From Candidatus Falkowbacteria bacterium (GTDB lineage Bacteria > Patescibacteriota > Patescibacteriia > Patescibacteriales > WJLG01): a DNA stretch of 64,000 nucleotides. This document shows, one piece after another, positions 1-64,000 of this stretch. The stretch covers positions 36,466 through 100,465 of the forward strand of contig CAVVFV010000001.1 in assembly GCA_963747695.1 (NCBI GenBank), in the 5' to 3' direction. Made by a program: the position numbers and the translations under genes. Numbering within the stretch: the first letter of the stretch is position 1; every line of letters starts with the position of its first letter. The notes beneath the pieces were generated by a model. That model was not told the origin of the DNA, ran no database searches, and worked only from the letters and a program-made list of their open reading frames with translations.

Positions 1-981
1 GCGGACGAATATCTGGAAATCCTTTCCGCGCCGGTTAAATATTCTTTTTTTCAGGAAGAGGAATTGGCGCTGCTGCATTTGGCCAAGATAAAAAATAAGC
101 ATGAATTTGCTGAAGCGCTGGAACAGCACTCAAAAGATTGGCACTGGATCTTGAATAGCTATGGCGGCAATCGCGTTTTGAGTCCGAAATATTTTAGCGA
201 TAAGCTTGAAGATTTATTGACGGGGAAGAAAGCAGAAAATGTTATTGCTACAATAAAAAATAAGATAGCGGCTAATAAGAAACGCAAGACTGATTTGATT
301 AAGAAGTTGAAATTGGATAAAAAGATAATTTTTATCGCCGATCAGTTGAGCCTGTCGATTTGGTGGCAGGATTTTCGCAAGGGCTATATCTGGCGGATGA
401 ATCATCTTTGGGATCTGGCTTTGCGGGCGGTAGAACGGCAAACCCCTTGGAAATTCAAAGAAATGCAATATTGTTTTTTTGACGAGCTGTCCGGCGTCCT
501 GAACGGCCGGGTCAAAAAGGAGAAGGTTCTGGCCAGACAGCGGCATTATGGTTTCTACTTTGACGAGGGCCGGATGTACGAATTCAGTGATAAGAAAAAT
601 TTTGATAAATTTTGGCAGCTTTACGGCGAAGAAAAAATTTTCGGAACAAAAGAGATAAAGGGCCTCTTGGTAAGCCGTGGCAAGGGCGGAATCGTCCGTG
701 GTCGTGCAAGAATTATTACTAACCCCTTCAAGGAACAAAATAAATTCAAACCAGGCGAAATTCTGGTTGTCGGAATGACTTCGCCGGAATATATCATCGT
801 GATGAAGAAAGCCTCGGCGATTATCACTGATTACGGCGGTATGACCTGCCATGCGGCGATTGTTTCCCGCGAACTCGGCGTGCCGTGCCTGGTTAACACT
901 CGCAATGCCACGAAAATTATTAGGACCGGGGATATCGTTGAAGTTGATGCGGACAAGGGGATTGCAAGAATCATTAAATAA
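1..981 (+). CDS. PEP-utilizing-enzyme mobile (phosphohistidine swivel) domain protein, paralog 1; 5' end runs off the window
   Basis: Frame 1 is open from nt 1, with no stop before the TTG at 64. The C-terminus GEILVVGMTSPEYIIVMKKASAIITDYGGMTCHAAIVSRELGVPCLV fits the PEP-utilizer phosphohistidine signature. No ATP-grasp or TIM-barrel part is visible. Confidence 0.75.
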   Translation, partial: ADEYLEILSAPVKYSFFQEEELALLHLAKIKNKHEFAEALEQHSKDWHWILNSYGGNRVLSPKYFSDKLEDLLTGKKAENVIATIKNKIAANKKRKTDLIKKLKLDKKIIFIADQLSLSIWWQDFRKGYIWRMNHLWDLALRAVERQTPWKFKEMQYCFFDELSGVLNGRVKKEKVLARQRHYGFYFDEGRMYEFSDKKNFDKFWQLYGEEKIFGTKEIKGLLVSRGKGGIVRGRARIITNPFKEQNKFKPGEILVVGMTSPEYIIVMKKASAIITDYGGMTCHAAIVSRELGVPCLVNTRNATKIIRTGDIVEVDADKGIARIIK

Positions 982-985
982 TTTT

Positions 986-2461
986 ATGACCCAAGAGCAA
1001 ATATTTAAAGTATTACGAGAAAAGGAATGGAATGTTCAGCGCGCCAGGGCCGGATTGTTTATTATCAGTTATTTATATCAGTCATATGCCCAAGCAGGAT
1101 ACGACCCGATGTTCTGCAGTTTTAACTTTGAGCACGGTGATCATGATTTTTGCCAAATTATCCAAAACGGCCAAATTGCTGTTAAAAACATCTCAATTTA
1201 TAATAATTATTTAAAAGGAGGAGGTACACTAGATAAATTAATGGCTGAACACGAGGCGCTTACGACCAAGCTGGAAAATATCTGGAAAAAATATCAACCG
1301 GAAAAAAATAAGGACAAAGAATATTTTTTTACTTTTTTTAAAGATTTTATGGAAGTGGCTCGCGAGTGGTGGAAATACGGCGCAATTGGAGAAGATAAGG
1401 GAGATATAGTTAACATTAAGGTTGTTCCGTATTTTCAGGAGAGATTGAAAACCGATCAAGCCAAGGCCAGGGAAGCGGTTTTTGCCTTGGCGTTGCCTGA
1501 AGAAAAATCGGCTTTTACCGTCGAGCATACGCAATTTTTAGAGATTTGTCTTAGTGTAATCGATAAAATAGGAAAGAAAAAAATAGACCAAAAAATCGAA
1601 GCTTACCTTAAGGATAATTTTTGGTTCAAGTCGGATTTTTATCGCTCAAAAGTCGTCACTAAAAAATCGCTTTTGATCGATGTGGCCAAGAAAATAAAAA
1701 AAGACGGCAAAGGGCGCATTAAAGACGAATTGAAAAAAATACGGAACAATTATCGAATAACAGAGATTGAGAAGAAAAAGATATTAAAAAAAATAAGTTT
1801 CAATAAGCGAGACAAAATTAACATTGAATTTGCTAAAAGGATCATCACTTGGTTCGATCGCCGGAAAACAGGGATGAGCAAACAGTTTTACTATTTAATG
1901 ACCATGTTAGAAGATATCTGCAAGTTGCGGAAGATCGATTATGATAAGCTGGCCAATTATTTTGATTTTGAAATGTGGGATTTTCTTGAAAACGGGAAGC
2001 GCGTTGGCAAGAAAAACTTTAAGCGCCGCGAAGAGGGTATATTATTGATGTTTAAAAAAAATCAGCGCGTTCAGGTGTTTTACGGAAAGATTGCCCAAAA
2101 GATGTTTGAATTAGGGGCAAGATCGGACAGTGAAGAGATCAGCGGAGTAGTCGCGAGTCTTGGCCAAGGGGAAAAGAAGCTTGTCGGCACAGTTAAGATC
2201 GCGTTGAATCCCGATAAAACTGATTTTAAGAAAGGAGAGATTTTGGTTACCAGTATGACTAGAGTGGAGTTTGTTCCCCTAATGCGTAAGGCCAAAGCGA
2301 TCATCACCGACGAAGGCGGCATGGCTTGCCACGCGGCGATCGTTTCCCGCGAGCTCGGCCTGCCCGCGATTATCGGCACCAAAAATGCCACACGGAAATT
2401 AAAAAATGGCGATAAAGTGGAGATGGATTTGAAAAGCGGAATAATTAAAATTGCGGGGTAA
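986..2461 (+). CDS. PEP-utilizing-enzyme swivel domain protein, paralog 2
   Basis: ATG at 986 (MTQEQIF) lies 5 nt after the upstream stop; the track's 851 start overlaps the upstream gene. C-terminus GEILVTSMTRVEFVPLMRKAKAIITDEGGMACHAAIVSRELGLPAIIGT. Confidence 0.75.
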   Translation: MTQEQIFKVLREKEWNVQRARAGLFIISYLYQSYAQAGYDPMFCSFNFEHGDHDFCQIIQNGQIAVKNISIYNNYLKGGGTLDKLMAEHEALTTKLENIWKKYQPEKNKDKEYFFTFFKDFMEVAREWWKYGAIGEDKGDIVNIKVVPYFQERLKTDQAKAREAVFALALPEEKSAFTVEHTQFLEICLSVIDKIGKKKIDQKIEAYLKDNFWFKSDFYRSKVVTKKSLLIDVAKKIKKDGKGRIKDELKKIRNNYRITEIEKKKILKKISFNKRDKINIEFAKRIITWFDRRKTGMSKQFYYLMTMLEDICKLRKIDYDKLANYFDFEMWDFLENGKRVGKKNFKRREEGILLMFKKNQRVQVFYGKIAQKMFELGARSDSEEISGVVASLGQGEKKLVGTVKIALNPDKTDFKKGEILVTSMTRVEFVPLMRKAKAIITDEGGMACHAAIVSRELGLPAIIGTKNATRKLKNGDKVEMDLKSGIIKIAG

Positions 2462-2509
2462 TTTCGCAAAATTAAATGCGGGTTACCATTATTAATATAT
2501 ATTCAAATT

Positions 2510-2680
2510 ATGAAGAAAAATCTTAAAAAAATATTAGAATCGACGAAAATTCTGCCTCAGTATATGAAAGATATTTATTTGAATAAAATTTCAGAAAAAA
2601 AATTTTCTAAATCTTGGGAAAAAAGACTCATCCGGATTATTGAAGATTTTAACGTAAAATTGAAACAAAATCACAATTAA
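2510..2680 (+). CDS. small Lys-rich ORF, 56 aa (MKKNLKKILESTKILPQYMKDIYLNKISEKKFSKSWEKRLIRIIEDFNVKLKQNHN), below the ORF-track cutoff
   Basis: ATG at 2510 and TAA at 2678-2680, read by hand. It fills the gap between paralog 2 and the GCS2-like gene on the same strand. No homology recognised. Confidence 0.3.
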   Translation: MKKNLKKILESTKILPQYMKDIYLNKISEKKFSKSWEKRLIRIIEDFNVKLKQNHN

Positions 2681-2692
2681 TTTTATAACCTT

Positions 2693-4120
2693 ATGAAAAA
2701 TTTAAATATTTCAGACCTTAAAAGATTTAAGAGAAGAACGGTTGGTTTAGAGTTGGAAAATCCGCTGTTACGATCCAACGGCGAACCAATTGATTTTAAA
2801 ACAATCCAGAAAGTTTGGAAATCTTTTGTTAAAGAGGGGTGGTTACCTCGCATTGACCCGGCGATAAACAATGTTATTGATGGTTTAACCAAAAATTTTA
2901 ATGGGGTAGGCGCCAGTATAATATCAGACGGCGGGGCGGGAAATTTTGAATTGGCGATTACGCCTCAAGATAATCTTAATGTAACGAAGAGAATATATAA
3001 AAAAATACGCGCAGAAATAATTTCCATTATCAAAAAGCATGATTTGATTCTCGCCGGATTTGCAATTCAGCCTGGGCACATTAAAAATATGGATAATTTT
3101 CGTCGCAGAAATGCAATGTATTTGGCTTGGAACGAGCTCGGTTCTTCCGATATTTATGCTGGTGAAACGTCCGCAGCTATCAGTGCCGAGCAGGTGGGAA
3201 TAGGCATAAAACTGAAAGAATTCGTGGAAACTACCAATGAAGTGATGAAAATTACCGGATTGATTGTCGCCTTGACGGGAAATTCGCCAATTCATAACTG
3301 GAAGATATTGCCATACAAGGAATGGAGAATAATTTGTATGGGCCAGTTGAGGTTCGTTGGAAATGATGAGGGTTTTGAAAAATTAATCGGATTTCCCGAC
3401 CGGCCATTTTCTTCTGTCGCTGATTTTTTTGGTTACTACTGGGATTCTCCGTATATGGCATTGCCCTTATTGAGGAATGAAGAATGGATTATTCCCGATA
3501 AGAAAGTGAATTTTCTCCGGTTTTTTAGGGCAAAATATATCCCGGGGCATAACTTAAAGGGCGAAAAAATCAAGATAGTCCCGGATAAAAGCGATATTGA
3601 ATGGGCCTTTATACAAATGTGGCCCCATGCGAAACCGCATTTAGGATTGAATTTGAAAAAAATCAAACTCAGCGATTTTGTAAAAAATTTTGATAATGAT
3701 ACATTGGAGGATTATTTAGATGGGAAATTATCAAATTGCTACATTGAATGCCGGGCTGCGGGGGCGGCTCCGGTTGGAGAAGAATTGGCATTGCCGGCAT
3801 TAATGATGGGGGTCATTAACAACATTAAAGAACTTAAAAAAATTACGAAGAAATATGGTTGGAATGAATGGAAGAATCTTGTTTTTTCAGCGGCAGTTGC
3901 GGGCTTGGACGCCAAGATTAAAGGAAAGAGCATAAAGCCACTACTCAATGATTTATATAGCTGCGCCATGGCCGGATTAAAAAAGAGAAATCTCGGAGAA
4001 GAAAAATATCTGAAAGATATTTTAAAAAGGATTAAATCCGGGGAAAATCCCGCCGATACAGCTTTGGGTAAGTTTAAAGCCGGCAAGAGTAACTTTTTAA
4101 AATATATAGCCTATAAATAA
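2693..4120 (+). CDS. glutamate-cysteine ligase family 2 (GCS2)-like ATP-dependent carboxylate-amine ligase
   Basis: N-terminal GLELENPLL and SIISDGGAGNFELAITPQ resemble the GxExE and LEPGGQxELSxxP motifs of GCS2/plant-type GshA enzymes. Confidence 0.6.
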   Translation: MKNLNISDLKRFKRRTVGLELENPLLRSNGEPIDFKTIQKVWKSFVKEGWLPRIDPAINNVIDGLTKNFNGVGASIISDGGAGNFELAITPQDNLNVTKRIYKKIRAEIISIIKKHDLILAGFAIQPGHIKNMDNFRRRNAMYLAWNELGSSDIYAGETSAAISAEQVGIGIKLKEFVETTNEVMKITGLIVALTGNSPIHNWKILPYKEWRIICMGQLRFVGNDEGFEKLIGFPDRPFSSVADFFGYYWDSPYMALPLLRNEEWIIPDKKVNFLRFFRAKYIPGHNLKGEKIKIVPDKSDIEWAFIQMWPHAKPHLGLNLKKIKLSDFVKNFDNDTLEDYLDGKLSNCYIECRAAGAAPVGEELALPALMMGVINNIKELKKITKKYGWNEWKNLVFSAAVAGLDAKIKGKSIKPLLNDLYSCAMAGLKKRNLGEEKYLKDILKRIKSGENPADTALGKFKAGKSNFLKYIAYK

Positions 4121-4184
4121 TTTATTTGTTGAAAAATATCAAAAGTAAATAAAAAAGTATTCTAAATATTAAAAAAATAAATCT

Positions 4185-5237
4185 ATGGCCAGGATAGAAA
4201 ACATCGATATTGCTCAAAATGAGGCAAATATTGTCAGAAAAAGAGCTGAGACGAAAAAAGAGGGCGAGCCGGACAGGGAAGATTATGAAAATGCTGAAAA
4301 ATCTCTAACTCAAGAGATCGCCGATTTTATAAAAGACGGTTCCCGGGAATTTGACGAAATCAGCCAGGACATCGACAAAAAATATGAAAAGAGAATGGAA
4401 AAAAATGCCAGCCGGGAAAGATTGCCTAAGCGCCTTCTGATTTTGGAATGCTCAGGACTTAATTATCTATTAGGCAAACTCGTTGTTTTGTCGGATGAGA
4501 AATTAGATTCAACGAATACCGATATGCTCGATGTTACCTCAAAAACGGAGGAGTTGCCGATTGACTTCAGCGAAATATCGGGTGTCATCATAACCGGATC
4601 ACCGGCTGATATTGTCGAAAAAGAAGCTAAGCCGTGGATTGAAAAAATGGAAAAATTTGTCGGGGAGGCGCTTGATAAAGATATTCCCGTACTGGGAATC
4701 TGTTTTGGAATTCAGGCATACGCCGATCTTAAAGGGCGAGAAGTGCCTAAAAATGAAGGCGGACGGGAGATGGGCGTTTGGGAAACAGATATGTTTTTAA
4801 CCGAGGAAGAGGCGGAAAATCCGATCTTTAAAGGAATGAATTTTAAGGAAGAAAAAAATGGCGACAAGATTTTAAAAAGAGTTTCGCTACAGACTTTGGG
4901 ATCGCACGCTTATCATGCCGAATTCGATCCAAAAGCCCAAGCGGAAAGCATGCACGGATTTCGTTCTACTGAAGAAGGCTATTATTATCCGATGGTGGAA
5001 ATCGACGGCCGATTTACCGGGCTTCAATTCCATCCCGAATTCAGTTCCCCGGAAGGAATAGCTATTCTTGAAACATTGGTAAAAAAACGCGCGGATAAAT
5101 TAGTTATCGACGGCAAAGACCCAAGTGAAATATTAGAGGGATTGGAAAAATATAAAGCATCGTTGAGTGATGATAAAAATCCTGATAACGTTAAATTTTT
5201 AAAAAATTTCATCGACATTGCGATTGGTGAGCAATAA
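4185..5237 (+). CDS. class-I glutamine amidotransferase-like protein with acidic N-terminal extension of about 100 aa
   Basis: GVIITGSPADI...IPVLGICFGIQ (nucleophile Cys elbow) ...LQFHPEF (His-Glu) are typical GATase1 / peptidase C26 motifs. Confidence 0.7.
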   Translation: MARIENIDIAQNEANIVRKRAETKKEGEPDREDYENAEKSLTQEIADFIKDGSREFDEISQDIDKKYEKRMEKNASRERLPKRLLILECSGLNYLLGKLVVLSDEKLDSTNTDMLDVTSKTEELPIDFSEISGVIITGSPADIVEKEAKPWIEKMEKFVGEALDKDIPVLGICFGIQAYADLKGREVPKNEGGREMGVWETDMFLTEEEAENPIFKGMNFKEEKNGDKILKRVSLQTLGSHAYHAEFDPKAQAESMHGFRSTEEGYYYPMVEIDGRFTGLQFHPEFSSPEGIAILETLVKKRADKLVIDGKDPSEILEGLEKYKASLSDDKNPDNVKFLKNFIDIAIGEQ

Positions 5238-5290
5238 TCAGTGAAGAAATTAAAAAAGTTACATAATAATATTTTATTTGCTAAATAAGT

Positions 5291-6628
5291 ATGACAAATG
5301 AAAATTGGCCAAAATTTCCAGAAAAGCAAAAGCAACAAATATTCCCTAACGTGGCAGAAAAATTTACCAATGGTTATCCTACGGGATACCGTCCTTGGTT
5401 GTCGGGCTGGTCATTTCAACCCGATGAATTAAAAGAGAAGCTCCCGGACGGGACATACAAGCTGCTAACCTTGGATGTTTCCATCTCCAATGAAAAATGG
5501 GCTGAATCAATGAATGCGATAGAAGATACGGGGGAGCGGTCAAAAGAGATTAAACAATCATATCCTTGCCCGAATGGGTGCGCGCATTGTTATGAGCGCG
5601 GCGCGGATACGGACAACCATATATTAAGCTGGGAAGAAAATAAAAAAATAGTCGATCAGGCCTGTGAGTTAGGGCTAAAAACCGTTAAATTCCTCGGCCC
5701 CGGAGAAATAATAAACAATCCAGATTTATTCAAATATTTGGATTATTTTGAAGAAAAAGGATTAGCTTTTGGCATTTTCACTAAGCCAGCGATTTTGCTT
5801 GACGAGAATGAATCGCAAAAAGTTTTTGGGATTTCCTCGGAAGAATTATGCAAAAAAATCGCCAGCTACAAGTGCGTACGCTTGCTGATGAATTTCACCT
5901 CCGCGGATCCGGAAACTGAGGTAAAAATGGTTGCCCCGAAAAATCCGGATTTTGCTAAGACGTTCGCTGAGAATAGGAATAGGGCGATTGAACTTTTCAG
6001 CAAATTAGGTATGAACGATGATCCTGATAATCAAAGGCTAGCCTTGGTATGCGCCCCGGTTTTGAAAAGTAATATCGATGAAGTGCTTGAAATCTTCAAA
6101 TGGGGAACAAAACGGAATATCCCGGTCGTCGTGGCGCCGACGATGGTCAGCGGCGGATGCTCTGAAAGCCAAGAAGAAGTCAAAGATGCTAAATTCAAAG
6201 ATGAACATTTAGTCGATCTTTGGGCGGATATTTATTCCTGGCTGATCAAGGAAGGATTGATGACTTCGGAGCAATTGAAAAAAGAAGGAGTGGCTCCTTA
6301 CGCCGGGTTTGCTTGTGATCAATTCATCAGCGGAATGTTTATCCGTAAAGACGGACGCGTCCAGGCTTGCCCGGGCAACGAAACAAAAGGTTTTCGGTAT
6401 TCAAAAAATATCATCGGCGATAATCTTGAAGAAATTTGGAAAAACAGTATGGGCTATAAAATGAGAAAAGCAATGGTTGAGACTGGGGAAATCAAACAGC
6501 TTGGCTGTCCCGCCAAACAGCCCGGTCTGGCGATTAAAGACGGCGAGCCATTGATAAAGGAAGGATGCGGCTCTTTCCCTGAAGATTTTGGCAATAAAGT
6601 TTTGGCAAAAGTGCAAGAAAAATTATAA
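5291..6628 (+). CDS. radical SAM enzyme with Cys-rich C-terminal (SPASM/twitch-like) region
   Basis: CPNGCAHCY is the CxxxCxxC radical-SAM cluster motif. The C-terminus carries extra cysteines (FACDQF, ACPGN, LGCPAK, EGCGSF). Confidence 0.75.
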   Translation: MTNENWPKFPEKQKQQIFPNVAEKFTNGYPTGYRPWLSGWSFQPDELKEKLPDGTYKLLTLDVSISNEKWAESMNAIEDTGERSKEIKQSYPCPNGCAHCYERGADTDNHILSWEENKKIVDQACELGLKTVKFLGPGEIINNPDLFKYLDYFEEKGLAFGIFTKPAILLDENESQKVFGISSEELCKKIASYKCVRLLMNFTSADPETEVKMVAPKNPDFAKTFAENRNRAIELFSKLGMNDDPDNQRLALVCAPVLKSNIDEVLEIFKWGTKRNIPVVVAPTMVSGGCSESQEEVKDAKFKDEHLVDLWADIYSWLIKEGLMTSEQLKKEGVAPYAGFACDQFISGMFIRKDGRVQACPGNETKGFRYSKNIIGDNLEEIWKNSMGYKMRKAMVETGEIKQLGCPAKQPGLAIKDGEPLIKEGCGSFPEDFGNKVLAKVQEKL

Positions 6629-6645
6629 AATAAATTTTTCGGAAA

Positions 6646-8103
6646 ATGAAAAAACCGGGCGTGAAAGATTTGGCCAAAATTGAATGGCATTATGTCCATC
6701 GGCGCATCCGCAGCCCGTTTTTTGTTTATTTACTTTTTGTCGGGGCGGCTTATCATTTTTTTAAAAAGATAAAAATAGCTTATGAGATGTGGAATTTTTT
6801 GTATCTTGACCGCGAAATATTTCTTTCGGAAAAGAATTGGGGAAGGTTGGAACTTGAAGCGATCAGAGAAACTAAGCGATCCGCATCTTTTTTTATTAAA
6901 TTTGCTAATACCTTCTACCGGCTTGACGAGCAGATATCCAAATTATCTAAAAAGATTAATTTTGCCGTCGGGAAATTAAGCGATCAGCAGCTAAGCGGGA
7001 AATTAAAACAATATTCAGACTTATCTTTAATGGCTTCGGCCTCGATGATTGTACCGATGGTGCTGGAAAAATATTTGGAAGAAATTGTTGTCGCCGCAAT
7101 CAAGCGGAAATTTCCTGCCGAAAACGGCGACTTGATTCAAGCGGTTTCTTTGCCCGTTAAACCGACTTCGGCGCAGCAAGCCGAATTAAGTTTATTAGAA
7201 ATAGCTTTGAGAAAAAAGAAAGGCTCGAATGTTGAAAAGCAGATTGCCGAGCACATTAAAAAGCACGGCTGGCTGAAGAATGTTGATTTTACCGGAAATT
7301 TTTATACGGTAGCGGAAATTGAAAAAGAAATTTCTAAGTTGATGAAAAATAATCCCGTGCAAAAGGTGAAGAAGTATTTTGTCGCGCAGCAAGCCCATCT
7401 TAGAAATATCAAAAAAGTCAGATCGGTATTTAAAAACGATCGTAAAATTTTAAAGTTAATCGACAGTTTGCGGGAAGCAATATTTTTTCGCAGCTGGCGG
7501 ACAGAAAGATTTTATCGCAACGCCCAATATTTAGAAGAATTTTTCGCCGAATTGGCCAAACGGGTTGGTTGCAAAAAGCAGGATATTTTTTTCTTAACTT
7601 CGCCGGAGATAATCGATCTTTTGCGTCGGCATAAAACTGCCGATAAAAAATTATTAGTGGAAAGAAAAAAAGGATATCTTCTGTTTACGAATGGCAACGA
7701 TTGTTTTCTCTATTCTGGAAAGTTTTTGTCTCAAGCCAAGAGAGGAATAAAATTAATTAAACATAAAAATGAAGAAGAAGGCATAATTAAAGGCCAGGCG
7801 GCTTATCCCGGAATAATTTTGGGCAAAGCACGCGTTATTAAAGATAAAAAAGATTTTCATTTGGTTAAGCAGGGTGAAATATTGGTCACGCCATCGACTA
7901 CGCCGGATTATGTGCCAATTTTAAAAAAAGTTAAAGCGATCGTGACTGATGAAGGCGGTGTGTTGTCGCATGCTTCGGTTATTTCACGCGAGCTTAAGAT
8001 CCCATGCGTGATCGGAACGAAAAATGCGACCAAGATAATCAAGACCGGAGATCTTGTAGAAGTAAATGCTAGTTTAGGAATTATTAAAATTTTAAAAAAA
8101 TAA
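6646..8103 (+). CDS. PEP-utilizing-enzyme swivel domain protein, paralog 3 (N-terminal hydrophobic segment)
   Basis: C-terminus GEILVTPSTTPDYVPILKKVKAIVTDEGGVLSHASVISRELKIPCVIGT. The central region is alignable by eye with paralogs 1, 2 and 4. Confidence 0.75.
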   Translation: MKKPGVKDLAKIEWHYVHRRIRSPFFVYLLFVGAAYHFFKKIKIAYEMWNFLYLDREIFLSEKNWGRLELEAIRETKRSASFFIKFANTFYRLDEQISKLSKKINFAVGKLSDQQLSGKLKQYSDLSLMASASMIVPMVLEKYLEEIVVAAIKRKFPAENGDLIQAVSLPVKPTSAQQAELSLLEIALRKKKGSNVEKQIAEHIKKHGWLKNVDFTGNFYTVAEIEKEISKLMKNNPVQKVKKYFVAQQAHLRNIKKVRSVFKNDRKILKLIDSLREAIFFRSWRTERFYRNAQYLEEFFAELAKRVGCKKQDIFFLTSPEIIDLLRRHKTADKKLLVERKKGYLLFTNGNDCFLYSGKFLSQAKRGIKLIKHKNEEEGIIKGQAAYPGIILGKARVIKDKKDFHLVKQGEILVTPSTTPDYVPILKKVKAIVTDEGGVLSHASVISRELKIPCVIGTKNATKIIKTGDLVEVNASLGIIKILKK

Positions 8104-8106
8104 AAT

Positions 8107-9057
8107 ATGGCCAAATCAAAATTCGCCAAGAATTTCAAGGAACTTAATAAAAAGAATGTCGATATCGCCGGAGGCAAAGGGGCGTCTTTGGGCGAAATGA
8201 CGGGCGCGAAAATTCCCGTGCCGCCGGGTTTTGTCGTTTTGGCGCCGGCCTTTGATTGTTTTCTCGAGGAAACCGATTTATTCCAGGATATTACTGCCAA
8301 GCTTAAGAAAGTAAAATATAATGATGTGAATTCAGTTTCTAAAACTTCGGCGGAAATTCACGATTTGATTATGGACGCGACGATGCCCGCCGACATTGAG
8401 AAGGAAATTGAAGCTGATTTTAAAAAGTTGAATGCTAAATTCGTGGCTGTGCGGTCTTCGGCTACGGCCGAGGATTCTTCGGTCGCATCTTGGGCCGGGG
8501 AATTGGAATCATATTTGAATACGACCGAAAAGACATTACTCGAGAATGTGAAAAGATGCTGGGCATCGCTCTTTACGCCGCGGGCGATTTTCTATCGCCA
8601 GGAAAAAGGCATGGTTGATTCTCGTGTTTCCGTCGCTGTGGTTATCCAGAAAATGGTCGATTCGGAAATTTCCGGCATCGCCTTTACTGTTCATCCGGTG
8701 ACGCAAGACCGGAATCAAATGATCATCGAGGCCGGCTTCGGCCTGGGCGAAGCGATCGTCTCCGGTTCGATCACGCCGGATAGTTATGTCTTAAGCAAGA
8801 AAGATTTATCCTTGATGGACGTAAATATCGCCCAGCAGGAAAGAAAATTAGTCAAAGATTTAAAGAAACGCATTAAATGGGTAAAAGTTTTAAAAACGGC
8901 TCAGGAAAAACAAAAATTATCTAACAAAGAAATTATTGAGCTGGCCAAAATCTGTCTGGGCATCGAGAAGCATTATAAATTTCCTTGCGATATAGAATGG
9001 GCCTTTGAGAAAAATAAATTCTATATCGTCCAGTCAAGACCGATAACAACTTTGTAA
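8107..9057 (+). CDS. stand-alone PpsA/PPDK N-terminal ATP-grasp (nucleotide-binding) domain protein
   Basis: GGKGASLGEM...PVPPGFVV...VAVRSSATAEDSSVASWAGELESYLN...CWASLFTPRAIFYR...IAFTVHPVT...CDIEWAFEKNKFYIVQSRPIT matches the PPDK_N domain throughout. The ORF ends before any swivel domain. Confidence 0.85.
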   Translation: MAKSKFAKNFKELNKKNVDIAGGKGASLGEMTGAKIPVPPGFVVLAPAFDCFLEETDLFQDITAKLKKVKYNDVNSVSKTSAEIHDLIMDATMPADIEKEIEADFKKLNAKFVAVRSSATAEDSSVASWAGELESYLNTTEKTLLENVKRCWASLFTPRAIFYRQEKGMVDSRVSVAVVIQKMVDSEISGIAFTVHPVTQDRNQMIIEAGFGLGEAIVSGSITPDSYVLSKKDLSLMDVNIAQQERKLVKDLKKRIKWVKVLKTAQEKQKLSNKEIIELAKICLGIEKHYKFPCDIEWAFEKNKFYIVQSRPITTL

Positions 9058-9060
9058 TAT

Positions 9061-10350
9061 ATGGTGATTAAAAAAAATAAATGGTATCTATTTGGCAAGT
9101 GGCTGGAACCGGTTTTATCCAGCACCTTTTGGTTGGAATTTAAAATAAAAAAACTTGGTTTTGATTTTTTTGGTGATATACGCGTTTTACACGGAAATTA
9201 TTTCATTTTGCAAGACGACATGAACAAGGTAACGGATTTCGTCGAAGAGAAAATAAAAAAGGATAAGAATTGGTTTAAAGAATATTTTAAGCTTTTCGAG
9301 GTAAAAATAGAAAAAGCTCGGTATTACGCCAAACACCGTGATCTCAGTGGTTTTTTAAAAACATTGACCAAACTTTTGAATATGTCGATGAGCGTGCAAT
9401 TATTGGATTATGGCTTAACAAGATACATTGAGAAAATTTCCGCTAGTAAGCATATTCCCGTCAGTGAAGTTCTCGCCCAAATAAAGCCATACAAAGCGAC
9501 CTTGTTGGTTCAATATCAGGAAGAGTTGAAAAAGTTAAGTCCGAAAGATGACAATGTGACGATCGATGAATTTCTGAAGAAATGGGCCTGGGTCGGCACT
9601 CATATTTTCATGGGCACTCCGCTGAACAGACAAAAATTATTCGCAGAATTAAAGAATCTTTCTGGGCCGGTTAAAAATAAAACTAAGAAGAAATTACCCC
9701 GGGAATATCAAACCGCGATCGATATCGGTTCCAAGCTGGCTTTTTTCCGTTCTTTCGCCGTCGAGACCGCCGATAGTTTGATTTATACCTATCTGAAAGA
9801 AATACGAGACTTAGCAAAAAAATTCAGTTTGAGTTTAAAACAAATTCTTTTACTGGAGTCGAGAGAAATAATCAGATTGAATGATGAAGGAATCATGCCT
9901 TCTGGCTACGAGAAAAGGAAGAAGGGGTTTGGCGTGGTGGTGGAGAATGACAAAATGAGGGTCATAACCGGGAAAGAATTGAAAAAGAAGTTTGAAGAGT
10001 GCCGGGAAAAAATTGATAGGAATATCTTCGAATTAAAGGGGATGACAGCTCATAGCAACAATAAAATAATCAGAGGTGTTGTAAGGCTTGTTGAGGAATC
10101 GAAAGATTTACCCAAAATGCGAAGAGGCGATATTTTGGTGGCCAATGAAACAACGCCCGATTATATTTTTGGCATGAAAATTGCCGGAGCGATAATTACC
10201 AATCAAGGAGGAATCACTTCTCACGCCGCGATAGTTTCCCGTGAACTGAATAAACCTTGCATTATCGCTACGAAAATCGCTACCAAAGTTTTGCACGACG
10301 GCGACCTGGTGGAAGTCGATGCGGACCGAGGAATAGTGAAAATATTGTGA
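9061..10350 (+). CDS. PEP-utilizing-enzyme swivel domain protein, paralog 4 (3-nt gap after the ATP-grasp gene)
   Basis: C-terminus GDILVANETTPDYIFGMKIAGAIITNQGGITSHAAIVSRELNKPCIIAT. Confidence 0.75.
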   Translation: MVIKKNKWYLFGKWLEPVLSSTFWLEFKIKKLGFDFFGDIRVLHGNYFILQDDMNKVTDFVEEKIKKDKNWFKEYFKLFEVKIEKARYYAKHRDLSGFLKTLTKLLNMSMSVQLLDYGLTRYIEKISASKHIPVSEVLAQIKPYKATLLVQYQEELKKLSPKDDNVTIDEFLKKWAWVGTHIFMGTPLNRQKLFAELKNLSGPVKNKTKKKLPREYQTAIDIGSKLAFFRSFAVETADSLIYTYLKEIRDLAKKFSLSLKQILLLESREIIRLNDEGIMPSGYEKRKKGFGVVVENDKMRVITGKELKKKFEECREKIDRNIFELKGMTAHSNNKIIRGVVRLVEESKDLPKMRRGDILVANETTPDYIFGMKIAGAIITNQGGITSHAAIVSRELNKPCIIATKIATKVLHDGDLVEVDADRGIVKIL

Positions 10351-10372
10351 TTTTTTGGCTAAAGTTAAATAT

Positions 10373-10408
10373 AACCGCTGATATTAATTTAATTAGGCGG
10401 TTTTATTG
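10373..10408 (+). terminator. weak hairpin plus T-tract after paralog 4
   Basis: aaccgc (10373-10378) pairs with gcggtt (10397-10402), followed by ttttatt. Confidence 0.35.
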
Positions 10409-10434
10409 ACTTTGCTTGATTTTCGTGCTATAAT
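10406..10434 (+). promoter_or_regulatory. sigma70-like promoter
   Basis: TTGACT (10406-10411), a 17-nt spacer, then TATAAT (10429-10434), about 70 nt upstream of the PLP-enzyme gene. Confidence 0.5.
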
Positions 10435-10504
10435 AAGTAGATGCTGAATTTTTGTTTGCACATTACATTTTTTGTAAATATAAACCCCAAAAGAGAGGAT
10501 GATT

Positions 10505-11578
10505 ATGGAAACATGGTTTGGGATTGCTCGCGTTTTTTCTTCAGTCAATGATATGGAGAAAACATTGAGTGAAAAAGGAGAGTTCTATTTGACTGGTAGC
10601 CCAGCGGCGAAAAAGTTGGAAAATTATCTGTCCGATTTCTACGGAGCAGACACTCTGATCGTGGACAAAGGAAGAAATGCGATATTAGCGACAGTATTGG
10701 CGTTAACTGTAACTGGCGATACGGTTGCAGTTTCGACCGAAATTTATCCCGGCACCAGGGCAATGTTCAAGGATCTGGAAACTAGAAAGATTTTGAAAGT
10801 CATCTGGTTTGATCCGATTAAGACCGACATTTTCGATATGATGCATCCGTTGACGGGGGAAGTGAAGATGTGTTTCGTCGAATCAATCGGCAATTCCAGG
10901 ACTATGCCGGTTATCCACCCAAACAATTACGTTGCGGATTGCCATAATTATCTGGTTATTGATTCCACCTTCACCCCGCTTTGGGTTCCCGAGGAATACC
11001 AATGGAAGCAGCTCATTCTAGTTGGTTCGATGTCCAAGTACGAACAGCCCGACGGGCAAATGACCGGCGGGCGTATCTCCGCCGACCACGCGACGATCGA
11101 GAAGATCAGAAATTTTTCGCTCATCACGAACTTTGCCATGCTTCCGATAACTGCTGAGTATTATCTTCGGCATGTTACCGAAAGAGGACAACGATACAGA
11201 GAGCACTCCAAACTTGCCGATCAATTAGCCAAAGCCTGCCTGAAGCATCTGGCAATTAAGAATGTTTATTATCCGACTCTAAAGGATGATAAAAATATTC
11301 TTAAGGAATGGTATGGCGGTTTGGCTGGCAGTGTTTTGTTCATCGTCCTCAACGGCGGAGAAACGGCGGCTAAAAAGCTTGCCGATGCAGTGGTTGGCGA
11401 ATGCGATTGGGTGATCGGGGTCGGTTTTGGAACGATGGAATGGCGGATTTGCCCTTACGTCGGGCCATTCGCTGATCCTTCCGAACCGGGACTCGTACGG
11501 ATCGCGGTTGGCAGGTATGGGAATGCGAATAAAAACATTTCTGTCCTGCTCAAAGCACTTGATTCCCTGGGGGAATAA
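10505..11578 (+). CDS. Cys/Met-metabolism PLP-dependent enzyme (cystathionine gamma-synthase / C-S lyase family)
   Basis: DSTFTP and GSMSKY (PLP-lysine context) are family motifs. SD gagagg (10493-10498) favours ATG 10505 over the in-frame 10499. Confidence 0.65.
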   Translation: METWFGIARVFSSVNDMEKTLSEKGEFYLTGSPAAKKLENYLSDFYGADTLIVDKGRNAILATVLALTVTGDTVAVSTEIYPGTRAMFKDLETRKILKVIWFDPIKTDIFDMMHPLTGEVKMCFVESIGNSRTMPVIHPNNYVADCHNYLVIDSTFTPLWVPEEYQWKQLILVGSMSKYEQPDGQMTGGRISADHATIEKIRNFSLITNFAMLPITAEYYLRHVTERGQRYREHSKLADQLAKACLKHLAIKNVYYPTLKDDKNILKEWYGGLAGSVLFIVLNGGETAAKKLADAVVGECDWVIGVGFGTMEWRICPYVGPFADPSEPGLVRIAVGRYGNANKNISVLLKALDSLGE

Positions 11579-11694
11579 TCAGTTACATGTTTTTTTTCGG
11601 GCCGTTGCATGGAGTATGCGACGGCCTTTTATTTTTGACTAAATCGAGTTTTTTTGCTAAAATAACAATGGAAATTATAAATAGATATTTTTTT

Positions 11695-12564
11695 ATGATC
11701 AAACAAAAGTTGATCTATAAAGAACCTTGGCAAGTGATGGCTGAGCGGTGGGAAAAATATTATACCGAGCCGGGTCGGCCGACTAAGGGAGATTTAGCAG
11801 CTTATCGTAAATTCATCAAACAAGCGATCAAGGGGAAAAACCAACCCAGGGTTTTGGTTTTGGGCGCCACTCCGGAATTGCGCGACTTGCTTTACGAATT
11901 GAAATGCGAGGTGACGATTATTGACGCGGCGGCAGCAATGGTTCAAGCGATGACCGGCTTAAAAAAGCACCGGTCTGCCCCGGAAAAGGTTGTGATTAGT
12001 GACTGGATAGACAATCCCCTGAAGGCTGATTATTTTGACGTAATCGTTGGTGATATTATTTTGGCCAATATCCCTCGGCAAAAACAGCCGGAATTTTTGC
12101 GCGGCTTAGCCCGGATGCTGAAACCCGGCGGCTATTTCATCAGTCGTTTTTTCGTTGCTCCGGATAAATTTGAACCGCTTCCGCTTGATAAATTTTTGGC
12201 CGAATGCAAAAAGTTTTTACCAAAACATCGCAATTCGGCCATGGAAATGATTTTTGCCGCCTACAAGACAATCTTTGACACCAAAAAAAGATTGTTCGAT
12301 TTGGCTGCCTTTAAAAATGGCTTAAAGAAATATTGGCGTTGCGATAAATTTGTTTATCCTGACCAAAAGATCAATTATTTCATAAATTTCGCTTGGGAAA
12401 CTTGGCAGCCGATGGAAAAAGCTTGGGCGATCGATTTTGAAAAAGATGTGGCTAAACTGGTTTCCCGCTATTTCGTGATCAAAGCCAAAGGATATTTTTC
12501 CGATGTCTTCTGGAAGGAGGCGGGAAAGGCAATGCCGCTCTGGTTTTGCCGCGTAAAGAAATAG
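11695..12564 (+). CDS. class-I SAM-dependent methyltransferase, paralog a
   Basis: VLVLGATPELRDLL (motif I-like), DVIVGDIILANI, LKPGGYFISR. The start at 11695 aligns residue-for-residue with the N-terminus of the downstream paralog; the track's 11587 start is probably too early. Confidence 0.65.
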   Translation: MIKQKLIYKEPWQVMAERWEKYYTEPGRPTKGDLAAYRKFIKQAIKGKNQPRVLVLGATPELRDLLYELKCEVTIIDAAAAMVQAMTGLKKHRSAPEKVVISDWIDNPLKADYFDVIVGDIILANIPRQKQPEFLRGLARMLKPGGYFISRFFVAPDKFEPLPLDKFLAECKKFLPKHRNSAMEMIFAAYKTIFDTKKRLFDLAAFKNGLKKYWRCDKFVYPDQKINYFINFAWETWQPMEKAWAIDFEKDVAKLVSRYFVIKAKGYFSDVFWKEAGKAMPLWFCRVKK

Positions 12565-12603
12565 GATGTCCGAAGTGCGAAAATAATCAAAGCATAATTA
12601 AAT

Positions 12604-13503
12604 ATGAGAAAAATAATTTTTAAGAATCATCGTAAAAAGTGGGCGGTAATTTCTAATCATTGGGGGCATTTTGGCGAACCAAGCCGGCCGAGCCGGGGAG
12701 ATGTTTATAATTATAATAAATTACTGCTCCAGGCTTTAAGGGGCAAAAGAAATGCCGAAATTTTAGTATTGGGTTCAACGCCCGAGATCAGAGAATTACT
12801 TTTTAAATTTTGGCTGACAAAAAAAATAAGAGTGACCTGTGTTGATATGACCAGAGAAATGTACGAAGCAATGACTGTTTTTGTGGATAATCGGATCAAG
12901 GATGAAAAGTTGGTGATCGCCAATTGGGTAAATATGAAATTCAGCCATAAGTTTGATGTAGTTGTTGGTGATTATGTCGATGGCAATCTTGGCGTGGAAT
13001 ATAAGGATGCTTTTTTAACTAACATTAAATTTTTGTTAAAAAAAGGCGGTTATTTTATTCAGCGGGATACGACTATCAGTCCCGATTTTAAGATACCCAA
13101 TGTTGAATATGTTTTTAGAAAATTTATCCCGGAAGTAAAATCGGAAGAGTATTCGATTAAGAAAGCCGCCAATATGTGTGCAAATTATCTTATCTGGGCC
13201 AGCTGGTTTATCACCAAGGATAATAAGACTTCCTTGCTCTATTATTGGCCGGAAATTGAAAAATTCGGCAAAAAAATTGCCAAAGACAAGAGCGAAGACG
13301 GCTTGTTGGCTAAAGCCATTTATGATCGGTTTCTCTTGGCGTGGATTCCTTATAAAGAAAAATACTGGACATATTATCCGACCAAAAAAAATAATGATTT
13401 GATAAGGAAATATTTCGCTATTGAAAAAGTTGTTTTTGCCAAAGATTATTATTCGATTTTGGCGAAAAATTCCCCGATGTATCTCTTAAAAAAATATGCT
13501 TAA
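12604..13503 (+). CDS. class-I SAM-dependent methyltransferase, paralog b
   Basis: ILVLGSTPEIRELL, DVVVGDYVDGNL, LKKGGYFIQR. The N-terminal W..G.P.RP..GD motif is shared with paralog a. Confidence 0.65.
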   Translation: MRKIIFKNHRKKWAVISNHWGHFGEPSRPSRGDVYNYNKLLLQALRGKRNAEILVLGSTPEIRELLFKFWLTKKIRVTCVDMTREMYEAMTVFVDNRIKDEKLVIANWVNMKFSHKFDVVVGDYVDGNLGVEYKDAFLTNIKFLLKKGGYFIQRDTTISPDFKIPNVEYVFRKFIPEVKSEEYSIKKAANMCANYLIWASWFITKDNKTSLLYYWPEIEKFGKKIAKDKSEDGLLAKAIYDRFLLAWIPYKEKYWTYYPTKKNNDLIRKYFAIEKVVFAKDYYSILAKNSPMYLLKKYA

Positions 13504-13581
13504 TTCCTAAATGCGGATAGGAGGTCGTAAGATTAATTTAATAAGTTCTATTTTTTGAAGGTATATTTTGGTATAAAAAAT

Positions 13582-13607
13582 GCTCGGCCCACTGGTATGT
13601 GCCGAGC
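13582..13607. terminator. bidirectional hairpin between convergent genes
   Basis: gctcggc (13582-13588) pairs with gccgagc (13601-13607). An A-run lies upstream (a T-run on the minus strand) and ttt lies downstream. Confidence 0.5.
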
Positions 13608-13629
13608 TTTGCTTATAAAACATTCAAAA

Positions 13630-13971
13630 CTATTCGATGATCGTGCCTTCGCGAAGAAGCGTGATTTCTCTGCCGCTGATTTGGTAGAGACATCCTTTTT
13701 TATTTATTCCTTTCGCGCCCAGGGCGATCATTAATTCGCCGCCGGAACAGAAGAGAGTGTTTTCCGGGAATGATTCGACGAATTTCCAGGCGTCGAAGGC
13801 GGGGCTTTTGATCATTCCTTCGTATTCTTCTTCCGGGATCTTAATTTCGCGGTAAGTAATGATTTTTCCATCTGCCTCAATACCATCAGGGCTGCCGCAG
13901 AACGGAGAAAAAATTCTTCGGGTATTTTCGGGAATCCCTCCGAATTTCGTGAGCCAATCGAAGATTTCCAT
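13630..13971 (-). CDS. hypothetical protein, possibly the 3' part of a frameshifted gene reaching 14116
   Basis: ORF of 113 aa. The same frame stays open upstream to about 14090, and a second ORF (14116 down to 13886) overlaps it in another frame across a G5/C5 run at 14057-14061. Confidence 0.4.
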   Translation of the reverse strand: MEIFDWLTKFGGIPENTRRIFSPFCGSPDGIEADGKIITYREIKIPEEEYEGMIKSPAFDAWKFVESFPENTLFCSGGELMIALGAKGINKKGCLYQISGREITLLREGTIIE

Positions 13972-14230
13972 AAATCTTCTTCCGGTGCCGACTACCGCCA
14001 GGGGGATGCTTTCCGGAAGAGAATGGGCGAGAGACGCCCACTTGATAAAGACCTTTGGGGGTGTGACCGGGGTTATAGCCGAAATTCCTCAGACCGTGCG
14101 TAATCAGGTACTTCATAATTCCTCCTTGGCTTATGGTAAAATATACTTGAAATATCTATATTAAATTCAAAATGAGCAGTCTGCTAATAATAGCATAAAG
14201 ATGCTTGGAAGTCAATAGCACAAGGTAATG

Positions 14231-15210
14231 TGCACACACATATTGCACTTTCTGCTAATCTGGGGGCATATGTCAAAAACTATGCCCAAATCAACCAAAG
14301 AAGAGAAATATCGCTGGATCAAGCCAATCCTGAACGGTGAAATGACAATTAAGCTGATGGCGGCGGTCTGTCCGTTCAGCGAGAGGGCGCTGAAGTACTG
14401 GCTGGCCGATTTTCGGGAGCATGGGATAGCAGGGCTGGAGAATAGATCAACGCGCCCCAAATCGCAGCCGAACGAAACGCCGATCAGGATCAAAGAACGG
14501 ATAATCGAGCTGCGGAAGGAAACAAAACTCTGCGCCAAGAAGCTGAACTACAAATTGAAAAAAGAGAATATAATAATCGATGACCGGACGATCGGCAAGA
14601 TCATCAAGACGGAAGGATTGGTGAGAAAATACCGGATCAGGAAAATTAAATATAAATATTTAAAAATTCCCCTGGCCAAAGGCGATCTGGTGGAGATTGA
14701 TATTAAATTCGTGCCTGATTTGATTGAGCAGAAACGCTATTTCCAATTTACCGCCATTGATTGCGCGACGAGGTGGCGATACCTGAAAATTTACGATGAC
14801 GCGGGCAGCGCCGAAGCGATCGATTTTTTGAATGAATTGCTAAATATCACGGAGTTCCGAATTAGAGCGATCAAAACCGACAATGGCAGCTGTTTCACCA
14901 ACCGCTACACCGGCTACCAGAAATCAGTCAATCCGTTCAACCCGCGATTGCATCCGCTCGATCTGTTCTGCCAGAGAAACAACATTCTGCATTACCTCAT
15001 TGATCCGGGCAAACCGGCCCAGAACGGACGGGTGGAACGCAGCCACCGGACCGACCAGGAGATGTTTTACGATAGACGGAAATTTAAAACTGTCTTAGGA
15101 TTGAAGCGGGCGATCAGGAAATGGAATATTAATTACAATAATTTAGAACATTGCGCCCTGGATGGATTAACGCCGAACGAGGCGTTGGCTGGAGTGCAAA
15201 ATGTCTGTGC
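14231..15210 (+). mobile_element. IS481-family-like insertion sequence with imperfect terminal inverted repeats
   Basis: Left end gcacacacatattgcact (14232-14249) matches the reverse complement of the right end agtgcaaaatgtctgtgc (15193-15210) at 16 of 18 positions. A single transposase ORF fills the element. Confidence 0.7.
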
Positions 15211-15214
15211 CTAA
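14270..15214 (+). CDS. DDE transposase (N-terminal HTH plus rve integrase core), IS481-like
   Basis: VEIDIKFVP...QFTAIDCATRW...IKTDNGSCFTN...NGRVERSHRTDQE give the D, D, E spacing of the rve core. The likely start is MSKTMPKST at 14270. Confidence 0.8.
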   Translation: MSKTMPKSTKEEKYRWIKPILNGEMTIKLMAAVCPFSERALKYWLADFREHGIAGLENRSTRPKSQPNETPIRIKERIIELRKETKLCAKKLNYKLKKENIIIDDRTIGKIIKTEGLVRKYRIRKIKYKYLKIPLAKGDLVEIDIKFVPDLIEQKRYFQFTAIDCATRWRYLKIYDDAGSAEAIDFLNELLNITEFRIRAIKTDNGSCFTNRYTGYQKSVNPFNPRLHPLDLFCQRNNILHYLIDPGKPAQNGRVERSHRTDQEMFYDRRKFKTVLGLKRAIRKWNINYNNLEHCALDGLTPNEALAGVQNVCA

Positions 15215-15224
15215 AACAACAAGG

Positions 15225-15253
15225 TTGACAAATACGCGATTGGGTGATATATT
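15225..15253 (+). promoter_or_regulatory. sigma70-like promoter
   Basis: TTGACA (15225-15230), a 17-nt spacer, then TATATT (15248-15253). Confidence 0.45.
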
Positions 15254-15300
15254 GCGTAATAATATAACCGGTAATTTTTTATTTAACCAGAGGAGGGATT

Positions 15301-15573
15301 ATGTCGAAAACTTCGGTGAAAGTCGCGGAGCTAACCCTGTTCTTGATCGGCCTTTCGAGGATTAAGGAAGAAAGCTTGCGCTCCACCGCGGCGGCTGAAG
15401 CCGGTAAGTGCGTGCTAACGATCCGAAGTGATCATTTGAAGGGATTGGCCGCCAAGGTCGAAGTCAGAAAAATGGCGATAAATATCGCCAAATGCCCGTT
15501 CTGCGAGGTGACGAAAGATGATCTGGAAATCATCAAGATGATGGAAAGATTCATCGAACGCAATTTTTCTTAA
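15301..15573 (+). CDS. hypothetical protein (90 aa)
   Basis: Strong SD (agaggaggg) 4 nt upstream. A promoter lies before it and a terminator after it. No homology recognised. Confidence 0.45.
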   Translation: MSKTSVKVAELTLFLIGLSRIKEESLRSTAAAEAGKCVLTIRSDHLKGLAAKVEVRKMAINIAKCPFCEVTKDDLEIIKMMERFIERNFS

Positions 15574-15582
15574 ACAGGATGT

Positions 15583-15618
15583 AATTCCTCCGCGATAAGC
15601 AGCGGAGGAATTTTTTTG
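15583..15618 (+). terminator. rho-independent terminator
   Basis: aattcctccgc (15583-15593) pairs with gcggaggaatt (15602-15612), followed by a T-run. Confidence 0.65.
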
Positions 15619-15650
15619 CCTTAGCGCATTTTTTTTGTTATCCTATTAAT

Positions 15651-17069
15651 ATGGATAAAATATTCTCATTCATTAAGAAACTAATCCCGAAAAAAATCTT
15701 TAATGCGCTTCAGTCGCCTTATCATTATCTTTTAAGCTGGACATCGGCTTTATTCAATGGCTTTCCGACGGAAAAGATGATCGTGATTGGCATTACGGGG
15801 ACGATCGGCAAGACGACCACCGCTTATTTATTATTGCGCACTTTGAAAGAGTGCGGGTTTAAGGTTGGGCTATCTTCGACGGCTGTTTTTGATGATGGCA
15901 ACAAAGAATGGTTGAACGATAAACGGATGACGATGGTCGGGAGATTTTTTCTCCAAGGATTGTTGGCGAAGATGGTGAAGAACGGCTGCCAGTTCGCGAT
16001 CGTCGAAACTACTTCCGAAGGGATCCGCCAGTACCGGCATAAATTCATCAATTATGATTGGCTGATCTTTACCGGCTTATATCCCGAACACGTGGAATCA
16101 CACGGCGGTTTTGAAAATTATAAAAAAGCCAAGGGAAAATTATTCGAACATTTGAAGGATTGTAAGATTAAATATGTCGATGATATATTCAAAGTCTGCG
16201 ATCAGGCCAGCTGTCTGCAAAAAACCGATTTGAAGCGGATCAAGAAAACCGTGGTCGGCAATCTTGACGATGAGAATGCCAATTACTTCTTGTCTTTTTG
16301 GGCGGAAGAAAAAATCGGTTTTACGACGCGAGAAAAAGTTGATATCTTGGGTGAGAATCTGCCGGAAAATCTGCAAGTGGAAAAATACGGCGAGATCGAA
16401 ACCGAGCCCGATGGCGTTTCTTTCCAGGCTTTTGGCGAAAAAATCCAATTATCTTTGCTGGGTGAATTCAATGCCGCCAATGCCATGGCCGCCGCTTGCG
16501 CGGCCAGATTGGCAGTAAAAAATATCGAAGGAATTAAGGCTGGTTTAAAAAGCGTCAAGGGCGTGGCCGGCCGGATGGAAAAGATCGATGAAGGCCAGCC
16601 GTTCACGGTAATCGTCGATTATGCTTTTGAACCTAATTCTCTGGCTAAGATTTACGATGTGATTGAAAAATTTCCGCATAACCGGATTATCAACGTTTTC
16701 GGCGCGGCCGGCGGCGGGCGCGATGCCTCACGGCGGCCGAAAATGGGATTGCTTACTGGCAAGCGGGCCGATTACGTAATTGTCACTAATGAAGATCCAT
16801 ATGACGATGATCCGTTATTGATTATCGAACAGATCGCGGTCGGTGCGGAAAAAGAAGGCAAGAAAGTGAATTTAGACCTATTTAAAATACCTGACCGCCG
16901 CGAAGCGATCCGCCAAGCGATTAGCATCGCCGAAGAAGGGGATTTGGTTTTGATCTCCGGGAAGGGGAGCGAGCAATTGATGATGATGGCCAATGGCGAA
17001 AAAATCCCCTGGGACGACCGCGCGGTGGCGAGAGAAGAAATAAAAAAACTCATAACGCGTAACTCATAA
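15651..17069 (+). CDS. murE: Mur ligase family protein, MurE-like
   Basis: GITGTIGKTTT P-loop, YPEHVESHGGFENYKKAKGKLF, VTNEDPYDDDP (compare the DNPR motif region). The assignment to MurE rather than another Mur ligase is tentative. Confidence 0.7.
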   Translation: MDKIFSFIKKLIPKKIFNALQSPYHYLLSWTSALFNGFPTEKMIVIGITGTIGKTTTAYLLLRTLKECGFKVGLSSTAVFDDGNKEWLNDKRMTMVGRFFLQGLLAKMVKNGCQFAIVETTSEGIRQYRHKFINYDWLIFTGLYPEHVESHGGFENYKKAKGKLFEHLKDCKIKYVDDIFKVCDQASCLQKTDLKRIKKTVVGNLDDENANYFLSFWAEEKIGFTTREKVDILGENLPENLQVEKYGEIETEPDGVSFQAFGEKIQLSLLGEFNAANAMAAACAARLAVKNIEGIKAGLKSVKGVAGRMEKIDEGQPFTVIVDYAFEPNSLAKIYDVIEKFPHNRIINVFGAAGGGRDASRRPKMGLLTGKRADYVIVTNEDPYDDDPLLIIEQIAVGAEKEGKKVNLDLFKIPDRREAIRQAISIAEEGDLVLISGKGSEQLMMMANGEKIPWDDRAVAREEIKKLITRNS

Positions 17070-17102
17070 CGCGTAACGGGGTGCAGTCGGGGAGCTTATT
17101 TT

Positions 17103-17204
17103 AAAAAGTCCCCTCCTCGGGAGGGGTGGCTCGCGCCGCGCGAGACGGGGAGGGTCTATGCCTGACATTATTTTTTTGTCATCCCGAGTCCCTGACGAGG
17201 GATC
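17103..17204 (+). repeat. GC-rich modular hairpin element, copy A
   Basis: aaaaagtcccctcctcgggagg...gggtctatgcctgacattatttttttgtcatcccgag..gggatc. It shares modules with copies at 17891-18022 (inverted) and 22262-22402. Confidence 0.7.
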
Positions 17205-17317
17205 TATTTTTCGATAGATAGAATTTTATATATAGCCGAATTTTTTTTCTAACCTTGACTTTTTACGGGGGAGGTGGTAAAATTAAAACAGTAAAATTAA
17301 CTATTAATTGAAAATTT

Positions 17318-17605
17318 ATGAATTTTGAAGCAATGCCAAATCAAACAGATGATAACTCCAATAAAATTAACGAACTTGCGGCAAATAAGTTGGCGGATAA
17401 TTCCGCTGAAAAATTTTTGGAATTGAAACAAGAGTCAGCAAAGATTGATGAACGAATGAAATTGTTAGAAAAAGAACGCGCTATGATTGATGAACAAATG
17501 GAATTGTTAGAAAAAGAACGCGCAGAGTTAAAAGAGAAAGCGGTTGAAGCAAAAAAAGATTACGAAGAAAAATATGATAAATCTAGGCACGCTAATTTTT
17601 TGTAA
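17318..17605 (+). CDS. hypothetical coiled-coil protein (95 aa) with internal 42-nt duplication
   Basis: IDERMKLLEKERAM / IDEQMELLEKERAE are encoded by two 42-nt units at 17444-17527. Confidence 0.4.
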   Translation: MNFEAMPNQTDDNSNKINELAANKLADNSAEKFLELKQESAKIDERMKLLEKERAMIDEQMELLEKERAELKEKAVEAKKDYEEKYDKSRHANFL

Positions 17606-17890
17606 ATTTTTTAAGTTACCAATAAAAAAATCACCGGTAAATAAGCTAGTGATTTATTTATATTTTAATAAATAAATTTTCCTTGTAGCGCGCATTGGAA
17701 AATTTCCGTTAAATCACGCAGCGTTGAAACCGTGCAAAATTTCAGTGTTTGAGCTTGCGCCGCGCAAGCGAGTTTGAAATTTTGCTAGGTTTCCTAGCGG
17801 AGTGATAGGAAATTTCCACCTGCGAGCAGTTTTTTGCGCCACTTTTTTTAAAAAAAGTGGCAAAGATGTTTGATAATCTTGGAAGTACCA

Positions 17891-18022
17891 GATCCTTCGC
17901 GCGGCGCTCAGGATGACAAAAAATAATGTCGGAAATAGACCCACCCAGATTCCGCGGCGGAATCACCCCTCCTCCCGCACGCTATCGCTTTGCGGTACAA
18001 GCGAGGAGGAACATAATTTTTT
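17891..18022 (-). repeat. GC-rich modular hairpin element, copy B (inverted relative to copy A)
   Basis: The reverse complement reads aaaaaattatgttcctcctcgc...gggaggagg...gggtctatttccgacattattttttgtcatcctgag..aggatc. Confidence 0.7.
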
Positions 18023-18190
18023 CGACCTTATCAGTTTTTCGACTAAGTACCTAATCAACTAATTAACTAATCTGTGGATAACCTGTTGTCAAGTGATAAT
18101 AAATTTACTTTTTGTCAATCAAAAAAGCCATTTTTTATTCTAAGATTAGGTAAATTTGACAGATATCCTCAAATGGCCATTGCGAAACGC

Positions 18191-18219
18191 TTGACAGGGT
18201 GATATTTAGTTGCTAACAT
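18191..18219 (+). promoter_or_regulatory. sigma70-like promoter in the rpoB upstream region
   Basis: TTGACA (18191-18196), a 17-nt spacer, then TAACAT (18214-18219). Confidence 0.4.
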
Positions 18220-18543
18220 TGAGGCACATAAGTTCAGATTCTTCTCATGAGCTTCGAGCTCATTTTTATTCACTTTAAAAGCACTTCCACCGTTTTTTTC
18301 CGACGTTGGAACGTCTTCAAAGGTGATCTATTTAACCAAAATAATTTAACGTCGTTCTAAAACTCAAACCTACATAAAAGGCTTTGAGGTTTTTTTGTCG
18401 TTTAGCGGGTATTTTTTTGCGCCCAGTGTTTTAGTGCCAGGATTTTCAAGGGTTTTTGTCGGAGGATTTTTCTGAAAGATTCAATCGGTCAAGCCATTAA
18501 TTTTGAATATAATTTTTTTAATTAAAAATATTTATTTATATTT

Positions 18544-21500
18544 ATGTCTACCAAAAACGTTCCTAAGGAATTTATCGTCACTGGTACCGGGCGCCGTCTC
18601 TTCACTCACGGCAAGGATATTCTGGAGATGCCGGATCTGATCGAGATGCAGAAGGATTCTTATAAATGGTTCGCCAAAGAAGGTTTGGCTGAACTGTTCG
18701 ACGAGATTTCGCCGATCACCGATTTTATCGGTAGGGATTTGGAACTTTATTTTGAGGAGTTTTATTTGGACGAGCCCAAGTTCGACGAAAAACAATCCCG
18801 CTCCAAGAATATCACTTACGAAGCTCCGTTGCGCGTCAAAACCCGCTTGCTCAACAAGCGCACCAAAGAAGAGACTTCGCAGGAAGTTTTCTTGGGCGAT
18901 TTTCCCTTGATGACCCAGAACGGGACGTTTATCGTCAACGGCATCGAAAGAGTCGTCGTTTCACAATTGATCCGTTCCGCCGGCGTTATTTTCTCGGCCG
19001 AATTCATCAAGGGCAAGAAATATTACGGCGCCAAGATCATTCCGAACCGCGGCGCTTGGTTGGAAATTGAAACTGACGTGAATAAAGTCATCTGGGTGCG
19101 TATCGATCGCAAAAGAAAAGTCGCCGTCACTTCTCTGTTGAGAGCTTTCGGGTATGAGACTGACGAATCGTTGATCAATTTATTCAAAGATATCGACATT
19201 GTCCGCCGCGGCGAAGAGGAACAGACGCACATCGAAGCGACGATCGGCAAGGATGCTGCTCATAATGAAGAAGAAGGTCTTGAAGAAGTTTACAAAAAAA
19301 TCCGCCCGGGCGATCTGGCCAACCCGGAAAACGCCAAGTCTTTGATCTATTCGATGTTCTTCCGCTTCGATCGCTATGATTTCGGCCGCGTTGGTCGTTA
19401 TAAATTAAATCGCCGTTTTGGCGAAGGCTTGCCGGTTAATAAGGAAACCCGCGTTTTGCGCAAGGAAGATCTGGTGAATATCGTCCGCGAAGTCATCCGC
19501 TTGAATATCACCCAAGAGCCGGAAGATGATATCGATCACTTGTCCAACCGCCGCGTCCGCGCCATCGGCGAACTGATCCAGAACCGTTTCCGCGTCGGTC
19601 TGGCGAGAATGGAACGCATCGTCAAAGACCGGATGTCCACCGCCGATATCCATACTTTAACGCCGAACAAGCTGATCAATGCCCGTCCGGTTATTTCGGT
19701 TGTCAAAGAATTTTTTATGTCTTCACAGTTGTCGCAATTTATGGATCAGACCAATCCGCTGGCTGAACTTGAACATAAAAGAAGATTGTCGGCGATGGGC
19801 CCGGGCGGTTTGACCCGCGAGCGCGCCGGCTTCGATGTCCGCGATGTGCACACCACGCACTACGGCCGCATCTGTCCGATCGCCACTCCGGAAGGTCCGA
19901 ACATCGGTTTGGTCGGCCACTTGGCCAGTTTCTCCCGCTTGAATTCTTACGGATTTTTGGAAGCGCCGTATCGGAAAGTGATGCATGATTTGGAAACCAA
20001 CGATAAAGAACTTCCCGGTAATATCACCCGCGAGGACGTTTATGAAATAAAAGACGCGGAATTGCCGCTCGGCAAAAAGCATATTTTAATGGCGGATGTG
20101 CCGGCCAACAAGAAAGGCAAAGTGCTCGTCAAAGCGGGAGAAAAAATCACTCATGAAGACGCGAAGACCATCAAAGATAAAGTGAACGCGAAAGTTTTGA
20201 TCCCGGTCGTACCGAAAGTCACCGACGAGATCGTCTATCTGGACGCTTTTGAAGAAGAAAAATTCATTTCCACTGCCGCCACCACGCCGATCGACGAGAA
20301 CGGCCATTTTATGGTGGCCACTTGCGAAGTGAGAAAATTCAACGAGCCGACCACGGCCGGCGTCGAGCAAGTCGATTTGTTCGGAGTCGCCGCCAATCAG
20401 ATCATTTCCATCGCCACTTCTTTGATTCCGTTTATGGAACATAACGACGGCCAGCGCGCCCTGATGGGTACGAACATGCAGCGCCAAGCCGTACCGTTGA
20501 TGGTGGCCGAATCGCCGATCGTCGGCACCGGCGCGGAAGAACGCGCCGCCCGCGATTCCGGCCATGAGATCATTTCTTTGGAAGAAGGCGAAGTCACTTT
20601 TGTCGACGCCGCTAAGATAATCGTTCGCAATAAGAAAGGTGAAGATAAGATTTATGAATTGACCAAATTTTTGCGCTCGAACGCTTCGACCTGTATCAAC
20701 CAGCGTCCGATCGTTTCACTCGGCGACCATGTCAAAAAGCACCAGGTGCTTTCCGACGGTCCGGTGATCGACAAAGGCGAATTAGCTTTGGGCAAGAACG
20801 TCCTGATCGCTTTCATGGTTTGGGAAGGTTTCAACTACGAAGATGCGGTGATCGTTTCCGAACGGATGGTCCGCGATGACATCTTCACTTCCATATATAT
20901 TGAGAACTACACTGTTGATGTCCGCGACACCAAGCTTGGTCCGGAATTGATCACCAATGATATTCCGAATATCTCCGAAGAAAAATTGAAGAACTTGGAC
21001 GAGAACGGTGTGATCCGCATCGGCGCCGAAGTTTCCTCCGGCGATATCTTGGTCGGTAAAATCACCCCGAAGGGCGAAACCGAATTATCGGCGGAAGAAA
21101 AATTACTGCGCGTCATCTTCGGCGAAAAAGCCAAAGACGTCCGCGACTCTTCTTTGTATCTCGAACACGGCGAACACGGCAAAGTGGTTGATATCAAATA
21201 TTTTTCCCGCGAAGCTGGCGATAAATTAGCTGCCGGCGTCATCCAATCGATCCAGGTTTCCGTCGCCAATCTGCGCAAGATCCAGGTCGGCGATAAAGTT
21301 GCCGGTCGCTACGGCAATAAGGGTGTTATTTCCCGCGTGGTCGCTGCCGAAGATATGCCATATATGGAAGACGGCACGCCGATCGACGTCATTTTATCTC
21401 CTTTGGGTATTATTTCTCGTATGAATTTGGGCCAGACTTTGGAAGTCCATTTGGGTTTTGCCGCCAAGAAATTGGGCTATAAAGTCGCGACTCCGGCCTT

Positions 21501-22107
21501 GAACGGCATTGGCGAGGAAAAGATCAAAGAAGAATTGCTCCGCGCCGGTTTGCCGATTGACGGCAAGATCGCTCTCTTCGATGGAAAAACCGGCCTGCCT
21601 TATGAAAATAAAGTTGTCGTCGGAATGAAGTATTTGCTGAAATTAAATCATATGGTCGAAGATAAGATGCACCAGCGCTCCATTGGTCCTTATTCTTTGA
21701 TCACCCAGCAGCCGTTGGGCGGCAAGGCGCAATTCGGCGGCCAGCGCTTCGGAGAAATGGAAGTCTGGGCTTTGGAAGGCTATGGCGCCGCGCATACTTT
21801 GCAGGAAATTTTGACGATCAAATCCGATGATGTCCCGGGACGTTCCGCCGCTTACGAATCGATCATCAAGGGCGAGAAGATCAATAAGGTCAACGTGCCG
21901 GAATCGTTTAATGTCTTAGTGCGCGAATTGAAAGGTTTATGCCTGGACGTCCAGCTCTTGGGCGAAAAGCGTTCCGAAGGCGAGGAAGGACCTCGGGACC
22001 GCGACGATGTCCGCCGCTCCAATCAGGACCGCCGGATCGAAGCCACTGATAAGCCGGGATGGGGGAAAGAAACTGGTGAAGAAAAGTCTGAAAAGAAGGA
22101 AGAATAA
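18544..22107 (+). CDS. rpoB: DNA-directed RNA polymerase subunit beta
   Basis: Full-length match to RpoB hallmarks (FMDQTNPLAELEHKRRLSAMGPGGL, NMQRQAVP, GDKVAGRYGNKGV, GGQRFGEMEVWALE). Confidence 0.98.
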   Translation: MSTKNVPKEFIVTGTGRRLFTHGKDILEMPDLIEMQKDSYKWFAKEGLAELFDEISPITDFIGRDLELYFEEFYLDEPKFDEKQSRSKNITYEAPLRVKTRLLNKRTKEETSQEVFLGDFPLMTQNGTFIVNGIERVVVSQLIRSAGVIFSAEFIKGKKYYGAKIIPNRGAWLEIETDVNKVIWVRIDRKRKVAVTSLLRAFGYETDESLINLFKDIDIVRRGEEEQTHIEATIGKDAAHNEEEGLEEVYKKIRPGDLANPENAKSLIYSMFFRFDRYDFGRVGRYKLNRRFGEGLPVNKETRVLRKEDLVNIVREVIRLNITQEPEDDIDHLSNRRVRAIGELIQNRFRVGLARMERIVKDRMSTADIHTLTPNKLINARPVISVVKEFFMSSQLSQFMDQTNPLAELEHKRRLSAMGPGGLTRERAGFDVRDVHTTHYGRICPIATPEGPNIGLVGHLASFSRLNSYGFLEAPYRKVMHDLETNDKELPGNITREDVYEIKDAELPLGKKHILMADVPANKKGKVLVKAGEKITHEDAKTIKDKVNAKVLIPVVPKVTDEIVYLDAFEEEKFISTAATTPIDENGHFMVATCEVRKFNEPTTAGVEQVDLFGVAANQIISIATSLIPFMEHNDGQRALMGTNMQRQAVPLMVAESPIVGTGAEERAARDSGHEIISLEEGEVTFVDAAKIIVRNKKGEDKIYELTKFLRSNASTCINQRPIVSLGDHVKKHQVLSDGPVIDKGELALGKNVLIAFMVWEGFNYEDAVIVSERMVRDDIFTSIYIENYTVDVRDTKLGPELITNDIPNISEEKLKNLDENGVIRIGAEVSSGDILVGKITPKGETELSAEEKLLRVIFGEKAKDVRDSSLYLEHGEHGKVVDIKYFSREAGDKLAAGVIQSIQVSVANLRKIQVGDKVAGRYGNKGVISRVVAAEDMPYMEDGTPIDVILSPLGIISRMNLGQTLEVHLGFAAKKLGYKVATPALNGIGEEKIKEELLRAGLPIDGKIALFDGKTGLPYENKVVVGMKYLLKLNHMVEDKMHQRSIGPYSLITQQPLGGKAQFGGQRFGEMEVWALEGYGAAHTLQEILTIKSDDVPGRSAAYESIIKGEKINKVNVPESFNVLVRELKGLCLDVQLLGEKRSEGEEGPRDRDDVRRSNQDRRIEATDKPGWGKETGEEKSEKKEE

Positions 22108-22261
22108 AATGCTAAATGCTAAATGATGAATGCTAAATTGTTCATCGAATAGTATTCTCAAATACTCCGCCTCAAAAATTATAAATTATAGATTATAAAT
22201 TATAAATTTGGGGCGGGGGATTGAGGATGATATAGGAAGTAAGAAGTAAAAAGTAATAAGT

Positions 22262-22402
22262 AAAAAAGTCCCCTCCTCGGGAGGCCCGCCTACGCTAAAA
22301 CTACGGCAGGGCAAGGGTGGCCCATCTTAAAAAAGACAGCTTGCCCAACGAAGCTCCGCCACGGAGCGAAGTTGGGGGGTGGGTCTATTCCCGACAATAT
22401 TA
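22262..22402 (+). repeat. GC-rich modular hairpin element, copy C
   Basis: aaaaagtcccctcctcgggagg...(expanded middle)...gggtctattcccgacaatatt. Confidence 0.65.
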
Positions 22403-22476
22403 ATTTCAAATTTTCAATTTTCAAATAATTTTTCAATTTGTAAATTTTAATTTTTTTGCGCTACGGGCAATAATTG

Positions 22477-22506
22477 CGTCGCAGTCCCGAGGCGGAGACT
22501 GCGACG
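22477..22506. repeat. 'gcagtc' GC hairpin, copy 1
   Basis: cgtcgcagtc-ccgaggcgga-gactgcgacg is a perfect 10-bp stem. The same loop with a compensated stem occurs at 54754-54783. Confidence 0.7.
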
Positions 22507-22642
22507 GAACCAAATTATTAATTTTGTAATTTTTAAAGAAATCATAATTTTTAATTTTTAGATTATTTTTCGACTCTTTTAAAAATTGAGCCTTAAAAAT
22601 TGTTTAAAAATTAAAAATTATAAAATTAAAAATTTTATATCT

Positions 22643-25600
22643 ATGTTAAACCCCATTAAAACATCTGATTTCGATGCCATCAAGCTTAAGCTGGCGTCGC
22701 CCGCGGAAATGCTGGCCTGGTCGCATGGCGAGGTGACTCGTCCGGAGACGATCAACTATCGCACGCAAAAAGCCGAAAAAGACGGCTTGTTTTGCGAGCG
22801 CATTTTCGGACCTTCCCGCGATTGGGAATGTTATTGCGGCAAATACAAGAAGATCCGCTATAAAGGCATCGTCTGCGACAAGTGCGGCGTCGAAGTGACG
22901 CGCTCTATCGTCCGCCGCGAACGCTTCGGCCACATCAAGCTGGAAACTCCTTGCACGCATATCTGGTTCTTGCGCGGCATCGCTTCCAAGATCGGTTTGT
23001 TATTGAATCTGTCGATGCAGTCTCTGGAAAAGGTGGTTTATTTCGCGAGCTTCATCATCACTGACGTGAATATGGATTTGAAGAACGCCACGCTGGAACA
23101 GATCAAGGGCGAATTCAAGGAAAAGAAAAAATCTATCGCCGATGAATTCAATCACCAGGTGAAAGAGATCCGCAATAAGAAAGGCAAGATGATGAATGAA
23201 GGCGAATCCGCCGCTGCGGCCGAGTTGGCTTTAGGCAAAGAGACCGATGCGCTGGCCAAGGTCCGTGATGAGAAACTGGCGAATTTGAATACTTATTTTT
23301 CCGAATCGCAGCGCGAATTGAAAGATTTGAAACCGATGTTGGTCGTTTCCGAAGATATTTATCAGCGCTTGTCGTTGAAGTACGGCCATATCTTCGAAGC
23401 CGGTATCGGCGCCGAAGCGATCGTGAAGATTTTGGAAAAGATCGATCTCGCTAAGACGATCGACAAATTGGAAAAAGAATTGGGCGACGCGGTTGAATCC
23501 AAACAGGAAAAGATCGTTAAACGCTTGAAACTTTTAAAGAGCTTGCGAGCCAACGATATCCGTCCGGAATGGATGGTGCTTTCCATCATTCCGGTCATCC
23601 CGCCTGATCTCCGTCCGATGGTTTCCCTGGAAGGCGGACGTTTCGCCACTTCCGATCTGAATGATCTGTATCGCCGCGTCATCAATCGCAATAACCGTTT
23701 GAAGCAATTGATCGAATTGGCCGCGCCGGAAGTCATCTGCCGCAACGAAAAGAGAATGCTGCAGGAAGCCGTCGATGCTTTGATCGATAACTCGGCTCGC
23801 GCTTCCAAGACCACCATCGCTTCCACCGGTCAGAAAAGACAATTGAAATCCTTGGCCGATTCGCTCAAGGGCAAGCAAGGAAGATTCCGCCAGAACTTGC
23901 TTGGTAAGCGTACCGATTATTCCGGCCGCTCGGTCATCGTCGTCAATCCGAAATTGAATCTCGACCAGTGCGGTTTGCCCAAGCGCATGGCTTTGGAATT
24001 GTTCAAGCCGTTCATCATCAGCAAACTTATTGAGCGCGAAATAGTTCATAATGTTCGTTCGGCTTCAAGACATATTGACGCCGGTCCGGACGAGGTTTGG
24101 GATATTTTGGAAGACATCGTCAATAAATCTTACGTGCTCTTGAACCGCGCTCCGACTTTGCACCGCCTCGGTATCCAAGCTTTCAAACCGATCTTGATCG
24201 AAGGCAAGGCCATCCAGATCCATCCTTTGGTTTGTACCGCTTTCAATGCCGACTTCGATGGCGACCAGATGGCCGTCCACGTGCCGTTGACCGAAGAAGC
24301 TAAGGCCGAAGCCCGCGACTTGATGCTCGCTTCCCACAATTTATTGAAACCGGCCACCGGCGATCCAATCGTCACGCCGAACCAGGATATCGTCTGGGGC
24401 GCTTACTATATCACTTACTCGGATGAAAAGCCGGAACTGAAAGCTGAAAAAGATTTCCGCTATTTCTATAACGAGACTGACGCCAAGAACGCTTACGAAT
24501 ACGGCCAGATCAAATTGCAGAATTTCATCAAGGTTAAAATCAACGGCGAGATGGTCAAGACGACTGTCGGCCGCATCCTCTTCAATGAAGTTTTGCCGGA
24601 AAAATTACGCTTTATGAACAAGGTCGTCAAAAAAGGCGATCTGAAACAAGTCGTGAAAGATTGCTTGCGCCATTACGGCGAAGAAGAAACCGTGAAGTTC
24701 GTCGACAGCTTGAAGAACCGCGCTTTCGAACTGATCACCAAGAGCGGTTTGTCTTTCGGGATGTCCGACTTGCCGTCTTTTCCCGATGTGGACACGGCCA
24801 TCGCCGCCGCTGATATCAAAGTCGATGAGATCAAATCTCAATTCGAAGAAGGTTTGCTCACCGATTCGGAACGTTCGAGCAAGACCATCGAGCTTTGGAG
24901 CGACGTGAAAGAAGATATTATGGATATCTGTAAGAAACAGTTGCCGCCTTCCAGCTCGGTTTACTCGATGATCGATTCCGGCGCTCGCGGATCCTGGGCG
25001 CAGCTGACGCAGATCCTCGGTATGAAAGGTTTGGTGACTTCGCCGTCCGGCGGCATCATCGAATTGCCGGTCAAAGGAAATTTCAAAAAAGGTTTTGATG
25101 TTTTGGAATATTTCATCTCTACTCACGGCGTCCGTAAAGGTTTGTCCGATACGGCTTTGCGTACCGCCAACGCCGGTTATCTGACCCGCCGTTTGGTCGA
25201 TGTGGCGCAAGACGTGATCGTCTCCGAAGATGATTGCGGCGACGAAGAAGGAATCGTCATCACTAAAAAGGAGAGCGAGGAGATGGGCGAATCGCTGATG
25301 AAACGGATTAGCGGCCGCTATCTTGCTAAAGACTTGAAGGATGTTAACGGCAAAGTGGTGATGAAGAAAGGCGAACTGCTGACGGAAGATGCCATCGAAG
25401 ATATTTCCAAAAAAGAAATCGATGAGGCTTGCATCCGTTCCGTCTTATCTTGTCATCTGCCCCGCGGCATCTGCGCTCATTGCTATGGCTATGATCTGGC
25501 GAGAAATAAAACGGTCGCGGTCGGCGTTCCGGTCGGCATCATTGCCGCGCAAAGCATCGGCGAACCGGGCACTCAGCTGACGATGAGAACCTTCCATACC

Positions 25601-26575
25601 GGCGGCGTGGCCGGCGGCTCTGACATCACCCAAGGTTTACCGAGAGTGGAAGAAATTTTTGAAAATCGCACGCCGAAGAAAAAGGCGATCATTTCCGATG
25701 TTGATGGCAAAGTGAAGATCGAATCGGAACAGAAAACCATCAAGGACGAGAACGGCGCCGAAGTTTTAGTGACCAATGCCCGCGTTAAGATCTTGAAAAT
25801 ATATTTTAAAGGCGAGACGACCGAAAAATATCGCTTGAGTCCGGTGGCCGAAGAGGGCGATGTGAAAAAAGATGCGATGAAGATCCTGGTCAAGGAAGGC
25901 GACGAAGTGAAAGCCGGCGAGGCGCTTTATACTTTGGGCAAAAAGACTGTCACGTCCCGCGAATCGGGCCGGGTGGTGATTACTGCCAAGCACATCAAAG
26001 TGATCAGGGAAACCGAAAAAGTTGAAGAGATGATTATCCCGAAAGGAACGACTTTGTTGGTGAAGGACGGCGACGAAGTCAAACGCGGTCAGCAATTGAC
26101 CGACGGTAGTTTGGACTTGGATCAATTGTTCCGTCTGCAGGGCCGAGCCGCGGTGCAGAAATACATCATCAAGGAAATTCAGTACGTTTATTCTTCGCAA
26201 GGCCAGCCGTTGAATGACAAGCACGTCGAGATCATCGCTCATCAGATGTTCTCCCGCTTTTTGATTACCGAGGCCGGTAAATCCGATCTGTTGCCCGGCG
26301 AAGTTGTCGAGGAAAGCATCATCGCCCGCTTGGATGAAGACGTGCGCAAGACGGTCAAAGCGGAAAGATTGCTTTCCGGAATCACCAAAGCTTCTTTGAC
26401 CACGGAAAGCTTCCTCTCGGCCGCTTCCTTCCAGGAAACCGCCCGAGTCTTGATCGATGCCGCTTTATCCGGTAAGATCGATTATCTCGAAGGCTTGAAA
26501 GAAAACGTCATCATCGGCTGCCTGATTCCCGCCGGCACCGGCTATAAGGGACGGAAGAAAAGAGCGAAGTACTAA
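22643..26575 (+). CDS. rpoC: DNA-directed RNA polymerase subunit beta'
   Basis: MLNPIKTSDFDAIKLKLASPAEMLAWSHGEV, NADFDGDQMAVH and zinc-finger cysteines. The true start is ATG 22643; the track's 22586 start reads through AT-rich repeat DNA. Confidence 0.98.
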   Translation: MLNPIKTSDFDAIKLKLASPAEMLAWSHGEVTRPETINYRTQKAEKDGLFCERIFGPSRDWECYCGKYKKIRYKGIVCDKCGVEVTRSIVRRERFGHIKLETPCTHIWFLRGIASKIGLLLNLSMQSLEKVVYFASFIITDVNMDLKNATLEQIKGEFKEKKKSIADEFNHQVKEIRNKKGKMMNEGESAAAAELALGKETDALAKVRDEKLANLNTYFSESQRELKDLKPMLVVSEDIYQRLSLKYGHIFEAGIGAEAIVKILEKIDLAKTIDKLEKELGDAVESKQEKIVKRLKLLKSLRANDIRPEWMVLSIIPVIPPDLRPMVSLEGGRFATSDLNDLYRRVINRNNRLKQLIELAAPEVICRNEKRMLQEAVDALIDNSARASKTTIASTGQKRQLKSLADSLKGKQGRFRQNLLGKRTDYSGRSVIVVNPKLNLDQCGLPKRMALELFKPFIISKLIEREIVHNVRSASRHIDAGPDEVWDILEDIVNKSYVLLNRAPTLHRLGIQAFKPILIEGKAIQIHPLVCTAFNADFDGDQMAVHVPLTEEAKAEARDLMLASHNLLKPATGDPIVTPNQDIVWGAYYITYSDEKPELKAEKDFRYFYNETDAKNAYEYGQIKLQNFIKVKINGEMVKTTVGRILFNEVLPEKLRFMNKVVKKGDLKQVVKDCLRHYGEEETVKFVDSLKNRAFELITKSGLSFGMSDLPSFPDVDTAIAAADIKVDEIKSQFEEGLLTDSERSSKTIELWSDVKEDIMDICKKQLPPSSSVYSMIDSGARGSWAQLTQILGMKGLVTSPSGGIIELPVKGNFKKGFDVLEYFISTHGVRKGLSDTALRTANAGYLTRRLVDVAQDVIVSEDDCGDEEGIVITKKESEEMGESLMKRISGRYLAKDLKDVNGKVVMKKGELLTEDAIEDISKKEIDEACIRSVLSCHLPRGICAHCYGYDLARNKTVAVGVPVGIIAAQSIGEPGTQLTMRTFHTGGVAGGSDITQGLPRVEEIFENRTPKKKAIISDVDGKVKIESEQKTIKDENGAEVLVTNARVKILKIYFKGETTEKYRLSPVAEEGDVKKDAMKILVKEGDEVKAGEALYTLGKKTVTSRESGRVVITAKHIKVIRETEKVEEMIIPKGTTLLVKDGDEVKRGQQLTDGSLDLDQLFRLQGRAAVQKYIIKEIQYVYSSQGQPLNDKHVEIIAHQMFSRFLITEAGKSDLLPGEVVEESIIARLDEDVRKTVKAERLLSGITKASLTTESFLSAASFQETARVLIDAALSGKIDYLEGLKENVIIGCLIPAGTGYKGRKKRAKY

Positions 26576-26625
26576 TTTATAGATTTTTATTAAAAGCAAC
26601 CTTAACCATTGGTTTGAATTCTGAA

Positions 26626-26709
26626 ATTGTTATATTGTTATATTGCTATATTGTTAATGATTTTTAAAATCATTGCACAACAATATGACAATATAACAAT
26701 ATGGCAATG
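26626..26709. repeat. family A ('caatat') long hairpin
   Basis: The left arm has TTGNTATA 8-mers (ttgttatattgttatattgctatattgtt). The right arm has TATANCAA 8-mers (aacaatatgacaatataacaatatggcaa). Confidence 0.8.
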
Positions 26710-26754
26710 CCTTTCATGGAACAGAATTTTTAATTAAGCAATAGTTGGGGTTAT

Positions 26755-26958
26755 ATGAAAAATATGTCTAAAAGATGTGATATTTGCGGGCAAGGCCCGA
26801 CTCGGGGAGCGAAACGTTCCCATTCCAACCGCCAAACTCTCAAGCGGCAATATTTGAACTTGCAAACCGCCACGATCGGCGGCAAGAAAGTCAAACTTTG
26901 CGCCCGCTGTCTGAAAACTTCCAAAAAATCGGCGAAAGCCGCCGCCAAGAAAAAATAA
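26755..26958 (+). CDS. rpmB: 50S ribosomal protein L28
   Basis: MSKRCDICGQGPTRGAKRSHSNRQTLKRQYLNLQ is L28-like. The start may be 26764. Confidence 0.85.
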   Translation: MKNMSKRCDICGQGPTRGAKRSHSNRQTLKRQYLNLQTATIGGKKVKLCARCLKTSKKSAKAAAKKK

Positions 26959-26960
26959 CC

Positions 26961-27050
26961 AATAAAAAATACCAGATATTTAAAAAAATATTAAAATATT
27001 TAAATATTGAATTATTTTTTAAAATATTGGTTATTTGATATTGGATATTT
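26961..27050. repeat. family G ('ccaatatcaaataacc') hairpin-like repeat
   Basis: aatattggttatttgatattgg is shared with 51541-51566 (tttgatattggttatttgatatt). Confidence 0.55.
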
Positions 27051-27069
27051 TAGAAATATTCCAATTTTT

Positions 27070-27663
27070 ATGCTTATCGGAATTTTCATTATCGTTGTCC
27101 TAATCTTTTCGGCTATTGTCCATGAGTATATGCATGGCTGGATGGCCAACGAGCTCGGCGATCCGACGGCCAAGAATGCCGGACGTTTGACGTTAAATCC
27201 GTTAGCGCACCTTGATCTTTTCGGTTCGGTGCTGCTGCCGATTTTTTTGTATTTTACCACCGGATTCATTTTCGGCTATGCCAAACCGGTGCCCTACAAT
27301 CCCTTCAATCTTCGCGATCCGAAATACGATCCGGTCAAAGTGGCGCTAGCCGGCCCGCTCTCCAATCTGGTTTTGGCGATTTTTTTCGGCTTGTTCATCC
27401 GCTTTGTTCCGCTTTCCAATCAGTTGTTGGTGCAATTGCTCGACGTGATCGTGGAAATAAATCTGATTTTATTTATTTTCAACATCCTGCCGATTCCGCA
27501 ATTGGACGGCTCGCGGGTTATTTTTCCTTTTTTACCCAGACCGATCCAGGAATTCTATCTGCGCACCGAGCGCTACGGCACGATCATCGCCCTGCTTTTC
27601 GTCCTGCTCGCCTTTCCCTTTATTGCCGTTATCGTTGATTTTCTTTTTAAATTGATTGTCTGA
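27070..27663 (+). CDS. site-2 protease family (M50) membrane metalloprotease
   Basis: HEYMHGW (HExxH), LNPLAHLDLFGS, and several hydrophobic segments. ATG 27070 is preferred to the TTG at 27007, which lies inside repeat DNA. Confidence 0.7.
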   Translation: MLIGIFIIVVLIFSAIVHEYMHGWMANELGDPTAKNAGRLTLNPLAHLDLFGSVLLPIFLYFTTGFIFGYAKPVPYNPFNLRDPKYDPVKVALAGPLSNLVLAIFFGLFIRFVPLSNQLLVQLLDVIVEINLILFIFNILPIPQLDGSRVIFPFLPRPIQEFYLRTERYGTIIALLFVLLAFPFIAVIVDFLFKLIV

Positions 27664-27788
27664 CGCAGGTCTGGCTTTAAATTGAATTTTATAAATACCG
27701 AGAATGACTCGGTATTTTTGATATTCTGAAGGCTCTTGACAGCAGAATTTCACTGTGCTACTATGGTAATACAGTAAAACATATCCTT

Positions 27789-28103
27789 ATGAATAGCTAT
27801 AATTTCGACAAAACCAGCACCGATCTCTTCCGGGCGATCTTGAACCTGAAGACGGTCGGAGAAGCGGAGAAATTTTTTCGCGACCTCTGCACGGCAGAGG
27901 AACTTGATGAGCTGGGAGAAAGATGGCAGATCGCCAAGCTTTTATCCGGCGGAGTTTCTTATCGTGACATCGCTCAAAAATTGAAAGTAAGCACGACTAC
28001 GGTGAGCCGGGTCGCCGCCTGGCTTAATAATGGCGCCGGCGGATATAACTTGATCTTGAAACGCTTAAATGGCCATCATCGCAATTCAGTCTCAACCGGG
28101 TAA
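27789..28103 (+). CDS. TrpR-like YerC/YecD family protein
   Basis: LFRAILNLKTVGEAEKFFRDLCTAEELDELGERWQIAKLL..GVSYRDIAQKLKVSTTTVSRV. Confidence 0.75.
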   Translation: MNSYNFDKTSTDLFRAILNLKTVGEAEKFFRDLCTAEELDELGERWQIAKLLSGGVSYRDIAQKLKVSTTTVSRVAAWLNNGAGGYNLILKRLNGHHRNSVSTG

Positions 28104-28198
28104 GAATTGCTTTGATTTGTCATAAATGAACTCAATTCTCTCCCGGGTGGGAGAGTTTTTTGTTCTTTAATCTCAATCCTTTAGAAAAGGGGTGGCCT

Positions 28199-29122
28199 AT
28201 GCAGCGGTTGATCGATTATTTTCAAAACGGCAGGTTGGCGGATGATCAAAACCGGTCATTCGGCGTGGAAGTTGAAACGCTTTTTGTCGATGCCGGCAAC
28301 CGGCCGATTTCTTTGGCGACTTCCCAGGCGATTTGGCGGAGTTTGGTGGAAGATTTCGGCTGGGAGGCGACGGAAACCAGGAAGGGAAAGTTGGTGGAGC
28401 TGGTAAAGAATGATTTTCATTTAATTTACGAATTGGGACGGCACAATTTTGAGATCACTACTCCCGCCGAACTGGTTAGCGATTGTGGGCAGCTTTTTCG
28501 GGCTTATCGGATGATCGAAACGGAAATTTTTTTGGCAGCGTCATCTTGTGGCGCTCGCCCTTTGCTCAAGGGCTGGGACGGATTCAGGAATAACACTTTG
28601 ATTTTACCTGACCGGCGCGATGAGATTTGGGTCGAATTAGACGGTTTAAAGCCGCTCAGTTTGCTGAGTCATACGGCCTGCATCCATTTTAATCTCGATT
28701 TGTGTTCGGTCGAGGAAGGTTGGGAATTTATGGCGAAGCTGAAGGAAAAATATCAGCAGCTCGGTTGGCCGAAACGCAGCAATGGCTGGGCCTGGCGGGA
28801 ATATCTCAAGACTTCCCGGGCCAATTATGAATCGGGCCGATATGGCTGGCCGCCCGCTAAATCCTTGGGCGGCTATTGTCGAAAGCTCTCGACCTTCAGG
28901 TTGGTCATGAATAAAAGGGCGGGAAGACTGTCCGTCGCCAATCCGGCAATGCCATTTACCCAAACTTTGGATCCGGACATCAATCTTTTTCTGCGTTCGG
29001 TCTGGTGGATATTCCGTCTTCGGGTAAGAGGAGGAAGATTAGTCCTGGAAATTCGGGACGTGCCCAGAGGGATTCCTTTGGAAGAGGCTTGGGGGATCAT
29101 TAAAAATACCATCGGTATTTGA
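28199..29122 (+). CDS. short GCS2-like carboxylate-amine ligase (second copy in window)
   Basis: SFGVEVETLFVD and IYELGRHNFEITTPA parallel the motifs of the 2693 gene. ATG 28199 follows aaaagggg. Confidence 0.5.
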   Translation: MQRLIDYFQNGRLADDQNRSFGVEVETLFVDAGNRPISLATSQAIWRSLVEDFGWEATETRKGKLVELVKNDFHLIYELGRHNFEITTPAELVSDCGQLFRAYRMIETEIFLAASSCGARPLLKGWDGFRNNTLILPDRRDEIWVELDGLKPLSLLSHTACIHFNLDLCSVEEGWEFMAKLKEKYQQLGWPKRSNGWAWREYLKTSRANYESGRYGWPPAKSLGGYCRKLSTFRLVMNKRAGRLSVANPAMPFTQTLDPDINLFLRSVWWIFRLRVRGGRLVLEIRDVPRGIPLEEAWGIIKNTIGI

Positions 29123-29138
29123 TCAATCCTTCATCCTG

Positions 29139-29171
29139 CCGGTCGGTTAGCAAAAAAAGCTAGCCGACTGG
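29139..29171 (+). other. 13-bp RNA hairpin between the GCS2-like and AstE/AspA-like genes
   Basis: ccggtcggttagc-aaaaaaa-gctagccgactgg. All 13 positions pair on the + strand if two G-U wobbles are allowed; they would be A-C mismatches on the minus strand. Confidence 0.5.
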
Positions 29172-29196
29172 ATTTAATCAACTAATTATTTAAGAT

Positions 29197-29904
29197 ATGA
29201 GAAAAAAGATCTTAATCATTGCGGCAACGCACGGTAATGAGCCGCTCGGCGTCGAAGTGATTGAAAAATTGAAAGGAAGAAAGTTGGAAAAATATTTCGA
29301 TTACCTGATCGCCAATCCCCGGGCTTTGGCAACTCGGCAGGAATTTATCGATGCCAATTTGAATCGCGTTTATCCGGGCAGGAAGAATTCACGCCTTTAC
29401 GAGGAGAGGCTTGCCCGCAATAACTTACGCTTGGCAAAAAAATATCGCTATATCATCGATATCCATGAGGCAAGCCAGGGTAAAGATGATTTTATAATCG
29501 TGCCGCGCGAAAATATTTCCCCAAAATTTCCTTTGCAATTTATCGATTTGCCCCGAGTTTTATTATGGCCCAACCCGAAAGGTTCTCTCAGTCAGGTTCT
29601 GGAAAATGCGATTGAGCTGGAATTCGGTTCGTTTAATCGCGATCGCGGCAGCCTCGTCGCCAAAGCAGAAAAAATAGTCGCGGATTTTATCGAAATCATT
29701 GCGGCGAATAAATGCCGGGAATTTTCCGCCAAGGAAAAATATTATGTTTACGGAAAGCTGATGGAAGGGGACTTTAGGGGCAGGATCGACGACTTAGTTG
29801 ATTTTGAAATTTATCAAAATGAAGGAGAATCCTTTTTGCCCCTATTAAGCCGGCAATATCTAAAATCCGGTATTATTTGCTACAAAGCGAGGCGGTGTGA
29901 TTAA
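29197..29904 (+). CDS. succinylglutamate desuccinylase/aspartoacylase (AstE/AspA) family zinc hydrolase
   Basis: IIAATHGNEPLG (HxxE zinc site), NPRALATRQEFIDANLNRVYPG, IIDIHE. Confidence 0.65.
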   Translation: MRKKILIIAATHGNEPLGVEVIEKLKGRKLEKYFDYLIANPRALATRQEFIDANLNRVYPGRKNSRLYEERLARNNLRLAKKYRYIIDIHEASQGKDDFIIVPRENISPKFPLQFIDLPRVLLWPNPKGSLSQVLENAIELEFGSFNRDRGSLVAKAEKIVADFIEIIAANKCREFSAKEKYYVYGKLMEGDFRGRIDDLVDFEIYQNEGESFLPLLSRQYLKSGIICYKARRCD

Positions 29905-29999
29905 TCGAATTACAATTGGCTGATATTAAAGTAAATTAAGACGAGTGAAGAAAATAATATCGGCACGCTAGATTATGCAAAGGTTAATTTTTAAAATCC

Positions 30000-30028
30000 T
30001 TGACTTATTTACAAGTATTTGATAAATT
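30000..30028 (+). promoter_or_regulatory. sigma70-like promoter upstream of rpsL
   Basis: TTGACT (30000-30005), a 17-nt spacer, then TAAATT (30023-30028). Confidence 0.45.
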
Positions 30029-30078
30029 ATAGGTAATCAATATCCCGATTAGTCGGGATTGTTTTAATAACACAAAAA

Positions 30079-30162
30079 ATTGTTATATTGTTATATTGCT
30101 ATATTGTTAGGAGCTCATAAATCCAACAATATGACAATATAACAATATGGCAATATAGCAAT
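30079..30162. repeat. family A ('caatat') long hairpin
   Basis: attgttatattgttatattgctatattgtt...aacaatatgacaatataacaatatggcaatatagcaat. The arms are nearly identical to the 26626 copy. Confidence 0.8.
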
Positions 30163-30171
30163 TTTTACGAT

Positions 30172-30591
30172 ATGCCAACTATCAATCAATTAGTCCGCAA
30201 GGGAAGACATAGCAAAAGAAAGAAGATGAAGTCGATCGCTTTGCATTTATCCAACGATACTTTGCATCGTAAGAAGACGGTTTCCGCCCATGGCGCGCCT
30301 TTTAAACAAGGTGTGTGTGTTAAGGTTACTACCACGACTCCGAAGAAACCGAACTCCGCGTTGCGCAAGATCGCCCGCGTCCGTTTGTCCAATGGCATGG
30401 AAGTTACCGCTTACATTCCGGGAATCGGCCACAATCTTCAGGAACACTCGATCGTCTTGATCAAAGGCGGCCGTACCAAAGATTTGCCGGGGTTGCGCTA
30501 CAAGATCATCCGCGGGATGTACGACGCGCAAGGTGTCGAAAATCGCCGCCAATCCCGTTCTCGCTATGGCGCGAAACGGCCCAAGGCATAA
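30172..30591 (+). CDS. rpsL: 30S ribosomal protein S12
   Basis: [12 protein letters not shown]...[10 protein letters not shown]... Confidence 0.97.
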
Positions 30592-30781
30592 TAAATTTTT
30601 ATTTTTTAAATTTTTAAAGAATTTTTAAGCCTTAATTTCTAAATATCAGCTGGAATTTTAGATTTAAAAATTAAAAATTCCGATTTCTTTAAAAATTACA
30701 AAATTTAAAAATTAAATTGAACCATTACTTATTTCAAAATTTAAAATTCAAGTATAATAATAACAAATTCTATATAATACT

Positions 30782-31249
30782 ATGCGAGGAAAACAAGCTC
30801 CCAAAAGAAAAAAGGACGGTGACACAAAATACAACGATCCGAATATCGCCAAGTTTATTTGCTATATCATGAAAGATGGCAAGAAATCCATTGCGCAGAA
30901 TATAGTTTATGGCGCTTTTGAAATCATCAAGCGAGAAACCAAGCAGGATCCGCGCCATGTTTTCAACAAGGCGATGAAGAAGGTCGCTCCGCTTTTGGAA
31001 ACTCGTTCGAAGCGAGTCGGCGGCGCCAACTTCCAGGTTCCGGCCCAGGTTCGCGGTAATCGCCGCTTTATCTTAGGCTGCCGCTGGATTATCGCCGCGG
31101 CTGATGCCCGGAAAGCGCACGGCATGGGCGAGAAATTAGCTGCCGAAATTTTGGACGCGGCCCAGGGTTTGGGCGCAGCCGTTAAAAAGAGAGAAGACGT
31201 CCATCGCATGGCCGAAGCCAACAAGGCTTTCGCGCACTTCGCGCGATAA
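30782..31249 (+). CDS. rpsG: 30S ribosomal protein S7
   Basis: DGKKSIAQNIVYGAFEII...VGGANFQVP...REDVHRMAEANKAFAHF. Confidence 0.95.
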   Translation: MRGKQAPKRKKDGDTKYNDPNIAKFICYIMKDGKKSIAQNIVYGAFEIIKRETKQDPRHVFNKAMKKVAPLLETRSKRVGGANFQVPAQVRGNRRFILGCRWIIAAADARKAHGMGEKLAAEILDAAQGLGAAVKKREDVHRMAEANKAFAHFAR

Positions 31250-31258
31250 TTTATATAA

Positions 31259-31289
31259 AATGCCTTTTTGAAAGGGGCATTTTATTTTA
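31259..31289 (+). terminator. rho-independent terminator after rpsG
   Basis: aatgccttt pairs with aaaggggcatt (two G-U pairs), followed by ttttatttt. Confidence 0.55.
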
Positions 31290-31300
31290 AGAAAAAGAGA

Positions 31301-31383
31301 TTGCTATATTGTCATATTGTTATATTGTTGCGCAACGATAGTAACAATTTCGGCAATATAACAATATAGCAATATAACAATAT
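31301..31383. repeat. family A ('caatat') long hairpin
   Basis: ttgctatattgtcatattgttatattgttgcgcaac...cggcaatataacaatatagcaatataacaatat. It ends 6 nt before the fusA ATG. Confidence 0.8.
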
Positions 31384-31389
31384 TTTTTT

Positions 31390-33477
31390 ATGCCTCGAGA
31401 CTACGCCTTAGACAAAGTAAGAAATATCGGTATCATGGCTCACATCGACGCCGGAAAAACAACCTTTTCCGAGCGTGTGCTTTTTTATACCGGCAAGAAA
31501 CATAAGATCGGCGAAGTGCACGAGGGCGCGGCGGAAATGGACTGGATGGAACAGGAAAAAGAGCGCGGCATCACCATCACTTCCGCGGCCACGACTTGTT
31601 TTTGGAAAGACCATAAGATCAACTTGATCGATACTCCCGGCCACGTGGATTTTACCGTTGAAGTGGAGCGCTCGCTCCGCGTTTTGGACGGCGCCATCGC
31701 TGTCTTTGACGGCTCGCAGGGCGTGGAACCGCAATCGGAAACTGTCTGGCGTCAGGCTGATAAATACGGCGTGCCTCGTTTGTGTTTCATCAACAAGATG
31801 GATAAGATGGGTGCGGATTTTTATATGAGCTTGGAATCGATCCAGAAACGTCTTAATGATAAAGCAGTCGCAATCCAATTGGCGATCGGCGCCGAAGGAA
31901 CTTTTACCGGCGTGATCGATTTGATTGTGATGAAGGCTTTTAAATTTGAAGGAAACTTCGGTGAGAAAATAGTGGAAATGGAAATTCCGGCTGACTTGAA
32001 AGAGAAAGCGGAAAAATATCGCGTTGAATTAGTGGAAAAGGCCGCGGAGTGCGACGAAAAAACTACTGAAAAATATTTGGGCGGCGAAGAGATTACCGTT
32101 GAAGAATTAAAAGCCGCGATCAGAAAAGGCGTGATCGCCAATCAGCTTTATCCGGTTTTGTGCGGTACGGCTTTGCAGAATATCGGCGTGCAGCTGGCTT
32201 TGGATGCGGTGGTTGCTTATTTGCCTTCTCCGTTGGATGTGAAAGCTATCGTGGCTACCGATGTTGATGATTTGGAAAAGAAGATCGAAGTAAAAGTCGC
32301 TGATAATGAACCGTTCGTCGGTCTGGCGTTTAAGATCGCCACCGATCCTTTTGTCGGCAAGCTTTGTTTTGTCCGCGTTTATTCGGGAATTCTCGAAGCC
32401 GGCACTTATGTTTTGAATGCTAACACTGGAAATAAAGAACGCATCGGCCGCATCGTCCGGATGCACGCCAATCACCGCGAAGAAGCCGCGGATGTCTGTG
32501 CTGGAGATATCGCCGCCGTGGTCGGTTTGAAAGCCACGACCACCGGCAATACTTTGTGCGACGAACGCCGTCCGGTCCTTTTGGAAAGCATCGTCTTCCC
32601 GGAACCGGTCATTAAGATCGCGGTCGAACCGAAAACCAAAGTCGATCAGGAAAAGATGGGTGTTGCCTTGCAGAAATTGGCTGAAGAAGATCCGACTTTC
32701 CGAGTCGAGACTGATGAAGAAACCAACCAGACTTTGATCTCCGGGATGGGCGAATTGCATTTGGATATCATCGTTGACCGGATGCGCCGTGAATTCGGCG
32801 TCGAAGCTAACGTCGGCAAGCCGCAAGTATCTTATCGTGAAACGATCCGCAAAGAAGCGGAGGCGGAAGGAAAATATATCAAACAGTCGGGCGGACGCGG
32901 CCAATACGGCCATTGCGTGCTGCGCATGGAACCGAATGAAACCGGCAAGGGTTTTGAATTCTTGAATGAAACCAAGGGCGGCTCGATTCCTAGAGAATTT
33001 ATTCCGGCGATTGAAAAGGGCGTTAAGGAAGCTTTGAATCAGGGCGTGGTCGCGGGTTATCCGATGGTCGATTTCAAAGTCGCCGTCACCGATGGCAGCT
33101 ACCACGAAGTCGACTCTTCCGAAATCGCCTTTAAGATGGCGGCCATCATGGGTTTCCGCGAGGCTTCCCGCAAAGCCGATCCGATTTTGCTTGAACCGAT
33201 AATGAAAGTTGAAGTCGTTACGCCGGAAGAATATATGGGCAATGTGGTGGGCGATTTGAATTCCCGCCGCGGCCAGATCGATGAAATGTCCCAACGCGGC
33301 AATGCCAAGGTTATCGACGCCAAGGTGCCGTTAGCCGAAATGTTCGGCTACGTCACTGAATTACGTTCGATGTCCCAGGGCCGCGCCACTTCGACGATGG
33401 AATTTTTCGAATATAAAGAAGTGCCAAGGAATGTGCTGGAAAAGATCAAAGAAGGGAAGAGCGGGACGAGTAAATAA
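31390..33477 (+). CDS. fusA: elongation factor G
   Basis: [22 protein letters not shown], and full-length EF-G architecture. Confidence 0.98.
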
Positions 33478-33483
33478 TTTTAA

Positions 33484-33566
33484 ATTGTTATATTGCTATA
33501 TTGTCATATTGTTAAAAGTTTTTTTTCGTTGCGCAACAATATAACAGTATAACAATATAGCAATTG
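33484..33566. repeat. family A ('caatat') long hairpin
   Basis: attgttatattgctatattgtcatattgtt...gcgcaacaatataacagtataacaatatagcaat. Confidence 0.8.
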
Positions 33567-33612
33567 CAAATATGTTGACGCAAAACACTTTTCAGTTTAA
33601 AATAATATCATT

Positions 33613-34242
33613 ATGAAAAGTCAATTAGAAAGAGCCATAAATTTAGCTGCCCATACCGGCGATAAGATCATCGTTGTTGATGAAATGAACGACCGGAGTT
33701 CGGTGGTGATGAATCTTGACGACTACGAAAAGCTGTTAAACGGCCAAAGTAAGGGCAGAAATAGCGTGAAAAACTTGACAGAAGAGGAGTTGCTTGATAA
33801 GATAAATCACGACATTGTTTCCTGGAAAGACGCCAATTCCGACCGGAATTTTTCTTCAGAAATTCCCGGATTAAATGACGACTGGGAGGACGCTGAACCT
33901 GAAAATTTTGCCGAAGAAGAAAACGATTTATCCGATGAAGACGATGAAATAATGCCTGATTTTGTTCCGCCCGATTTCGGCGCCGAAGATGATCTGATTC
34001 CGGAAGAAAAAGAAACAGAGCCGATTAAAATCGAAGAGCCGGTATCCGATCAAGCCAAGGCAGACGAGGACGAGAATGTCTATTACTATCATGAACCCTC
34101 CTCCGCTGAAGCTACGGAGGGCAAGCCGGAAAATGAGAAAGAGGAAAGCGGTTTCACGAGCATCAAAGATGAATTGAAAAACCGCAAGCACTGGGAAATC
34201 CCCGAAGAAGTAAAGAAATCCGCGGAAGATGTCAGAATTTAG
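33613..34242 (+). CDS. hypothetical acidic protein (209 aa) inserted between fusA and tuf
   Basis: The N-terminus KIIVVDEMNDRSSVVMNLDDYEKLL is faintly Phd/YefM-like. The rest is D/E-rich low complexity. Confidence 0.45.
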   Translation: MKSQLERAINLAAHTGDKIIVVDEMNDRSSVVMNLDDYEKLLNGQSKGRNSVKNLTEEELLDKINHDIVSWKDANSDRNFSSEIPGLNDDWEDAEPENFAEEENDLSDEDDEIMPDFVPPDFGAEDDLIPEEKETEPIKIEEPVSDQAKADEDENVYYYHEPSSAEATEGKPENEKEESGFTSIKDELKNRKHWEIPEEVKKSAEDVRI

Positions 34243-34290
34243 TCGATTAGTTAATTAGTCGCTTAGCTGTAAAGTAAAAGGATTAAAATA

Positions 34291-34650
34291 ATGCTATCGT
34301 TTATGGAACGGGAAAGAATGACAAGTTTTTCTGAGGACGTCCAGAGAGAGCATAATAAATTGGATAATTTGAAAAAAAGAATCGGCGATTGTGATAATAT
34401 CGATGATTTCCATGATGTTCTGTTGGAATGTGGAGATGAATTGTTGAAGAGTAATATAGAGTCGGTGCAGACATTTTTACGAGGTTTGTATGATTCTGAC
34501 AATCGGAAAAGATTAAGAGAGTCCTTGAAAGCAGGAGACGAAAGCATTTTTGAATATTTTCCGGTACATTTGGGAGTCCGCGATAAGGTTAAGGAATTAA
34601 CATCGAAAATGATTAAAAAGTTTGAAAGTTTAGATAATAAGAATATTTAA
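34291..34650 (+). CDS. hypothetical protein (119 aa)
   Basis: ORF only; no homology recognised. Confidence 0.4.
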   Translation: MLSFMERERMTSFSEDVQREHNKLDNLKKRIGDCDNIDDFHDVLLECGDELLKSNIESVQTFLRGLYDSDNRKRLRESLKAGDESIFEYFPVHLGVRDKVKELTSKMIKKFESLDNKNI

Positions 34651-34785
34651 TAATTTATAACCACAACGGCTGGTCCCTCTGGGGAAAACTCGGATTCAAA
34701 AATTAAGAAGAGAATCGAATAATTTTTATTCTTCTCTCTTATCTCTTAATTCTTAATTGAATTCCGGGGTCGTGTAATCAAAAAA

Positions 34786-35973
34786 ATGGCGGAAAAATTT
34801 GAACGCAAAAAGCCGCACGTCAACGTCGGCACTATCGGCCACGTCGACCACGGCAAGACAACTTTAACTGCGGCGATCCTCGCGGTTTTGACTGCGAAAG
34901 GCTTTGTTGCCTCGCACAAATCCGTTGATCAGATCGATTCGGCTCCGGAAGAAAAAGCCCGCGGTATCACCATTAACACGGCTCACGTTGAGTACGAATC
35001 AGAAAACCGGCACTATGCTCACGTCGATTGTCCGGGTCACGCCGATTATGTGAAGAACATGATCACCGGCGCCGCCCAGATGGATGGCGCGATCTTGGTG
35101 GTGGCGGCGACCGATGGTCCGATGCCGCAAACCAGAGAACACATCTTGTTGGCCCGCCAAGTCGGCGTTCCCTACATTGTCGTTTTCTTGAACAAGTGCG
35201 ACATGGTGGAAGACAAAGAATTGATCGATTTGGTCGAGGAAGAAATCCGCGATCTCTTGAAACAATATGAATTCCCCGGCGACACCACTCCGATCATCCG
35301 CGGTTCGGCTTTGAAAGCTTTGGAAAATCCGACCGGCGAATGGGGAGAGAAAGTTTATGAACTTGTGAAGACTTTGGATACCTATATTCCGGAACCGAAG
35401 AGAGACGTGGATAAACCGTTCTTGATGCCGATCGAAGACATCTTCTCGATCGAAGGTCGCGGCACCGTCGTGACCGGCAGAATCGAGCGCGGCACTGTCC
35501 ATATCAATGAGGATATCGAGATCGTCGGTTTGGGCGAAACCCAGAAGACCGTGGTCACTGGCATTGAAATGTTCAACAAGTCGTTGGACGAAGGCCGGGC
35601 GGGCGATAACGCCGGTATTCTCTTGCGCGGCACCAAGAAGGAAGAAGTCGAGCGCGGCATGGTTTTGGCCAAGCCGGGTTCGATCACTCCTCACACTGAA
35701 TTTGAAGCCGAAGTTTACGTGCTGACCAAGGAAGAAGGCGGACGCCATAAACCGTTCTTCAAAGGCTATAAACCGCAATTTTACATCAGAACCACGGACG
35801 TGACCGGCGAAGTCGAATTGAATGCCGGAACTGAAATGGTTATGCCTGGCGATACTGCCACCCTGAAGGTCAAATTGATCGCTCCGGTCGCCTTGGAAGA
35901 AAAAATGAAATTTGCTATTCGCGAAGGCGGCAAGACCGTCGGCGCGGGCAACGTTTCCAAGATCATCAAATAA
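34786..35973 (+). CDS. tuf: elongation factor Tu
   Basis: [31 protein letters not shown]. Confidence 0.98.
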
Positions 35974-36037
35974 ATCTAAGTGATTATTTTTTCTCCCTCG
36001 CAATTAGCGGGGGAGAAGGTAATGACCATTTAAAACA

Positions 36038-36150
36038 TGATGCGAACCTACGAATTGTTCGCGAATACTACGAATAGATTTAACGAATTACAATAAAACA
36101 ATTCGATAAATAGTTCGCGGTATTCGCGTATAATTTGTAGTATTCGCATT
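36038..36150. repeat. family B ('gcgaat/attcgc') long hairpin, subfamily B2
   Basis: ctacgaattgttcgcgaatactacgaatagatttaacgaatt...aaatagttcgcggtattcgcgtataatttgtagtattcgcat. The arms recur at 57331-57563 and 61548-61652. Confidence 0.8.
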
Positions 36151-36170
36151 ATATTATAAAATCAATTAAC

Positions 36171-36533
36171 ATGCCTGAACCAAAAGAAAAAAAAGCGAAG
36201 AAAGCGGTTGAAGCTGAACAAGAAGTGAAGCAGAAGATCCGCATCAAGATCAAGGCTTTTGATCATAAGATAATCGATAAATCGACCAAGACGATCATCG
36301 ATACCGTGGAAAAAAGCAACGCCAAGATTTTTGGTCCGATCCCTTTGCCGACCGAAAAAATCAAATATACCGTTAACCGTTCGACCTTCGTCAATAAGGA
36401 CGCCAGAGATCAATATGAAATGCGCGTCCACAAGAGATTGATCGATATCGTTGAACCGACCGCCAAAACTGTTGAAGATCTGACCAACTTGAATCTGCCG
36501 GCCGGCGTTGATGTGGAAATTAAAATGGTCTAG
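36171..36533 (+). CDS. rpsJ: 30S ribosomal protein S10 (Lys/Glu-rich N-terminal extension)
   Basis: [25 protein letters not shown]...GPIPLPTEK...HKRLIDI. Confidence 0.93.
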
Positions 36534-36602
36534 TATTTAGTTTTAAGTTCATTTTTATAGATAAAGCCCGACTATTGTTTTTTTAACTCCCTTATTCAAG
36601 AA

Positions 36603-36690
36603 GTTAATTAGTCGATTAGTCACTTAGTTGAATAACTGATAATGTTTTTCAAATTGTAGACTAAGTACCTAATCAACTAATTAACTAATT
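36603..36690. repeat. family F ('cgattagttaattag') hairpin
   Basis: gttaattagtcgattagtcacttagt...actaagtacctaatcaactaattaac. The right arm is identical to 18040-18070. Confidence 0.7.
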
Positions 36691-36767
36691 TTAGGGAAAG
36701 TGTTTAAATGATAGTATTTGGCTGATTGAGGAGAAAAAATCAACAAACATTAGCACAAAATTGAATA

Positions 36768-36796
36768 TTGACTATTTTTTGATAATAAGTTATCAT
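36768..36796 (+). promoter_or_regulatory. sigma70-like promoter inside the rpsJ-rplC spacer
   Basis: TTGACT (36768-36773), a 17-nt spacer, then TATCAT (36791-36796). Confidence 0.4.
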
Positions 36797-36855
36797 TATC
36801 TTAGTCATTTTTTGTGAAATTGACCATTTGTTGAAAGGTCAGTTTTTTATTTTAG

Positions 36856-36968
36856 ATTGATGCTAATCCGCGAATGAACACGAATGCCGCGAAAACCGCG
36901 AATCGTTTCATTGAAAAGATATTCGCATTTTTCGCGGCATTCGCATCAATTCGTAGATTCGCATCATA
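36856..36968. repeat. family B long hairpin, subfamily B1
   Basis: ...cgaatgccgcgaaaaccgcgaat...attcgcatttttcgcggcattcgcatcaattcgtagattcgcatcat. It ends 4 nt before the rplC ATG. Confidence 0.8.
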
Positions 36969-36972
36969 TTTT

Positions 36973-37701
36973 ATGAAATTTATCGTCGGTAAGAAAATTG
37001 AGATGACCCAGATCTGGCAAGGAGAAAATGTCATGCCCGTTACCAAAGTTCAGGCCGGACCGTGTTTTGTTACTCAAATTAAAACTAAAGAAAATGACGG
37101 CTATGAAGCGGTGCAGATCGGTTTTGGCAATAAAAAAGAAAAGAACAGCAAAAAACCGCAACTCGGCCATTTGAAACAAGTTAAGGCCAAGGGAATTACC
37201 GAAAATTTTCAGTTTTTACGTGAATTTATTCCGGGAAAGGATAATAAGAATGCTTTTGAGATCGGCGATAAGATCGATGTCAGCGCTTTCGCTGCCGGCG
37301 ATATTGTCGCTGCGACCGGAGTTTCCAAAGGCCGCGGTTTTCAAGGCGTGGTAAAACGGCACGGCTTCCAGGGCGGCCGGAAATCTCATGGCAATAAAGA
37401 CCAATTAAGAATGCCGGGTTCCACCGGCGCGACCGGCGCGGGCCACGTTTTCAAAGGCACGAAAAAACCGGGACGGATGGGCACGGAAACGACTACCACC
37501 AAGAATCTGGAAATCATCGAAATCGATCAAGCCAACAATTTTTTATATGTTAAAGGCGGAATTGCCGGGGCGAGAAACAGCTTGGTGTTGATCCAGGGAG
37601 CCGGCGATATGATTCTCCTGAAACCGGCCGTTGAAAAAAAGGAAGAAATCAAGCCGGTGGAAGCAGCGGCTGAAAAGGAAGAAGTAAAAAGTAATAAGTA
37701 A
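36973..37701 (+). CDS. rplC: 50S ribosomal protein L3
   Basis: MKFIVGKKIEMTQIWQGENVMPVTKVQAGPC...GFQGVVKRHGF. The track's start at 36874 translates the hairpin repeat. Confidence 0.94.
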   Translation: MKFIVGKKIEMTQIWQGENVMPVTKVQAGPCFVTQIKTKENDGYEAVQIGFGNKKEKNSKKPQLGHLKQVKAKGITENFQFLREFIPGKDNKNAFEIGDKIDVSAFAAGDIVAATGVSKGRGFQGVVKRHGFQGGRKSHGNKDQLRMPGSTGATGAGHVFKGTKKPGRMGTETTTTKNLEIIEIDQANNFLYVKGGIAGARNSLVLIQGAGDMILLKPAVEKKEEIKPVEAAAEKEEVKSNK

Positions 37702-37712
37702 AAAGTAAAAAA

Positions 37713-38411
37713 ATGGCGATAAAGTTAAACGTCTACAATCAAAACGGCGAAGTGAAAGGCCAGAAAGAATTATCTGAGAAGATTTTCGGCGTGAAGGCGA
37801 GCACCGCCCTGATTAATGAAGCGGTCACCGCGCAATTGGCCAACGAACGCCAGGTTTTGGCGCATACCAAGACCCGCAGCGAAGTCAGAGGCGGCGGCAA
37901 GAAACCGTGGCGCCAAAAGGGTACGGGCAGAGCCAGAGCCGGTTCGTCCCGCTCTCCGCTTTGGATCGGCGGCGGTATAATTTTTGGTCCGAATTCCGAT
38001 CGTAATTTTTCCAAGAAGATCAATAAGAAAGCCAAACGCAAGGCGATGTTTATGGTCTTGTCGGATCGCGCCGCCCAGAACGGTTTGGCCATCATGGAAA
38101 ATCTGACCCTGGAAAATTATCAGACTAAAGTGATGGATGGAATTTTGAATAATTTGGAAGAAAAAGTTTTTAAAAATTTTAAGATTGAAGAAAAGAAAAA
38201 ATCCAAGGACAAGAAAGTCAGATCGACCGGCCGCAGCATTCTGTTGATCAACGATGCCAATGATCAAAAAGTGATCAATTCGGTAAGAAATCTGACCGGC
38301 GCGAAGATCATCAACTTGGAAAATATCAATGTCGTCGACCTGCTGCATCATAAGAATCTGATTATCTCGGCGAAGGCGATCGATAAACTCGAAGCTATTT
38401 ACAAAGAATAG
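37713..38411 (+). CDS. rplD: 50S ribosomal protein L4
   Basis: HTKTRSEVRGGGKKPWRQKGTGRARAGSSRSPLWIGGG. Confidence 0.92.
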   Translation: MAIKLNVYNQNGEVKGQKELSEKIFGVKASTALINEAVTAQLANERQVLAHTKTRSEVRGGGKKPWRQKGTGRARAGSSRSPLWIGGGIIFGPNSDRNFSKKINKKAKRKAMFMVLSDRAAQNGLAIMENLTLENYQTKVMDGILNNLEEKVFKNFKIEEKKKSKDKKVRSTGRSILLINDANDQKVINSVRNLTGAKIINLENINVVDLLHHKNLIISAKAIDKLEAIYKE

Positions 38412-38437
38412 AACTGGACAATATAAAAAAAGAAATT

Positions 38438-38923
38438 ATGCCAATATTTGGAAAGAATAAAGCTGAAGAAAAGAAGCAGGACGAAAAAAAATCGCCCTCC
38501 GTTAGCGGCGCCAAGAAAGTGAAGCCAGCGGCGAAAAAATCCATGAAGGATCTTTACGGCGCAGGCAAGGAAACGGCGGCGGTTTCGACGGTCAAAGAGG
38601 AAGGAAAGCCCGAGATCAAGAAGGATTCCGCGGTTGTCTCCAGCGCTTTTCGCGTCTTGCTCCGTCCGTTAGTCACTGAGAAAGGCAGCCATCTGGGAGT
38701 TCTCAATAAGTATTTGTTTGAAGTCGATTATAATACCAACAAGATCGAAGTGGCCAAGGCGATCGAGGCTGCTTACGGCGTCAAACCGACCAAAGTGAAT
38801 ATCATCAAACTGGCCGGCAAGGTCATGCGCCGGGGCAGAACCGTCGGCCGCCGGAAGAATTGGAAAAAGGCGATTGTCACCTTACCGGAAGGAAAAACAA
38901 TCCAGATCTACGAAGGAATCTAA
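38438..38923 (+). CDS. rplW: 50S ribosomal protein L23 (N-terminal extension of about 70 aa)
   Basis: LLRPLVTEKGSHL...YLFEVDYNTNKIEVAKAIEAAYGVKPTKVNI. Confidence 0.88.
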   Translation: MPIFGKNKAEEKKQDEKKSPSVSGAKKVKPAAKKSMKDLYGAGKETAAVSTVKEEGKPEIKKDSAVVSSAFRVLLRPLVTEKGSHLGVLNKYLFEVDYNTNKIEVAKAIEAAYGVKPTKVNIIKLAGKVMRRGRTVGRRKNWKKAIVTLPEGKTIQIYEGI

Positions 38924-39034
38924 GGCAAGATAAGAAATAAAAAGATAAGAGAGAAGACATTTGAGGTAAGGAAACAAGATTTTTATAAATATTCATTCTT
39001 AAATCTCTTATCGCTTATCTGAAATCTGATTAAT

Positions 39035-39877
39035 ATGGGTATCATAAAAGTAAAACCGAATACGGCGGCGAGAAGAGAATTCGTTTTTGACGATTTTGCC
39101 GATATCACTTCCACTCATCCGGAGAAAAGTTTGTTATTGCCGAAAAAGTCCACCGGCGGCCGGAATTTCCAGGGAAAAATAACCACCCGGCATAAGGGCG
39201 GCGGCGTCAAGCGCGCCATCAGAATCGTCGATTTCAAACGCGAAAAATATGACATTCCTGCCACGGTCAAGACGATCGAATACGATCCGGGCCGCGGCGC
39301 GAGAATCGCTTTGCTTTTCTATGCCGATGGCGAAAAGAGATATATCGTTGCTCCAGTCGGTCTGAAGGTTGAAGATAAAATCTTAAGTTCCCAGAAAAAT
39401 ATTGAGATAAAAACCGGTAACGCGATGCCGATCAAGTTCATTCCCGCCGGCGTTTCCGTTTCCAACGTTGAACTTTTCCCCGGCCAGGGCGGCAAGATCG
39501 CCCGCAGCGCCGGCAATGCCGTTACGGTGATGGGTGTCGAAGGTGATTTTGCCCAGTTAAGGATGCCGTCCAGCGAAATCCGCTTGGTCAACAAAGAATG
39601 TCTTTGCACGATCGGTCAGGCCAGCAATCCTGATCATATGAATATCATCATCGGTGCGGCCGGCCGCCAGAGAAGATTGGGCATCCGCCCGACGGTCCGC
39701 GGTACCGCGATGAATCCTAATGACCACCCGCATGGTGGTGGCGAAGGTAAGCAGCCGATCGGTTTGAAGCATCCGAAGACTCCTTGGGGCAAACCGGCTC
39801 TCGGAGTGCCGACCAGGAAGCATCAGTATTCGGATAATCTGATCGTTCATAGAAGAAAAAAGAGAATTGAAAAATAA
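39035..39877 (+). CDS. rplB: 50S ribosomal protein L2
   Basis: GRNFQGKITTRHKGGGVKR...MNPNDHPHGGGEGK. Confidence 0.97.
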   Translation: MGIIKVKPNTAARREFVFDDFADITSTHPEKSLLLPKKSTGGRNFQGKITTRHKGGGVKRAIRIVDFKREKYDIPATVKTIEYDPGRGARIALLFYADGEKRYIVAPVGLKVEDKILSSQKNIEIKTGNAMPIKFIPAGVSVSNVELFPGQGGKIARSAGNAVTVMGVEGDFAQLRMPSSEIRLVNKECLCTIGQASNPDHMNIIIGAAGRQRRLGIRPTVRGTAMNPNDHPHGGGEGKQPIGLKHPKTPWGKPALGVPTRKHQYSDNLIVHRRKKRIEK

Positions 39878-39880
39878 ATT

Positions 39881-39989
39881 ATGATGCGAATGCCGCGAAT
39901 TGTATACGAATGCCGCGAAAACCGCGAATAATAAATTATCTGATTCGCATTTTTCGCAGCATTCGCGTTAATTCGCGGATTAGCATCAG
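39881..39989. repeat. family B long hairpin, subfamily B1
   Basis: atgatgcgaatgccgcgaattgtatacgaatgccgcgaaaaccgcgaata...attcgcatttttcgcagcattcgcgttaattcgcggattagcatcag. The reverse complement of the left arm matches the right arm at about 80% by eye. Confidence 0.85.
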
Positions 39990-39995
39990 CTATAT

Positions 39996-40352
39996 ATGTC
40001 CAGAAGTTTAAAAAAGGGTCCATACGTAAACCCCAGAATAATCAAAAAGATCAAGAATCTTAAGCCCGGCGATAAAACCGTGATTAAGGTTTGGGATCGA
40101 GCCTGCAGCATCACTCCGGAAATGGTGGGATTTACGATTGGCGTGCATAACGGCCGACAGCACATTCCGGTTTATGTCGTGGAAAATATGGTCGGTCATC
40201 GGTTGGGTGAATTTTCTTTAACCAGAAAGTTCGTCGCTCACGGCGGCAAGATCGCTAAGGCCGAAGCGGCCGAAGAAGCGGAAGCGGGAAAACGGACGGC
40301 AGAAGCTCCGGCCAATGGCGCAGCTAAGGCGCCAGTAGAAAAGAAAAAATAA
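39996..40352 (+). CDS. rpsS: 30S ribosomal protein S19 (Ala/Glu-rich C-terminal extension)
   Basis: [11 protein letters not shown]...[29 protein letters not shown]. Confidence 0.94.
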
Positions 40353-40389
40353 AAGACACAATCCAAATTTTTCGAAATATTTGAACATT

Positions 40390-40518
40390 AAATCCGAAGC
40401 ACGAAATCCGAAATCCTAAACAAATTCAAAGCATTAAATCCGAAATTCAAAACGTTTTGAATTTTGAACATTTGGATTTTGAATTTGTTTAGGATTTGGT
40501 GCTTAGAATTTCGGATTT
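40390..40518. repeat. family C ('aaatccgaaat') long hairpin
   Basis: aaatccgaagcacgaaatccgaaatcctaaacaaattcaaa...aaaacgtttt...tttgaatttgtttaggatttggtgcttagaatttcggattt. A second copy lies at 46976-47105. Confidence 0.8.
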
Positions 40519-40561
40519 TAAAGTTTTTTAAAGAATCATAGTATTAAAATAAGTTATAAAC

Positions 40562-41101
40562 ATGGAGATTAAAGTCAAACTAAAATTTATCCGGATGTCT
40601 TCGAAAAAGCTGCGCTTGGTGGCCAATCTTATTCGCGGCTCCCAAGTTGACTTGGCTTTGAATCAGTTGCGCTTTGCCAATAAAAAAGCGGCCGAACCGA
40701 TCGCCAAGCTGCTTAAGTCAGCCATCGCCTCGGCGGCCAATGATTTCGAATTGGATAAGAATAATCTGTTCGTTAAGGAAATAAGAATCGATGAAGGCGG
40801 AATGCTGAAACGCTGGACCCCCAAGGCCCACGGCAGCGCCACGCCGATCCGCAGACGGTTAAGCCATATCAATATCGTTTTGGGCGAACTGAAAGCTTCC
40901 GGAGTGACGGCGGCGAAAAAGAAAGAAGTGGAAGCGCCGATTTCTTTGGAAGAAATGGTCAAGGAAGGGGAAAAGACCGCTAAGAAAGAACCGAGCAAAG
41001 ATATTAAGAAAGAAACGCCCGGCAAGGATTTTAAGAATGAAGGCGCTTCGAAGAAAGGTTTCGTCAATAAAATGTTCCAGAGAAAAAGCGGCAACGGCTA
41101 A
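40562..41101 (+). CDS. rplV: 50S ribosomal protein L22 (Lys-rich C-terminal extension)
   Basis: IRMSSKKLRLVANLIRG...AAEPIAKLLKSAIASAAN...KRWTPKAHGSATPIRRRLSHI. Confidence 0.9.
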   Translation: MEIKVKLKFIRMSSKKLRLVANLIRGSQVDLALNQLRFANKKAAEPIAKLLKSAIASAANDFELDKNNLFVKEIRIDEGGMLKRWTPKAHGSATPIRRRLSHINIVLGELKASGVTAAKKKEVEAPISLEEMVKEGEKTAKKEPSKDIKKETPGKDFKNEGASKKGFVNKMFQRKSGNG

Positions 41102-41105
41102 AAAA

Positions 41106-41206
41106 TTAGTATTTAGTATAAAGTATCTGGTATTTAGTATATTATTTTCGAAGAGAAAATTTTTAACTAGACACCAAATACTTTATACCAAATACTTTAT
41201 ACTAAT
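41106..41206. repeat. family E ('tatttagtat / ataccaaatac') hairpin
   Basis: ttagtatttagtataaagtatctggtatttagtat...acaccaaatactttataccaaatactttatactaa. Confidence 0.75.
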
Positions 41207-41211
41207 ATCGT

Positions 41212-41907
41212 ATGGGAAAAAAAGTAAATCCAAAAATTTTCAGAATCGGCATTAATCGGACTTGGCCGTCCGTCTGGTTTGCTACTGGCCAGGATTATAT
41301 CAAGAATACCAGGCAAGACGTGCAAGCGCGGAGATTTTTGATGAATGAACTGAAAGAAGCCGGCATTGATAATGTCCGGATTGAAAGAGGAGTGAAGAAG
41401 ATTTCTTTTGACATCACCGCTTCCAAGCCGGGTGTGATCATCGGCCGCGGTGGCAACGGTATCGAAGATTTGAAGAAAAAAGTCCATGATAAGTTTTTGA
41501 AGAATTTCCGTTTGAAGGAGATCAATCTCAATATCAAGGAGTGCGATCGCCCGAATCTGAGCTCGCAGATCGTTATGCAGTCGATCATCGCCGATATTGA
41601 AAAGCGTATGCCTTTCAAGCGCACGATGAAGCAGGCTGTTTCCCGCGTGGAAAAAGCCGGCGGCCTGGGAGTCAAAGTCGTGGTGGCCGGACGGTTGAAT
41701 GGCGCGGAAATCGCCCGCGAGGAGAAATTAGTTTCCGGAAAGATCCCTTTGCAGACTTTGAGAGCTGATATTGATTATTCCCGCGGCGTGGCCAAGACCA
41801 CTTACGGCACGATCGGCGTCAAAGTCTGGATCTATAAAGGCGAAGTTTTTGAAAAAGATTTGAAGAATAAAGACGGCAAAGGAGAAATATTAGGCCGGAG
41901 AAAGTAA
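41212..41907 (+). CDS. rpsC: 30S ribosomal protein S3
   Basis: MGKKVNPKIFRIGINRTWPSVWFA...GRLNGAEIAREE. Confidence 0.96.
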   Translation: MGKKVNPKIFRIGINRTWPSVWFATGQDYIKNTRQDVQARRFLMNELKEAGIDNVRIERGVKKISFDITASKPGVIIGRGGNGIEDLKKKVHDKFLKNFRLKEINLNIKECDRPNLSSQIVMQSIIADIEKRMPFKRTMKQAVSRVEKAGGLGVKVVVAGRLNGAEIAREEKLVSGKIPLQTLRADIDYSRGVAKTTYGTIGVKVWIYKGEVFEKDLKNKDGKGEILGRRK

Positions 41908-41938
41908 ATCATAAAATAATACCAAATACGATACAAAT

Positions 41939-42349
41939 ATGTTGATGCCCAGAAAAACTAAATATCGCAAGTCCCATAAAGGCAAAAGAGGCGGCAAAGC
42001 CACTAGCGGCCTGTCGGTTAGTTTTGGCAGTTATGGCCTTAAGTCTTTGGAAAATTGCTGGGTGACAGCGAGACAGATCGAAGCGGCCCGCCGCGTTTTG
42101 ACCAGATATATCAAGAAGGGCGGCAGAATTTTCTGCCGGATCTTCCCGGCCAAGCCGGTTACCGCCAAGGGCGGCGAACTGCCGATGGGTAAGGGCAAAG
42201 GTTCGGTCGATCATTATGTTTGTAATGTAAAGCCGGGGATGGTGATGTTTGAGATCGAAGGCGTTACCGAAGCGGAAGCCAAAGAAGGAATGAAATTCGC
42301 CGGAGATAAGTTGCCGGTCAAATCGCGGTTTGTTAAAGCCAACGAGTAA
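41939..42349 (+). CDS. rplP: 50S ribosomal protein L16
   Basis: MLMPRKTKYRKSHKGKRGG...ARQIEAARRV. Confidence 0.95.
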   Translation: MLMPRKTKYRKSHKGKRGGKATSGLSVSFGSYGLKSLENCWVTARQIEAARRVLTRYIKKGGRIFCRIFPAKPVTAKGGELPMGKGKGSVDHYVCNVKPGMVMFEIEGVTEAEAKEGMKFAGDKLPVKSRFVKANE

Positions 42350-42354
42350 TAAAT

Positions 42355-42465
42355 ATGATGCGAATGCCGCGAATTGTATGCGAATGCCGCGAAAACCGCG
42401 AATAGGTTTAGAAAATATATTCGCATTTTTCGCGGAATTCGCGATAATTCGTAGATTTGCATCAG
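42355..42465. repeat. family B long hairpin, subfamily B1
   Basis: atgatgcgaatgccgcgaattgtatgcgaatgccgcgaaaaccgcgaata...attcgcatttttcgcggaattcgcgataattcgtagatttgcatcag. It is near-identical to the 39881 copy. Confidence 0.85.
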
Positions 42466-42471
42466 CTATAT

Positions 42472-42660
42472 ATGGAATTCAAAGAATTATCCAAGAAAAC
42501 TGAAAAAGAATTGCAAGCGATCTTATCCGAATATCGGGAGAAATTAAGATTGGCCCGTTTTAAGGATGCCAATAAGCAGTTGAAAAATGTCCGGGAGATC
42601 AGAGTAACCAGAAATGTCATCGCCAACGTGTTGACCTTGCTTAATTTGAACAAGAAATAA
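42472..42660 (+). CDS. rpmC: 50S ribosomal protein L29
   Basis: MEFKELSKKTEKELQAILSEYREKLRLARFK. ATG 42472 is preferred; the track's 42457 start lies in the repeat. Confidence 0.85.
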   Translation: MEFKELSKKTEKELQAILSEYREKLRLARFKDANKQLKNVREIRVTRNVIANVLTLLNLNKK

Positions 42661-42671
42661 TTTAAATTTAT

Positions 42672-42923
42672 ATGGATCAGGATAAAAAAGTCAGCAAAAG
42701 AAAGTTTGTCGGAATAGTTACCAGCGACAAGATGGACAAGACCATCTCGGTCCAGGTGATCACTGTTAAGCGCAACCAAAAATATAAAAAGACTTATTTC
42801 ATTTCCAAGAAATATAAGGTTCATGATGAAAAAAATCAGTTCAAGGAAGGGGATAAGGTGGAATTCATCGAATGCCGCCCGTTAAGCAAAGATAAGAAAT
42901 GGAGAGCGATCGGCAAAAAGTAA
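42672..42923 (+). CDS. rpsQ: 30S ribosomal protein S17
   Basis: KRKFVGIVTSDKMDKTISVQV...KYKVHDEKNQFKEGDKVEFIECRPLSKDK. Confidence 0.9.
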   Translation: MDQDKKVSKRKFVGIVTSDKMDKTISVQVITVKRNQKYKKTYFISKKYKVHDEKNQFKEGDKVEFIECRPLSKDKKWRAIGKK

Positions 42924-42978
42924 AAAGTTAAAAGTAAAAAGTTAAAAGTAAAAAGTTAAAAGTAAGAAGTAGAAAGTT
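42917..42978. repeat. heptamer tandem repeat GTWAAAA (family J)
   Basis: gtaaaaa gttaaaa gtaaaaa gttaaaa gtaaaaa gttaaaa gtaagaa gtagaaa starts at the rpsQ stop. Related runs lie at 22226-22268, 37684-37711 and 45853-45890. Confidence 0.75.
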
Positions 42979-43041
42979 TACCAGTAATTGCCGGTAAATA
43001 ATAATATACTTAATACTTTATACCAAATACTAAATACTAAT

Positions 43042-43413
43042 ATGATCCAGGTCGGAACAAGATTAAGAGTAGCTGACAATACCGGCGCCAAAGAGGCGGA
43101 GTGCATCAGAGTTAACGGTACTTACGGCAAAAGATACGCTACCATCGGCGATATCATTACTTGCGCGGTTAAGCAGGCGATTCCGCATGCTCCGGTCAAG
43201 AAAAGCGATGTCGTCAAGGCGGTCGTGGTCAGAACTAAGAAAGAGATCAAAAGAAAAGACGGCACTTGTCTGCGCTTTGACGAGAATGCCTGCGTTATTG
43301 TCGATGCCGATAAAGGCGAACCCAAAGGAACGAGAATTTTCGGTCCGATCGCCCGCGAGGTGAGAAGAAAGGGATTCGTAAAAATAGCTTCGTTAGCTCC
43401 GGAAGTACTATAA
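43042..43413 (+). CDS. rplN: 50S ribosomal protein L14
   Basis: [18 protein letters not shown]...; ATG 43042. Confidence 0.96.
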
Positions 43414-43420
43414 AGATAAT

Positions 43421-43453
43421 GCTAATTTCGCGAATGATGCGAATCTACGAATA
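43421..43453. repeat. family B half-element (left arm only), subfamily B3
   Basis: gctaatttcgcgaatgatgcgaatctacgaata is the exact reverse complement of 45268-45300 (checked base by base). Confidence 0.85.
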
Positions 43454-43465
43454 ATAATAAAGAAT

Positions 43466-43801
43466 ATGAAGATAAAAAAGAACGACAACGTCAGAATATT
43501 GGCTGGTAAAGATAAAGGCAAGGAAGGAAAAGTCCTGCAGATTTTTGTCGACACTAATAAAGCCAGCATTGAAGGGTTAAATCTTTTGATTAAGCATTTG
43601 CGCCCGAGAAAACAAGGCGAGAAGGGCCAGAGAATCGAATTTCCCGCTCCGCTCTCGATCACGAATTTGGCTTTGCTTTGTCCGAATTGCGGCAAAACCA
43701 CCAGGGTCGGGTATCAGTATACCGAGGAAACGGTCGGCGAGGGAAAGAAGATCAGCAAGAAAGTAAGAATTTGCAAAAAGTGTAAGAAAGCTATCGAATA
43801 G
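43466..43801 (+). CDS. rplX: 50S ribosomal protein L24 (C-terminal zinc-ribbon-like CxxC...CxxC)
   Basis: MKIKKNDNVRILAGKDKGKEGKVLQI...CPNCGK...CKKCKK. Confidence 0.88.
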   Translation: MKIKKNDNVRILAGKDKGKEGKVLQIFVDTNKASIEGLNLLIKHLRPRKQGEKGQRIEFPAPLSITNLALLCPNCGKTTRVGYQYTEETVGEGKKISKKVRICKKCKKAIE

Positions 43802-43825
43802 AAGCTAAATCGCATTTAAATTTAT

Positions 43826-44365
43826 ATGAGATTAAAAGAATATTACAAGAAAGAGATTCTGCCGGAATTGAAAAAACGGTTGAATATCCAGAATGATCTG
43901 GCCGCGCCCCGCCTGGTGAAGGTAGTGCTTAACGTTGGTTTTGGCCGGAACACCAAAGACAAGGAATTGATTAAAATCATCGAAGAAAATTTGACGATCA
44001 TCGCCGGACAGAAACCGATGTTGAATAAGGCCAAAAAAGCCGTTTCCGCTTTCAAGATCAAGGAAGGAATGATCATCGGCGCTTCAGTCACTTTGCGCGG
44101 TCAGCGGATGTGGGATTTTATGGAAAGATTAGTGAATGTCTATCTGCCTCGCGTCCGGGATTTCCGGGGAGTCGATCCCAAGTCGATCGACCGCACCGGT
44201 TGTCTGACCATCGGCTTCAAGGACATCATGCCTTTTGCCGAGATCGAAGTCAGAGATCTGGAAAAATTGCACGGTTTGGAAATTTGTATTGCCACCACCG
44301 CCAAAAGCGCGGCGGCGGGATTGGAACTTTTCCGCTTAATGAAATTCCCGTTGAGAAAAGAATAA
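43826..44365 (+). CDS. rplE: 50S ribosomal protein L5
   Basis: MRLKEYYKKEILPELKKRLNIQNDLAAPRLVKVVLNVGFG. Confidence 0.95.
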   Translation: MRLKEYYKKEILPELKKRLNIQNDLAAPRLVKVVLNVGFGRNTKDKELIKIIEENLTIIAGQKPMLNKAKKAVSAFKIKEGMIIGASVTLRGQRMWDFMERLVNVYLPRVRDFRGVDPKSIDRTGCLTIGFKDIMPFAEIEVRDLEKLHGLEICIATTAKSAAAGLELFRLMKFPLRKE

Positions 44366-44370
44366 TTATT

Positions 44371-44468
44371 AGTATCTCGTATCTCGTATTTCGTATCTCG
44401 GATATTTTTTAATAAAAATGTCGGGGATCCAAAATACGAAATACGAAATACCAAATACGAAATACGAA
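44371..44468. repeat. family D ('tcgtatt / aaatacgaaat') hairpin
   Basis: agtatctcgtatctcgtatttcgtatctcg...aaaatacgaaatacgaaataccaaatacgaaatacgaaa. Related words recur at 47575-47605. Confidence 0.75.
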
Positions 44469-44473
44469 AAAAT

Positions 44474-44659
44474 ATGGCTCGAACAGCGTTAATAGTCAAA
44501 GCGAAAAGAAAACCGAAATTTTCCACCCGGAAGATCAGACGTTGCTGGCGCTGCGGCCGTAATCACGGCTATATGCGTGATTTCGAATTGTGCCGCATTT
44601 GTTTTCGCGAGTTGGCCGAAAAAGGCGAGCTGCCCGGAATCAAAAGAGCATCCTGGTAA
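44474..44659 (+). CDS. rpsN: 30S ribosomal protein S14, type Z (61 aa, zinc form)
   Basis: [48 protein letters not shown]. Confidence 0.92.
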
Positions 44660-44786
44660 ATTAAATTCATAATTTCCGTTATTAATAACTTGTTCTTTGT
44701 TCCTTGATCTGTGATTTTTATTGATAAGAGCATAGAGCATGGAACAAAGAGCAAGACAAAAAAGTATCACTAATATTTAGAAAAAT

Positions 44787-45203
44787 ATGACCGATCCAAT
44801 AGCCGACATGTTAACCAGAATCAGGAACGCCGCCGCTTCCGGAAAGAGCGACCTGATTTTGCCTGCCAGCAAAATTAAAATTGCCATCGCCAAGATTCTT
44901 GAAAAGGAGAATTGGATTCAGAAATTCGAGATCTTAGGCGGAGACAATGCCAAGGCTCAGGCTGACGGCGCTTTCCAGGAATTGAAGATTGTTTTGAAAT
45001 ACAAGAAAAGCGGCCGACCGGCGATCATTGCGATCAAACGTGTCAGCAAACCGGGCTTGCGGGTGTATTTCGGCAAGGATAAGATGCCGCAAGTATTGAA
45101 CGGTTTGGGAACGGCGATCGTTTCGACTTCCAAAGGCTTGATGACCGCCAAAGAGGCGAAAAAAGCCAAGATCGGCGGCGAGATCCTTTGCGAAATTTAT
45201 TAA
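44787..45203 (+). CDS. rpsH: 30S ribosomal protein S8
   Basis: MTDPIADMLTRIRNA... Confidence 0.94.
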   Translation: MTDPIADMLTRIRNAAASGKSDLILPASKIKIAIAKILEKENWIQKFEILGGDNAKAQADGAFQELKIVLKYKKSGRPAIIAIKRVSKPGLRVYFGKDKMPQVLNGLGTAIVSTSKGLMTAKEAKKAKIGGEILCEIY

Positions 45204-45227
45204 AATGAAAAGTGGTACGAATTAGTT

Positions 45228-45300
45228 CTAATGCTAATTTTCGAATGATGCGAATTTTGCGAATAAATATTCGTAGATTCGCATCATTCGCGAAATTAGC
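45228..45300. repeat. family B long hairpin, subfamily B3
   Basis: ctaatgctaattttcgaatgatgcgaattttgcgaata aa tattcgtagattcgcatcattcgcgaaattagc. Confidence 0.8.
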
Positions 45301-45308
45301 CTTATGTT

Positions 45309-45854
45309 ATGTCCCGTTTAGGAAAATTATCAATCAAGATACCGTCTGACGTTCAAGTTAAAGTTGAGGGCGATTTGGTGACCGTCAAAGGTCCGAAAGG
45401 AGAATTGCAGAGAAAATTGATCCCGCAGATCGCCGTAAAATTGGGCGAAGGGGAACTTAACGTCAATATCGTCAATCCCAAGAATAAGAGAGAAAATGCT
45501 CTCTGGGGCTTATATTGGAATCTGATCAGGAATATGGTGATCGGCGTCAAAGATGGTTTTCAGAAAAAATTGGAGATCAACGGCGTCGGTTTCAAAGTCC
45601 AGGGTTCGGGCAAGAAATTAACTTTCAATGTCGGCTATTCCCATCCGGTCGAATTCATCTTGCCGCCCACGCTCGACGCCAAGGTGGAAGAAAACGTGAT
45701 TACGGTCAGCGGCGCGGACAAGGAATTACTGGGCCAGGTTGCTAATCAGATCAGAAATATCAAAAAACCCGAACCTTATAAGGGCAAGGGTATCAAATAT
45801 GTCGATGAAGTTCTGAGAAGAAAGGAAGGTAAGGCGGCCGTAAAGAGTGAATAA
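45309..45854 (+). CDS. rplF: 50S ribosomal protein L6
   Basis: MSRLGKLSIKIPSDVQVKVEGDLVTVKGPKGEL. Confidence 0.94.
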   Translation: MSRLGKLSIKIPSDVQVKVEGDLVTVKGPKGELQRKLIPQIAVKLGEGELNVNIVNPKNKRENALWGLYWNLIRNMVIGVKDGFQKKLEINGVGFKVQGSGKKLTFNVGYSHPVEFILPPTLDAKVEENVITVSGADKELLGQVANQIRNIKKPEPYKGKGIKYVDEVLRRKEGKAAVKSE

Positions 45855-45897
45855 GTAAGTAAAAAGTAAAAAGTTAAAAGTAAAAAGTAGGAATTAT

Positions 45898-46254
45898 ATG
45901 GACAAACAAATAGTACGACAAGTAAAAAGAATCAGACGTCACGCGAGAATCCGCGCCAAGATCAAGGGCACGGCAGTTTGCCCGCGTCTTTCGATTTTTC
46001 GCTCCAATCGCGGCATGGCTTTGCAGTTGATCGATGATGAAGCCGGCAAGACATTGGTTAGCGCGGTGGCCAAGGAGATCAAAGCCAAGAAATTGAATAA
46101 GACCGAGCTGAGCGCCGCCTTGGGTAAATTATTGGCCGAAAAAGCAATGGTGAAAAAGATCAGCCAGGCTGTGTTTGATAAGAGTTTTTATAAGTTTCAC
46201 GGCCGGATCAAGGCGGCGGCCGAAGCGGCAAGAGCCGGAGGATTAAAATTTTAA
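45898..46254 (+). CDS. rplR: 50S ribosomal protein L18
   Basis: RRHARIRAKIKGTAVCPRLSIFRSNRGMALQLIDD. Confidence 0.9.
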   Translation: MDKQIVRQVKRIRRHARIRAKIKGTAVCPRLSIFRSNRGMALQLIDDEAGKTLVSAVAKEIKAKKLNKTELSAALGKLLAEKAMVKKISQAVFDKSFYKFHGRIKAAAEAARAGGLKF

Positions 46255-46275
46255 AGAACAAATTTATTTAAATAT

Positions 46276-46968
46276 ATGAACGAAGCTGAAGACAAAAAAA
46301 TAGAAAATGCTCCTGAAGCGGTCGCCGTCGAACCGGAAGTGGTCGTCCCCGAGGAAGTCGAAGAAATTGTCGGGCCAGCCGCGCCGCTGGAAGTAAAAGG
46401 ACCTGCCGGCAAGGGAGTGGCGGTTGAAAAGGGCAAGGGTTCGCGCAAATCTTTCGGATTCAAGAAAGGCGGTTTAAAGTTGGAAAAAAGAGACGAATTC
46501 GATGAGAGAATTTTGGATATCGCCCGGGTTACCCGCGTTATGGCCGGCGGCAAAAGAATGCGTTTCCGCGTTTGCGTGGCGATTGGCGATCATAAAGGCA
46601 AGATCGGCGTGGGCACCGGCAAAGGCGCTGATGTTACCGCCGCCGTGAAGAAAGCCGTCAATCAGGCCCGCAAAGGAATCATCGATGTGCCTCTGGTAAA
46701 TGATACTATCCCGCACCAGGTGTATAATAAATATTGCGCCGCCAAGATTTTGTTTAAGCCGGCCGCCAAAGGCAAGGGCGTCATCGCCGGCGGCGTGGTC
46801 AGAGTCATCTTGGAATTGGCCGGAGTCAAAAATATCACTTCCAAGATTCTTGGTTCAAAGAGTAAATTGAGCAATGCGGAATGCACGATCGAAGCATTGA
46901 AGAGCCTGAAACGGGTGGAAAATAATAATAAAATTGAGAATAAGAAAGAAGCGGTTAAAAATAAATAA
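46276..46968 (+). CDS. rpsE: 30S ribosomal protein S5 (N-terminal extension of about 75 aa)
   Basis: ERILDIARVTRVMAGGKRMRFRVCVAIGDHKGKIGVGTGKGADV. Confidence 0.9.
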   Translation: MNEAEDKKIENAPEAVAVEPEVVVPEEVEEIVGPAAPLEVKGPAGKGVAVEKGKGSRKSFGFKKGGLKLEKRDEFDERILDIARVTRVMAGGKRMRFRVCVAIGDHKGKIGVGTGKGADVTAAVKKAVNQARKGIIDVPLVNDTIPHQVYNKYCAAKILFKPAAKGKGVIAGGVVRVILELAGVKNITSKILGSKSKLSNAECTIEALKSLKRVENNNKIENKKEAVKNK

Positions 46969-46975
46969 GATTTGA

Positions 46976-47105
46976 AAATCCGAAGCACGAAATCCGAAAT
47001 CCGAAACAAATTCAAAATTCAAATGACAAAAATTAGAAACGTTTTGAATTTTGGATTTTAATCTTTTAAATTTGTTTAGGATTTAGAGCTTAGGATTTCG
47101 GATTT
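46976..47105. repeat. family C ('aaatccgaaat') long hairpin
   Basis: aaatccgaagcacgaaatccgaaatccgaaacaaattcaaa...aacgttttgaatttt...aaatttgtttaggatttagagcttaggatttcggattt. Confidence 0.8.
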
Positions 47106-47111
47106 AAGAAT

Positions 47112-47534
47112 ATGATTATGCTGTCATTAAATAATATTAAAGCAAAAAGGGGGCAGAAAAAGATCAAACGCGTGGGCAGGGGCAATGGTTCCGGCCATGG
47201 TACTTATAGTTGCAAGGGTCAGAAAGGCCAAAACGCCCGTTCCGGCGTCACCGGCTTGAAGCGTTTGGGAATGCGCCCGCATATCCTGCAAACACCGAAG
47301 ATCGGCGGTTTCCGTTCTTTGGCTCCGAAAAACCAGGTGGTCAAAGTAGCCGATCTTAATAAGAATTTTAAGGACGGCGAAATCGTCTCGGCCAAAACTT
47401 TATTTGCCAAGGGCCTGATCGCCAATGCGCAAAAACCGGTGAAAGTTTTAGGCAAGGAAAAATTAGAGGTTAAGATTGAATTTGATAAAGGTATAAAATT
47501 TAATCAAACGGTTGCCGGTCAAGTAAAGAAATAA
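47112..47534 (+). CDS. rplO: 50S ribosomal protein L15
   Basis: LNNIKAKRGQKKIKRVGRGNGSGHGTYSCKGQKGQNARSG. The start is 47112 or 47118. Confidence 0.9.
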   Translation: MIMLSLNNIKAKRGQKKIKRVGRGNGSGHGTYSCKGQKGQNARSGVTGLKRLGMRPHILQTPKIGGFRSLAPKNQVVKVADLNKNFKDGEIVSAKTLFAKGLIANAQKPVKVLGKEKLEVKIEFDKGIKFNQTVAGQVKK

Positions 47535-47608
47535 GTCCAGATACTGGAAGACTGCTCGTATTTAGCATTTTGGAAATATACGAAATACGATATACCAAAT
47601 ACGAATTT

Positions 47609-48868
47609 ATGTGGGAGAAAATTGAAAAAATTTGGAAAGCCAGAGACCTGAGGAATAATATCCTTTTCGTTTTGTTGATGCTTTTATTTTACCGTTTTGC
47701 CGCCCACATCCCCGTGCCGGGCGTGAATGTCGCGGCTTTGGAAAATCTTTTTGCTTCCAACCAGGCTTTGGGAATGTTGAACCTTTTTTCCGGCGGCGGG
47801 ATGCGCAATTTTTCTTTGGTGCTGATGGGCGTCGGTCCTTATATCACTTCTTCGATCATTTTCCAGCTCTTGGCGATGATCGTTCCGTCTTTGGAAGAAA
47901 TGCAGAAGGACGAGATCGGCCGGCAGAAAATCAATATGTGGACCAGATGGCTGACCGTGCCGCTGGCGATGCTGCAGTCTTATGGTATGATCGCTCTGCT
48001 ACGCTCCTATTTAAGCGATATTACGCCTTTTGATGTTGTTTCGATTATGATCACCACTTCGGCCGGAACGGTCTTCTTGATGTGGCTGGGCGAGCTGATC
48101 AGCGAAAAGAAGATCGGCAATGGCGTCTCGATGATCATCTTCGCCGGCATTGTGGCCAGATTGCCTCAGGATGTTTTGCAGACTTTCAGCGTTTATGATC
48201 CTTCCAAACTTTTCACGATCATGGCTTTTGTCATTGTGGCCATCGTTACCGTTGTCGGCATCGTTATCATTAACGAAGGCCAGCGGAATATCCCGGTGCA
48301 GCATGCCCGGCAGATCCGCGGCAACCGCACTTTCGGCGGCAACACCACTCATTTGCCGCTGCGGGTCAATATGGGCGGCGTCATCCCGATTATCTTCGCC
48401 ATCTCAGTCATTCTTTTCCCGGAAATGATCGCTCAATTTTTCCAGCATGCGCAGACCGCCTGGATCGCCAATGCGGCAACTTGGGTGATGCAAGCCTGGA
48501 ACAATCAATTGATCTATGGCATTATGTATTTTGTTTTGGTTTTTGCTTTCACCTATTTTTATACCGAAGTTATTTTTCATCCCGATCAGATCGCCGAGAA
48601 TTTGCAGAAGCAGGGCGCTTTCATCCCCGGTATCCGCCCGGGACTGCACACGCAGGAATATCTGGCTAACACGACCTACAAGATTATTTTGCTCGGCGCT
48701 TTGTTCTTGGGTTTGATCGCCGTCTTGCCGCTGATCGTCAAATCTTTCACGCAGATCAGCTCGTTGGCCATCGGCGGCACCAGTATTTTGATCGTCGTCG
48801 CCGTAGTTATCGATATGGTCAAGCAGATCGAAGCCCAGCTGACAATGAGAGAGTACGAAGGAATGTAA
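47609..48868 (+). CDS. secY: preprotein translocase subunit SecY
   Basis: MWEKIEKIWKARDLRNNILF...GVGPYITSSIIFQLL...GELISEKKIGNG. ATG 47609 is preferred; the track's 47570 start translates repeat DNA. Confidence 0.95.
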   Translation: MWEKIEKIWKARDLRNNILFVLLMLLFYRFAAHIPVPGVNVAALENLFASNQALGMLNLFSGGGMRNFSLVLMGVGPYITSSIIFQLLAMIVPSLEEMQKDEIGRQKINMWTRWLTVPLAMLQSYGMIALLRSYLSDITPFDVVSIMITTSAGTVFLMWLGELISEKKIGNGVSMIIFAGIVARLPQDVLQTFSVYDPSKLFTIMAFVIVAIVTVVGIVIINEGQRNIPVQHARQIRGNRTFGGNTTHLPLRVNMGGVIPIIFAISVILFPEMIAQFFQHAQTAWIANAATWVMQAWNNQLIYGIMYFVLVFAFTYFYTEVIFHPDQIAENLQKQGAFIPGIRPGLHTQEYLANTTYKIILLGALFLGLIAVLPLIVKSFTQISSLAIGGTSILIVVAVVIDMVKQIEAQLTMREYEGM

Positions 48869-49031
48869 AATCAATTATAAATTAAAAATTATAAATTATA
48901 AATAAAGCCCTTTCGGGGGCTTTTATTATTGGTTAATTTGTAGTATAATTCATATGTAAAATGAATAAAAAATATCTAATGATTGTTGTCGGTATTACTG
49001 ATAATTTTTAATTTTTAATTTATAATTGATT
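48869..49031. repeat. perfect 22-nt inverted repeat pair (family I, 'aattataaatt') bracketing a terminator and a TATAAT box
   Basis: aatcaattataaattaaaaatt (48869-48890) is the exact reverse complement of aatttttaatttataattgatt (49010-49031). Confidence 0.85.
48904..48927 (+). terminator. rho-independent terminator after secY
   Basis: aaagccc-tttc-gggggcttt followed by tattatt. Confidence 0.6.
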
Positions 49032-49032
49032 T

Positions 49033-49326
49033 ATGGACACTTCTCAATTGCCCGGTCCGGGTCCGGATTTCCGGCTCGATGATTCCTTGGGCGGATTTAA
49101 GCGAAAATTAAGCGATATCACCTTGACTGATCAATATAAGAACATCCGGAATGATATTGATTTGATCGTCGACTCTCTCCACCCTTATGAAGAAATTATT
49201 CGCCGGGGCGGATTAGATCGGGCGGGCAGACTGCATATTTGGGAGAAGATCAGGGAGGCGGACAAAAGCCTTTCTCTTTGGGATATGAAACTAGTAACGC
49301 AAATTTTAGAGCGTTTAAGCCGATAA
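49033..49326 (+). CDS. hypothetical protein (97 aa) inserted between secY and adk
   Basis: ORF only. Confidence 0.35.
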   Translation: MDTSQLPGPGPDFRLDDSLGGFKRKLSDITLTDQYKNIRNDIDLIVDSLHPYEEIIRRGGLDRAGRLHIWEKIREADKSLSLWDMKLVTQILERLSR

Positions 49327-49329
49327 TTT

Positions 49330-49722
49330 ATGTTTGGTCCGGTTAAGAAAAATGAAAAAGAAGAAAAACCGCTGACATATCGCGAGAAAGTCGAGGCGGA
49401 AAAAATGGCGGAGCAGAAAAAAAGAGTTAATATTTATTTAACCCGCCACGGCGGAGAAGAAGCGACTACGGGTTATCAAACTTCTCGATCGGCTTTTGCC
49501 GGTGGCGAAGTGGAAAGCCGGTCGAGAGTTTCCCTGGTGGGCGGCATCACGGAGGGCGAAGTCGGACGAGCGGCGGTCGGTAAGGTGCGCAACCAACTGG
49601 GTTTCGCGAAAGGGAAATACGGCTCGACCAAAACCGGTTTTGCCCAAAAAAGCGATTATGCTTCAGCCAGCGGTAATGCGGCAAGCAAACCACCATCAAA
49701 ACCTCTAGGTTTTGGCAGATAG
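49330..49722 (+). CDS. hypothetical protein (130 aa), 3-nt gap to the upstream ORF
   Basis: ORF only; Gly/Ser/Ala-rich C-terminal half. Confidence 0.35.
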   Translation: MFGPVKKNEKEEKPLTYREKVEAEKMAEQKKRVNIYLTRHGGEEATTGYQTSRSAFAGGEVESRSRVSLVGGITEGEVGRAAVGKVRNQLGFAKGKYGSTKTGFAQKSDYASASGNAASKPPSKPLGFGR

Positions 49723-49798
49723 CATTCTTAATTCATAATTCTTAAATCTTAATTCGATAATTTTTTAAATATCAGTTAATGATTTCTTAGCAACAATC

Positions 49799-50476
49799 AT
49801 GAAGAAAAGGAAAAAGACGATCTTGATTTTTATGGGTCCGCCGGGATCGGGCAAGGGAACGCAGACTGATATTTTAGCCAAGCATTTAAAAATTCCGGCG
49901 ATATCGGTCGGCGAGCTGTTGCGGTTGGAAGTCAAGCGCCGGACGAAAGTCGGTCGAGAGGTTAAGACCAAGATGGAATCCGGATTAATGCTGCCCGATA
50001 AGCTGATCAGAAAACTTATGGAAAAACGTCTTTTGCTGCCGGATACTAAAAAAGGTTTTATTCTCGATGGCTACCCGCGGCGTTATCGGCAGATCCGCGA
50101 TCTGGAAGGGCTGATTAAGGAATTTCCCGGGGCGGAAAAGAATCTGCTGGTTTTTTATATTTATATCAGCGATGCCGAACTGAAAAAAAGGTTGAGCCGG
50201 CGCCGGGTTTGTTATTTTTGCGGCCGAACTTATCATCTCGACATCAATCCGCCGGCCAAACCGGGTATTTGCGACAATTGCGGCCATAAGATCGAGCGTC
50301 GCCGTGATGACGATCCGGCGGCGATCACCCGCCGCTTGCGCATTTTTCATCGTGATTCTGATCCGATGATCGATTATTTTTCCGCCCGCAACAATTTATT
50401 CCGCATCAATGGCCTTCAAAAAATCAGCCAAGTGCAGAAAGACATACTTAATGATTTGAAAAAAGCGTCACGCTAA
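49799..50476 (+). CDS. adk: adenylate kinase (zinc-lid type)
   Basis: ILIFMGPPGSGKGTQ, GFILDGYPR, CYFCGRTYH...CDNCGHK. Confidence 0.94.
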   Translation: MKKRKKTILIFMGPPGSGKGTQTDILAKHLKIPAISVGELLRLEVKRRTKVGREVKTKMESGLMLPDKLIRKLMEKRLLLPDTKKGFILDGYPRRYRQIRDLEGLIKEFPGAEKNLLVFYIYISDAELKKRLSRRRVCYFCGRTYHLDINPPAKPGICDNCGHKIERRRDDDPAAITRRLRIFHRDSDPMIDYFSARNNLFRINGLQKISQVQKDILNDLKKASR

Positions 50477-50498
50477 ATTTGAGGAGCTTATATTATGG

Positions 50499-50612
50499 CA
50501 TTAGTTATTAGTCGATTAGTTAATTAGGGCTTAGTTGGATTACCACGAAGTTTGTTAATAATAATGGAGCTAATCTTTTACTCAACTAATTACCTAATTA
50601 ACTAAGTGCCTA
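50499..50612. repeat. family F ('cgattagttaattag') hairpin
   Basis: cattagttattagtcgattagttaattagggcttagttgg...ctcaactaattacctaattaactaagtgcctaa. Confidence 0.7.
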
Positions 50613-50652
50613 AATAAGCGTCTTTAAAAGAAGAAGGTAAATTATAATATAA

Positions 50653-51480
50653 ATGGTAACTGTAAAAACTAAAGATGAAATTGAAGTACTGCGGGCCGGC
50701 GGTAAAATACTGTCGCGGATTTTGCATCGGATCGCTGCGGAAGTAAAACCCGGCGTCAGCACCGAAAGACTGGAAAATATGGCTTGCCAAATGATTGAGG
50801 CGGCCGGCGGCCGGCCGTCTTTTAAAAATTATGAATTGGGCAACGGCCGCTACTTTCCGACCGCGCTTTGCGCTTCAGTGAACAATGAAATAGTCCACGG
50901 TTTGCCGATCCCAGCCCGTATTCTTAAGGAGGGCGATATCATCGGCTTGGACTTGGGGATGGAATATCCGGTGACGCCGCGGGAAGCGGAAAAATTCAAA
51001 GTTAAAAATCGCTATTCGACTTTGGGCGGATTTTATACGGATATGACGCTGACGGTTCCAGTCGGCAAGATCAGTCCTAAAGTCAAAAAATTGGTCCAGA
51101 TAACCCGTTTAGCGCTGGAGGTCGGCATTAAATTGGCCAAGCCGGGAAATACGCTAAATCAGCTCGGCACGGCCATTCAAAATTTCGTCGAAAAAGAAGG
51201 GTATTCCGTAGTCCGTGATCTGGTCGGTCACGGAGTCGGCCACCAAGTCCATGAAGATCCGGAAGTCTTCAATTACGAGTTTGTCTCATACGGTATCCGT
51301 GATACGGTGCTGAAGCCGGGCATGGTAATCGCCATCGAGCCGATGGTCAATCTTGGCCGCGCGGAAACCAGAAGCGGTCCGGATGGATTTTCGATTGTTA
51401 CCGCCGATGGCTCGCTCTCGGCTCACTTCGAGCATACCGTGGCGATCACGGAGAAGGGGAATATAGTTATCACGGAGTAA
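50653..51480 (+). CDS. map: type I methionine aminopeptidase
   Basis: KTKDEIEVLRAGGKIL...VHGLP...DLGMEY...GHGVGHQVHEDP...IEPM...HFEHTVAIT. Confidence 0.95.
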   Translation: MVTVKTKDEIEVLRAGGKILSRILHRIAAEVKPGVSTERLENMACQMIEAAGGRPSFKNYELGNGRYFPTALCASVNNEIVHGLPIPARILKEGDIIGLDLGMEYPVTPREAEKFKVKNRYSTLGGFYTDMTLTVPVGKISPKVKKLVQITRLALEVGIKLAKPGNTLNQLGTAIQNFVEKEGYSVVRDLVGHGVGHQVHEDPEVFNYEFVSYGIRDTVLKPGMVIAIEPMVNLGRAETRSGPDGFSIVTADGSLSAHFEHTVAITEKGNIVITE

Positions 51481-51570
51481 ATATCCAATATAAAATAACC
51501 AATATCAAAAAAATAATTAAATATTATAATATTAAAATATTTTTTTGATATTGGTTATTTGATATTTGCC
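51481..51570. repeat. family G ('ccaatatcaaataacc') hairpin
   Basis: atatccaatataaaataaccaatatcaaaaaa...ttttttgatattggttatttgatatttgcc. Confidence 0.75.
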
Positions 51571-51573
51571 ATT

Positions 51574-51966
51574 ATGAATGAAGAAATTAAAATTTATTTG
51601 GGTGTCGACTGGGGCGCCAAGCGCATCGGTTTGAGCTTGGGCGATAGCGAAACAAAAATGGCCACGCCGTTTAAGACTGTTTCCGGCCTGCACGATCTGG
51701 TGGAAACGGTAAACGAAGAGAATGCCGATGTTTTGGTGATCGGCCAGCCGATCAAGATGCGCGGCATTAAGGAAGGTCTGGCTCCTGAATATTTAGAATT
51801 CATCGATGAGCTTAAGGATAAATTACCGGGTAAAGAGATAGTTTTAGTTGATGAGCGCTTATCGAGCAAGGCGGCGGACGCGCTGCCGGGAGGAGCGCTG
51901 AAAGCGAGCAGAGATGAAGTTGCGGCAATGATCATTCTTCAGAGTTACCTGGATGCTCTTAAATAG
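51574..51966 (+). CDS. ruvX: Holliday junction resolvase-like RuvX/YqgF
   Basis: IYLGVDWGAKRIGLSLGD...ATPF...VIGQPIKMRG...VDERLSS. Confidence 0.85.
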   Translation: MNEEIKIYLGVDWGAKRIGLSLGDSETKMATPFKTVSGLHDLVETVNEENADVLVIGQPIKMRGIKEGLAPEYLEFIDELKDKLPGKEIVLVDERLSSKAADALPGGALKASRDEVAAMIILQSYLDALK

Positions 51967-52034
51967 TAAAATGTAAAATGAAAATCTCAAAGTGAAAAAT
52001 TATTTTACATTTTGAGATTTAACTTTTTCATTTG
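51966..52034. repeat. family H ('aaatgtaaaat / attttgagattt') hairpin
   Basis: gtaaaatgtaaaatgaaaatctcaaagtgaaaaat tattttacattttgagatttaactttttcatttgg. A related copy lies at 58294-58389. Confidence 0.7.
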
Positions 52035-52058
52035 GTAATTTATCGATTTCAATATTCT

Positions 52059-52538
52059 ATGGAGGCGACATATAATACCCAAGTACTGATCTTGAATCGA
52101 TATGATTTCCGGGAGGCTGATTCCCGGATTGTTTGTTATAGCGAAGATCAGGGCAAGCTGGAATTGATCGCCCGCGGCGCCAAGAAATTAAAATCAAAAT
52201 TGTCCGGCCATATCGAACCGCTGACCTTGTCGCGCTTGATGGTCGTCTCGGGCAGAGATTTGAATTACGTCGGCACGGCAACCGGAGAAAATTTTTATTC
52301 TAGTATCAAAGACGATTTTACTAAGGTTTCCATCGCCGGTCAGGCTTTGGCCTTGGTAGAAAAAATGACCCGCGAGGGCGAAGTGGACGGCCATGCGGAA
52401 ATTTTCAAGCTGCTCAAAAATCTTCTCGACGAATTGGAAAACAGTAAAAATAATATCACCCTGAAGGAATTTGCCGATAAACTCACCTTGATCTTGGGCT
52501 TTTCCGCGGAAGATTTTGAAGAATTAAGGCAAAAGTGA
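52059..52538 (+). CDS. recO: short RecO-like DNA repair protein (OB-fold N-domain)
   Basis: TQVLILNRYDFREADSRIVCYSEDQGKLELIARGAKKLKSKLSGHIEPLTLSRLMVV resembles the RecO N-terminal domain. Confidence 0.6.
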   Translation: MEATYNTQVLILNRYDFREADSRIVCYSEDQGKLELIARGAKKLKSKLSGHIEPLTLSRLMVVSGRDLNYVGTATGENFYSSIKDDFTKVSIAGQALALVEKMTREGEVDGHAEIFKLLKNLLDELENSKNNITLKEFADKLTLILGFSAEDFEELRQK

Positions 52539-52554
52539 GGAAAATTTGTGTTTA

Positions 52555-52584
52555 TTGACAAGGCCCGTATTTATTTGTTATTAT
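52555..52584 (+). promoter_or_regulatory. sigma70-like promoter for the aspS leader
   Basis: TTGACA (52555-52560), an 18-nt spacer, then TATTAT (52579-52584). Confidence 0.5.
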
Positions 52585-52589
52585 GTTAA

Positions 52590-52795
52590 ATAACAACGCA
52601 ATGAAGCCGCTAACACGGCTGAGCAGAAGGAAGAAAGGCTTTTAACAGCCCAGTAGAACCTTCCGGGAGTTCCCGTAATCGAACCAATGGCGCGTTTAAG
52701 CGCCATGAGAACAAAAGCGAGGTGGCACCGCGTCATAGAACGCCCTTGCAAGACAGACATAATTTTTTATGTTAGTTTTGCAAGGGCTTTTTATT
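52590..52795 (+). promoter_or_regulatory. T-box leader (tRNA-sensing riboswitch) with terminator
   Basis: The T-box core GGTGGCACCGCG lies at 52721-52732. It is followed by terminator gcccttgcaa (52742-52751) / ttgcaagggc (52778-52787) plus a T-run. It sits upstream of an aminoacyl-tRNA synthetase gene. Stem I and the specifier were not confidently parsed. Confidence 0.6.
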
Positions 52796-52911
52796 TGTTT
52801 GTAAATTTTTAATTTTGTAATTTTTGAATTTTTAAATAATTTTTAAAGTTTAATTTTTAAAAATTAAGATTTAGGATTTATTTAAAAATTTAAAAATTAA
52901 AAATTCTACTT

Positions 52912-54696
52912 ATGTTAAGAACTCACACTTGTGGTGAAATAAGAAAAGAACAAATTGGCCAGACCGTCGAACTGTCAGGCTGGGTTTATCGGCGCCGCGA
53001 CCACGGCGGAGTCATCTTTATCGATCTGAGAGACCGCTATGGCGTGACGCAGATCAAATTCGACGTCAATCACGGCTCCAGCACGGAATTGATGCAGGAT
53101 GCCGATCAGTTGCGCAGCGAATGGGTAATCAACGTCAAGGGGAAGGTGGCGGCCCGTCCGGCTGATATGCTCAATCCGAAATTGGCGACCGGCGAAATTG
53201 AAGTCGAAGTCGTTGAAATGAATATCCTGAATAAGTGCAAAGCTTTGCCGTTCGAGCTGGAGGAAGAAAAAGAAAGCCAGGCTAATGAGCAGCTGCGTTT
53301 GAAATACCGTTATCTTGATTTGCGCCGGGAAAAATTGCAGCTAATTATGAAGAAACGTGATGAAGTCGTCACAGCCATCCGCGAATATTTTCATAAAAAT
53401 GATTTTATCGAAGTGCCCACGCCGATTCTGGCCAACTCTTCGCCGGAGGGCGCCCGCGATTATCTGGTACCGAGCCGCATTTATCCTGGTAAATTCTTCG
53501 CTCTGCCGCAGGCGCCGCAGCAATTCAAGCAATTGTTGATGATCGCCGGTGTGGATAAATATTTTCAGATCGCTCCGTGTTTCCGTGATGAAGATCCTCG
53601 CGCCGCCCGCCACCCCGGAGATTTTTACCAGATTGATTTCGAAATGAGTTTCGTCAATCAGGAAGATGTTTGGGCAATAACTGAGCCCTTAATGATCCAG
53701 CTGGTGGAAAAATTCACTGACAAGAAAGTTAAATGGAATAAATTTCCCTTAATTCCGCATCAGGAAGCTTTGACGAAATATGGTTCGGATAAACCGGATT
53801 TGCGTTTTGAAATGCCAATTAAACCGATCACGGAAATGATTGCGCCTGAATGCGGCTTTACAGTCTTTGCTAAGGCGGTCAAAGACGGCGGCGTCGTCCA
53901 TGCCTTGAAAGTCGAGGGCGGCAATGTCTTTACTCGCAGCATCATTGATGATTTGACCGAGCTAGCCAAAACCAAAGAAGCTAAAGGCTTGGCTTACATC
54001 CAGATGCGTCCGGAAGGTCCGGCCTCGCCGATCAACAAATTTTTGGGTGATGAATTAATGAATAAGATTATCGAAGCGGTCGGCGCCAAAACGGGCGATA
54101 TTATCTTTTTCGGCGCGGATAAATTCTCCACGGTGTGCGCGGCATTGGGTGCGGTCCGTGACAAATGCGGCGCTTTGCTAAATTTAAAAAACTCCAAAGA
54201 GGTTGCTTTCGCCTGGATCATCGACTTCCCCATGTATTCTTATTCGGAAATCGAGCACGGCAAGATCGATTTCGAACATAATCCTTTTTCCATGCCTCAA
54301 GGCGGCCTGGAAGCTTTGAATACCAAACAACCTTTGGAAATTCTCGCCTATCAGTATGATCTGGTCGCCAATGGCTACGAAATCACTTCCGGCGCTGTAC
54401 GCAACCATGATCCGGAAATTATGTATCGCGCCTTTGAGATTGCCGGCTATACCAAAGAGCAGGTGGAGGCCAAATTTGGCGCCCTGGTGCACGCCTTTGA
54501 ATACGGCGCGCCGCCGCATGCCGGGGCCGCTCCGGGATTGGACCGCCTGCTGATGCTGATGTTCGATTTGGATTCGATTCGCGATGTCTACGCCTTCCCC
54601 AAAGACGGCGCCGGCCGCGACGTGATGATGGACTCGCCCGCGGAAGTAACTCCCAAACAGCTCAAAGAACTTCATATAAAAATAGAAGAGAAATGA
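52912..54696 (+). CDS. aspS: aspartate--tRNA ligase
   Basis: MLRTHTCGEIR...GWVYRRRDHGGVIFIDLRDRYG, FRDEDPRAARHPGDFYQIDFEMSF, GAPPHAGAAPGLDRL. Confidence 0.97.
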   Translation: MLRTHTCGEIRKEQIGQTVELSGWVYRRRDHGGVIFIDLRDRYGVTQIKFDVNHGSSTELMQDADQLRSEWVINVKGKVAARPADMLNPKLATGEIEVEVVEMNILNKCKALPFELEEEKESQANEQLRLKYRYLDLRREKLQLIMKKRDEVVTAIREYFHKNDFIEVPTPILANSSPEGARDYLVPSRIYPGKFFALPQAPQQFKQLLMIAGVDKYFQIAPCFRDEDPRAARHPGDFYQIDFEMSFVNQEDVWAITEPLMIQLVEKFTDKKVKWNKFPLIPHQEALTKYGSDKPDLRFEMPIKPITEMIAPECGFTVFAKAVKDGGVVHALKVEGGNVFTRSIIDDLTELAKTKEAKGLAYIQMRPEGPASPINKFLGDELMNKIIEAVGAKTGDIIFFGADKFSTVCAALGAVRDKCGALLNLKNSKEVAFAWIIDFPMYSYSEIEHGKIDFEHNPFSMPQGGLEALNTKQPLEILAYQYDLVANGYEITSGAVRNHDPEIMYRAFEIAGYTKEQVEAKFGALVHAFEYGAPPHAGAAPGLDRLLMLMFDLDSIRDVYAFPKDGAGRDVMMDSPAEVTPKQLKELHIKIEEK

Positions 54697-54716
54697 TTAT
54701 TGGCAGGTGCCGTGCG

Positions 54717-54783
54717 GCAGTCTCCTGCAAGGGACTGCTGCTGTCGGCAATCGCGCCGCAGTCCCGAGGCGGAGACTGCGGCG
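54717..54783. repeat. two 'gcagtc...gactgc' GC hairpins (copies 2a and 2b)
   Basis: gcagtctcc-tgcaa-gggactgc (54717-54738) and cgccgcagtc-ccgaggcgga-gactgcggcg (54754-54783). Confidence 0.7.
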
Positions 54784-54795
54784 AGGCAAAAAAAT

Positions 54796-55329
54796 ATGGA
54801 TACTTCACGACTGGAAATCGAGAGCGAAAGACTCCGACTGAAAGCGGTATCATTAGATTATCAGGAAGAAATATTCCGGGAATTCACTGCTGAAATTACC
54901 GTTTTTATGGTTCCCGAGCCGCCGAGAAAGAATGCCGATACCATCGAATATATTCAAGGCGCTATGCGCAAGAATAAAGCGGGCGAAGATTTTTCCGCGT
55001 CAATTTTTGATAAAAAAAACGGGGAATTTTTGGGTGGAGGCGGATTGACTCATATCAAAAGCCGGGAACCGCACCTCGGCATCTGGATAAAAAAATTAGC
55101 CCACGGTCATGGATATGGCAAGGAAGCCGTCAATGCCCTGAAAGAATGGGCCGAGGAAAATCTTGATTATGACTATTTGGTTTATCCGGTGGATCGGGCT
55201 AATTATTCCAGTCGCCGGATCCCGGAATCCTTGGGTGGAAAAATTTCTGCCGAATATGAAAAAATCTGTCCGAGCGGAAAAAAGCTGAATACAGTTGAGT
55301 ATCGGATTTATAAAAGTACGCGAACATAA
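54796..55329 (+). CDS. GNAT family N-acetyltransferase (RimJ/RimL-like)
   Basis: ESERLRLKAVSLDYQEEIF...GIWIKKLAHGHGYGKEAVNALKEWA...ANYSSRRIPESLGG. ATG 54796 is preferred; the track's 54700 start translates GC-rich repeat DNA. Confidence 0.7.
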   Translation: MDTSRLEIESERLRLKAVSLDYQEEIFREFTAEITVFMVPEPPRKNADTIEYIQGAMRKNKAGEDFSASIFDKKNGEFLGGGGLTHIKSREPHLGIWIKKLAHGHGYGKEAVNALKEWAEENLDYDYLVYPVDRANYSSRRIPESLGGKISAEYEKICPSGKKLNTVEYRIYKSTRT

Positions 55330-55336
55330 AACGCGG

Positions 55337-55366
55337 AGAGAGGCTATCAAGCCTCTTTTTGCTTTT
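55337..55366 (+). terminator. rho-independent terminator
   Basis: agaggc-tatcaa-gcctct followed by ttttgctttt. Confidence 0.6.
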
Positions 55367-55430
55367 ATTGTTAAAAAATACTATAATTTAAGCAATATAA
55401 TTTTTAATTTTAACTTTTAATTGAATATCT

Positions 55431-56366
55431 ATGGATCAAACAACCGCGGCTGCCGCGCCGGTCAAAAGCAATGCGGCCAAATTCGTTTTTCTGTATCTTT
55501 TGCACCTGGTAGCGCTCGGTTTTATGACCGTTTCTTTCGGCAATGTCATTTTTCAGATAATTAACAAGTATATTCCCGATGTCACCGCGCCATACATTGA
55601 AAATAAATTCGCCATTTCCGCTCTATTGGTTTCAATCCCGATTTTTTACGTGGTGAGTTTCCTGATTCAGAAAAGCTTATTTTCGGGAGAACTTAAAAAA
55701 GATTCCGCGATCCGCCGCTGGCTGACTTATCTTATCTTGTTCGTTTCCTTCCTGATATTTTTCGGCTGGCTGATCTATTTTGTGAATAGCTATTTGAACG
55801 GCGAAGTGACCACCAGATTTATTTTGAAGACGATCGCCGTTTTAGCGATCGCCGGCGCCGTTTTCGGATTTTATTTTTACGACATCCGGCGATCGGTTGT
55901 GGAAAACGTCAAAGATAAACTCTTGAAAATATTTTTCATCACCTCGCTCGTCCTCGTCGTCGCCGTTTTTGTCGCTTCGTTTTTTACGGTTGAATCGCCG
56001 ACTTTGGCGCGCGACCGGAAGTTGGATGATCAGATAACCAATGTTTTTAACGACATCTACCAGTGCGCTGACTCCTATTATAATCAAACGCAGAAATTGC
56101 CCGACGGTTTCGCGACGATGATTTCCCAATGCCCTTATTTGACCTCGGATAATCTCAATGATTTTCAAACGGGTCAGCCGTACGCCTATCAAATCACCGG
56201 CACAACGACCTATCAGATTTGCGCTAATTTTAGGACTTCTAACATTGGCACGGCCAATAATCCGCAAGGCATCTATCCGGCAGCTCCCAGCTATAATGGT
56301 TCGGCGCACGATTCCGGTTATCAATGCCTTAAGGGGCAGGTCTTCCCGGCGGTAAAAGTAAATTAG
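55431..56366 (+). CDS. multi-pass membrane protein of unknown function
   Basis: Five or six hydrophobic segments in the N-terminal 200 aa, then a soluble Cys-containing C-terminal domain. Confidence 0.5.
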   Translation: MDQTTAAAAPVKSNAAKFVFLYLLHLVALGFMTVSFGNVIFQIINKYIPDVTAPYIENKFAISALLVSIPIFYVVSFLIQKSLFSGELKKDSAIRRWLTYLILFVSFLIFFGWLIYFVNSYLNGEVTTRFILKTIAVLAIAGAVFGFYFYDIRRSVVENVKDKLLKIFFITSLVLVVAVFVASFFTVESPTLARDRKLDDQITNVFNDIYQCADSYYNQTQKLPDGFATMISQCPYLTSDNLNDFQTGQPYAYQITGTTTYQICANFRTSNIGTANNPQGIYPAAPSYNGSAHDSGYQCLKGQVFPAVKVN

Positions 56367-56395
56367 AAAATTATAAATTTGAATTGTAAATATTT

Positions 56396-56428
56396 AAAGA
56401 TCTCCCTGCCTGGGGAGATCTTTAAAAT
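56396..56428 (+). terminator. hairpin terminator
   Basis: aaagatctccc-tgcct-ggggagatcttt. Confidence 0.5.
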
Positions 56429-56575
56429 TATCTAAGGTTGTCGGTCGACAAAGTATTTAATAAAAAGTGCTTGGATAAAATTTTTTTTAGTGGTATAATC
56501 TAAAAAAGGGATTGTCTTGCCTAGTTTTGCGCAAAATCTCTTCCCATAAAAAATTAAACATGCTATAATATCATT

Positions 56576-57238
56576 ATGAGTAAGAAAGCATCCTCCGCAG
56601 CCAAAGTTCCGGGGGATAAGAAAAATAAATCTTCCGCCCCGCTGATGAAATATTTATCAGGGAAGGGGATTGTTCCGAAAGTTTTGGATCACAAAACCGT
56701 TTATACCGCGATTGATGCCGCCAATACTTTGAAAAGAAGAATGGATGAGATTGTTAAATCACTTTTAGTAAAGGCGGATAATTATTATTACATCGTTTGT
56801 CTGCCGGCTAACCAAAATTTGGATTTTGCCAAGATCAAGCAGGCGATCGAAAAACAAGTCGGAGTCAAAGTGAAAACCGTTCAGATCCCTTCGGAAAAAG
56901 TGATGCGGGAGATTTTAAAACTAAAAGATGAAGGGGTGACCGCTTTCGGCGGCTACCATAATTTGCCTATCTTAGCAGAAAAAAAGCTTGCCGGGCTGAG
57001 TAGGGCAGTATTCTCTTCAGGAAGTTTTGATCGTTCGCTGGAATTGAAGGTTAAGGATTTTCTCCGTCTGGAAAATGCGGTTTTAGCCAATTTTGGCATA
57101 AACAAGAAAGTTAAATTAACTAAATCGCGCCGACCTTCACCGCTTAAGATGAAGCCCAACGCGAATAAAACAATGGCTAAGAAAAAAAAGGCTGCCAAGA
57201 AGTCTAAGAAAAAGACTTCGAAGAAGAAGAAGAAATAA
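56576..57238 (+). CDS. YbaK/aminoacyl-tRNA-editing-domain-like protein with Lys-rich tail
   Basis: The weak pattern match IVKSLLVKADNYYYIVCLPANQNLDFAKIK...GVTAFGG resembles YbaK/EbsC deacylases. The C-terminus is KKKKAAKKSKKKTSKKKKK. Confidence 0.5.
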   Translation: MSKKASSAAKVPGDKKNKSSAPLMKYLSGKGIVPKVLDHKTVYTAIDAANTLKRRMDEIVKSLLVKADNYYYIVCLPANQNLDFAKIKQAIEKQVGVKVKTVQIPSEKVMREILKLKDEGVTAFGGYHNLPILAEKKLAGLSRAVFSSGSFDRSLELKVKDFLRLENAVLANFGINKKVKLTKSRRPSPLKMKPNANKTMAKKKKAAKKSKKKTSKKKKK

Positions 57239-57257
57239 ATCGGCAGTTTCGAGGAGG

Positions 57258-57296
57258 ATCCGCTTCGGCTCGTATGGGCTGAAGCGGATTTTCGTT
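57258..57296 (+). terminator. rho-independent terminator
   Basis: gatccgcttc...gaagcggat followed by tttcgtt. Confidence 0.55.
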
Positions 57297-57330
57297 ATTG
57301 GGCGTTATTCTTTTGCCAAATTCGGTTACA

Positions 57331-57563
57331 TAATGCGAATACTGCGAATTATAATCAAATACTACGAACAAAATTCGACGTGAAGGCGTTGTTTTAGTTT
57401 TAAAAAGTAAGACAAATCGGTGGATAAATGGCCTTCCGAAGACCGGTAATTTCTGATAAAATATGAACATATGCGAAGACTGTAAATGATCTGACGAATC
57501 GTGAGGATAATTTTGTTAAATAGTTCGTAGTATTCGCGTATAATTTGTAGTATTCGCATCATA
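57331..57563. repeat. family B hairpin, subfamily B2, with about 135 nt inserted between the arms
   Basis: Left-arm words are atgcgaatactgcgaattataatcaaatactacgaac. The right arm aaatagttcgtagtattcgcgtataatttgtagtattcgcatcat is near-identical to 36108-36150. Confidence 0.7.
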
Positions 57564-57580
57564 TAATCAAGCTTTTCGAA

Positions 57581-58294
57581 ATGATAAACGTTAAACTGGA
57601 AAAATTTGAGGGTCCGCTATCTTTATTGCTGAAGATCATTGAGACGGAAAAGATGGATATCGCTGAGATTTCGTTGGCGAAAATCGCCGATCAATACGTG
57701 GAATTCATCCGCACGACCGCCGATATCGATCCTGACGCGATGGCGGATTTTTTAGTGGTGGCGGCCAAGCTGCTTTATCTGAAATCGCGGGCGCTTTTAC
57801 CTTATCTTTTCCCGGCCGAAGCGGAGGATGCTGATGATCTGGAACGGCAATTGAAAATGTACCGGGAATTTCTGGAGGCGATGAAAAAGTTGGAACAGCG
57901 GTTGAAGGAAAAAAAGTTTATGTTTGCGCCGAGCGAGCGGAAACTCTGGAAAATGATCGGCACGGAAGAAAAATTTTTCGCCCCGCCGAAAAAATTGGTC
58001 AAAGAAGATCTGGCGGCGGTTTTCCGGGAATTTTTGGTAAACAAGAAAATCATCTGTCTGGAAGAAGAAACGATCCAATGCAAGGTGAATATCGAGGAAA
58101 AGATCCGGGGCATCCGCGATGCGCTCTTAGCCAAGATCAATTTAAGTTTCCGGGAATTTTTGGCCAAGGCCGAATCTAAAACCGAGATCATCGTCAGTTT
58201 TTTGGCGGTGCTGGAATTAATGAAGCAGAAAACAATCTCGGTGGAGCAAAGCGAATTGTTTGCCGAAATATTTATTAGCAGCAAAAATGAATAA
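57581..58294 (+). CDS. scpA: segregation and condensation protein A
   Basis: FEGPLSLLLKIIETEKMDIAEISLAKIADQY. Confidence 0.88.
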   Translation: MINVKLEKFEGPLSLLLKIIETEKMDIAEISLAKIADQYVEFIRTTADIDPDAMADFLVVAAKLLYLKSRALLPYLFPAEAEDADDLERQLKMYREFLEAMKKLEQRLKEKKFMFAPSERKLWKMIGTEEKFFAPPKKLVKEDLAAVFREFLVNKKIICLEEETIQCKVNIEEKIRGIRDALLAKINLSFREFLAKAESKTEIIVSFLAVLELMKQKTISVEQSELFAEIFISSKNE

Positions 58295-58389
58295 TGAAAA
58301 TTGTAAAAGTCAAAATGTAAAATTATGGAGTCCGCGGCGGACGAAATTAATTAATTTTCCATTTTGAGATTTACATTTTAAAATTACAA
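58294..58389. repeat. family H hairpin
   Basis: atgaaaattgtaaaagtcaaaatgtaaaatt...tccgcggcgga...aattttccattttgagatttacattttaaaattacaat. Confidence 0.65.
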
Positions 58390-58390
58390 T

Positions 58391-59038
58391 ATGTTTTTAT
58401 CATCACAAATAGAGTCATTGTTATTCATTTCCGGCCGGCCGATGTCGGCCAAGGAATTATCGGATTTGACCGAAAGTTCAGTTAAGGATATCGAGCAAGC
58501 CGGAGAAAAATTGGCGGCCGATTACAAGGAAAAAAATGCCGGAACCCAGATCATCAAAAACGGATCAAGCTGGCAGATGGTGACCTCGTCGGATAACGCC
58601 GCCCTGATCCAAAAATTCGTTACCGATGAAACAACCGGGGAGTTAACCAGGCCCAGCTTAGAGACCTTGACAATCATCGCTTACCGCGGACCAGTTTCGA
58701 AAACCGATTTGGATCGCATCCGTGGTATAAATTGTTCGCTAATATTACGTAATTTATTAATAAGGGGCTTAGTCGATGTCCGGGAAGACCGAAAAAAAGA
58801 CGAAAGTTATTATACGGTAACGTTTGATTTTTTACGCTTCTTAGGCTTAAATGAGGTTAAGGAATTGCCCGACTATGATAAATTGAGCAAAGATGATACG
58901 ATTGATCGAATCCTCGAGGACAATCCGCTCTCAGAAAAGCTCGGCGTCAATCAGCCGGCATTGGATCTGGCAGGCGGCGAAGATCAGGCGTCGGCAGATG
59001 ACGACGATGAAGATGAACTTGACGAAGAAACTGAATAA
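58391..59038 (+). CDS. scpB: segregation and condensation protein B
   Basis: IESLLFISGRPMSAKELS...TLTIIAYRGPVSKTDLDRIRG. Confidence 0.88.
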   Translation: MFLSSQIESLLFISGRPMSAKELSDLTESSVKDIEQAGEKLAADYKEKNAGTQIIKNGSSWQMVTSSDNAALIQKFVTDETTGELTRPSLETLTIIAYRGPVSKTDLDRIRGINCSLILRNLLIRGLVDVREDRKKDESYYTVTFDFLRFLGLNEVKELPDYDKLSKDDTIDRILEDNPLSEKLGVNQPALDLAGGEDQASADDDDEDELDEETE

Positions 59039-59076
59039 TTAAATCTTTTTATCAGTTGGTGAGGTAATTTGAGATT

Positions 59077-59532
59077 ATGAAAGATGTTTTGGAAAACGAA
59101 TCAATTATCAATCATGAAGTTCATGCTGAAGAATTAGAAAATGACGGCTGGCAGACTTTGAATTGGCACGATTGGAAATATGCGACGCGGGATAAAACCA
59201 TCAAACAGTACCAGACTAAACAGATTGATGAGGCCGTTAAATGGTATTGCCAAACTCATCAGACCACGATTCCCGAGTACGTCAAGAATAAACCGACCGA
59301 AGAATATGACCTGGCGGCGCAATTGAAGATTGGCCAAGCGATCAAAGAATATCTGATGCGGATCGACCCGAATACCGGTCTGAAGGGCAGTGAGATATTT
59401 TCCCGGGAACATTTGATGTATCGCGATTTGCCGGAAGAGACGATCAAAACGGAATATAAGAAATACGAGGAACAGGAAAAAGCCTGGCAAGCAGAGCTGC
59501 TTAAGCGAAGCAAAAGCGAGCCACGGTTCTGA
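59077..59532 (+). CDS. hypothetical protein (151 aa)
   Basis: ORF only. Confidence 0.4.
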   Translation: MKDVLENESIINHEVHAEELENDGWQTLNWHDWKYATRDKTIKQYQTKQIDEAVKWYCQTHQTTIPEYVKNKPTEEYDLAAQLKIGQAIKEYLMRIDPNTGLKGSEIFSREHLMYRDLPEETIKTEYKKYEEQEKAWQAELLKRSKSEPRF

Positions 59533-59574
59533 GGAGGAAATTTTCAGCAGTTATCAATTATTTCTAATAATATT

Positions 59575-60615
59575 TTGCGCAAAAATAAGTTATCTATCAT
59601 ATTTCTCCTGGTTACTGCGGTCGTGGCCGCTTGTTTTTTGTTTTTTAATATTGATTATTCTCTGTTTGGCGCTTATGCCGGTGAAAATCTGGCTAAACCG
59701 CTTTCCGATAGCCCGGGCAAGGTACTGGCGGCCGTGGAAGGCCTGCAGGTGGCGCCGCAGCAGACTTACGCGGCTTTTTATCCCGAATACAATCTGCCCC
59801 AGAATGCCAATAAAATAGGCACGCCCAGCCAGATCAGCGGCGGTTACAATCTGGCGATTGAGGCTTCTTCCAGCATCGCGATTGATTGCCACAGCGGCGA
59901 AATCCTGTGGGACAATGAATCCGACACGGTCCGGCCGATCGCCAGTATTACCAAACTGATGACGGCGTTGGTTTTTCTGAGTTCCAATCCTGACTGGAAT
60001 AAAATTTATGAATTGCAGAAAGAAGACGTGCGCGTCGGCGGTAAAAGTTATATTTATCCCGGCGATCAGGTCAAGGTCAAAGATCTTTTTTATTTGACCC
60101 TGGTCGGTTCGGATAATACGGCGGCGGTCGCCTTGGCCAGATCAATGGGGTTGACTGAGGCCGAGTTCGTCGCCAAAATGAACCAACAGGCCAAGGATTT
60201 CGGCTTGACCAAGACCAAATTCGAGGATATTTCCGGTTTAAGCGACGGCAACGTTTCCACGGCCCGCGAGATTTTGGCCTTGGCGAAAAGGTGTCTCGCT
60301 AATGAAAAAATCCGCGACACGACGATTGAAGAAAATTACGAATTTTCTACCGTGGGCGGACGCGATGTCCAAGTCCAATCGACCGACGCGCTCCTTTCAG
60401 TTTTTCCGGTTGACGGCATAAATATCATCGGCGGCAAAACCGGCCATACTGATGAGGCCGGCTATTGTTTCGTCGGCGAATTCATCAATCAAGCCGGCCA
60501 TAAAATAATGTCAGTCGTGATGGGCACCAACTCCGACGAAGATCGTTTCGCCCAAACCAAGAAACTGGTGAAATGGGCATATGATAATTATAGTTGGACT
60601 GAAAGTAATAAATAG
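59575..60615 (+). CDS. D-alanyl-D-alanine carboxypeptidase (S11 / PBP5-like)
   Basis: SITK (SxxK), SDN, KTG (GGKTGHT), an N-terminal membrane anchor, and a TTG start. Confidence 0.8.
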   Translation: MRKNKLSIIFLLVTAVVAACFLFFNIDYSLFGAYAGENLAKPLSDSPGKVLAAVEGLQVAPQQTYAAFYPEYNLPQNANKIGTPSQISGGYNLAIEASSSIAIDCHSGEILWDNESDTVRPIASITKLMTALVFLSSNPDWNKIYELQKEDVRVGGKSYIYPGDQVKVKDLFYLTLVGSDNTAAVALARSMGLTEAEFVAKMNQQAKDFGLTKTKFEDISGLSDGNVSTAREILALAKRCLANEKIRDTTIEENYEFSTVGGRDVQVQSTDALLSVFPVDGINIIGGKTGHTDEAGYCFVGEFINQAGHKIMSVVMGTNSDEDRFAQTKKLVKWAYDNYSWTESNK

Positions 60616-60654
60616 ACTTATTGCGATAAATATAATATAATTTAAACAAACTAA

Positions 60655-60728
60655 TGTTATATTGTCATATTGTTATATTGTTACGCAACGATTTAAAAAT
60701 GTTTAACAATATAGCAATATAACAATAT
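60655..60728. repeat. family A ('caatat') long hairpin
   Basis: tgttatattgtcatattgttatattgttacgcaacg...aacaatatagcaatataacaatat. Confidence 0.8.
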
Positions 60729-60740
60729 AAATAAATATTT

Positions 60741-61532
60741 ATGTCTAAACAAGAAAAAATGGCGGGCAAAGCCGGTAAATTAATCATTGGCAACTGGAAA
60801 ATGAAAAAGGGCCTCATGGAAAGCGTTGCTTTGGCCAAGGAAATGGTGGAAAAATTTAAGGATTTCAAAGAGGATGGCAAAGAAGTGGTGCTTTGTCCGA
60901 CTCTGGTGGCTTTAACCGAAGTCGACAAGGTAGTAAAGAAAAGCAATCTGAAATTGGGCGCGCAAAACGTCTTTTGGGAAGATCGCGGCGCTTATACCGG
61001 CGAGGTTTCGCCGCAAATGCTGATCGAGGCGGGCTGTCAATATGTGATCATCGGCCACTCGGAGAGAAGAAAATACCTGTTGGAAAATTACGCGATGATC
61101 CACCAGAAGATCCGCGAGGTATTGAATACTGAAAAATTGATTCCGGTAGTTTGCATCGGCGAAGAAAATGAAGACCGCAAGACCGACCGGCGGGATTTTG
61201 TATTATTGAATCAGCTGCAGCAAGCTTTGGGCGGGATCGATATTTCCGAAAACCAGCGGATCGTCGTTGCTTATGAACCGGTCTGGGCGATTGGTTCAGG
61301 AACCGCTATCGAGCCTTCCGAGGCGATGTATGCCCATAAAATCATCCGCTTGGCGTTAGATGATATGTTCGGCATGCAGGCGGTGGAAAAAAGCTTCCAG
61401 ATCGTTTACGGCGGCAGCGTCACCGGCAAGAACGTCAAATCGTTCAGCAATTTGGAAAATATGGATGGCTTATTGGTCGGCGGCGCCAGCCTGGACGCGG
61501 AAGAATTTTATAAGATTTGTCGAGGAATATAA
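60741..61532 (+). CDS. tpiA: triosephosphate isomerase
   Basis: GNWKMK, IIGHSERR, YEPVWAIGSG, GGASL. Confidence 0.96.
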   Translation: MSKQEKMAGKAGKLIIGNWKMKKGLMESVALAKEMVEKFKDFKEDGKEVVLCPTLVALTEVDKVVKKSNLKLGAQNVFWEDRGAYTGEVSPQMLIEAGCQYVIIGHSERRKYLLENYAMIHQKIREVLNTEKLIPVVCIGEENEDRKTDRRDFVLLNQLQQALGGIDISENQRIVVAYEPVWAIGSGTAIEPSEAMYAHKIIRLALDDMFGMQAVEKSFQIVYGGSVTGKNVKSFSNLENMDGLLVGGASLDAEEFYKICRGI

Positions 61533-61547
61533 TTTTTGGAAATATAT

Positions 61548-61652
61548 AATACGAATACTACGAATTGTTCGCGAATACTACGAATAGATTTAACGAATTT
61601 AATTCGGTAAATAGTTTGCGGTATTCGCGTATGATTTGTAGTATTCGCATCA
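61548..61652. repeat. family B long hairpin, subfamily B2
   Basis: aatacgaatactacgaattgttcgcgaatactacgaatagatttaacgaattt...aaatagtttgcggtattcgcgtatgatttgtagtattcgcatcat. Confidence 0.8.
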
Positions 61653-62446
61653 TGCCGATGTATAACATAATCCCGCTAATTTTGATTTGTATCAGCCTAT
61701 TCATTATTATTGTCATTGTCGTGCGGAAATTTCCCGCGCTGGCTAATATTGATGTGGAAAATATGCCGGCGGAAAAGGAAGCCCGCTTCAAAGAACAGAT
61801 TATTACCGGCCGGATGCAAAAGAGCATGGCCAAGGGGAAGGCCCGGCTGACCAAGTTCTTTGGTTTTATCGGCGGTTGGATCGGCACGCTGTTCAAGTTC
61901 ACCCAGAATAAATTGCAGGAGGCCAAAAAGAATTACAGCCAGCCGGCCGCGCTGCCGGTCGAGGATAAGAAAACGATGATCGAAGGGCTGCTGGCCAAGA
62001 ATTCCGTCTTGGATGACCGGGAAAATTTTGAGGAAAAAGAAACCAACCTGATCAAGATAATCGAGTTGGATCCGCGCCATGCGGAAGCTTTCATCGCTTT
62101 GGGGAGCTTGTATGCGGCAAATAAAAAATATGAAGAAGGGAAGCAAGCTTTTGCCCACGTCTTGAAACTCTTGGGCAATGAAGAATCCGACCAGCAATCC
62201 GAGGTTTATTACGATCTGGCAGCGATCTATCGGGATACGGGCGAAGCCGCGAGTTCTCTCGAGACCATCAAGATGGCGGCCAAACTGGCGCCGAACAATC
62301 CGCGCTATCTTGACTCTCTCTTGGAAATAAGTATAATTAATAAAGATAAAATTACCGCCCAAGATGCCCTTGATAAGCTATCTTCGGTTAATCCGGAAAA
62401 TGGCAAATTGGCCGAATTCAAAGATCAAATCGAATCTTTGGCATAG
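61652..62446 (+). CDS. membrane-anchored TPR-repeat protein
   Basis: The N-terminal hydrophobic segment is IIPLILICISLFIIIVIVV. TPR-like repeats include AEAFIALGSLYAANKKYEEGKQAF and YYDLAAIYRDTGE. ATG 61652 is preferred; the track's start reads through the repeat. Confidence 0.6.
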   Translation: MPMYNIIPLILICISLFIIIVIVVRKFPALANIDVENMPAEKEARFKEQIITGRMQKSMAKGKARLTKFFGFIGGWIGTLFKFTQNKLQEAKKNYSQPAALPVEDKKTMIEGLLAKNSVLDDRENFEEKETNLIKIIELDPRHAEAFIALGSLYAANKKYEEGKQAFAHVLKLLGNEESDQQSEVYYDLAAIYRDTGEAASSLETIKMAAKLAPNNPRYLDSLLEISIINKDKITAQDALDKLSSVNPENGKLAEFKDQIESLA

Positions 62447-62535
62447 AATATTATGTCGCGGTTAGCCGCCTGGAGGCGGCATTTTTAGTAAAAAGCTCGC
62501 TAACGAATCGAAAATATAACTTCGAAAATTGAAAT

Positions 62536-62735
62536 GCCGTTGTAGCTCAGCTGCCCCGCCCACTGATGGGGCGGGGTAAAGTTGAGCATCTCGGGTTCAT
62601 GCAATTTTAGAGTTATTCAGGAAAAAATATAGTTTGCCGTTGTAGCTCAGCTGCCCCGCCCACTGATGGGGCGGGGTAAAGTTGAGCATCTCGGGTTCAT
62701 GCAATTTTAGAGTTATTCAGGAAAAAATATAGTTT
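62536..62735 (+). repeat. two perfect 100-bp tandem repeats, each a truncated tRNA-Thr copy with a GC hairpin inserted in the D-loop
   Basis: Units 62536-62635 and 62636-62735 are identical. Each begins gccgttgtagctcagctg (the first 18 nt of the tRNA), followed by ccccgcccactgatggggcgggg. Confidence 0.9.
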
Positions 62736-62808
62736 GCCGTTGTAGCTCAGCTGGTAGAGCACCTCCATGGTAAGGAGGGGGTCTCGGGTCCGATTCCCGA
62801 CAACGGCT
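62736..62808 (+). tRNA. tRNA-Thr (anticodon GGT)
   Basis: Hand-folded cloverleaf of 73 nt. The acceptor stem is gccgttg/caacggc, the D stem gctc/gagc, the anticodon stem cctcc/ggagg with loop atGGTaa, and the T stem tcggg/cccga. CCA is not encoded. Confidence 0.85.
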
Positions 62809-62809
62809 C

Positions 62810-63097
62810 ATGGTTTACACCTATCTTATAAAAAGTTTGCCAAGCGGTAATTTTTATGTAGGTATAACAGATAATCCGCAAAGGAGATTGAAAGAACATA
62901 ATTCTGGAAAAGTTGACGCCACAAGAAGTAATCGGCCTTATGAACTTAAATATTTGAAGAAGCATCTAGATTACACTGAGGCAAGAAAGCATGAAAAGTG
63001 GTTAAAAAAGAAAAACCGTGAATATAAAGAAAAATTGTTTTTAGCTGCCCCGCCCACTGACAGGGCGGGTTTACCGCGCCCGTTCGGGACGGGGTAA
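62810..63097 (+). CDS. small stand-alone GIY-YIG nuclease family protein (YhbQ/UPF0213-like)
   Basis: VYTYLIKSLPSGNFYVGITDNPQRRLKEHNSGK...RPYELKY...EARKHEKWLKK carries the GIY, YVG, R and E motifs. The ATG starts 2 nt after the tRNA. The last ~19 codons read into tRNA-like DNA. Confidence 0.8.
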   Translation: MVYTYLIKSLPSGNFYVGITDNPQRRLKEHNSGKVDATRSNRPYELKYLKKHLDYTEARKHEKWLKKKNREYKEKLFLAAPPTDRAGLPRPFGTG

Positions 63098-63187
63098 AGT
63101 AGAGCACCTCCATAAATTTAAGAAATTTTGCGGTTTCGGGTCCGACTTGTCCCGCCCTTTATGGGCGGGATTCCCGACAACGGCTCA
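63042..63187 (+). pseudogene. decayed tRNA-Thr copy with GC hairpin insertions in the D-loop and T-loop and a replaced anticodon arm
   Basis: tagctg[ccccgcccactgacagggcggg...acgggg]taaagtagagcacctccat...ttcgggtccga[cttgtcccgccctttatgggcggg]attcccgacaacggctca. The unbracketed parts match the intact tRNA. Confidence 0.7.
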
Positions 63188-63382
63188 GATTCAAATAAAA
63201 AGTTAAAAATAAAAAAGAAAAAATAGCCTGACTTGATATTAATAGCGGGTTAAACACGGTGAAAATCGCCAATTTTGAGGGCGGTTTTTTTATTGACAAT
63301 TTTGCGATTATTTTGTTAAGATAAAAAACCGTCAAGAGCACGCACATTCACACATTTACCATATAAAAAGGAAGGGGTTACT

Positions 63383-64000
63383 ATGTCGTGGTCCGCTAAA
63401 GAGCTGGTTATCGGTGTTGATGTTGGCGCCGGAACCATCAAAGGAGCTTTGTTCAATCCGGATAACTGGGAAATGATTCCGGAATCTTTAATCAAAGTTG
63501 CCACGGAACCGAAAAATGGCGTCGAATCGGTTACCAGGAAAATTTTATCAATAATGAACGGATTAGTGAAAAAAGCGGCCGGAACCAAGATCAAATGCGC
63601 TGGTTTATGCATGCCTGGTTCACCCGATCCGATCAGTGGCAAGATCAATGGCAATTGCGCCAATATCCCCGGCGCGGACGATTACAGTTTTCTGGATCCG
63701 CTGGCGAAATTTTTTCCCTTTTTGATTTTCGCCTTCAATGATTCGGGCTCACATCTCTACGGTGAATATAAACTGGGCGCCGGCGTCGGCTTCACTTATC
63801 TGGTCGGGCTCGCCCTGGGCACGGGAATCGGAGGAGGAACTATTATCAAAGGTGAATTGATCAGCGGCAACAAACAAGCGGCCAGCGAATTCGGCCATCT
63901 CAAGGTTGATTATTCAGCCGATGCCCCGATATGTTCGCGCGGAGACCAGGGTTGTCTTGAATCATTTGCCGGAACGGCGGAGATAAAAAAACGCTGGGCT
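63383..64000 (+). CDS. ROK family sugar kinase (glucokinase-like), 3' end runs off the window; absent from the ORF track
   Basis: Hand translation gives MSWSAKELVIGVDVGAGTIKGALF...GLALGTGIGGGTII...EFGHLKV...CSRGDQGCLESFAG (ROK zinc motif). SD aaaggaagggg lies upstream. Confidence 0.8.
   Translation, partial: MSWSAKELVIGVDVGAGTIKGALFNPDNWEMIPESLIKVATEPKNGVESVTRKILSIMNGLVKKAAGTKIKCAGLCMPGSPDPISGKINGNCANIPGADDYSFLDPLAKFFPFLIFAFNDSGSHLYGEYKLGAGVGFTYLVGLALGTGIGGGTIIKGELISGNKQAASEFGHLKVDYSADAPICSRGDQGCLESFAGTAEIKKRWA

Follow-up and report, generated by a model that had tools for sequence, protein, structure and literature searches.

GC-rich hairpin modules around rpoB are most likely solo copies of a repeat that bounds DUF559 nuclease cassettes in related genomes

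What are the GC-rich hairpin elements on either side of rpoB (18544-22107, + strand) in the window, the 64,000-nt stretch of DNA analysed here? Two of them, copies A and B, lie as an inverted pair between the Mur ligase gene (called murE here; 15651-17069, + strand) and rpoB, and a third, copy C, lies in the rpoB-rpoC spacer. The sequence-only reading, whose described sequences are all present where it placed them, had taken A and B either for a MITE-like or cassette-like unit around a small coiled-coil ORF or for members of a structured RNA family. The elements most likely represent a GC-rich, modular DNA repeat of Patescibacteria-type genomes in its 'solo' form, without a gene. In all three, a conserved hairpin (P1) and a variable GC hairpin (P2) accompany the core GGGTCTATNNCNGACAWTATT. 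With up to two mismatches, the core pattern GGGTCTATNCCNGACA matches the 64-kb window exactly three times (at 17152, at 17942 on the minus strand and at 22381; expected 0.16), an unfiltered covariance-model search of the window found no module copy beyond A, B and C, and a tblastn search of it for a DUF559 gene found none.

Module A, of the canonical 'left-end' type, starts 39 nt after the murE stop codon in the orientation of that gene (17108-17172, + strand; 93.9 bits with covariance model R1). Its pyrimidine strand CCCCTCC (17110-17116) is followed by the loop TCG and the purine strand GGGAGGGG (17119-17126), then by P2 (CTCGCG-ccg-CGCGAG, 17130-17144), a mirror third strand GGGGAGGG (17147-17154) in which eight of eight triads are valid, and the core and tail GGGTCTATGCCTGACATTATT (17152-17172). 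Module B, likewise of the left-end type, lies upstream of rpoB in the opposite orientation (17921-18012, - strand; 48 bits) and has an expanded P1, whose loop holds a ~26-nt insert between the pyrimidine strand TCCTCCTC (18010-18003) and the purine strand GGGAGGAGGGG (17976-17966); P2 (GATTCCG-ccg-CGGAATC, 17964-17948), the third strand GGGTGGG (17946-17940) and the core (17942-17927) follow on the same strand. This expanded subtype also occurs at the orthologous site in L167, and in L170. Module C, downstream of rpoB and oriented with it (22268-22402, + strand; 39.8 bits), shares P1 and core with A and B around an expanded middle, as had been proposed, ~95 nt of extra hairpins separating the two. 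It consists of a pyrimidine strand (22270-22276), the purine strand GGGAGG (22279-22284), inserted hairpins (22285-22343), a long P2 (CCCAAC-GAA-GCTCCG-cca-CGGAGC-GAA-GTTGGG, 22344-22376), the third strand GGGTGGG (22377-22383) and the core GGGTCTATTCCCGACA (22381-22396); its L125 ortholog (5404-5474) has the canonical short P2. By inspection, modules B and C contain six to seven valid triads. A tRNA origin of the core was considered, given the resemblance of GGGTCTATTCCCGACA to the T-arm of the window's tRNA-Thr, and was rejected, as random tiles of the window score equally.

Beyond the window, the module belongs to a multi-copy family with at least 77 distinct copies in metagenome relatives. 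A metagenome scan with a pattern that demands the left-end tail yielded 53 loci, most of them from a few metagenomes (Ga0182021/Ga0182027), so that the copies are not phylogenetically independent; over 322 kb, the covariance model gave 95 matches, or 89 distinct sequences, 77 of which could be parsed into blocks. The 15-base core pattern proved too unspecific as a query of the genome collection, where it returned 116 loci, nearly all of them chance and one real (L070), and no match was found in the viral contigs, a collection in which the element is therefore not carried by phages. The modules are short extragenic palindromes that occur as singlets and as inverted doublets, and in left-end copies the mirror tract, whose middle base is free (A, T or C), is followed by TCTATNCCNGACATTATT. 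In the larger alignment P2 covaries strongly, as does the terminal hairpin described below, and P1 is invariant. The P2 stems of four to seven GC pairs, closed by a 3-nt loop that is most commonly CCG, comprise 36 distinct alleles, almost all perfectly Watson-Crick, with double-sided changes in six of seven pairs; 95.6% of cells are paired, while shuffles pair in 81% of cells, none of 500 attaining the observed share, and slid registers in 57% or less.

In several relatives, inverted modules form the ~57-nt terminal inverted repeats of a cassette around a gene for a ~125-aa DUF559 (Vsr-like PD-(D/E)XK) endonuclease. L145, L164 (two cassettes) and L170 (two cassettes) each have a left module, the DUF559 ORF and an inverted right module overlapping the TAG stop codon. 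At L151, a site orthologous to the second L164 cassette, the ORF is internally deleted, and L128/L147, L140 and L152 are doublets that retain its last ~25 nt. The cassettes thus decay in situ by degrees: the full cassette gives way to one with a partly deleted ORF and then to a ~165-bp doublet. Solo ends predominate, and since the doublets keep ORF remnants, many gene-less copies derive from cassettes. The cassette ORF matches Pfam DUF559 (PF04480) at 3e-21; among solved structures it comes closest to 3hrl (6e-15) and, with weak similarity, to 3r3p (0.08), the homing endonuclease I-Bth0305I. To our knowledge, the very widespread DUF559 proteins have been assigned no role, and a 125-aa nuclease on its own is not a known transposase. 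With the protein as the starting point, such motifs were found to flank DUF559 genes in other phyla too: the homologs from Buchananbacteria, Collierbacteria, Ignavibacteriales and Margulisbacteria and from two further long contigs all adjoin C-tract/G-tract hairpins. Several of these hairpins are bona fide short-loop triplex motifs, and the Pro/Gly-rich extensions of over-called homologs are translated hairpins. No exact pair of filled and empty sites was found among the relatives, nor an empty site for copy C, where the L167 spacer is not alignable, and literature searches on DUF559 together with repeats returned nothing relevant.

The cassette-like part of the earlier proposal therefore holds in relatives, where inverted copies bracket a gene and have internal-deletion derivatives, but the A-B segment is not one mobile unit with the coiled-coil ORF. 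This genome's 'cargo', the 95-aa coiled-coil-like ORF (17318-17605, + strand), is an orphan, a search of 5.8 billion proteins giving no homolog; it does carry the 42-nt internal duplication that had been noted (17443-17523, 1.9 copies, 94% match) and has a promoter-like site upstream (TTGACT-17-TAAAAT, 17255-17283). It is not, as had been supposed, alone between A and B: a copy of a separate ~230-bp repeat family (17668-17877, ~210 bp, - strand) also lies there, starting with the hairpin GCCACTTTTTTT/AAAAAAAGTGGC and possessing long imperfect palindromic ends. This repeat adjoins a module at other loci as well (L124, L128, L158), and its end, not module B, forms the B-side boundary of the variable cargo. 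In L167 and L156, modules A and B sit at these same two positions and enclose other genes, and the murE-rpoB slot holds the 95-aa ORF in the window, an SDR gene in L167, a 349-aa ORF in L156 and a 688-aa ORF in L160. The pair is therefore old, and its interior changes.

These observations bear directly on whether A and B bound a conventional MITE-like or composite transposon, with the 95-aa ORF as cargo and a transposase elsewhere, for example the IS481-type integrase at 14228-15214. The inverted arrangement, with P1 outward and core inward, is the geometry of the real DUF559 cassettes, and the rve-family integrase ORF lies 2 kb upstream, yet such a transposon is very improbable: A and B, of different subtypes, resemble each other to only about 60-70%, they stay in place in L167 and L156 as the genes between them change, the ORF occurs nowhere else, and no module-flanked transposase was found in 47 loci. 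Target-site duplications are also missing, no direct repeat flanking any of six cassettes or doublets. An integron attC cassette was rejected as well, the only integrase being of the IS481-type rve family and the module consensus having no GTTRRRY box.

Beside modules A and B lies a terminal hairpin with tandem GA steps: GTC-ATCCC-GA-GTC-cct-GAC-GA-GGGAT-C at A (17178-17204, + strand), followed by TATTTTT, and GTC-ATCCT-GA-GCG-ccg-CGC-GA-AGGAT-C at B (17891-17917, - strand). The pattern GTCATCCYGA..GARGGATC matches the window exactly at these two places (17178-17204 on the plus strand and 17917-17891 on the minus strand; expected 0.00). Both copies segment as ATCC(C/T)-GA-[GTC cct GAC | GCG ccg CGC]-GA-(G/A)GGAT, in which an outer stem of 5 bp encloses a tandem G.A/A.G internal loop and an inner stem of 3 bp capped by a 3-nt loop. 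The compensatory changes reported between them are real and recur in 10 copies from other loci, in which the variable outer pair is C:G in five, T:A in five and unpaired in none; 93.8% of cells are paired, a share that falls to 84.8% in shuffles and does not exceed 49% when the register is slid. The hairpin is a member of an independent tandem-GA hairpin repeat family, and this family and the 230-bp element are each separate from the module and combine with it in varying order. A hammerhead or K-turn identity was rejected because the sequence has no CUGANGA...GAAA core, and literature searches with the hairpin sequence returned nothing relevant.

The module contains a mirror repeat. The consensus, CCCCTCC-TCG-GGAGGGG...GGGGAGGG, consists of a pyrimidine block, a complementary purine block that pairs with it as P1, and a mirror purine block, P2 being inserted within loop 2; these are the three blocks of purine-motif triplexes, with G*G:C, A*A:T and T*A:T triads. 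In register, 147 of 157 triads (93.6%) are valid, in 20 distinct combinations, compared with 86.4% when third strands are permuted (0/5000 reach the observed value) and 61-68% in shifted registers, and 58 of 77 copies are perfect over eight triads. All three blocks covary between subfamilies (GAGAGGGG/GGGGTGTG, GGAGAGG/GGAGAGG and GGGGAGG/GGAGGGG). Loop 1, at 3 nt, agrees with the short loops of triplex motifs, but loop 2 does not, since it spans 17-25 nt with P2 and ~95 nt in copy C. As read from its sequence, the module matches the design of the BoxC/PIT/TMECO purine-motif intrastrand triplexes, and it may form such a triplex in vivo. A riboswitch-like long-range pairing of CCCCTCC with the downstream G-tract was rejected, since the middle base of that tract varies between A, T and C without a compensating change.

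The mirror rule also weighs on the proposal that the modules are transcribed structured RNAs, either stabilisers or terminators in the upstream gene's 3'-UTR or small ncRNAs of a family resembling whalefall-1, with P1, P2 and the terminal hairpin acting in RNA. An RNA 3'-end function would fit the orientation of the modules, which is that of the upstream ORF in 36 of 42 cases, many starting less than 10 nt past the stop codon, as well as the covariation in P2 and the terminal hairpin. Hairpin A is a GC-rich stem directly 5' of a T-run and was flagged as terminator-like, but this run lies 15-20 nt from the module's last strong stem, and the intrinsic-terminator layout of a GC stem plus U-run is absent from the module itself and from hairpin B. 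Whalefall-1 (RF01762), the best Rfam near-match, is curated as RNA and has the same two-hairpin layout, but it scores 15.7 bits, below its gathering score of 37, and neither the window nor 20 loci contained a match to any Rfam family at its gathering score. Folding z-scores are weak (-1.47 for A, -0.95 for B), P2 has no strand-specific G-U signature (TG 3 versus CA/AC 5 among 240 stem positions), and the right end of each cassette carries the module in reverse orientation. RNA pairing leaves unexplained the mirror repeat formed by the conserved third G-tract, whereas a purine-motif DNA triplex demands it, and purine-motif triplexes do not form in RNA (PMC4666352). The structured-RNA alternative offered by the sequence-only reading is thus the weaker one, and we consider it unlikely.

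The reading that we favour, with a probability slightly better than even (about 0.55), is that the modules are repeats structured at the level of DNA and tied to a selfish nuclease. The module would act as DNA rather than RNA, its hairpin or triplex structures being recognised or cut by the DUF559 nuclease, or else stalling replication. Repair by recombination between copies could then carry the nuclease gene from one module site to another, much as in homing, and the same repair might homogenise and swap P2 alleles and turn over the neighbouring DNA, with deletion of the DUF559 gene leaving doublets and solos. Such turnover would account for a gene content of the murE-rpoB and rpoB-rpoC spacers that differs from relative to relative, and for the GC-rich hairpin islands at the edges of variable gene slots in genomes that are very small and AT-rich.

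Known for some 30 years and linked to genome rearrangement, BoxC/PIT/TMECO repeats have stood unexplained since the 1990s; the BoxC and PIT work is reportedly that of Bachellier in the 1990s and of Hoyne and Maher in 2000. In E. coli, ycjD is followed after ~170 bp by TMECO no. 9 (1351239-1351204) in the same orientation, and a degenerate motif overlaps the ycjD stop codon; this link is a single gene, ycjD being an annotated DUF559 gene and the only one examined. TMECO loci are more rearranged among E. coli strains than others, and explicitly no mobility gene was found to be associated with the repeats (Holder et al., 2015, PMC4666352). It is possible, if doubtful, that the BoxC/PIT/TMECO repeats of E. 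coli and candidate-phyla bacteria are the cognate DNA ends or targets of DUF559 cassettes, and that DUF559 is a structure-recognising selfish nuclease whose activity spreads and homogenises the repeats and causes the instability of TMECO loci. If true, this would provide a function both for a large DUF family, including E. coli YcjD, and for a long-unexplained repeat class.

Alternatively, the modules could be DNA structural sites maintained by the host, such as G-quadruplexes or sites for a nucleoid or replication protein, beside which DUF559 genes insert opportunistically, the repeats being independent of the nuclease. Most module copies have no DUF559 gene nearby, and K-12 has 23 TMECO copies against the one DUF559 gene considered (Holder et al., 2015, PMC4666352). 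The module also offers four G3-4 tracts with 1-nt loops (GGG-A-GGGG ... GGGG-N-GGG), the middle base of the last tract being A, T or C, and G4 competes with the triplex in TMECO (Holder et al., 2015, PMC4666352). Against this, type-2 modules (GAGAGGGG/GGGGTGTG) have no four G3 tracts and still obey the mirror rule, and the precise cassette ends, the stop codon embedded in the right repeat and the ORF remnants in doublets do not suggest opportunistic insertion; a host-maintained site is accordingly improbable. Under the selfish-nuclease reading, two open questions merge into one bench-testable hypothesis, that DUF559 binds or cuts triplex-type structures. In this family, triplex-type hairpin repeats and DUF559 genes are physically joined and decay into MITE-like remnants. 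The repeat model R1, absent from Rfam, should help to avoid false ORFs and wrongly assigned N-terminal extensions in DUF559 proteins.

Among known systems, BoxC/PIT/TMECO repeats share with the module a C-rich tract, a complementary G-rich tract and a mirror G-rich tract, with G*G:C and A/T*A:T triads. They too are intergenic, multi-copy, sometimes in inverted pairs and unusually rearranged between relatives, loop 2 of TMECO type B is CCG, the commonest P2 loop, and one TMECO copy lies beside a DUF559 gene. They differ in sequence (CCCCTCC/GGGAGGGG/GGGGAGGG in the module, CCCTCNCCC/GGGNGAGGG/GGGNGAGGG in TMECO), and the TMECO consensus CCCTCNCCC-N3-6-GGGNGAGGG-N3-GGGNGAGGG is unmatched by the module, which has shorter stems (7-8 nt against 9), a conserved tail TCTATNCCNGACATTATT in addition and a covarying hairpin in its long loop 2. 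ITxF-type searches, which allow loops of 1-6 nt, would therefore miss it (the limits being 0-10 nt for Hoyne and 3 nt for TMECO loop 2; PMC4666352). The module forms the ends of DUF559 cassettes, whereas published TMECO work reports no mobility gene (PMC4666352). Whalefall-1 resembles the module in its CuCuCC...GGaGaG hairpin, its variable second hairpin and the GgGuGAGG tract after hairpin 2, and is an RNA motif from one metagenome only. MITEs share terminal inverted repeats and a graded internal-deletion series, but the cassettes have no recognised transposase or target-site duplication, and solo ends predominate. REP/BIME and REPIN-RAYT elements (PMC3337134, PMC3733652) are likewise short GC-rich palindromes after genes that form inverted doublets and mosaics with other repeats, and in REPIN-RAYT inverted repeats flank a single small enzyme gene without target-site duplications; the enzyme there is an HUH Y1 tyrosine transposase rather than a Vsr-like nuclease, and REPs lack the triplex-type blocks. 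The reverse strand of P2 reads CGTC-stem-loop-stem-CCA, with a head and tail resembling those of the CGTC-type REPs, for which no enzyme is known (PMC3337134, PMC3733652); the 8-9-bp stems of these REPs, their A-T pairs at the first two positions and their 4-5-nt loops differ from P2. Finally, the free-standing homing endonuclease I-Bth0305I (PMC3239194) is a small nuclease of Vsr-like fold from the same superfamily as DUF559, and VSR, DUF559 and DUF2726 form one clade (PMC3424549). The similarity of the cassette protein to I-Bth0305I is marginal (E = 0.08), no intron or intein accompanies the cassette protein, and it presumably targets a dispersed repeat, not a unique gene, but the invasion, decay and loss seen at orthologous DUF559 sites fit a homing life cycle.

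The three modules near rpoB, copies A (17108-17172, + strand), B (18012-17921, - strand) and C (22268-22402, + strand), are best supported as gene-less copies of the end module of a cassette encoding DUF559, a Vsr-like PD-(D/E)XK endonuclease family, with the module acting as DNA. The sequence-only reading was right that all three copies are real: they were seen when the sequence was read at 16800-18300 and 22150-22500, their core, GGGTCTATNCCNGACA, occurs three times in the window against 0.16 expected (two mismatches or fewer), and the terminal hairpin GTCATCCYGA...GARGGATC, noted in two of them, occurs twice against 0.00 expected. With flanking genes identified from Pfam, A lies 39 nt past the stop codon of a Mur ligase gene, B upstream of rpoB on the opposite strand, and C in the rpoB-rpoC spacer. 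A calibrated covariance model run without filters found no fourth copy in the 64 kb, Rfam returned no family at threshold, and the window contains no DUF559 gene; all three copies are solos, and A and B are both of left-end type. An IS481-type integrase ORF (rve, HTH_28/32; 14228-15214), just upstream of the Mur ligase gene, has no association with the modules. A resemblance of the module core GGGTCTATTCCCGACA (17152-17167) to the tRNA-Thr T-arm GGGTCCGATTCCCGACA (62785-62802) scored no better than random window tiles and is attributed to chance.

When reference genomes were first scanned for a 15-base pattern, nearly all matches were due to chance; the one true copy has a DUF559 ORF directly after it. 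This locus (L070, DATJQC010000011.1), on a contig labelled Candidatus Nanoarchaeia, holds a canonical module and a truncated DUF559 gene beside a bacterial-type iPGM gene, and could be a mis-binned contig or a cross-domain transfer. A second scan, of metagenome contigs with a stricter pattern of hairpin P1 and the core, picked out 53 loci, of which about 45 are real. The further copies sought as a check on the family were duly found, with 95 matches to the module covariance model R1 across 322 kb of metagenome loci. The repeat has a sharp left edge, (G/A)TCCCCTCC, and the consensus GTCCCCTCC-TCG-GGAGGGGTGG-[P2]-ACGGGGAGGGTCTATTCCCGACATTATT; the R1 matches comprise left-end modules, which have a tail, right-end modules, which end at GGGTCTAT, and a second subfamily, AATTCCCCTCTCGAGAGGGGTGG[P2]ACGGGGTGTGTTAA.

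The covariation proposed from the window copies recurs in the larger alignment. Among 41 copies, double-sided changes occur in six of the seven pairs of hairpin P2, and 95.6% of cells pair, against 81% when shuffled (0/500 reach the observed value) and no more than 57% when the register is slid; P1 is conserved and never covaries. The 36 distinct P2 alleles are almost all perfect Watson-Crick, and identical alleles reappear in unrelated contexts. The outer pair of the terminal GA hairpin, which adjoins A (17178-17204, + strand) and B (17917-17891, - strand), also covaries cleanly (C:G in 5 copies, T:A in 5). This hairpin is a repeat independent of the module, occurring without it at four metagenome loci (L124, L149, L153, L160) and in a Saccharibacteria MAG (L090); half-sites such as GTCATTGCGAG also exist (L153). 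The sequences of contigs L139 (12544-12570) and L159 (1333-1365) are identical as far as GTCATCCCG, which is the GA hairpin's 5' half, and then fully divergent; this is a rearrangement breakpoint within the hairpin. A further repeat family of ~230 bp (window 17668-17877; L124 477-709; L128 1883-2110; L158 8354-8580) has a perfect hairpin, GCCACTTTTTTT/AAAAAAAGTGGC, at its start and long, imperfect palindromic ends; it always adjoins a module or GA hairpin, on differing sides of the latter in the window and L124.

A left module precedes every DUF559 ORF in the metagenome module loci. In L145, L164 (two cassettes) and the Patescibacteria MAG locus L170 (two cassettes), the common layout is a left module, a DUF559 ORF (~125 aa) beginning within ~20 nt of it, and an inverted right module containing the TAG stop codon, so that the gene lies between ~57-nt terminal inverted repeats consisting of P1, P2 and GGGTCTAT. 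The catalytic D...ExD...H region of the protein aligned to PDB 3hrl (E = 6e-15), and the protein shows distant similarity to I-Bth0305I, a homing endonuclease with the Vsr fold (E = 0.08). At L151, a site orthologous to the second L164 cassette, the ORF is internally deleted, and ~165-bp doublets at L128/L147, L140 and L152 keep its final ~25 nt; full cassette, deleted ORF and doublet form a decay series of the MITE-producing kind. DUF559 may recognise or cleave the modules, and the spread of its cassettes may be homing-like.

The MITE-like or cassette-like character first suggested for the A-B segment belongs to relatives in which inverted modules bracket DUF559, and not to A...B itself as one mobile unit. 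Four relatives have murE and rpoB in common with the window at 74-85% DNA identity. In L167, A-like and B-like modules occupy the same two positions and enclose an SDR gene. L156 combines a remnant of A, truncated at its 5' end, with an ORF for a 349-aa secreted protein and a B-like module, and L160 has a 688-aa ORF between murE and rpoB without modules. The interval in the window, described as holding only a 95-aa ORF, also contains the ~210-bp repeat copy at 17668-17877, whose far end, not module B, is the cargo boundary on that side; the ORF does carry its reported 42-nt duplication. Because relatives keep the positions with different genes between them, and no homolog of the 95-aa ORF was found anywhere, A and B mark, as old and vertically inherited features, the edges of a slot with changing content. 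Between orthologous modules, entire P2 stems are swapped, and the L125 ortholog of C has a short canonical P2. The rpoB-rpoC spacer of L125 spans 5.4 kb with three modules, and in that of L167 a right-end module forms the end of an additional ~210-aa ORF. Another conserved GC hairpin, GTCGCAGTCCCGAGGCGGAGACTGCGAC, preceded by GCGCTACGGGCAATAATTGC (22450-22510), is common to L167, L125 and L156 at the orthologous spacer position.

Many other intergenic regions of the window hold three to four tandem 7-8-nt units (e.g. TTATATTG) followed by the same array reverse-complemented (26616-26708, 30077-30162, 31298-31387, 33474-33564, 60647-60740, and others), with AAGTAAAA, ATACGAA and ATTCGCG behaving likewise at other genes. 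At 62535-62734 and 62736-62809, beside tRNA-Thr(GGT), lies a perfect 2 x 100-nt tandem duplication, each unit of which starts with the first 18 nt of that tRNA gene before diverging into the hairpin CCCCGCCCACTGATGGGGCGGGG; this is an apparent series of 5' tRNA fragments that precedes the intact gene.

Following P2, the G-tract GGGGAGGG mirrors the P1 purine arm, GGGAGGGG, and is not complementary to it. The mirror rule extends to the other subfamilies, which pair GAGAGGGG with GGGGTGTG, GGAGAGG with GGAGAGG (here the pyrimidine arm is altered too) and GGGGAGG with GGAGGGG. Scored as purine-motif triads (G*G:C, A*A:T and T*A:T valid), 147/157 (93.6%) are valid in register, against 86.4% with third strands permuted among combinations (0/5000 reach 93.6%) and 61-68% with the register shifted by 1-2 nt; 58 of 77 copies are perfect. 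The modules may fold as a triplex. A role as RNA elements is a weaker explanation: 36 of 42 left-end modules are co-oriented with the upstream ORF, about 20 begin within 10 nt of its stop codon, and terminal hairpin A is terminator-like, but folding z-scores are weak, G-U is not in excess over C-A mismatches, right cassette ends use the module reversed, and RNA pairing leaves the mirror tract unexplained. The orientation bias may instead reflect dependence of the nuclease ORF on upstream read-through, since an ORF ~20 nt past the module without an obvious promoter may need it, and solos would inherit the placement.

Judged by sequence, the mirror three-block layout matches the defining architecture of the BoxC/PIT/TMECO intrastrand triplex repeats. 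Triplex folding of those repeats has been shown in vitro, and in E. coli the repeats show an association with rearranged loci; no mobility gene linked to them was found by the authors, according to whom RNA cannot form purine-motif triplexes (PMC4666352). A protein-first search recovered DUF559 homologs in Buchananbacteria (L172), Collierbacteria (L180), Ignavibacteriales (L175) and Margulisbacteria (L178) and on two long contigs (L181, L182); in every case C-tract/G-tract hairpins lie no more than ~60 nt from the gene, in most cases on both sides. The L172 flanks are textbook short-loop triplex motifs, inverted (CCTCCCCTC-ttt-GAGGGGAGG-aca-GGAGGGGTG), those of L181 and L182 are direct repeats, and the Pro/Gly-rich extensions of over-called homologs are translated hairpins. 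E. coli YcjD is the NCBIfam DUF559 equivalog, and TMECO no. 9 (1351239-1351204; Holder, Table 1, PMC4666352) is co-oriented with ycjD and lies ~170 bp downstream of it; a degenerate triplex motif overlaps the gene's stop codon, and a duplicated 3' fragment of ycjD separates the two motifs. A 16-bp perfect hairpin precedes ycjD (L183, E. coli K-12 1351039-1351830; and L184). Of 5426 complete E. coli genomes, 3346 carry the segment in full, and in about 38% it is missing or replaced; in those of the latter that were examined it is replaced, and homology returns ~45 nt past the motif. A general role for DUF559 as the missing partner of the BoxC/TMECO repeats is judged less likely than not. The module itself is best supported as a long-loop, hairpin-bearing variant of the BoxC/PIT triplex repeats, from which it differs in sequence, in its shorter stems (7-8 nt) and in a loop 2 of 17-25 nt containing P2, a length that would exclude it under the published search criteria.

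What the first reader, a model, noticed from the sequence alone, without database searches (positions are those of the whole stretch)
26626..60728. Family A: six copies of a hairpin built from 8-mer words TTGNTATA / TATANCAA
Copies lie at 26626-26709 (before rpmB), 30079-30162 (before rpsL), 31301-31383 (before fusA), 33484-33566 (after fusA) and 60655-60728 (before tpiA). Counting the 26.6 and 30.1 kb pair, which have almost identical arms, six arm pairs are seen in total across these loci. Each 5' arm is three or four tandem 8-mers (ttgttata, ttgctata, ttgtcata). Each 3' arm is the complementary word set. The order of the variant words is permuted between copies, so the stems are imperfect and include several potential G-U pairs. 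Four loops contain gcgcaac or acgcaacg. This reads like a combinatorial word code laid on a conserved hairpin plan.
Basis: seen in the sequence. Interest (0 to 1): 0.65.

Follow-up and report, generated by a model that had tools for sequence, protein, structure and literature searches.

The report
Interspersed palindromes built from 8-mer words
Five near-identical 75-90 bp palindromic hairpin elements, each arm a short tandem run of the word TTGYYATA, sit between essential translation genes of a small-genome bacterium; they are one of many fast-turnover repeat families of this kind in the genome, not a gene-specific code.

Summary
Five elements (not six) lie at the stated coordinates. Each has 3-4 tandem TTGYYATA words, a 16-33 nt loop, then 3-5 TATRRCAA words. 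The word pattern gives 20 hits against 0.02 expected, and folding z-scores are -5 to -8.6.

The "combinatorial word code" reading is not supported:
- Word orders fall into two inherited subfamilies: A1 (26.6 and 30.1 kb) and A2 (31.3, 33.5 and 60.7 kb).
- Variant positions in the two arms are not correlated (20 of 38 Watson-Crick; permutation mean 23).
- G.U pairs (11) do not clearly exceed A.C mismatches (7).

Family A is one of at least eight families of tandem-word palindromes (7-9 nt words). Together they fill intergenic spacers from 22 to 62 kb. The closest relative (genes 81-86% identical) carries other families at the same three spacers, with flanks conserved up to the hairpin base. More distant relatives mostly lack such hairpins.

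Best reading: a REP/MITE-like interspersed palindrome family. Its arms grow by slippage, it spreads by copying, and it is co-transcribed, so it should form about 30 bp AU-rich RNA hairpins, plausibly RNase III substrates. I classify it as a new variant of a known kind, of moderate interest.

The parts
26626..26708 (.). Family A copy 1 (subfamily A1), between rpoC and rpmB (L28). 5' arm 26626-26655 (words TTGTTATA TTGTTATA TTGCTATA TTGTT). Loop 26656-26678, which holds a mini-hairpin and GCACAAC. 3' arm 26679-26708.
   Evidence: I18: 30 nt arms, 87% complementary; -34.5 kcal/mol, z = -8.2
30075..30166 (.). Family A copy 2 (A1), in the predicted 5' UTR of rpsL (S12). Word arms are 30079-30109 and 30125-30162 (5 words in the 3' arm). 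A5/T5 flanks extend the stem. The loop GGAGCTCATAAATCC resembles the ancestral local sequence seen in relatives. The element ends 5-9 nt before the ATG at 30172.
   Evidence: I15, I19; -36.1 kcal/mol, z = -8.6
31292..31389 (.). Family A copy 3 (A2), between a terminator-like hairpin after rpsG (S7) and the fusA ATG at 31390. Word arms are 31300-31329 and 31354-31383. The loop starts GCGCAACGAT.
   Evidence: I11: 36 nt, 86%; -30.7 kcal/mol, z = -6.4
33477..33571 (.). Family A copy 4 (A2), starting 7 nt after the fusA stop codon and followed by a promoter-like site. Word arms are 33484-33514 and 33535-33564. The loop ends TTGCGCAAC.
   Evidence: I12: 37 nt, 84%; -26.9 kcal/mol, z = -5.3
60654..60730 (.). 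Family A copy 5 (A2), in the predicted 5' UTR of tpiA. Arms are 60654-60683 and 60704-60730. The loop starts ACGCAACGAT. The element ends 10 nt before the ATG at 60741.
   Evidence: I22: 27 nt, 93%; -27.4 kcal/mol, z = -7.2
30000..30059 (+). Context for copy 2: sigma-70-like promoter TTGACT-17-TAAATT (30000-30028) and a small leader hairpin ATCCCGATTAGTCGGGAT (30042-30059). Both are conserved in relatives. They place copy 2 inside the rpsL 5' UTR.
   Evidence: (same promoter and a leader stem with differing stem sequences in roughly 15 of the closer relatives, by eye)
31255..31288 (+). Context for copy 3: canonical terminator-like hairpin (AUAAAAUGCCUUUU / AAGGGGCAUUUUAU) plus a U-run, directly upstream of copy 3.
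   Evidence: fold of spacer 31250-31389
33575..33603 (+). Context for copy 4: promoter-like TTGACG-17-TAAAAT downstream of copy 4. Its orthologue in L120 lies inside the loop of a family B hairpin.
60613..60641 (+). Context for copy 5: promoter-like TAGACT-17-TATAAT ending 13 nt before copy 5. The hairpin would start about 6 nt from the predicted 5' end of the tpiA mRNA.

Best explanation
Family A is a small family of interspersed palindromic repeats, 75-90 bp long and REP/REPIN- or MITE-like in behaviour. Each arm is a tandem array of the 8-nt word TTGYYATA. It is one of at least eight such tandem-word palindrome families (7-9 nt words) that have multiplied in the AT-rich intergenic spacers of this lineage. 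The lineage is Patescibacteria/CPR-like by inference; I did not establish the taxonomy directly.

Shown:
- The copies descend from one another. There are two subfamilies with inherited arm mismatches.
- They are not tied to particular genes or sites. The closest relative carries other families in the same spacers.
- Turnover is faster than about 15% gene divergence.
- The arm variants are uncorrelated transitions, not a code.

Inferred origin and spread:
- Word arrays arise and change length by replication slippage.
- Arms are made or kept complementary, and are copied to nearby spacers, by template switching or short-tract gene conversion rather than classical cut-and-paste transposition. The grounds are: no target-site duplication, identical arms with unrelated loops, arms flanking pre-existing local DNA, and local clustering of family members.

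Inferred consequence:
- All genes are on the + strand and promoter-like sites lie upstream of at least two copies. The elements are therefore transcribed inside 5' UTRs and intercistronic regions.
- They should fold into roughly 30 bp AU-rich RNA duplexes. These are plausible RNase III substrates that would cut or insulate the flanking cistrons.
- This effect is generic to any family, is tolerated because start sites here mostly lack Shine-Dalgarno sequences, and is not gene-specific regulation.
For: Copies and enrichment:
- Five complete copies, no solo arms, 20 hits against 0.02 expected.
- Two subfamilies share word order and the same mismatches. The A1 arms are identical at the 26.6 and 30.1 kb loci.
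- No compensatory change at variable positions, and zero C-G pairs there.

No strand signal:
- Over all 20 long hairpins in the window the arms give 609 Watson-Crick pairs, 29 G.U, 32 A.C and 62 other.

The wider class:
- The same architecture with other words (CGAAT, AAATCCG, TTAGTAT, GTATCTC/AAATACG, TTAGTC, TAATTTT, AAAATGT, CCAATAT) fills spacers between 22.5 and 62 kb.
- Density is 3.1 hairpins per 10 kb in the window, 2.2 in L120, 0.5 in 79 more distant relatives and 0 in shuffles.

Turnover:
- L120 genes are 81-86% identical in nucleotide sequence. L120 has a CGCAGCG-word hairpin before rpmB. It has family B hairpins before rpsL and after fusA, exactly where the window has Family A. Flanks are conserved up to the hairpin base.
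- In 54 relatives the rpsL promoter and leader hairpin are conserved, but the stretch before the ATG is empty or holds unrelated hairpins or word arrays.

Arms around local DNA:
- In L120 the orthologous local promoter (23 of 29 nt identical to window 33575-33603) lies inside a family B loop.
- The loop of the 30.1 kb copy resembles the ancestral local sequence GAGCTCAAAATC.

Transcription context:
- Promoter-like sites lie upstream of the rpsL and tpiA copies.
- A precedent exists for a transcribed heptamer-repeat hairpin cut by RNase III (PMC12721329).
- The assembler broke contigs inside the arms, as expected for dispersed repeats.
Against: - No transposase, RAYT gene or any copying enzyme has been linked to the elements, and no insertion event was caught with clean boundaries.
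- Only 64 kb of the genome was seen, so the genome-wide copy number is unknown.
- Template switching alone would create perfectly complementary arms. It does not explain how both imperfect arms of A1 are identical at two loci while their loops differ.
- Variation is confined to word positions 4/5, while TTG and A6 are almost invariant. The same TTGYYAWA hairpin layout occurs in several other CPR phyla. Both facts hint at sequence-specific constraint, which a purely selfish or neutral model does not predict.
- All 20 long hairpins lie in the rpoBC / str / ribosomal-protein part of the window and none in the 22 kb cell-wall cluster. This could mean selection for function in highly expressed operons.
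- Transcription and RNase III cleavage are inferred, not observed.
Confidence: 0.55

Rival explanations
1. Selected cis-acting RNA element. The hairpins are maintained because they process or stabilise polycistronic mRNAs (intercistronic RNase III sites, as in phage T7 early mRNA), or because they tune translation of genes that lack a Shine-Dalgarno sequence. The word sequence is free to vary and only the long stem matters.
For: - The hairpins abut start codons at 0-15 nt in many spacers, and all 20 long hairpins lie in the highly expressed rpoBC / str / ribosomal-protein part of the window.
- Different families occupy the same site before rpsL in the window and in L120, and unrelated hairpins occur there in L197, L146 and L171. 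This would fit selection for some hairpin at that site.
- The A1 copies are 4.6 and 8.4 kcal/mol more stable on the + strand.
- Experimental precedent: the hmw1A 5' UTR (PMC12721329).
Against: - G.U does not exceed A.C: 29 against 32 overall and 11 against 7 in Family A, from only two independent subfamilies.
- No compensatory changes.
- Many close relatives have no hairpin at these sites.
- Some arm pairs flank an internal promoter, so the main transcript would carry only one arm.
- Placement next to start codons is expected anyway when elements insert into very short spacers.
Confidence: 0.2
2. DNA-level protein-binding array. The TTGYYATA words are iterated binding sites in inverted arrangement for a nucleoid, regulatory or recombinase protein. 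Alternatively they act as decoys for RNA polymerase sigma factor, because the words resemble the -35 hexamer (TTGNNA) and the word junctions resemble the -10 hexamer (TATATT).
For: - Word positions TTG and A6 are nearly invariant, and positions 4/5 vary only between pyrimidines.
- Polarity is fixed. The TTGNNATA array lies 5' of the loop in 5 of 5 window copies and in 21 of 22 hairpin-type loci in the genome scan.
- The same layout occurs in Parcubacteria, Komeilibacteria, Peribacteria, Peregrinibacteria, Moranbacteria and Shapirobacteria contigs, including genomes of 56-59% GC.
- No strand bias in mismatches.
Against: - At least eight unrelated word families share the architecture. Each would need its own protein, in what is inferred to be a reduced genome.
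- An 8 bp period does not match the helical repeat.
- The in-phase spacings between the -35-like and -10-like hexamers are 14 or 22 nt. The only 16 nt option uses a weak TATTGT, scoring 8-9 of 12.
- Sites are swapped for other families in the closest relative.
- TTGTTATA arrays also occur as plain direct repeats in Bacteroidota, Colwellia, Clostridium and giant-virus contigs. Recurrence of the word is therefore not specific, and the polarity count rests on few independent lineages.
Confidence: 0.1
3. Intrinsic, possibly bidirectional, transcription terminators.
For: - Copy 4 starts 7 nt after the fusA stop codon and is followed by a promoter-like site.
- Copies 2 and 3 are flanked by an A-run and a T-run.
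- In other genomes some word hairpins sit between convergent genes: L022, L037 and L058.
Against: - Copy 2 lies between a conserved promoter and the essential rpsL gene. Copy 5 lies between a promoter-like site and tpiA.
- Copy 3 is itself preceded by a canonical GC-containing terminator.
- The stems are about 30 bp with one G-C pair per 8 bp. The terminator scan reports none of them, while the genome has ordinary GC-rich terminators elsewhere.
Confidence: 0.05
4. Independent in-situ microsatellite expansion at each spacer, with no copying between loci.
For: - Arms are tandem 8-mers with unequal word numbers: 3 or 4 against 3 to 5.
- Direct-only arrays of other words exist in the window, for example AAAAAGT x9 at 42915-42977.
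- TTGTTATA arrays arise in many unrelated AT-rich genomes.
Against: - Both arms are always present, in one polarity.
- The A1 arms are identical at two loci, mismatches included. The A2 copies share word order and the loop motif CGCAACGAT.
- Five loci hold the same word against 0.02 expected.
Confidence: 0.05

Closest known systems
REP / REPIN elements (repetitive extragenic palindromes; Bertels & Rainey 2011, PMC3116915)
   Same: - Short, extragenic, interspersed hairpin-forming repeats.
- Several families per genome.
- Arms better conserved than the spacer or loop.
- Rapid within-genome turnover.
- Co-transcribed with the flanking genes.
   Different: - REPINs are two inverted REP units, each itself an imperfect palindrome, and are mobilised by a RAYT (Y1) transposase.
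- Here each arm is a direct tandem array of a 7-9 nt word.
- No RAYT gene was seen in the window.
- Arm pairs can enclose local promoters and terminators.
Bacterial MITEs (Correia, ERIC, RUP and others; from my own knowledge)
   Same: - Non-coding, 75-150 bp, with terminal inverted repeats and a variable interior.
- Intergenic and co-transcribed. Some are RNase III substrates or carry promoters.
   Different: - No target-site duplication at any Family A copy.
- No parent insertion sequence with matching ends. The one transposase gene in the window (an rve/IS481-type ORF) has none.
- The inverted repeats are tandem-word arrays.
Long simple-sequence repeats with 5-11 nt units: cyanobacterial STRR heptamers and the TAACTGA repeats of Beggiatoaceae, Cyanobacteria and Bacteroidetes (MacGregor 2015, PMC4679880, which summarises Mrazek et al. 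2007)
   Same: - Tandem 7-8 nt words in intergenic DNA, often directly upstream of start codons that lack a Shine-Dalgarno sequence, including ribosomal protein genes.
- Patchy phylogenetic distribution.
- Slippage proposed as the origin.
   Different: - Those are almost all direct repeats (169 direct sets against 1 inverted in the BOGUAY genome), and one word dominates a genome.
- Here arrays come as inverted pairs forming roughly 30 bp stems, and many different words coexist.
hmw1A 5' UTR hairpin of Haemophilus influenzae (Rapun-Araiz et al. 2025, PMC12721329)
   Same: - A transcribed tandem heptamer array forms one arm of a long 5' UTR hairpin.
- RNase III cleaves the hairpin and this changes expression.
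- It is the best experimental model for what a transcribed word hairpin does.
   Different: - It is a single phase-variable virulence locus.
- Only the left arm is a repeat array; the right arm is a G-rich region.
- It is not a dispersed family.
Eukaryotic foldback transposons (Drosophila FB, Galileo; from my own knowledge, see also PMC4168063)
   Same: - Inverted arms built from short tandem repeats.
- Arm length varies between copies.
- The central region is variable or foreign.
   Different: - They are kilobase-scale, eukaryotic and transposase-dependent.
- Homology is not implied. The resemblance is only architectural.

Membership tests
REP/REPIN | Extragenic, hairpin-forming, multi-copy | tested here: met
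   Five copies, all intergenic, folding z = -5 to -8.6
REP/REPIN | Each half is itself a REP palindrome; the pair forms the REPIN | tested here: not met
   The arms are direct tandem 8-mers with no internal palindrome
REP/REPIN | Cognate RAYT (IS200/IS605-like Y1 transposase) gene in the genome, flanked by REPs | not testable with these tools
   Only 64 kb of the genome is available. None of the roughly 30 ORFs I scanned with Pfam (about a third of the genes in the window, plus four in L120) matched a Y1 transposase.
MITE | Terminal inverted repeats | tested here: met
   Arms of 27-37 nt, 84-93% complementary
MITE | Target-site duplication flanking each copy | tested here: not met
   The flanks of the five copies share no direct repeat. 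Copies 2 and 3 have an A-run on the left and a T-run on the right, which are complementary rather than duplicated.
MITE | Autonomous insertion sequence with the same ends | tested here: inconclusive
   The only transposase gene in the window (14228-15214, rve/IS481-type) has no word-type inverted ends. The rest of the genome was not seen.
Long simple-sequence repeats (LSSR/STRR type) | Tandem units of 5-11 nt, with more copies than chance gives | tested here: met
   Tandem Repeats Finder reports period 8, 3.4-4.8 copies in every arm, and strong enrichment over shuffles
Long simple-sequence repeats (LSSR/STRR type) | Copy number polymorphic within populations (slippage) | not testable with these tools
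   No read-level data. Arms do differ in word number between copies: 3 to 5 words.
Intrinsic terminator | Short GC-rich stem immediately followed by a U-tract, at gene 3' ends | tested here: not met
   The terminator scan reports none of the five. Stems have one G-C pair per 8 bp. Copies 2 and 5 lie between a promoter-like site and the gene.
RNase III-processed repeat hairpin (hmw1A type) | Repeat array transcribed within a 5' UTR and folded into a duplex of at least 20 bp | tested here: inconclusive
   A duplex of about 30 bp is predicted. Promoter-like sites lie upstream of copies 2 and 5, and the rpsL one is conserved in relatives. No transcript data.
RNase III-processed repeat hairpin (hmw1A type) | Cleavage by RNase III with an effect on expression | not testable with these tools
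   Needs RNA end-mapping or an enzyme assay. No rnc gene was identified among the ORFs I scanned in the window.
Known RNA families (Rfam 15) | Match to a curated covariance model | tested here: not met
   Only a tRNA passes the gathering score in the window. In the E-value search the hairpins match only miRNA precursor models, at 28-29 bits against gathering scores of 90-139.

The most novel reading that the evidence does not exclude
The tandem-word palindromes may be a prokaryotic counterpart of foldback elements. In this reading a dedicated but still unknown mechanism, or a protein that reads TTGYYAWA-type words, installs matched arm pairs around pre-existing intergenic DNA, including promoters and terminators. 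This would build exchangeable "insulator" cassettes in the core translation operons of CPR bacteria. Supporting hints:
- the fixed polarity of the word arrays relative to the loop;
- the restriction of variation to word positions 4/5;
- the occurrence of the same layout in several CPR phyla.
Probability: 0.13. Interest if true: 0.75.

Novelty: new variant of a known kind. Interest (0 to 1): 0.45.

Why it matters
The finding shows that the most conserved operons of a reduced bacterial genome (rpoBC, str, S10-spc-alpha) can be filled with palindromes that turn over quickly. Each palindrome is built from tandem 7-9 nt words, and whole elements differ between relatives whose genes are only about 15% diverged.

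Practical consequences:
- These elements break metagenome assemblies. A Logan contig ends inside the arms on both sides of fusA.
- They mislead ORF start calls.

Biological consequences:
- They are a natural system for studying how slippage, template switching or gene conversion create and spread palindromes.
- They also bear on how mRNAs that lack Shine-Dalgarno sequences tolerate or use roughly 30 bp hairpins a few nucleotides from the start codon.

I found no description of this architecture for Patescibacteria in the searchable literature.

Tried and rejected
1. Promoter inside the arms. The words look like -35 (TTGYYA) and -10 (TATATT) hexamers, but the in-phase spacers are 14 or 22 nt. 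The 16 nt option (TTGYYA-N16-TATTGT) scores only 8-9 of 12, and other families have no such feature. Rejected as the main function.
2. RNA-specific selection. G.U against A.C counts are 29:32 over all hairpins and 11:7 in Family A. No signal.
3. Covariation between arms. Permutation test negative.
4. Known RNA family. No Rfam match.
5. Transposon ends. The rve/IS481-type ORF at 14228-15214 has no word-type inverted repeats. Four L120 ORFs had no Pfam hit; three of them lie in or beside the str-operon spacers.
6. Conserved CPR-wide element. The genome scan did find the same hairpin layout in several CPR phyla. However, TTGYYATA arrays also occur as plain direct repeats in Bacteroidota, Colwellia, Clostridium and giant-virus or phage contigs. 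Homology across phyla is therefore unproven.
7. DNA uptake sequences arranged as inverted pairs (Neisseria style). Rejected because many different words coexist, each in few copies.
8. Within-species variation through exact-protein look-ups of S12 and TIM. Neither is on record.
9. Fraction of relatives with extra structure before the rpsL ATG. 22 of 55 have z < -2, but the 75 nt windows often include the conserved leader hairpin. Not decisive.
10. Organism name. Not obtained. The CPR/Patescibacteria assignment is inferred only from where similar hairpins were found in the genome scan and from a DUF5671 protein.

Full report
**1. Observation**

Each has 3-4 tandem copies of TTGYYATA (variants TT, CT, TC), a loop, and then 3-5 copies of TATRRCAA.
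- The two-and-a-half-word pattern occurs 20 times with up to one mismatch, always inside these five loci, against 0.02 expected from dinucleotide shuffles.
- A scan allowing three mismatches adds no solo arm and no degenerate sixth copy.
- Arms are 27-37 nt long and 84-93% complementary.
- As RNA, the + strand folds at -26.9 to -36.1 kcal/mol. No shuffle out of 200 does as well, and z is -5.3 to -8.6. The - strand folds nearly as well.
- Pfam confirms the flanking genes as L28, S12, S7, EF-G and triosephosphate isomerase.
- An independent Logan assembly of the EF-G gene is 100% identical and ends inside the Family A arms on both sides. The elements are therefore real, and they behave as dispersed repeats for assemblers.
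- Corrections: there are five elements, not six. The GCGCAAC/ACGCAACG loop motif is in three loops, not four.

**2. Family A is one member of a much larger class**

Tandem Repeats Finder, the inverted-repeat search and folding of every spacer show that most intergenic spacers between 22.5 and 62 kb hold long hairpins whose arms are tandem 7-9 nt words. The other families are:
- AAATCCG: 40.4 and 47.0 kb.
- TTAGTAT: 41.1 kb.
- GTATCTC/AAATACG: 44.4 kb.
- TTAGTC/ACTAATTA: 36.6 and 50.5 kb.
- TAATTTT: 22.5, 30.6, 48.9 and 52.8 kb.
- AAAATGT: 52.0 and 58.3 kb.
- CCAATAT: 27.0 and 51.5 kb.

An unbiased ungapped scan finds 20 long hairpins in the window and none in six block-shuffled controls. None lies in the first 22 kb, which is a cell-wall gene cluster. 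Density is 3.1 per 10 kb in the window, 2.2 in the closest relative and 0.5 in 79 more distant relatives.

**3. Word order, arm correlation and strand**

Tabulating the words gives two subfamilies.
- A1 (26.6 and 30.1 kb) has 5' arms TT TT CT and reverse-complemented 3' arms (CT) CC TT TC. The two A1 copies have identical arms, including their four arm-arm mismatches.
- A2 (31.3, 33.5 and 60.7 kb) has (TT) CT TC TT and TT CT TT, and shares the loop motif CGCAACGAT or TTGCGCAAC.

The "permutations" are therefore inherited states of copied elements. At the variable positions 20 of 38 pairs are Watson-Crick, 11 are G.U and 7 are A.C. Independence predicts 63% Watson-Crick. Permuting the 3' arm words gives 23.1 +/- 2.0, and P(permutation >= observed) = 0.96. 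No C-G pair occurs.

Over all 20 hairpins the counts are 609 Watson-Crick, 29 G.U, 32 A.C and 62 other. There is no compensatory evolution and no preference for mismatches that would be benign only in + strand RNA. The likely ancestral form is a perfect palindrome, (TTGTTATA)n-TTGCGCAA-(TATAACAA)n. It has since picked up transitions and loop insertions.

**4. Comparative evidence**

A scan of metagenome contigs with EF-G gave 80 related loci.

The closest relative is L120. Its S12 is 97% identical, its EF-G 94%, and its genes 81-86% identical in nucleotide sequence. Gene order is the same, but none of its spacers holds Family A.
- Before rpmB it has a CGCAGCG-word hairpin.
- Before rpsL it has a family B hairpin, exactly where the window has Family A. 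The promoter, leader hairpin and TTTTAATAACA flank are conserved up to the hairpin base.
- After fusA it again has family B.

In 54 relatives the rpsL promoter (CTTGACTTAT-17-TAAATT) is conserved. So is a small leader hairpin whose stem sequence differs between lineages while staying self-complementary. The stretch before the ATG is empty in many relatives (L127, L170, L140, L132, L133). In others it holds unrelated hairpins or word arrays (L197, L146, L171, L150, L153). Turnover is therefore faster than species divergence, and the words are not tied to the genes.

**5. Arms can enclose pre-existing local DNA**

- The promoter-like site downstream of the window's copy 4 (TTGACG-17-TAAAAT, unique in the window) has an orthologue in L120 with 23 of 29 nt identical. 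That orthologue lies inside the loop of the family B hairpin.
- The loop of copy 2 (GGAGCTCATAAATCC) resembles GAGCTCAAAATC and GAGCTCAAATTC, found before the rpsL ATG in L141 and L131.
- In the window, arm pairs at 48870-49023 and at about 57330-57565 enclose a terminator plus a promoter-like site, and more than 130 nt, respectively.

Together with identical arms and unrelated loops, the absence of target-site duplications and the local clustering of families (four of five Family A copies lie within 7 kb), this favours arm-wise copying. Candidate mechanisms are short-tract gene conversion or template switching, with slippage changing word number. Classical transposition of a fixed unit fits less well. 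This step is inference and remains the least satisfactory part of the model.

**6. Position relative to transcription signals**

- All genes are on the + strand.
- Copy 2 lies between a conserved promoter and leader and the rpsL ATG.
- Copy 5 begins about 6 nt after the predicted start site of a TAGACT-17-TATAAT promoter-like site.
- Copy 3 follows a canonical terminator-like hairpin and ends at the fusA ATG.
- Copy 4 starts 7 nt after the fusA stop codon and precedes a promoter-like site.
- Copy 1 lies between rpoC and rpmB.

The contexts are mixed: 5' UTR, intercistronic and 3' end. This fits generic insertion into the only permissive DNA, namely short spacers, rather than one dedicated role. 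The elements are not canonical terminators, because copies 2 and 5 would silence essential genes. By consensus they are also poor promoters.

If transcribed, they form duplexes of about 30 bp. That is the substrate class of RNase III. The experimentally studied hmw1A 5' UTR of H. influenzae shows exactly this behaviour for a heptamer-repeat hairpin (PMC12721329). Most start codons here lack a Shine-Dalgarno motif in the spacers I read, so a hairpin ending 5-10 nt upstream does not destroy a ribosome-binding site.

**7. Wider distribution**

- Hairpin-type layouts with the same TT/CT/CC/TC variants occur in Parcubacteria, Komeilibacteria, Peribacteria, Peregrinibacteria (56-59% GC), Moranbacteria, Shapirobacteria and an unnamed bin. 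They lie next to unrelated genes (hpf, dus, gatC, eno, rplK) and in tandem, divergent or convergent contexts.
- Saprospiraceae and other Bacteroidota have analogous hairpins with GGGATATT/AATATCYC words, sometimes with more than 15 units in one arm.
- The TTGNNATA array is 5' of the loop in 21 of 22 hairpin-type loci, but these represent few independent lineages.
- Plain direct TTGYYATA arrays occur in many unrelated bacteria and in giant-virus or phage contigs. Recurrence of the word alone is therefore not evidence of homology.

**8. Comparison with known systems**

In behaviour the elements resemble REP/REPIN and MITE families.
- They fail the REPIN anatomy test, because the arms are not palindromic REPs.
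- They fail the MITE target-duplication test.
- No RAYT gene or parent insertion sequence could be tested beyond the window.

Their arms are long simple-sequence repeats of the heptamer/octamer class known from cyanobacterial STRR and the TAACTGA repeats (PMC4679880), but those are direct arrays dominated by one word. Architecturally they recall eukaryotic foldback transposons. No Rfam family matches. Literature searches for CPR/Patescibacteria hairpin or MITE repeats found nothing relevant.

**9. Verdict**

The "combinatorial word code" is not supported. The best explanation (confidence about 0.55) is a fast-evolving interspersed palindrome family built from tandem words. It is co-transcribed and probably processed as double-stranded RNA, with no gene-specific function.

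Open points that keep a more novel reading alive (about 0.13):
- the paired installation of arms around local DNA;
- the restriction of variation to word positions 4/5;
- the fixed polarity;
- the concentration in translation operons.

Noticed in passing
L120 has copies 82-94% identical in their arms at other spacers, including the two spacers (before rpsL and after fusA) that hold Family A in the window.
   Followed up: partly
window 40390-40518 and 46976-47105; 41108-41196; 44362-44475; 36602-36686 and 50491-50617; 22544-22621, 30592-30714, 48870-49023, 52814-52903; 51969-52033 and 58298-58379; 26952-27051 and 51487-51566: Further tandem-word palindrome families: AAATCCG, TTAGTAT, GTATCTC/AAATACG, TTAGTC/ACTAATTA, TAATTTT, AAAATGT and CCAATAT. 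They fill spacers of the str, S10-spc-alpha and neighbouring operons. Several overlap the ORF starts called by the mechanical ORF list, which are therefore probably wrong.
   Followed up: partly
window 42915-42977, 45857-45889, 37673-37711: Direct-only tandem heptamer arrays (AAAAAGT x9, AAGTAAA x4.7, AAAAGTA x5.6) at the ends of ribosomal-protein-sized ORFs, with no clear inverted partner.
   Followed up: no
window 48870-49023 and L120 8097-8266: Word-hairpin arms that enclose a terminator-like hairpin plus a promoter-like site (window), or the orthologue of the promoter at window 33575-33603 (L120). The main transcript would then carry only one arm.
   Followed up: partly
window 30000-30059 and orthologous positions in L120-L170: A conserved rpsL promoter (CTTGACTTAT-17-TAAATT) is followed by a small leader hairpin (ATCCYGA...TCRGGAT) and a U-rich run. 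The stem sequence differs between relatives while staying self-complementary. This looks like an unannotated S12-operon leader or attenuator.
   Followed up: partly
window 62535-62735, next to tRNA-Thr(GGT) at 62736-62809 and ORF 62810-63097: Two exact 100 nt tandem copies, each starting with the first 17 nt of the tRNA-Thr gene followed by a GC-rich hairpin (CCCCGCCCACTGATGGGGCGGGG). They lie immediately upstream of the intact tRNA. A 95 aa GIY-YIG nuclease-domain ORF follows the tRNA.
   Followed up: partly
window 14228-15214: An rve/IS481-type transposase ORF (328 aa) inside the cell-wall gene cluster. No clear terminal inverted repeats were found, and it has no relation to the word hairpins.
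   Followed up: partly
L120 4330-4602 and 5165-5968: The closest relative has extra ORFs without Pfam hits inside the str operon: a 90 aa ORF between rpsL and rpsG, and a 267 aa ORF between rpsG and fusA. The 267 aa ORF contains a signal-peptide/lipobox-like segment (MKKISTVIKFFALIAIGAFVLSAC) a few codons after its called TTG start. Both ORFs are absent from the window.
   Followed up: partly
L123, L124, L126, L129, L131, L133 and other loci: In many relatives the EF-G match spans about 3.0 kb instead of 2.07 kb, which suggests an insertion (possibly an intein) in fusA.
   Followed up: no
window 17070-17317, 17606-18543, 22108-22585; L120 1985-2350: GC-rich structured repeats (CCCCTCCTCGGGAGGGG..., GTCCCGAGGCGGAGAC...) are shared between long window spacers and an L120 spacer, at 86-87% identity. 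This is a different, non-word repeat class.
   Followed up: no
L021, L022, L026, L029, L035, L049, L058, L078, L095, L107 (Saprospiraceae and other Bacteroidota): Analogous hairpins with GGGATATT / AATATCYC words, sometimes with 15-25 units in one arm. The G3N5 arrays are also potential G-quadruplex formers.
   Followed up: no

Follow-up and report, generated by a model that had tools for sequence, protein, structure and literature searches.

In the 64-kb window, the whole stretch of DNA analysed here, palindromes of ~110 bases built from 'CGAAT' words (family B) behave like fast-turnover mobile DNA rather than like a conserved control element. The host is a Falkowbacteria-like Patescibacterium (ultra-small, Patescibacteria/CPR), and the comparison covered the window together with about 1.4 Mb of loci from its relatives. 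We hold with moderate confidence that these elements are non-autonomous palindromic repeats of a MITE, REPIN or Correia-like kind, selfish, co-transcribed and tolerated. Among the candidate roles offered by the earlier note, attenuation and conserved translational control found no support and RNase III-type processing would be a plausible consequence of the stems, whereas a mobile (MITE/REP-like) role is favoured by presence/absence and family replacement in orthologous spacers and by copies that recur, near-identical, both at unlinked loci and in other species.

Structure and position of the elements

Eight copies had been noticed in the window, and a blastn search of its 64 kb with six elements as queries recovered them all, seven long imperfect hairpins and one half element, with family B matches nowhere beyond these eight places; the gene names attached to them (rpsJ, rplC, rpsS, rpmC, rplX, rplF, scpA and a TPR gene) were confirmed as well. 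All coordinates given here refer to the + strand. B2a (36038-36151; -50.1 kcal/mol, z -8.6) is a full hairpin in the tuf-rpsJ spacer, its end 19 nt short of the rpsJ ATG, and B1a (36858-36966; z -7.9) is a full hairpin between a conserved leader hairpin with a T-run and the rplC ATG; an element upstream of rplC had been rightly reported, but the rplC start itself is corrected to 36973. B1b (39882-39988; z -6.2) fills the rplB-rpsS spacer and B1c (42356-42464; z -8.0) the rplP-rpmC spacer; they begin 4 and 6 nt after the stop, respectively, and both end 7 nt before the ATG. Their 5' arms are 96% identical and they share the tail CAGCTATAT up to the ATG. B3a (43421-43453), in the rplN-rplX spacer, is a solo 5'-type arm without a fold of its own (z -0.3) and a perfect 33-nt inverted copy of the 3' arm (45268-45300) of B3b, a short hairpin 1.8 kb away (45232-45300) that ends 8 nt before the ATG in the rpsH-rplF spacer (-38.7 kcal/mol, z -9.0). 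Upstream of scpA, the long variant B2b (57331-57563) has arms (57331-57378 and 57512-57563) around a centre of ~130 nt with a conserved, extended -10-like TGATAAAAT motif, and its spacer folds with a z of about -6. Finally, B2c (61546-61653; z -7.5) fills the spacer between tpiA and the TPR gene, its 3' end overlapping the ATG at 61652. The three subfamilies proposed earlier (B1, B2 and B3) correspond to families D11, D15 and D16 of the repeat analysis of the window; B2a, B2b and B2c make up D11, with up to 25 kb between copies.

The six compact hairpins were folded as RNA on both strands, each against 200 dinucleotide shuffles. On the + strand, the stems reach -38.7 to -55.3 kcal/mol (z -6.2 to -9.0), a stability matched by 0 of 200 shuffles, and this bears out the predicted pairing, and folding of the - strand is similar for the same six (z -6.6 to -8.9). 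All eight copies lie in non-coding DNA, which represents 14.9% of the window (P about 2e-7). They do stand directly upstream of start codons, as had been stated, with 3' ends -2 to 19 nt from the ATG, a position that is largely expected from insertion into spacers of 3-25 nt. In closely related copies, the right-hand tail is identical exactly up to the ATG, which counts against the palindromic-repeat reading. The layout of GCGAA words in the 5' arm and TTCGC words in the 3' arm is present, but it fails as an orientation marker, since any palindrome reads GCGAA 5' and TTCGC 3' on both strands. Note that B1b and B2b are identical base for base in an independent Logan assembly (L081 and L090, respectively); the L090 contig breaks inside B2c, at 61587, and more generally independent short-read contigs of this genome end within the palindromes, a multi-copy behaviour.

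Each arm consists of about two copies of a ~20-nt unit of two 'CGAAT' words (3' arm consensus ATTYGTAG(T)ATTYGSATYAT), and the two arms face each other in inverted orientation across either a longer core or a short loop that evolves fast. The unit occurs in both arrangements, namely U'U'-loop-UU in the window and UU-loop-U'U' in L086, L013 and L088. The arms do not co-evolve: 5' arms resemble other 5' arms (46/48), an inherited asymmetry, and the best complement of an arm is usually found in another copy and not in its own partner, so that mismatches were copied rather than compensated. Over 301 hairpins, there were 572 G·U-type mismatches on the sense strand versus 444 on the antisense strand, with no consistent strand signature. 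In B1 the antisense-type mismatch is commoner and the sense strand carries A·C, not G·U; B2 has conserved sense-strand G·U pairs and a more stable sense fold. At the independent B2-type sites, the asymmetry-defined orientation relative to the downstream gene is the same in 7 of 7, a uniformity that would also fit an RNA-level or single-strand-specific constraint.

Other word-hairpin families

The eight family B copies are real, but family B is nothing special, being one of at least six 'word-hairpin' families whose arms are tandem 7-9-nt words and which occupy most spacers between 22 and 62 kb. Indeed, tandem periods of 7-9 nt dominate the spacers, and 27 of the 68 in the window hold an inverted repeat of at least 20 Watson-Crick pairs. 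An octamer-word family (ATATTGTT/AACAATAT; D1, D5, D9) is found at 31292-31389 (+), with further copies at 26626-26708, 30079-30154, 33477-33571 and 60657-60730, and its rpsG-fusA copy is conserved in L086. The heptamer-word family GTATCTC/AAATACG (D7, D19), abundant in L046, has hairpins at 44369-44475 (+) and 41108-41196 and solo arrays at 41915-41936, 42999-43041 and 47575-47605. A AAATCCGAA-word family (D12) is present at 46976-47105 (+) and 40384-40525, and such an element is conserved in the rpsE-rplO spacer of L086. An AT-rich family with AATTATA/TAATTTT words (inverted repeats I4, I5, I8, I9) forms a hairpin at 48869-49031 (+), in which a terminator-like and a promoter-like site lie between the arms; further AT-rich copies are at 22513-22627, 30592-30714 and 52814-52903. 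Highly expressed operons are rich in word hairpins and the low-GC region at 1-13.5 kb has none, a distribution that counts against the palindromic-repeat reading.

Comparison with relatives

The elements interrupt an operon that is normally tight, as the earlier note supposed, since the orthologous spacers of about 70 relatives are usually 1-35 nt long and empty. As an example, the rplB-rpsS, rplP-rpmC, rplN-rplX and rpsH-rplF spacers mostly measure 1-35 nt without an inverted repeat, and scattered relatives carry word hairpins of 95-200 nt in them, with many different words. In the closest relatives, L086 and L046 (about 84% nucleotide identity to the window), homology ends at the stop codon and restarts at the ATG, and the spacers hold other families or the ~20-nt unit in the opposite arrangement; by reading the printed spacers, about 12 of 20 have a different family or none. 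The rplN-rplX spacer of L046 is empty (24 nt), and in L086 four spacers of the operon carry copies that are near-identical even in their loops. At the rplC site, B-like elements also occur in L022, L006, L052 and L086, and none was found there in L046 and most other relatives.

The B2 elements extend this picture to other species. B2a and a copy in L083 upstream of an unrelated gene share 92% identity over 117 nt, L085 holds another copy, and hardly any variation is seen in the B2 3' arm among 7 copies drawn from at least 4 genomes. In L082 and L084, whose site upstream of scpA is orthologous, the termini and the 3' arm are conserved and the interior is rearranged (coding sequence 74-80% identical), and such conserved ends with a variable interior give a MITE pattern. 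Arms that are 92-100% identical between genomes, compared to 74-80% for the flanking genes, need a sequence-specific constraint or transfer.

Proposed mode of spread

Family B would multiply through a copy-and-paste process, or through conversion of one spacer by another, with new copies entering the short, AT-rich spacers of co-directional genes as well as their 5' leaders. Gain, loss and replacement of copies are probably much faster than the divergence of the flanking genes. Within operons, the element would be co-transcribed and is predicted to fold into an RNA hairpin of 45-50 bp. It may be tolerated because the hairpin closes on itself and the host makes no use of Shine-Dalgarno (SD) sites, so that the next start would stay close to the stop codon and to a short AU-rich linker that remains open. 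GGAG or GAGG lies upstream of only 3 of 64 genes, leaving the host almost without SD sites, and hairpins make no difference to AUG accessibility (0.48, 0.45 and 0.39). RNase III cleavage, a plausible consequence of 45-50-bp stems, and translational coupling are candidate side effects; we infer these, like any mRNA stabilisation and the mobilising enzyme itself.

Several observations count against this reading. In the window, there is no transposase with family B-matching ends (the sole one, rve/DDE, 14228-15214, has unrelated ends), nor a RAYT or integrase gene, and no target-site duplication could be defined for family B. Word-built arms, frequent solo arms, both unit arrangements and the perfect inverted copy B3a/B3b are atypical of classical MITEs, and they hint at slippage or template switching.

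Alternative explanations

Taken further, the same features could mean that the elements were made and remodelled locally and not transposed, replication slippage producing tandem word arrays in AT-rich spacers, template switching an inverted second arm and conversion between nearby spacers spreading them, which we regard as rather unlikely. The dominance of tandem 7-9-nt periods, the common solo arrays, the two arrangements of the ~20-nt unit, B3a as a perfect inverted copy (33 nt) of an arm at a distance of 1.8 kb and the clustering of copies in neighbouring spacers would all be accounted for, as would words that change together within an arm (in L046, ATATTG versus ACATTG with matching CAATGT) and the uncompensated ATACTG found twice in L086. 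Moreover, perfect hairpins are documented to arise by template switching (PMC8794818). However, entire elements that share their internal asymmetries are found 25 kb from each other and, in other species, upstream of unrelated genes, with arms 92-100% identical across genomes whose genes are 74-80% identical.

It also seems improbable that the hairpins are selected elements of polycistronic mRNAs, where they would act as RNase III-type 'punctuation', stabilise the message or couple translation; under coupling, a ribosome that terminates 4-6 nt ahead of the stem would open its base and free the next start in an SD-less host. The host is indeed SD-less, its translation operons are dense in hairpins, B1b, B1c and many others start 0-7 nt after a stop and end 4-8 nt before an ATG, and long spacers usually carry an ATG-adjacent hairpin (about 8 versus 4 cases in our own count). 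In addition, family B genes show a somewhat reduced openness of the -12 to -1 region (0.39 versus 0.54), and the B2 sites combine conserved sense-strand G·U, a more stable sense fold and one orientation at 7 of 7 independent sites. Selection of this kind is nevertheless disfavoured by the relatives, in most of which the orthologous spacers are empty and the nearest of which hold unrelated families, by arms that show no covariation with their own partner, by the A·C in place of G·U on the B1 sense strand and by the lack of a match to any RNA family. The AUG itself is unmasked, and for B1a, B2a and B2b the nearest upstream stop codon is 64-324 nt away. Since the arms of B2b and of the 48869-49031 hairpin flank promoter- or terminator-like sites, they may not even share one transcript. 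The usually empty orthologous spacers and unmasked start codons thus give no support to the translational control suggested before, taken as a conserved function.

We consider it very unlikely that the ~20-nt units are binding sites for a regulator or a nucleoid/partition-type protein, in 2+2 inverted operator- or iteron-like arrays with an incidental hairpin. The spacing of 19-20 nt (about two helical turns), both inverted arrangements, the strong conservation of the unit across species and the placement of arrays just upstream of genes agree with such sites, but the genes concerned (rpsJ, rplC, rpsS, rpmC, rplF, scpA, the TPR gene and a PEP-utilising enzyme) form no coherent regulon, intra-operon sites have no nearby promoter, equivalent positions are taken by at least five further families whose words are unrelated, and presence/absence between relatives is erratic. 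Lastly, intrinsic terminators or attenuators, or autoregulatory leaders of ribosomal proteins, can practically be discarded, together with the attenuation role proposed earlier: stable stems in a ribosomal-protein operon and B1a in the rplC leader would fit, but the stems have no following T-run (U-tract in the RNA), the terminator scan of the window is not above chance (21 sites versus 18.4 expected, with 0 family B stems among them), elements also precede scpA and the TPR gene, no Rfam leader matches, and upstream of rplC the true attenuator-like hairpin, which does have a T-run, is conserved and distinct from family B.

Likeness to known systems

In the literature searched, we found no account of such dense colonisation of the most compact bacterial operon. 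The Correia elements of Neisseria (CREE/NEMIS) resemble family B as non-coding palindromes of about 100-155 bp with long terminal inverted repeats, in short and long forms and hundreds of intergenic copies, often co-transcribed with their neighbours. Their transcripts fold into hairpins that RNase III may cut or that may block it, and their ends can create promoters (PMC2649163), which the TATAAT present in the B2 3' arm recalls. In contrast, family B has no sequence similarity to them, its arms are made up of 9-11-nt words and ~20-nt units in repetition, neither a TA target duplication nor an IHF site could be demonstrated in it, its copies abut start codons inside the S10-spc operon, and it coexists with several unrelated families that replace each other. 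REP/BIME repeats and REPINs are also intergenic, often intra-operonic palindromes with a strand or orientation bias, and the REPIN (two inverted REPs in one long hairpin) is a replicating unit with within-genome bursts and lineage-specific families (PMC3116915, PMC3333891). However, the family B unit is not itself a short GC-rich hairpin, its stems are AT-rich and 45-50 bp long, and REPINs go with RAYT (Y1 HUH) transposases, no gene for which was seen in the window. The GTAG of the unit is presumably a mere 4-nt resemblance to the E. coli REP 5' motif.

In green-algal organelles (Volvox and others), short palindromic repeats flood the intergenic DNA of an otherwise compact genome and are read as selfish, spreading without a known transposase (PMC2670323). 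The genome type and the sequences differ there, and neither word periodicity nor start-codon anchoring is reported. Integron attC sites, or Vibrio cholerae repeats, are imperfect palindromes of about 60-130 bp after each co-directional gene, near-identical within a genome, and act as single-stranded hairpins; unlike them, family B lacks RYYYAAC/GTTRRRY cores, no intI gene is present in the window, and it is flanked by essential ribosomal-protein genes whose order is conserved rather than by cassettes.

The MIRUs of Mycobacterium, reportedly described by Supply et al. in 1997, are said to be repeats of 40-100 bp in intercistronic operon spacers, with small ORFs abutting the flanking stop and start codons. 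By reading the sequences, B1b, B1c and B2a similarly begin with ATGATG and contain mini-ORFs of 16-19 codons ending in the loop, but these are not conserved in B1a, B2c and B3b, and MIRUs are direct tandem repeats whereas family B is palindromic. The STRR of heterocystous cyanobacteria, reportedly described by Mazel et al. in 1990, are said to be intergenic arrays of tandem 7-nt words in many copies per genome; they are mainly direct arrays, and a paired inverted array with a long hairpin, as in family B, is not their defining feature.

Copies, folding and placement of family B

The earlier note had described eight word hairpins (family B) in three subfamilies, each lying directly upstream of a start codon. 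Using six of the elements as queries, blastn matched only these sites in the 64-kb window, namely B1a (36856-36968), B1b (39881-39989) and B1c (42355-42465) before rplC, rpsS and rpmC; B2a (36038-36150), B2b (57331-57563) and B2c (61548-61652) before rpsJ, scpA and a TPR gene; and B3a (43421-43453) and B3b (45228-45300) before rplX and rplF. The repeat search of the window recovered the three subfamilies, B2 as repeat family D11, B1 as D15/D16 and B3 as an inverted pair (a perfect 33-nt inverted copy, 1.8 kb apart). The flanking gene names given at first agree with the annotation, with the rplC start at 36973, and both B1b and B2b have exact matches in independent Logan contigs of the window genome. 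The 5′ arms in the window are similar to one another, those of B1b and B1c being alike at 46 of 48 positions.

The elements are single hairpins with loops of 3–17 nt, and their predicted stems are indeed far more stable than shuffled controls. The six compact hairpins fold at −38.7 to −55.3 kcal/mol (z −6.2 to −9.0), with 0 of 200 dinucleotide-preserving shuffles as stable, and the opposite strand is about equal (z −6.6 to −8.9). The same shuffle test gave no significant fold for the half element B3a, which has a single arm, and z was about −6 for the spacer of B2b, a long form whose arms stand around a roughly 130-nt centre. All eight copies are confined to non-coding DNA, which makes up 14.9% of the window (P about 2e-7), and their 3′ ends lie −2 to 19 nt from the start codon. 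Both refuting conditions set in the earlier note, stem stability and placement relative to genes, turned out to favour the observation, placement having been assessed for this window. Family B is a real and strongly non-random feature.

Turnover of the elements across relatives

RplB places the window within Patescibacteria, near Candidatus Falkowbacteria, the nearest species representative being L046 (RplB 89%) and the nearest metagenomic relative L086 (RplB 94%). Each of them shares about 84% nucleotide identity with the window across the operon, and since the blastn alignments end at stop codons and restart at the next ATG, the spacers are non-homologous between the window and these two relatives. 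Among about 70 relatives, the rplB-rpsS, rplP-rpmC, rplN-rplX and rpsH-rplF spacers are usually 1–35 nt long, AT-rich and free of inverted repeats, and a scattered minority carries word hairpins of 95–200 nt, built from quite different words, in these four spacers. As an example, L046 has ATACGAA, AGGTAAC or GAGCATA hairpins in place of B1b, B1c and B3b and an empty 24-nt spacer at the B3a site, while L086 has four near-identical hairpins of ~105 nt in its rplB-rpsS, rplV-rpsC, rpsC-rplP and rplP-rpmC spacers. Upstream of rplC, B-like elements were found in four relatives (L022, L006, L052 and L086) and were absent from L046 and most others.

By our reading of the spacer sequences, about 12 of 20 spacers are not alike in the window and L086. 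Some hairpins that belong to other families are shared, for example those at rpsG-fusA and rpsE-rplO with L086, and those at rplW-rplB and rpsZ-rpsH with another relative, L089. Since orthologous spacers are found empty, refilled or swapped among relatives, the elements are best described as insertions, and the comparison of spacers with genes shows that their gain, loss and replacement far outpace the divergence of the genes. At strain level, exact-protein look-ups gave only identical contigs of the window genome, and two look-ups gave no match.

Copies at unlinked loci and the repeating unit

A metagenome scan with the B2 3′ arm matched four contigs. One of them, L083, has the B2 element in full, with 92% identity to B2a over 117 nt; the element stops 8 nt short of the start codon (ATG) of a PEP-utilising-enzyme-like gene that is unrelated. 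In another, L085, a further B2 copy begins 1 nt past a stop codon and contains a nested GC palindrome. The other two (L082 and L084) are syntenic with window positions 55.4–60.6 kb and have a B2 element at the orthologous scpA site, where hardly any change is seen in its termini or anywhere in its 3′ arm and its interior is rearranged, with flanking coding sequence only 74–80% identical to that of the window. Conserved ends around a variable interior, and arms better conserved than genes, would be expected from a mobilising or binding protein with sequence specificity, or from recent transfer. In the window, the best complement of an arm is usually the arm of another copy, so that arm mismatches are inherited and not compensated. 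Closely related copies have a common right-hand tail that runs all the way to the ATG (CAGCTATAT in B1b and B1c, ACATAAGGT in L086) and vary in their left flanks, and all seven independent B2-type sites share one orientation relative to the downstream gene. Viral contigs scanned with B1 and B2 patterns gave 0 matches.

The L086 elements are built from the same unit of roughly 19–20 nt as family B, in the versions ATTCGTAGATTTGGATTAT (L086), AATTCGTAGATTCGCATCAT (B1) and ATTTGTAGTATTCGCATTAT (B2). The ~20-nt unit (U), written ATTYGTAG(T)ATTYGSATYAT for family B, consists of two CGAAT-type words 9–11 nt apart, is not self-complementary, and makes up an arm in about two copies. With U′ as its inverted complement, the layout is UU-loop-U′U′ in L086 and two further relatives (L013 and L088), and U′U′-loop-UU in the window and L032.

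A probable mobile palindromic repeat and its alternatives

Between the options named in the earlier note, the evidence of insertion, replacement and copies at unlinked loci and in other genomes favours a mobile element, and the regulatory roles are unsupported as conserved functions. We hold with moderate confidence that family B is a non-autonomous palindromic repeat family of the MITE, REPIN or Correia kind, one of several that colonise short AT-rich spacers in this clade. Our confidence goes no higher because neither a transposase nor a target-site duplication was found in the sequences covered, and because of the slippage-like features, the ATG-anchored tails and the uniform B2 orientation. 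The structure matches that of a MITE: a small, multicopy element with terminal inverted repeats and a variable non-coding interior, the arms of 45–50 nt being conserved and the loops or cores variable. Eight copies of this type occur in the window, with more in four metagenome contigs and several relatives, and between species, most relatives have empty spacers at these sites, others having them filled or their element replaced.

Around the copies, where the flanks are AT-rich, we found neither a clean direct repeat nor a sufficiently close empty allele that would mark a target-site duplication. The ATG itself was rejected as such a duplication, since the ATG and CAT at the two ends are inverted relative to each other within the palindrome, to which the element ends ATG/ATA...CAT/TAT belong, and the L086 copies are without the ATG. 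In 1.4 Mb of loci, a small sample, no gene stood between widely separated units in inverted orientation, as in a cognate autonomous element, and the rve transposase at 14228-15214 was discarded as mobiliser, its ends being unrelated to family B.

Several features, namely the word periodicity, the solo arms, the two unit arrangements and the inverted copy B3a/B3b, point to replication slippage and template switching (PMC8794818), at least for the origin of such families. We consider it rather improbable that the elements belong to an undescribed clade-wide system of Patescibacteria, in which start-codon-anchored, word-built palindromic ‘spacer cassettes’ overwrite each other in stop-to-start spacers. 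Such a system would imply a dedicated mechanism, either a single-strand- or hairpin-specific enzyme for the ~20-nt unit or replication template switching peculiar to repair-poor genomes, and its hairpins might punctuate or couple polycistronic translation without Shine-Dalgarno sites. A dedicated enzyme for the conserved unit, if it exists, would mean a mobile-element system not seen before, in a phylum that has received little study.

Family B shares its intercistronic position with MIRUs. In architecture and likely behaviour, it comes closest to Correia elements (PMC2649163) and REPINs (PMC3116915, PMC3333891), and organelle palindromic repeats (PMC2670323) likewise flood a compact genome; membership in the Correia, REPIN, MIRU or organelle-repeat class is not established. 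Correia elements (CREE) are recognized by 26-nt Correia inverted repeats, a TA duplication and a core IHF site in Neisseria, a set that family B, from another phylum and with no sequence relation, does not display, so the likeness is one of architecture and likely behaviour only. REP/REPIN-RAYT systems pair a short imperfect hairpin unit, marked by a conserved tetranucleotide at its 5′ end, with a gene for a RAYT (Y1_Tnp); the family B unit is not self-complementary, and no Y1_Tnp domain was found among the window proteins. Integron attC sites, defined by R″/L″-L′/R′ cores (RYYYAAC ... GTTRRRY), extrahelical bases and a linked intI, do not match the ends of family B (ATGATGCGAAT ... ATTCGCATCAT); the window holds no integron-type integrase, and the flanks are a conserved ribosomal-protein operon. 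Tas-associated TIGR arrays, which carry box C/D-like motifs, dual spacers in loops and an adjoining Nop-domain tas gene (PMC12045711), were dismissed, as family B consists of single hairpins and the window has no tas-like gene. A full-text literature search on Patescibacteria/CPR, of limited coverage, gave no description of such elements among the results listed.

DNA level or RNA level

With a strand-symmetric inverted-repeat finder applied to 1893 spacers, the G·U bias expected of selection on RNA was weak overall (572 vs 444), without a consistent sense excess, and reversed in B1, so that this asymmetry is unusable as evidence for RNA-level selection. Masking of the start codon was also rejected, the AUG being equally accessible with and without hairpins (0.48, 0.45, 0.39); accessibility is somewhat lower in family B genes only at −12 to −1. 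Termination or attenuation, the latter suggested in the earlier note, would need a GC-rich stem followed by a U-tract, and no T-run follows the family B stems, none of which was picked up by a terminator scan. The S10-spc copies hold no promoter or terminator signal above chance, and the elements there must therefore be co-transcribed. The TATAAT in the B2 3′ arm was rejected as a promoter, being without the TTGAC(A/T)-type −35 of the organism’s clear promoters, and the B2a arm was not detected in a promoter scan of 35900-49100.

B2b holds a conserved TGATAAAAT motif between its arms. Between secY and the next gene (48869-49031), an AT-rich word hairpin has two sites between its arms, one a terminator-like stem (48904-48923) and the other promoter-like (48998-49026), the 5′ part of the hairpin being conserved in L046. 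Because of these signal-like motifs between them, the two arms of each element may not share a transcript. Another feature, distinct from the adjoining B1a downstream, lies between rpsJ and rplC (36768-36855), where a promoter-like TTGACT-17-TATCAT precedes a hairpin with a T-run (TGACC...GGTCAGTTTTTTATTTT); this hairpin and T-run are kept in most relatives as GCTGGTTT...ACCAGTTTTTTGTTT, and the region probably serves the rplC operon as its leader or as an attenuator.

Against Rfam, only tRNA-Thr reached the gathering score in the window, with no match to family B, and a permissive search added just sub-threshold generic matches to miRNA-precursor hairpins. The predicted family B stems exceed the minimum of about 20 bp of double-stranded RNA for an RNase III site such as those between phage T7 genes, and the geometry of B1b and B1c fits coupling by a terminating ribosome. 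RNase III cleavage, mRNA stabilisation and ribosome coupling are plausible consequences of the predicted hairpins. The elements would be tolerated for two reasons: each folds into a self-contained RNA hairpin, and the organism can do without Shine-Dalgarno sites.

Significance for compact genomes, gene calling and assembly

Patescibacteria genomes are among the smallest and most streamlined in bacteria, and no bacterial operon is known to be packed more tightly or conserved better than the S10-spc cluster. It is unexpected to find most of its spacers filled with rapidly exchanging 100-nt palindromes, which raises the question of how translation proceeds through or around hairpins of 45–50 bp without Shine-Dalgarno sites. 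The spurious N-terminal extensions attributed to the elements in the earlier note do occur, as the public RplB call has 292 aa in L086 (10001-10879) vs 280 aa in the window. In addition, the Logan contigs L081 (window 37683-40414) and L090 (window 51539-61587), both identical to the window, have both ends inside word arrays or palindromes, and the elements thus fragment short-read assemblies. They could also be of use as fast-evolving strain markers.

Other word hairpins and features of the window

Family B is one of at least six families of word hairpins in the window, in which one arm is a short tandem array of a 7–9-nt word and the other an array of the complementary word. The family B word is GCGAAT, with period 9, and those of other families include ATATTGTT/AACAATAT, GTATCTC/AAATACG, AAATCCGAA, AATTTTT and TTAGTCGA. 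Nearly all spacers of at least 100 nt within 22–62 kb fold far better than shuffles (z −4 to −12), and an inverted repeat with at least 20 Watson-Crick pairs occurs in 27 of the 68 window spacers. Partnerless solo word arrays are also common. Tandem 7-nt AAGTAAA/AAAAGTA arrays of up to nine copies, without a complementary arm, lie in spacers or at gene ends (22236-22266, 37673-37711, 42915-42977 and 45857-45889), contain in-frame TAA stops and reach the next ATG. A solo TTAGT-type arm upstream of rpoB (18028-18071) is 89% identical to 36646-36689, within a 938-nt non-coding stretch (17606-18543) that also has a long GC-rich inverted repeat (17688-17827).

All window genes lie on the + strand. 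A GGAG or GAGG at −20 to −4 was found for 3 of 64 genes, not above the intergenic background, short AU-rich linkers stand just upstream of the start codons, and Shine-Dalgarno sites appear not to be used by this organism. The first 13.5 kb have tight spacers and zero word hairpins. Positions 1-15214 hold a cluster with a low GC content (0.39), made up of genes for PEP-utilising-domain, PPDK_N, radical SAM, amidotransferase, PLP-enzyme and methyltransferase proteins and followed by the rve/HTH DDE transposase gene (14228-15214); the region could be a recently acquired island.

The aspS gene is preceded by a long, strongly structured leader (52539-52800, spacer z about −8), in which a promoter-like TTGACA and a stem of terminator type precede the word hairpin; it resembles leaders of the T-box type, with zero Rfam families at gathering score. 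Downstream, a GC-rich inverted repeat (54708-54788) falls in the aspS-GNAT spacer if GNAT starts at 54796, as called on L090, vs a TTG at 54700. Finally, a perfect 100-nt tandem repeat of 2.2 copies (62535-62753) has a unit that starts with the first ~18 nt of the tRNA-Thr gene (62736-62809) and continues with the GC palindrome CCCCGCCCACTGATGGGGCGGGG, and a 95-aa GIY-YIG ORF (62810-63097) adjoins the 3′ end of the tRNA. This repeat may have arisen by part of the tRNA being duplicated repeatedly at a site of integration or homing, or it may be an artefact of assembly.
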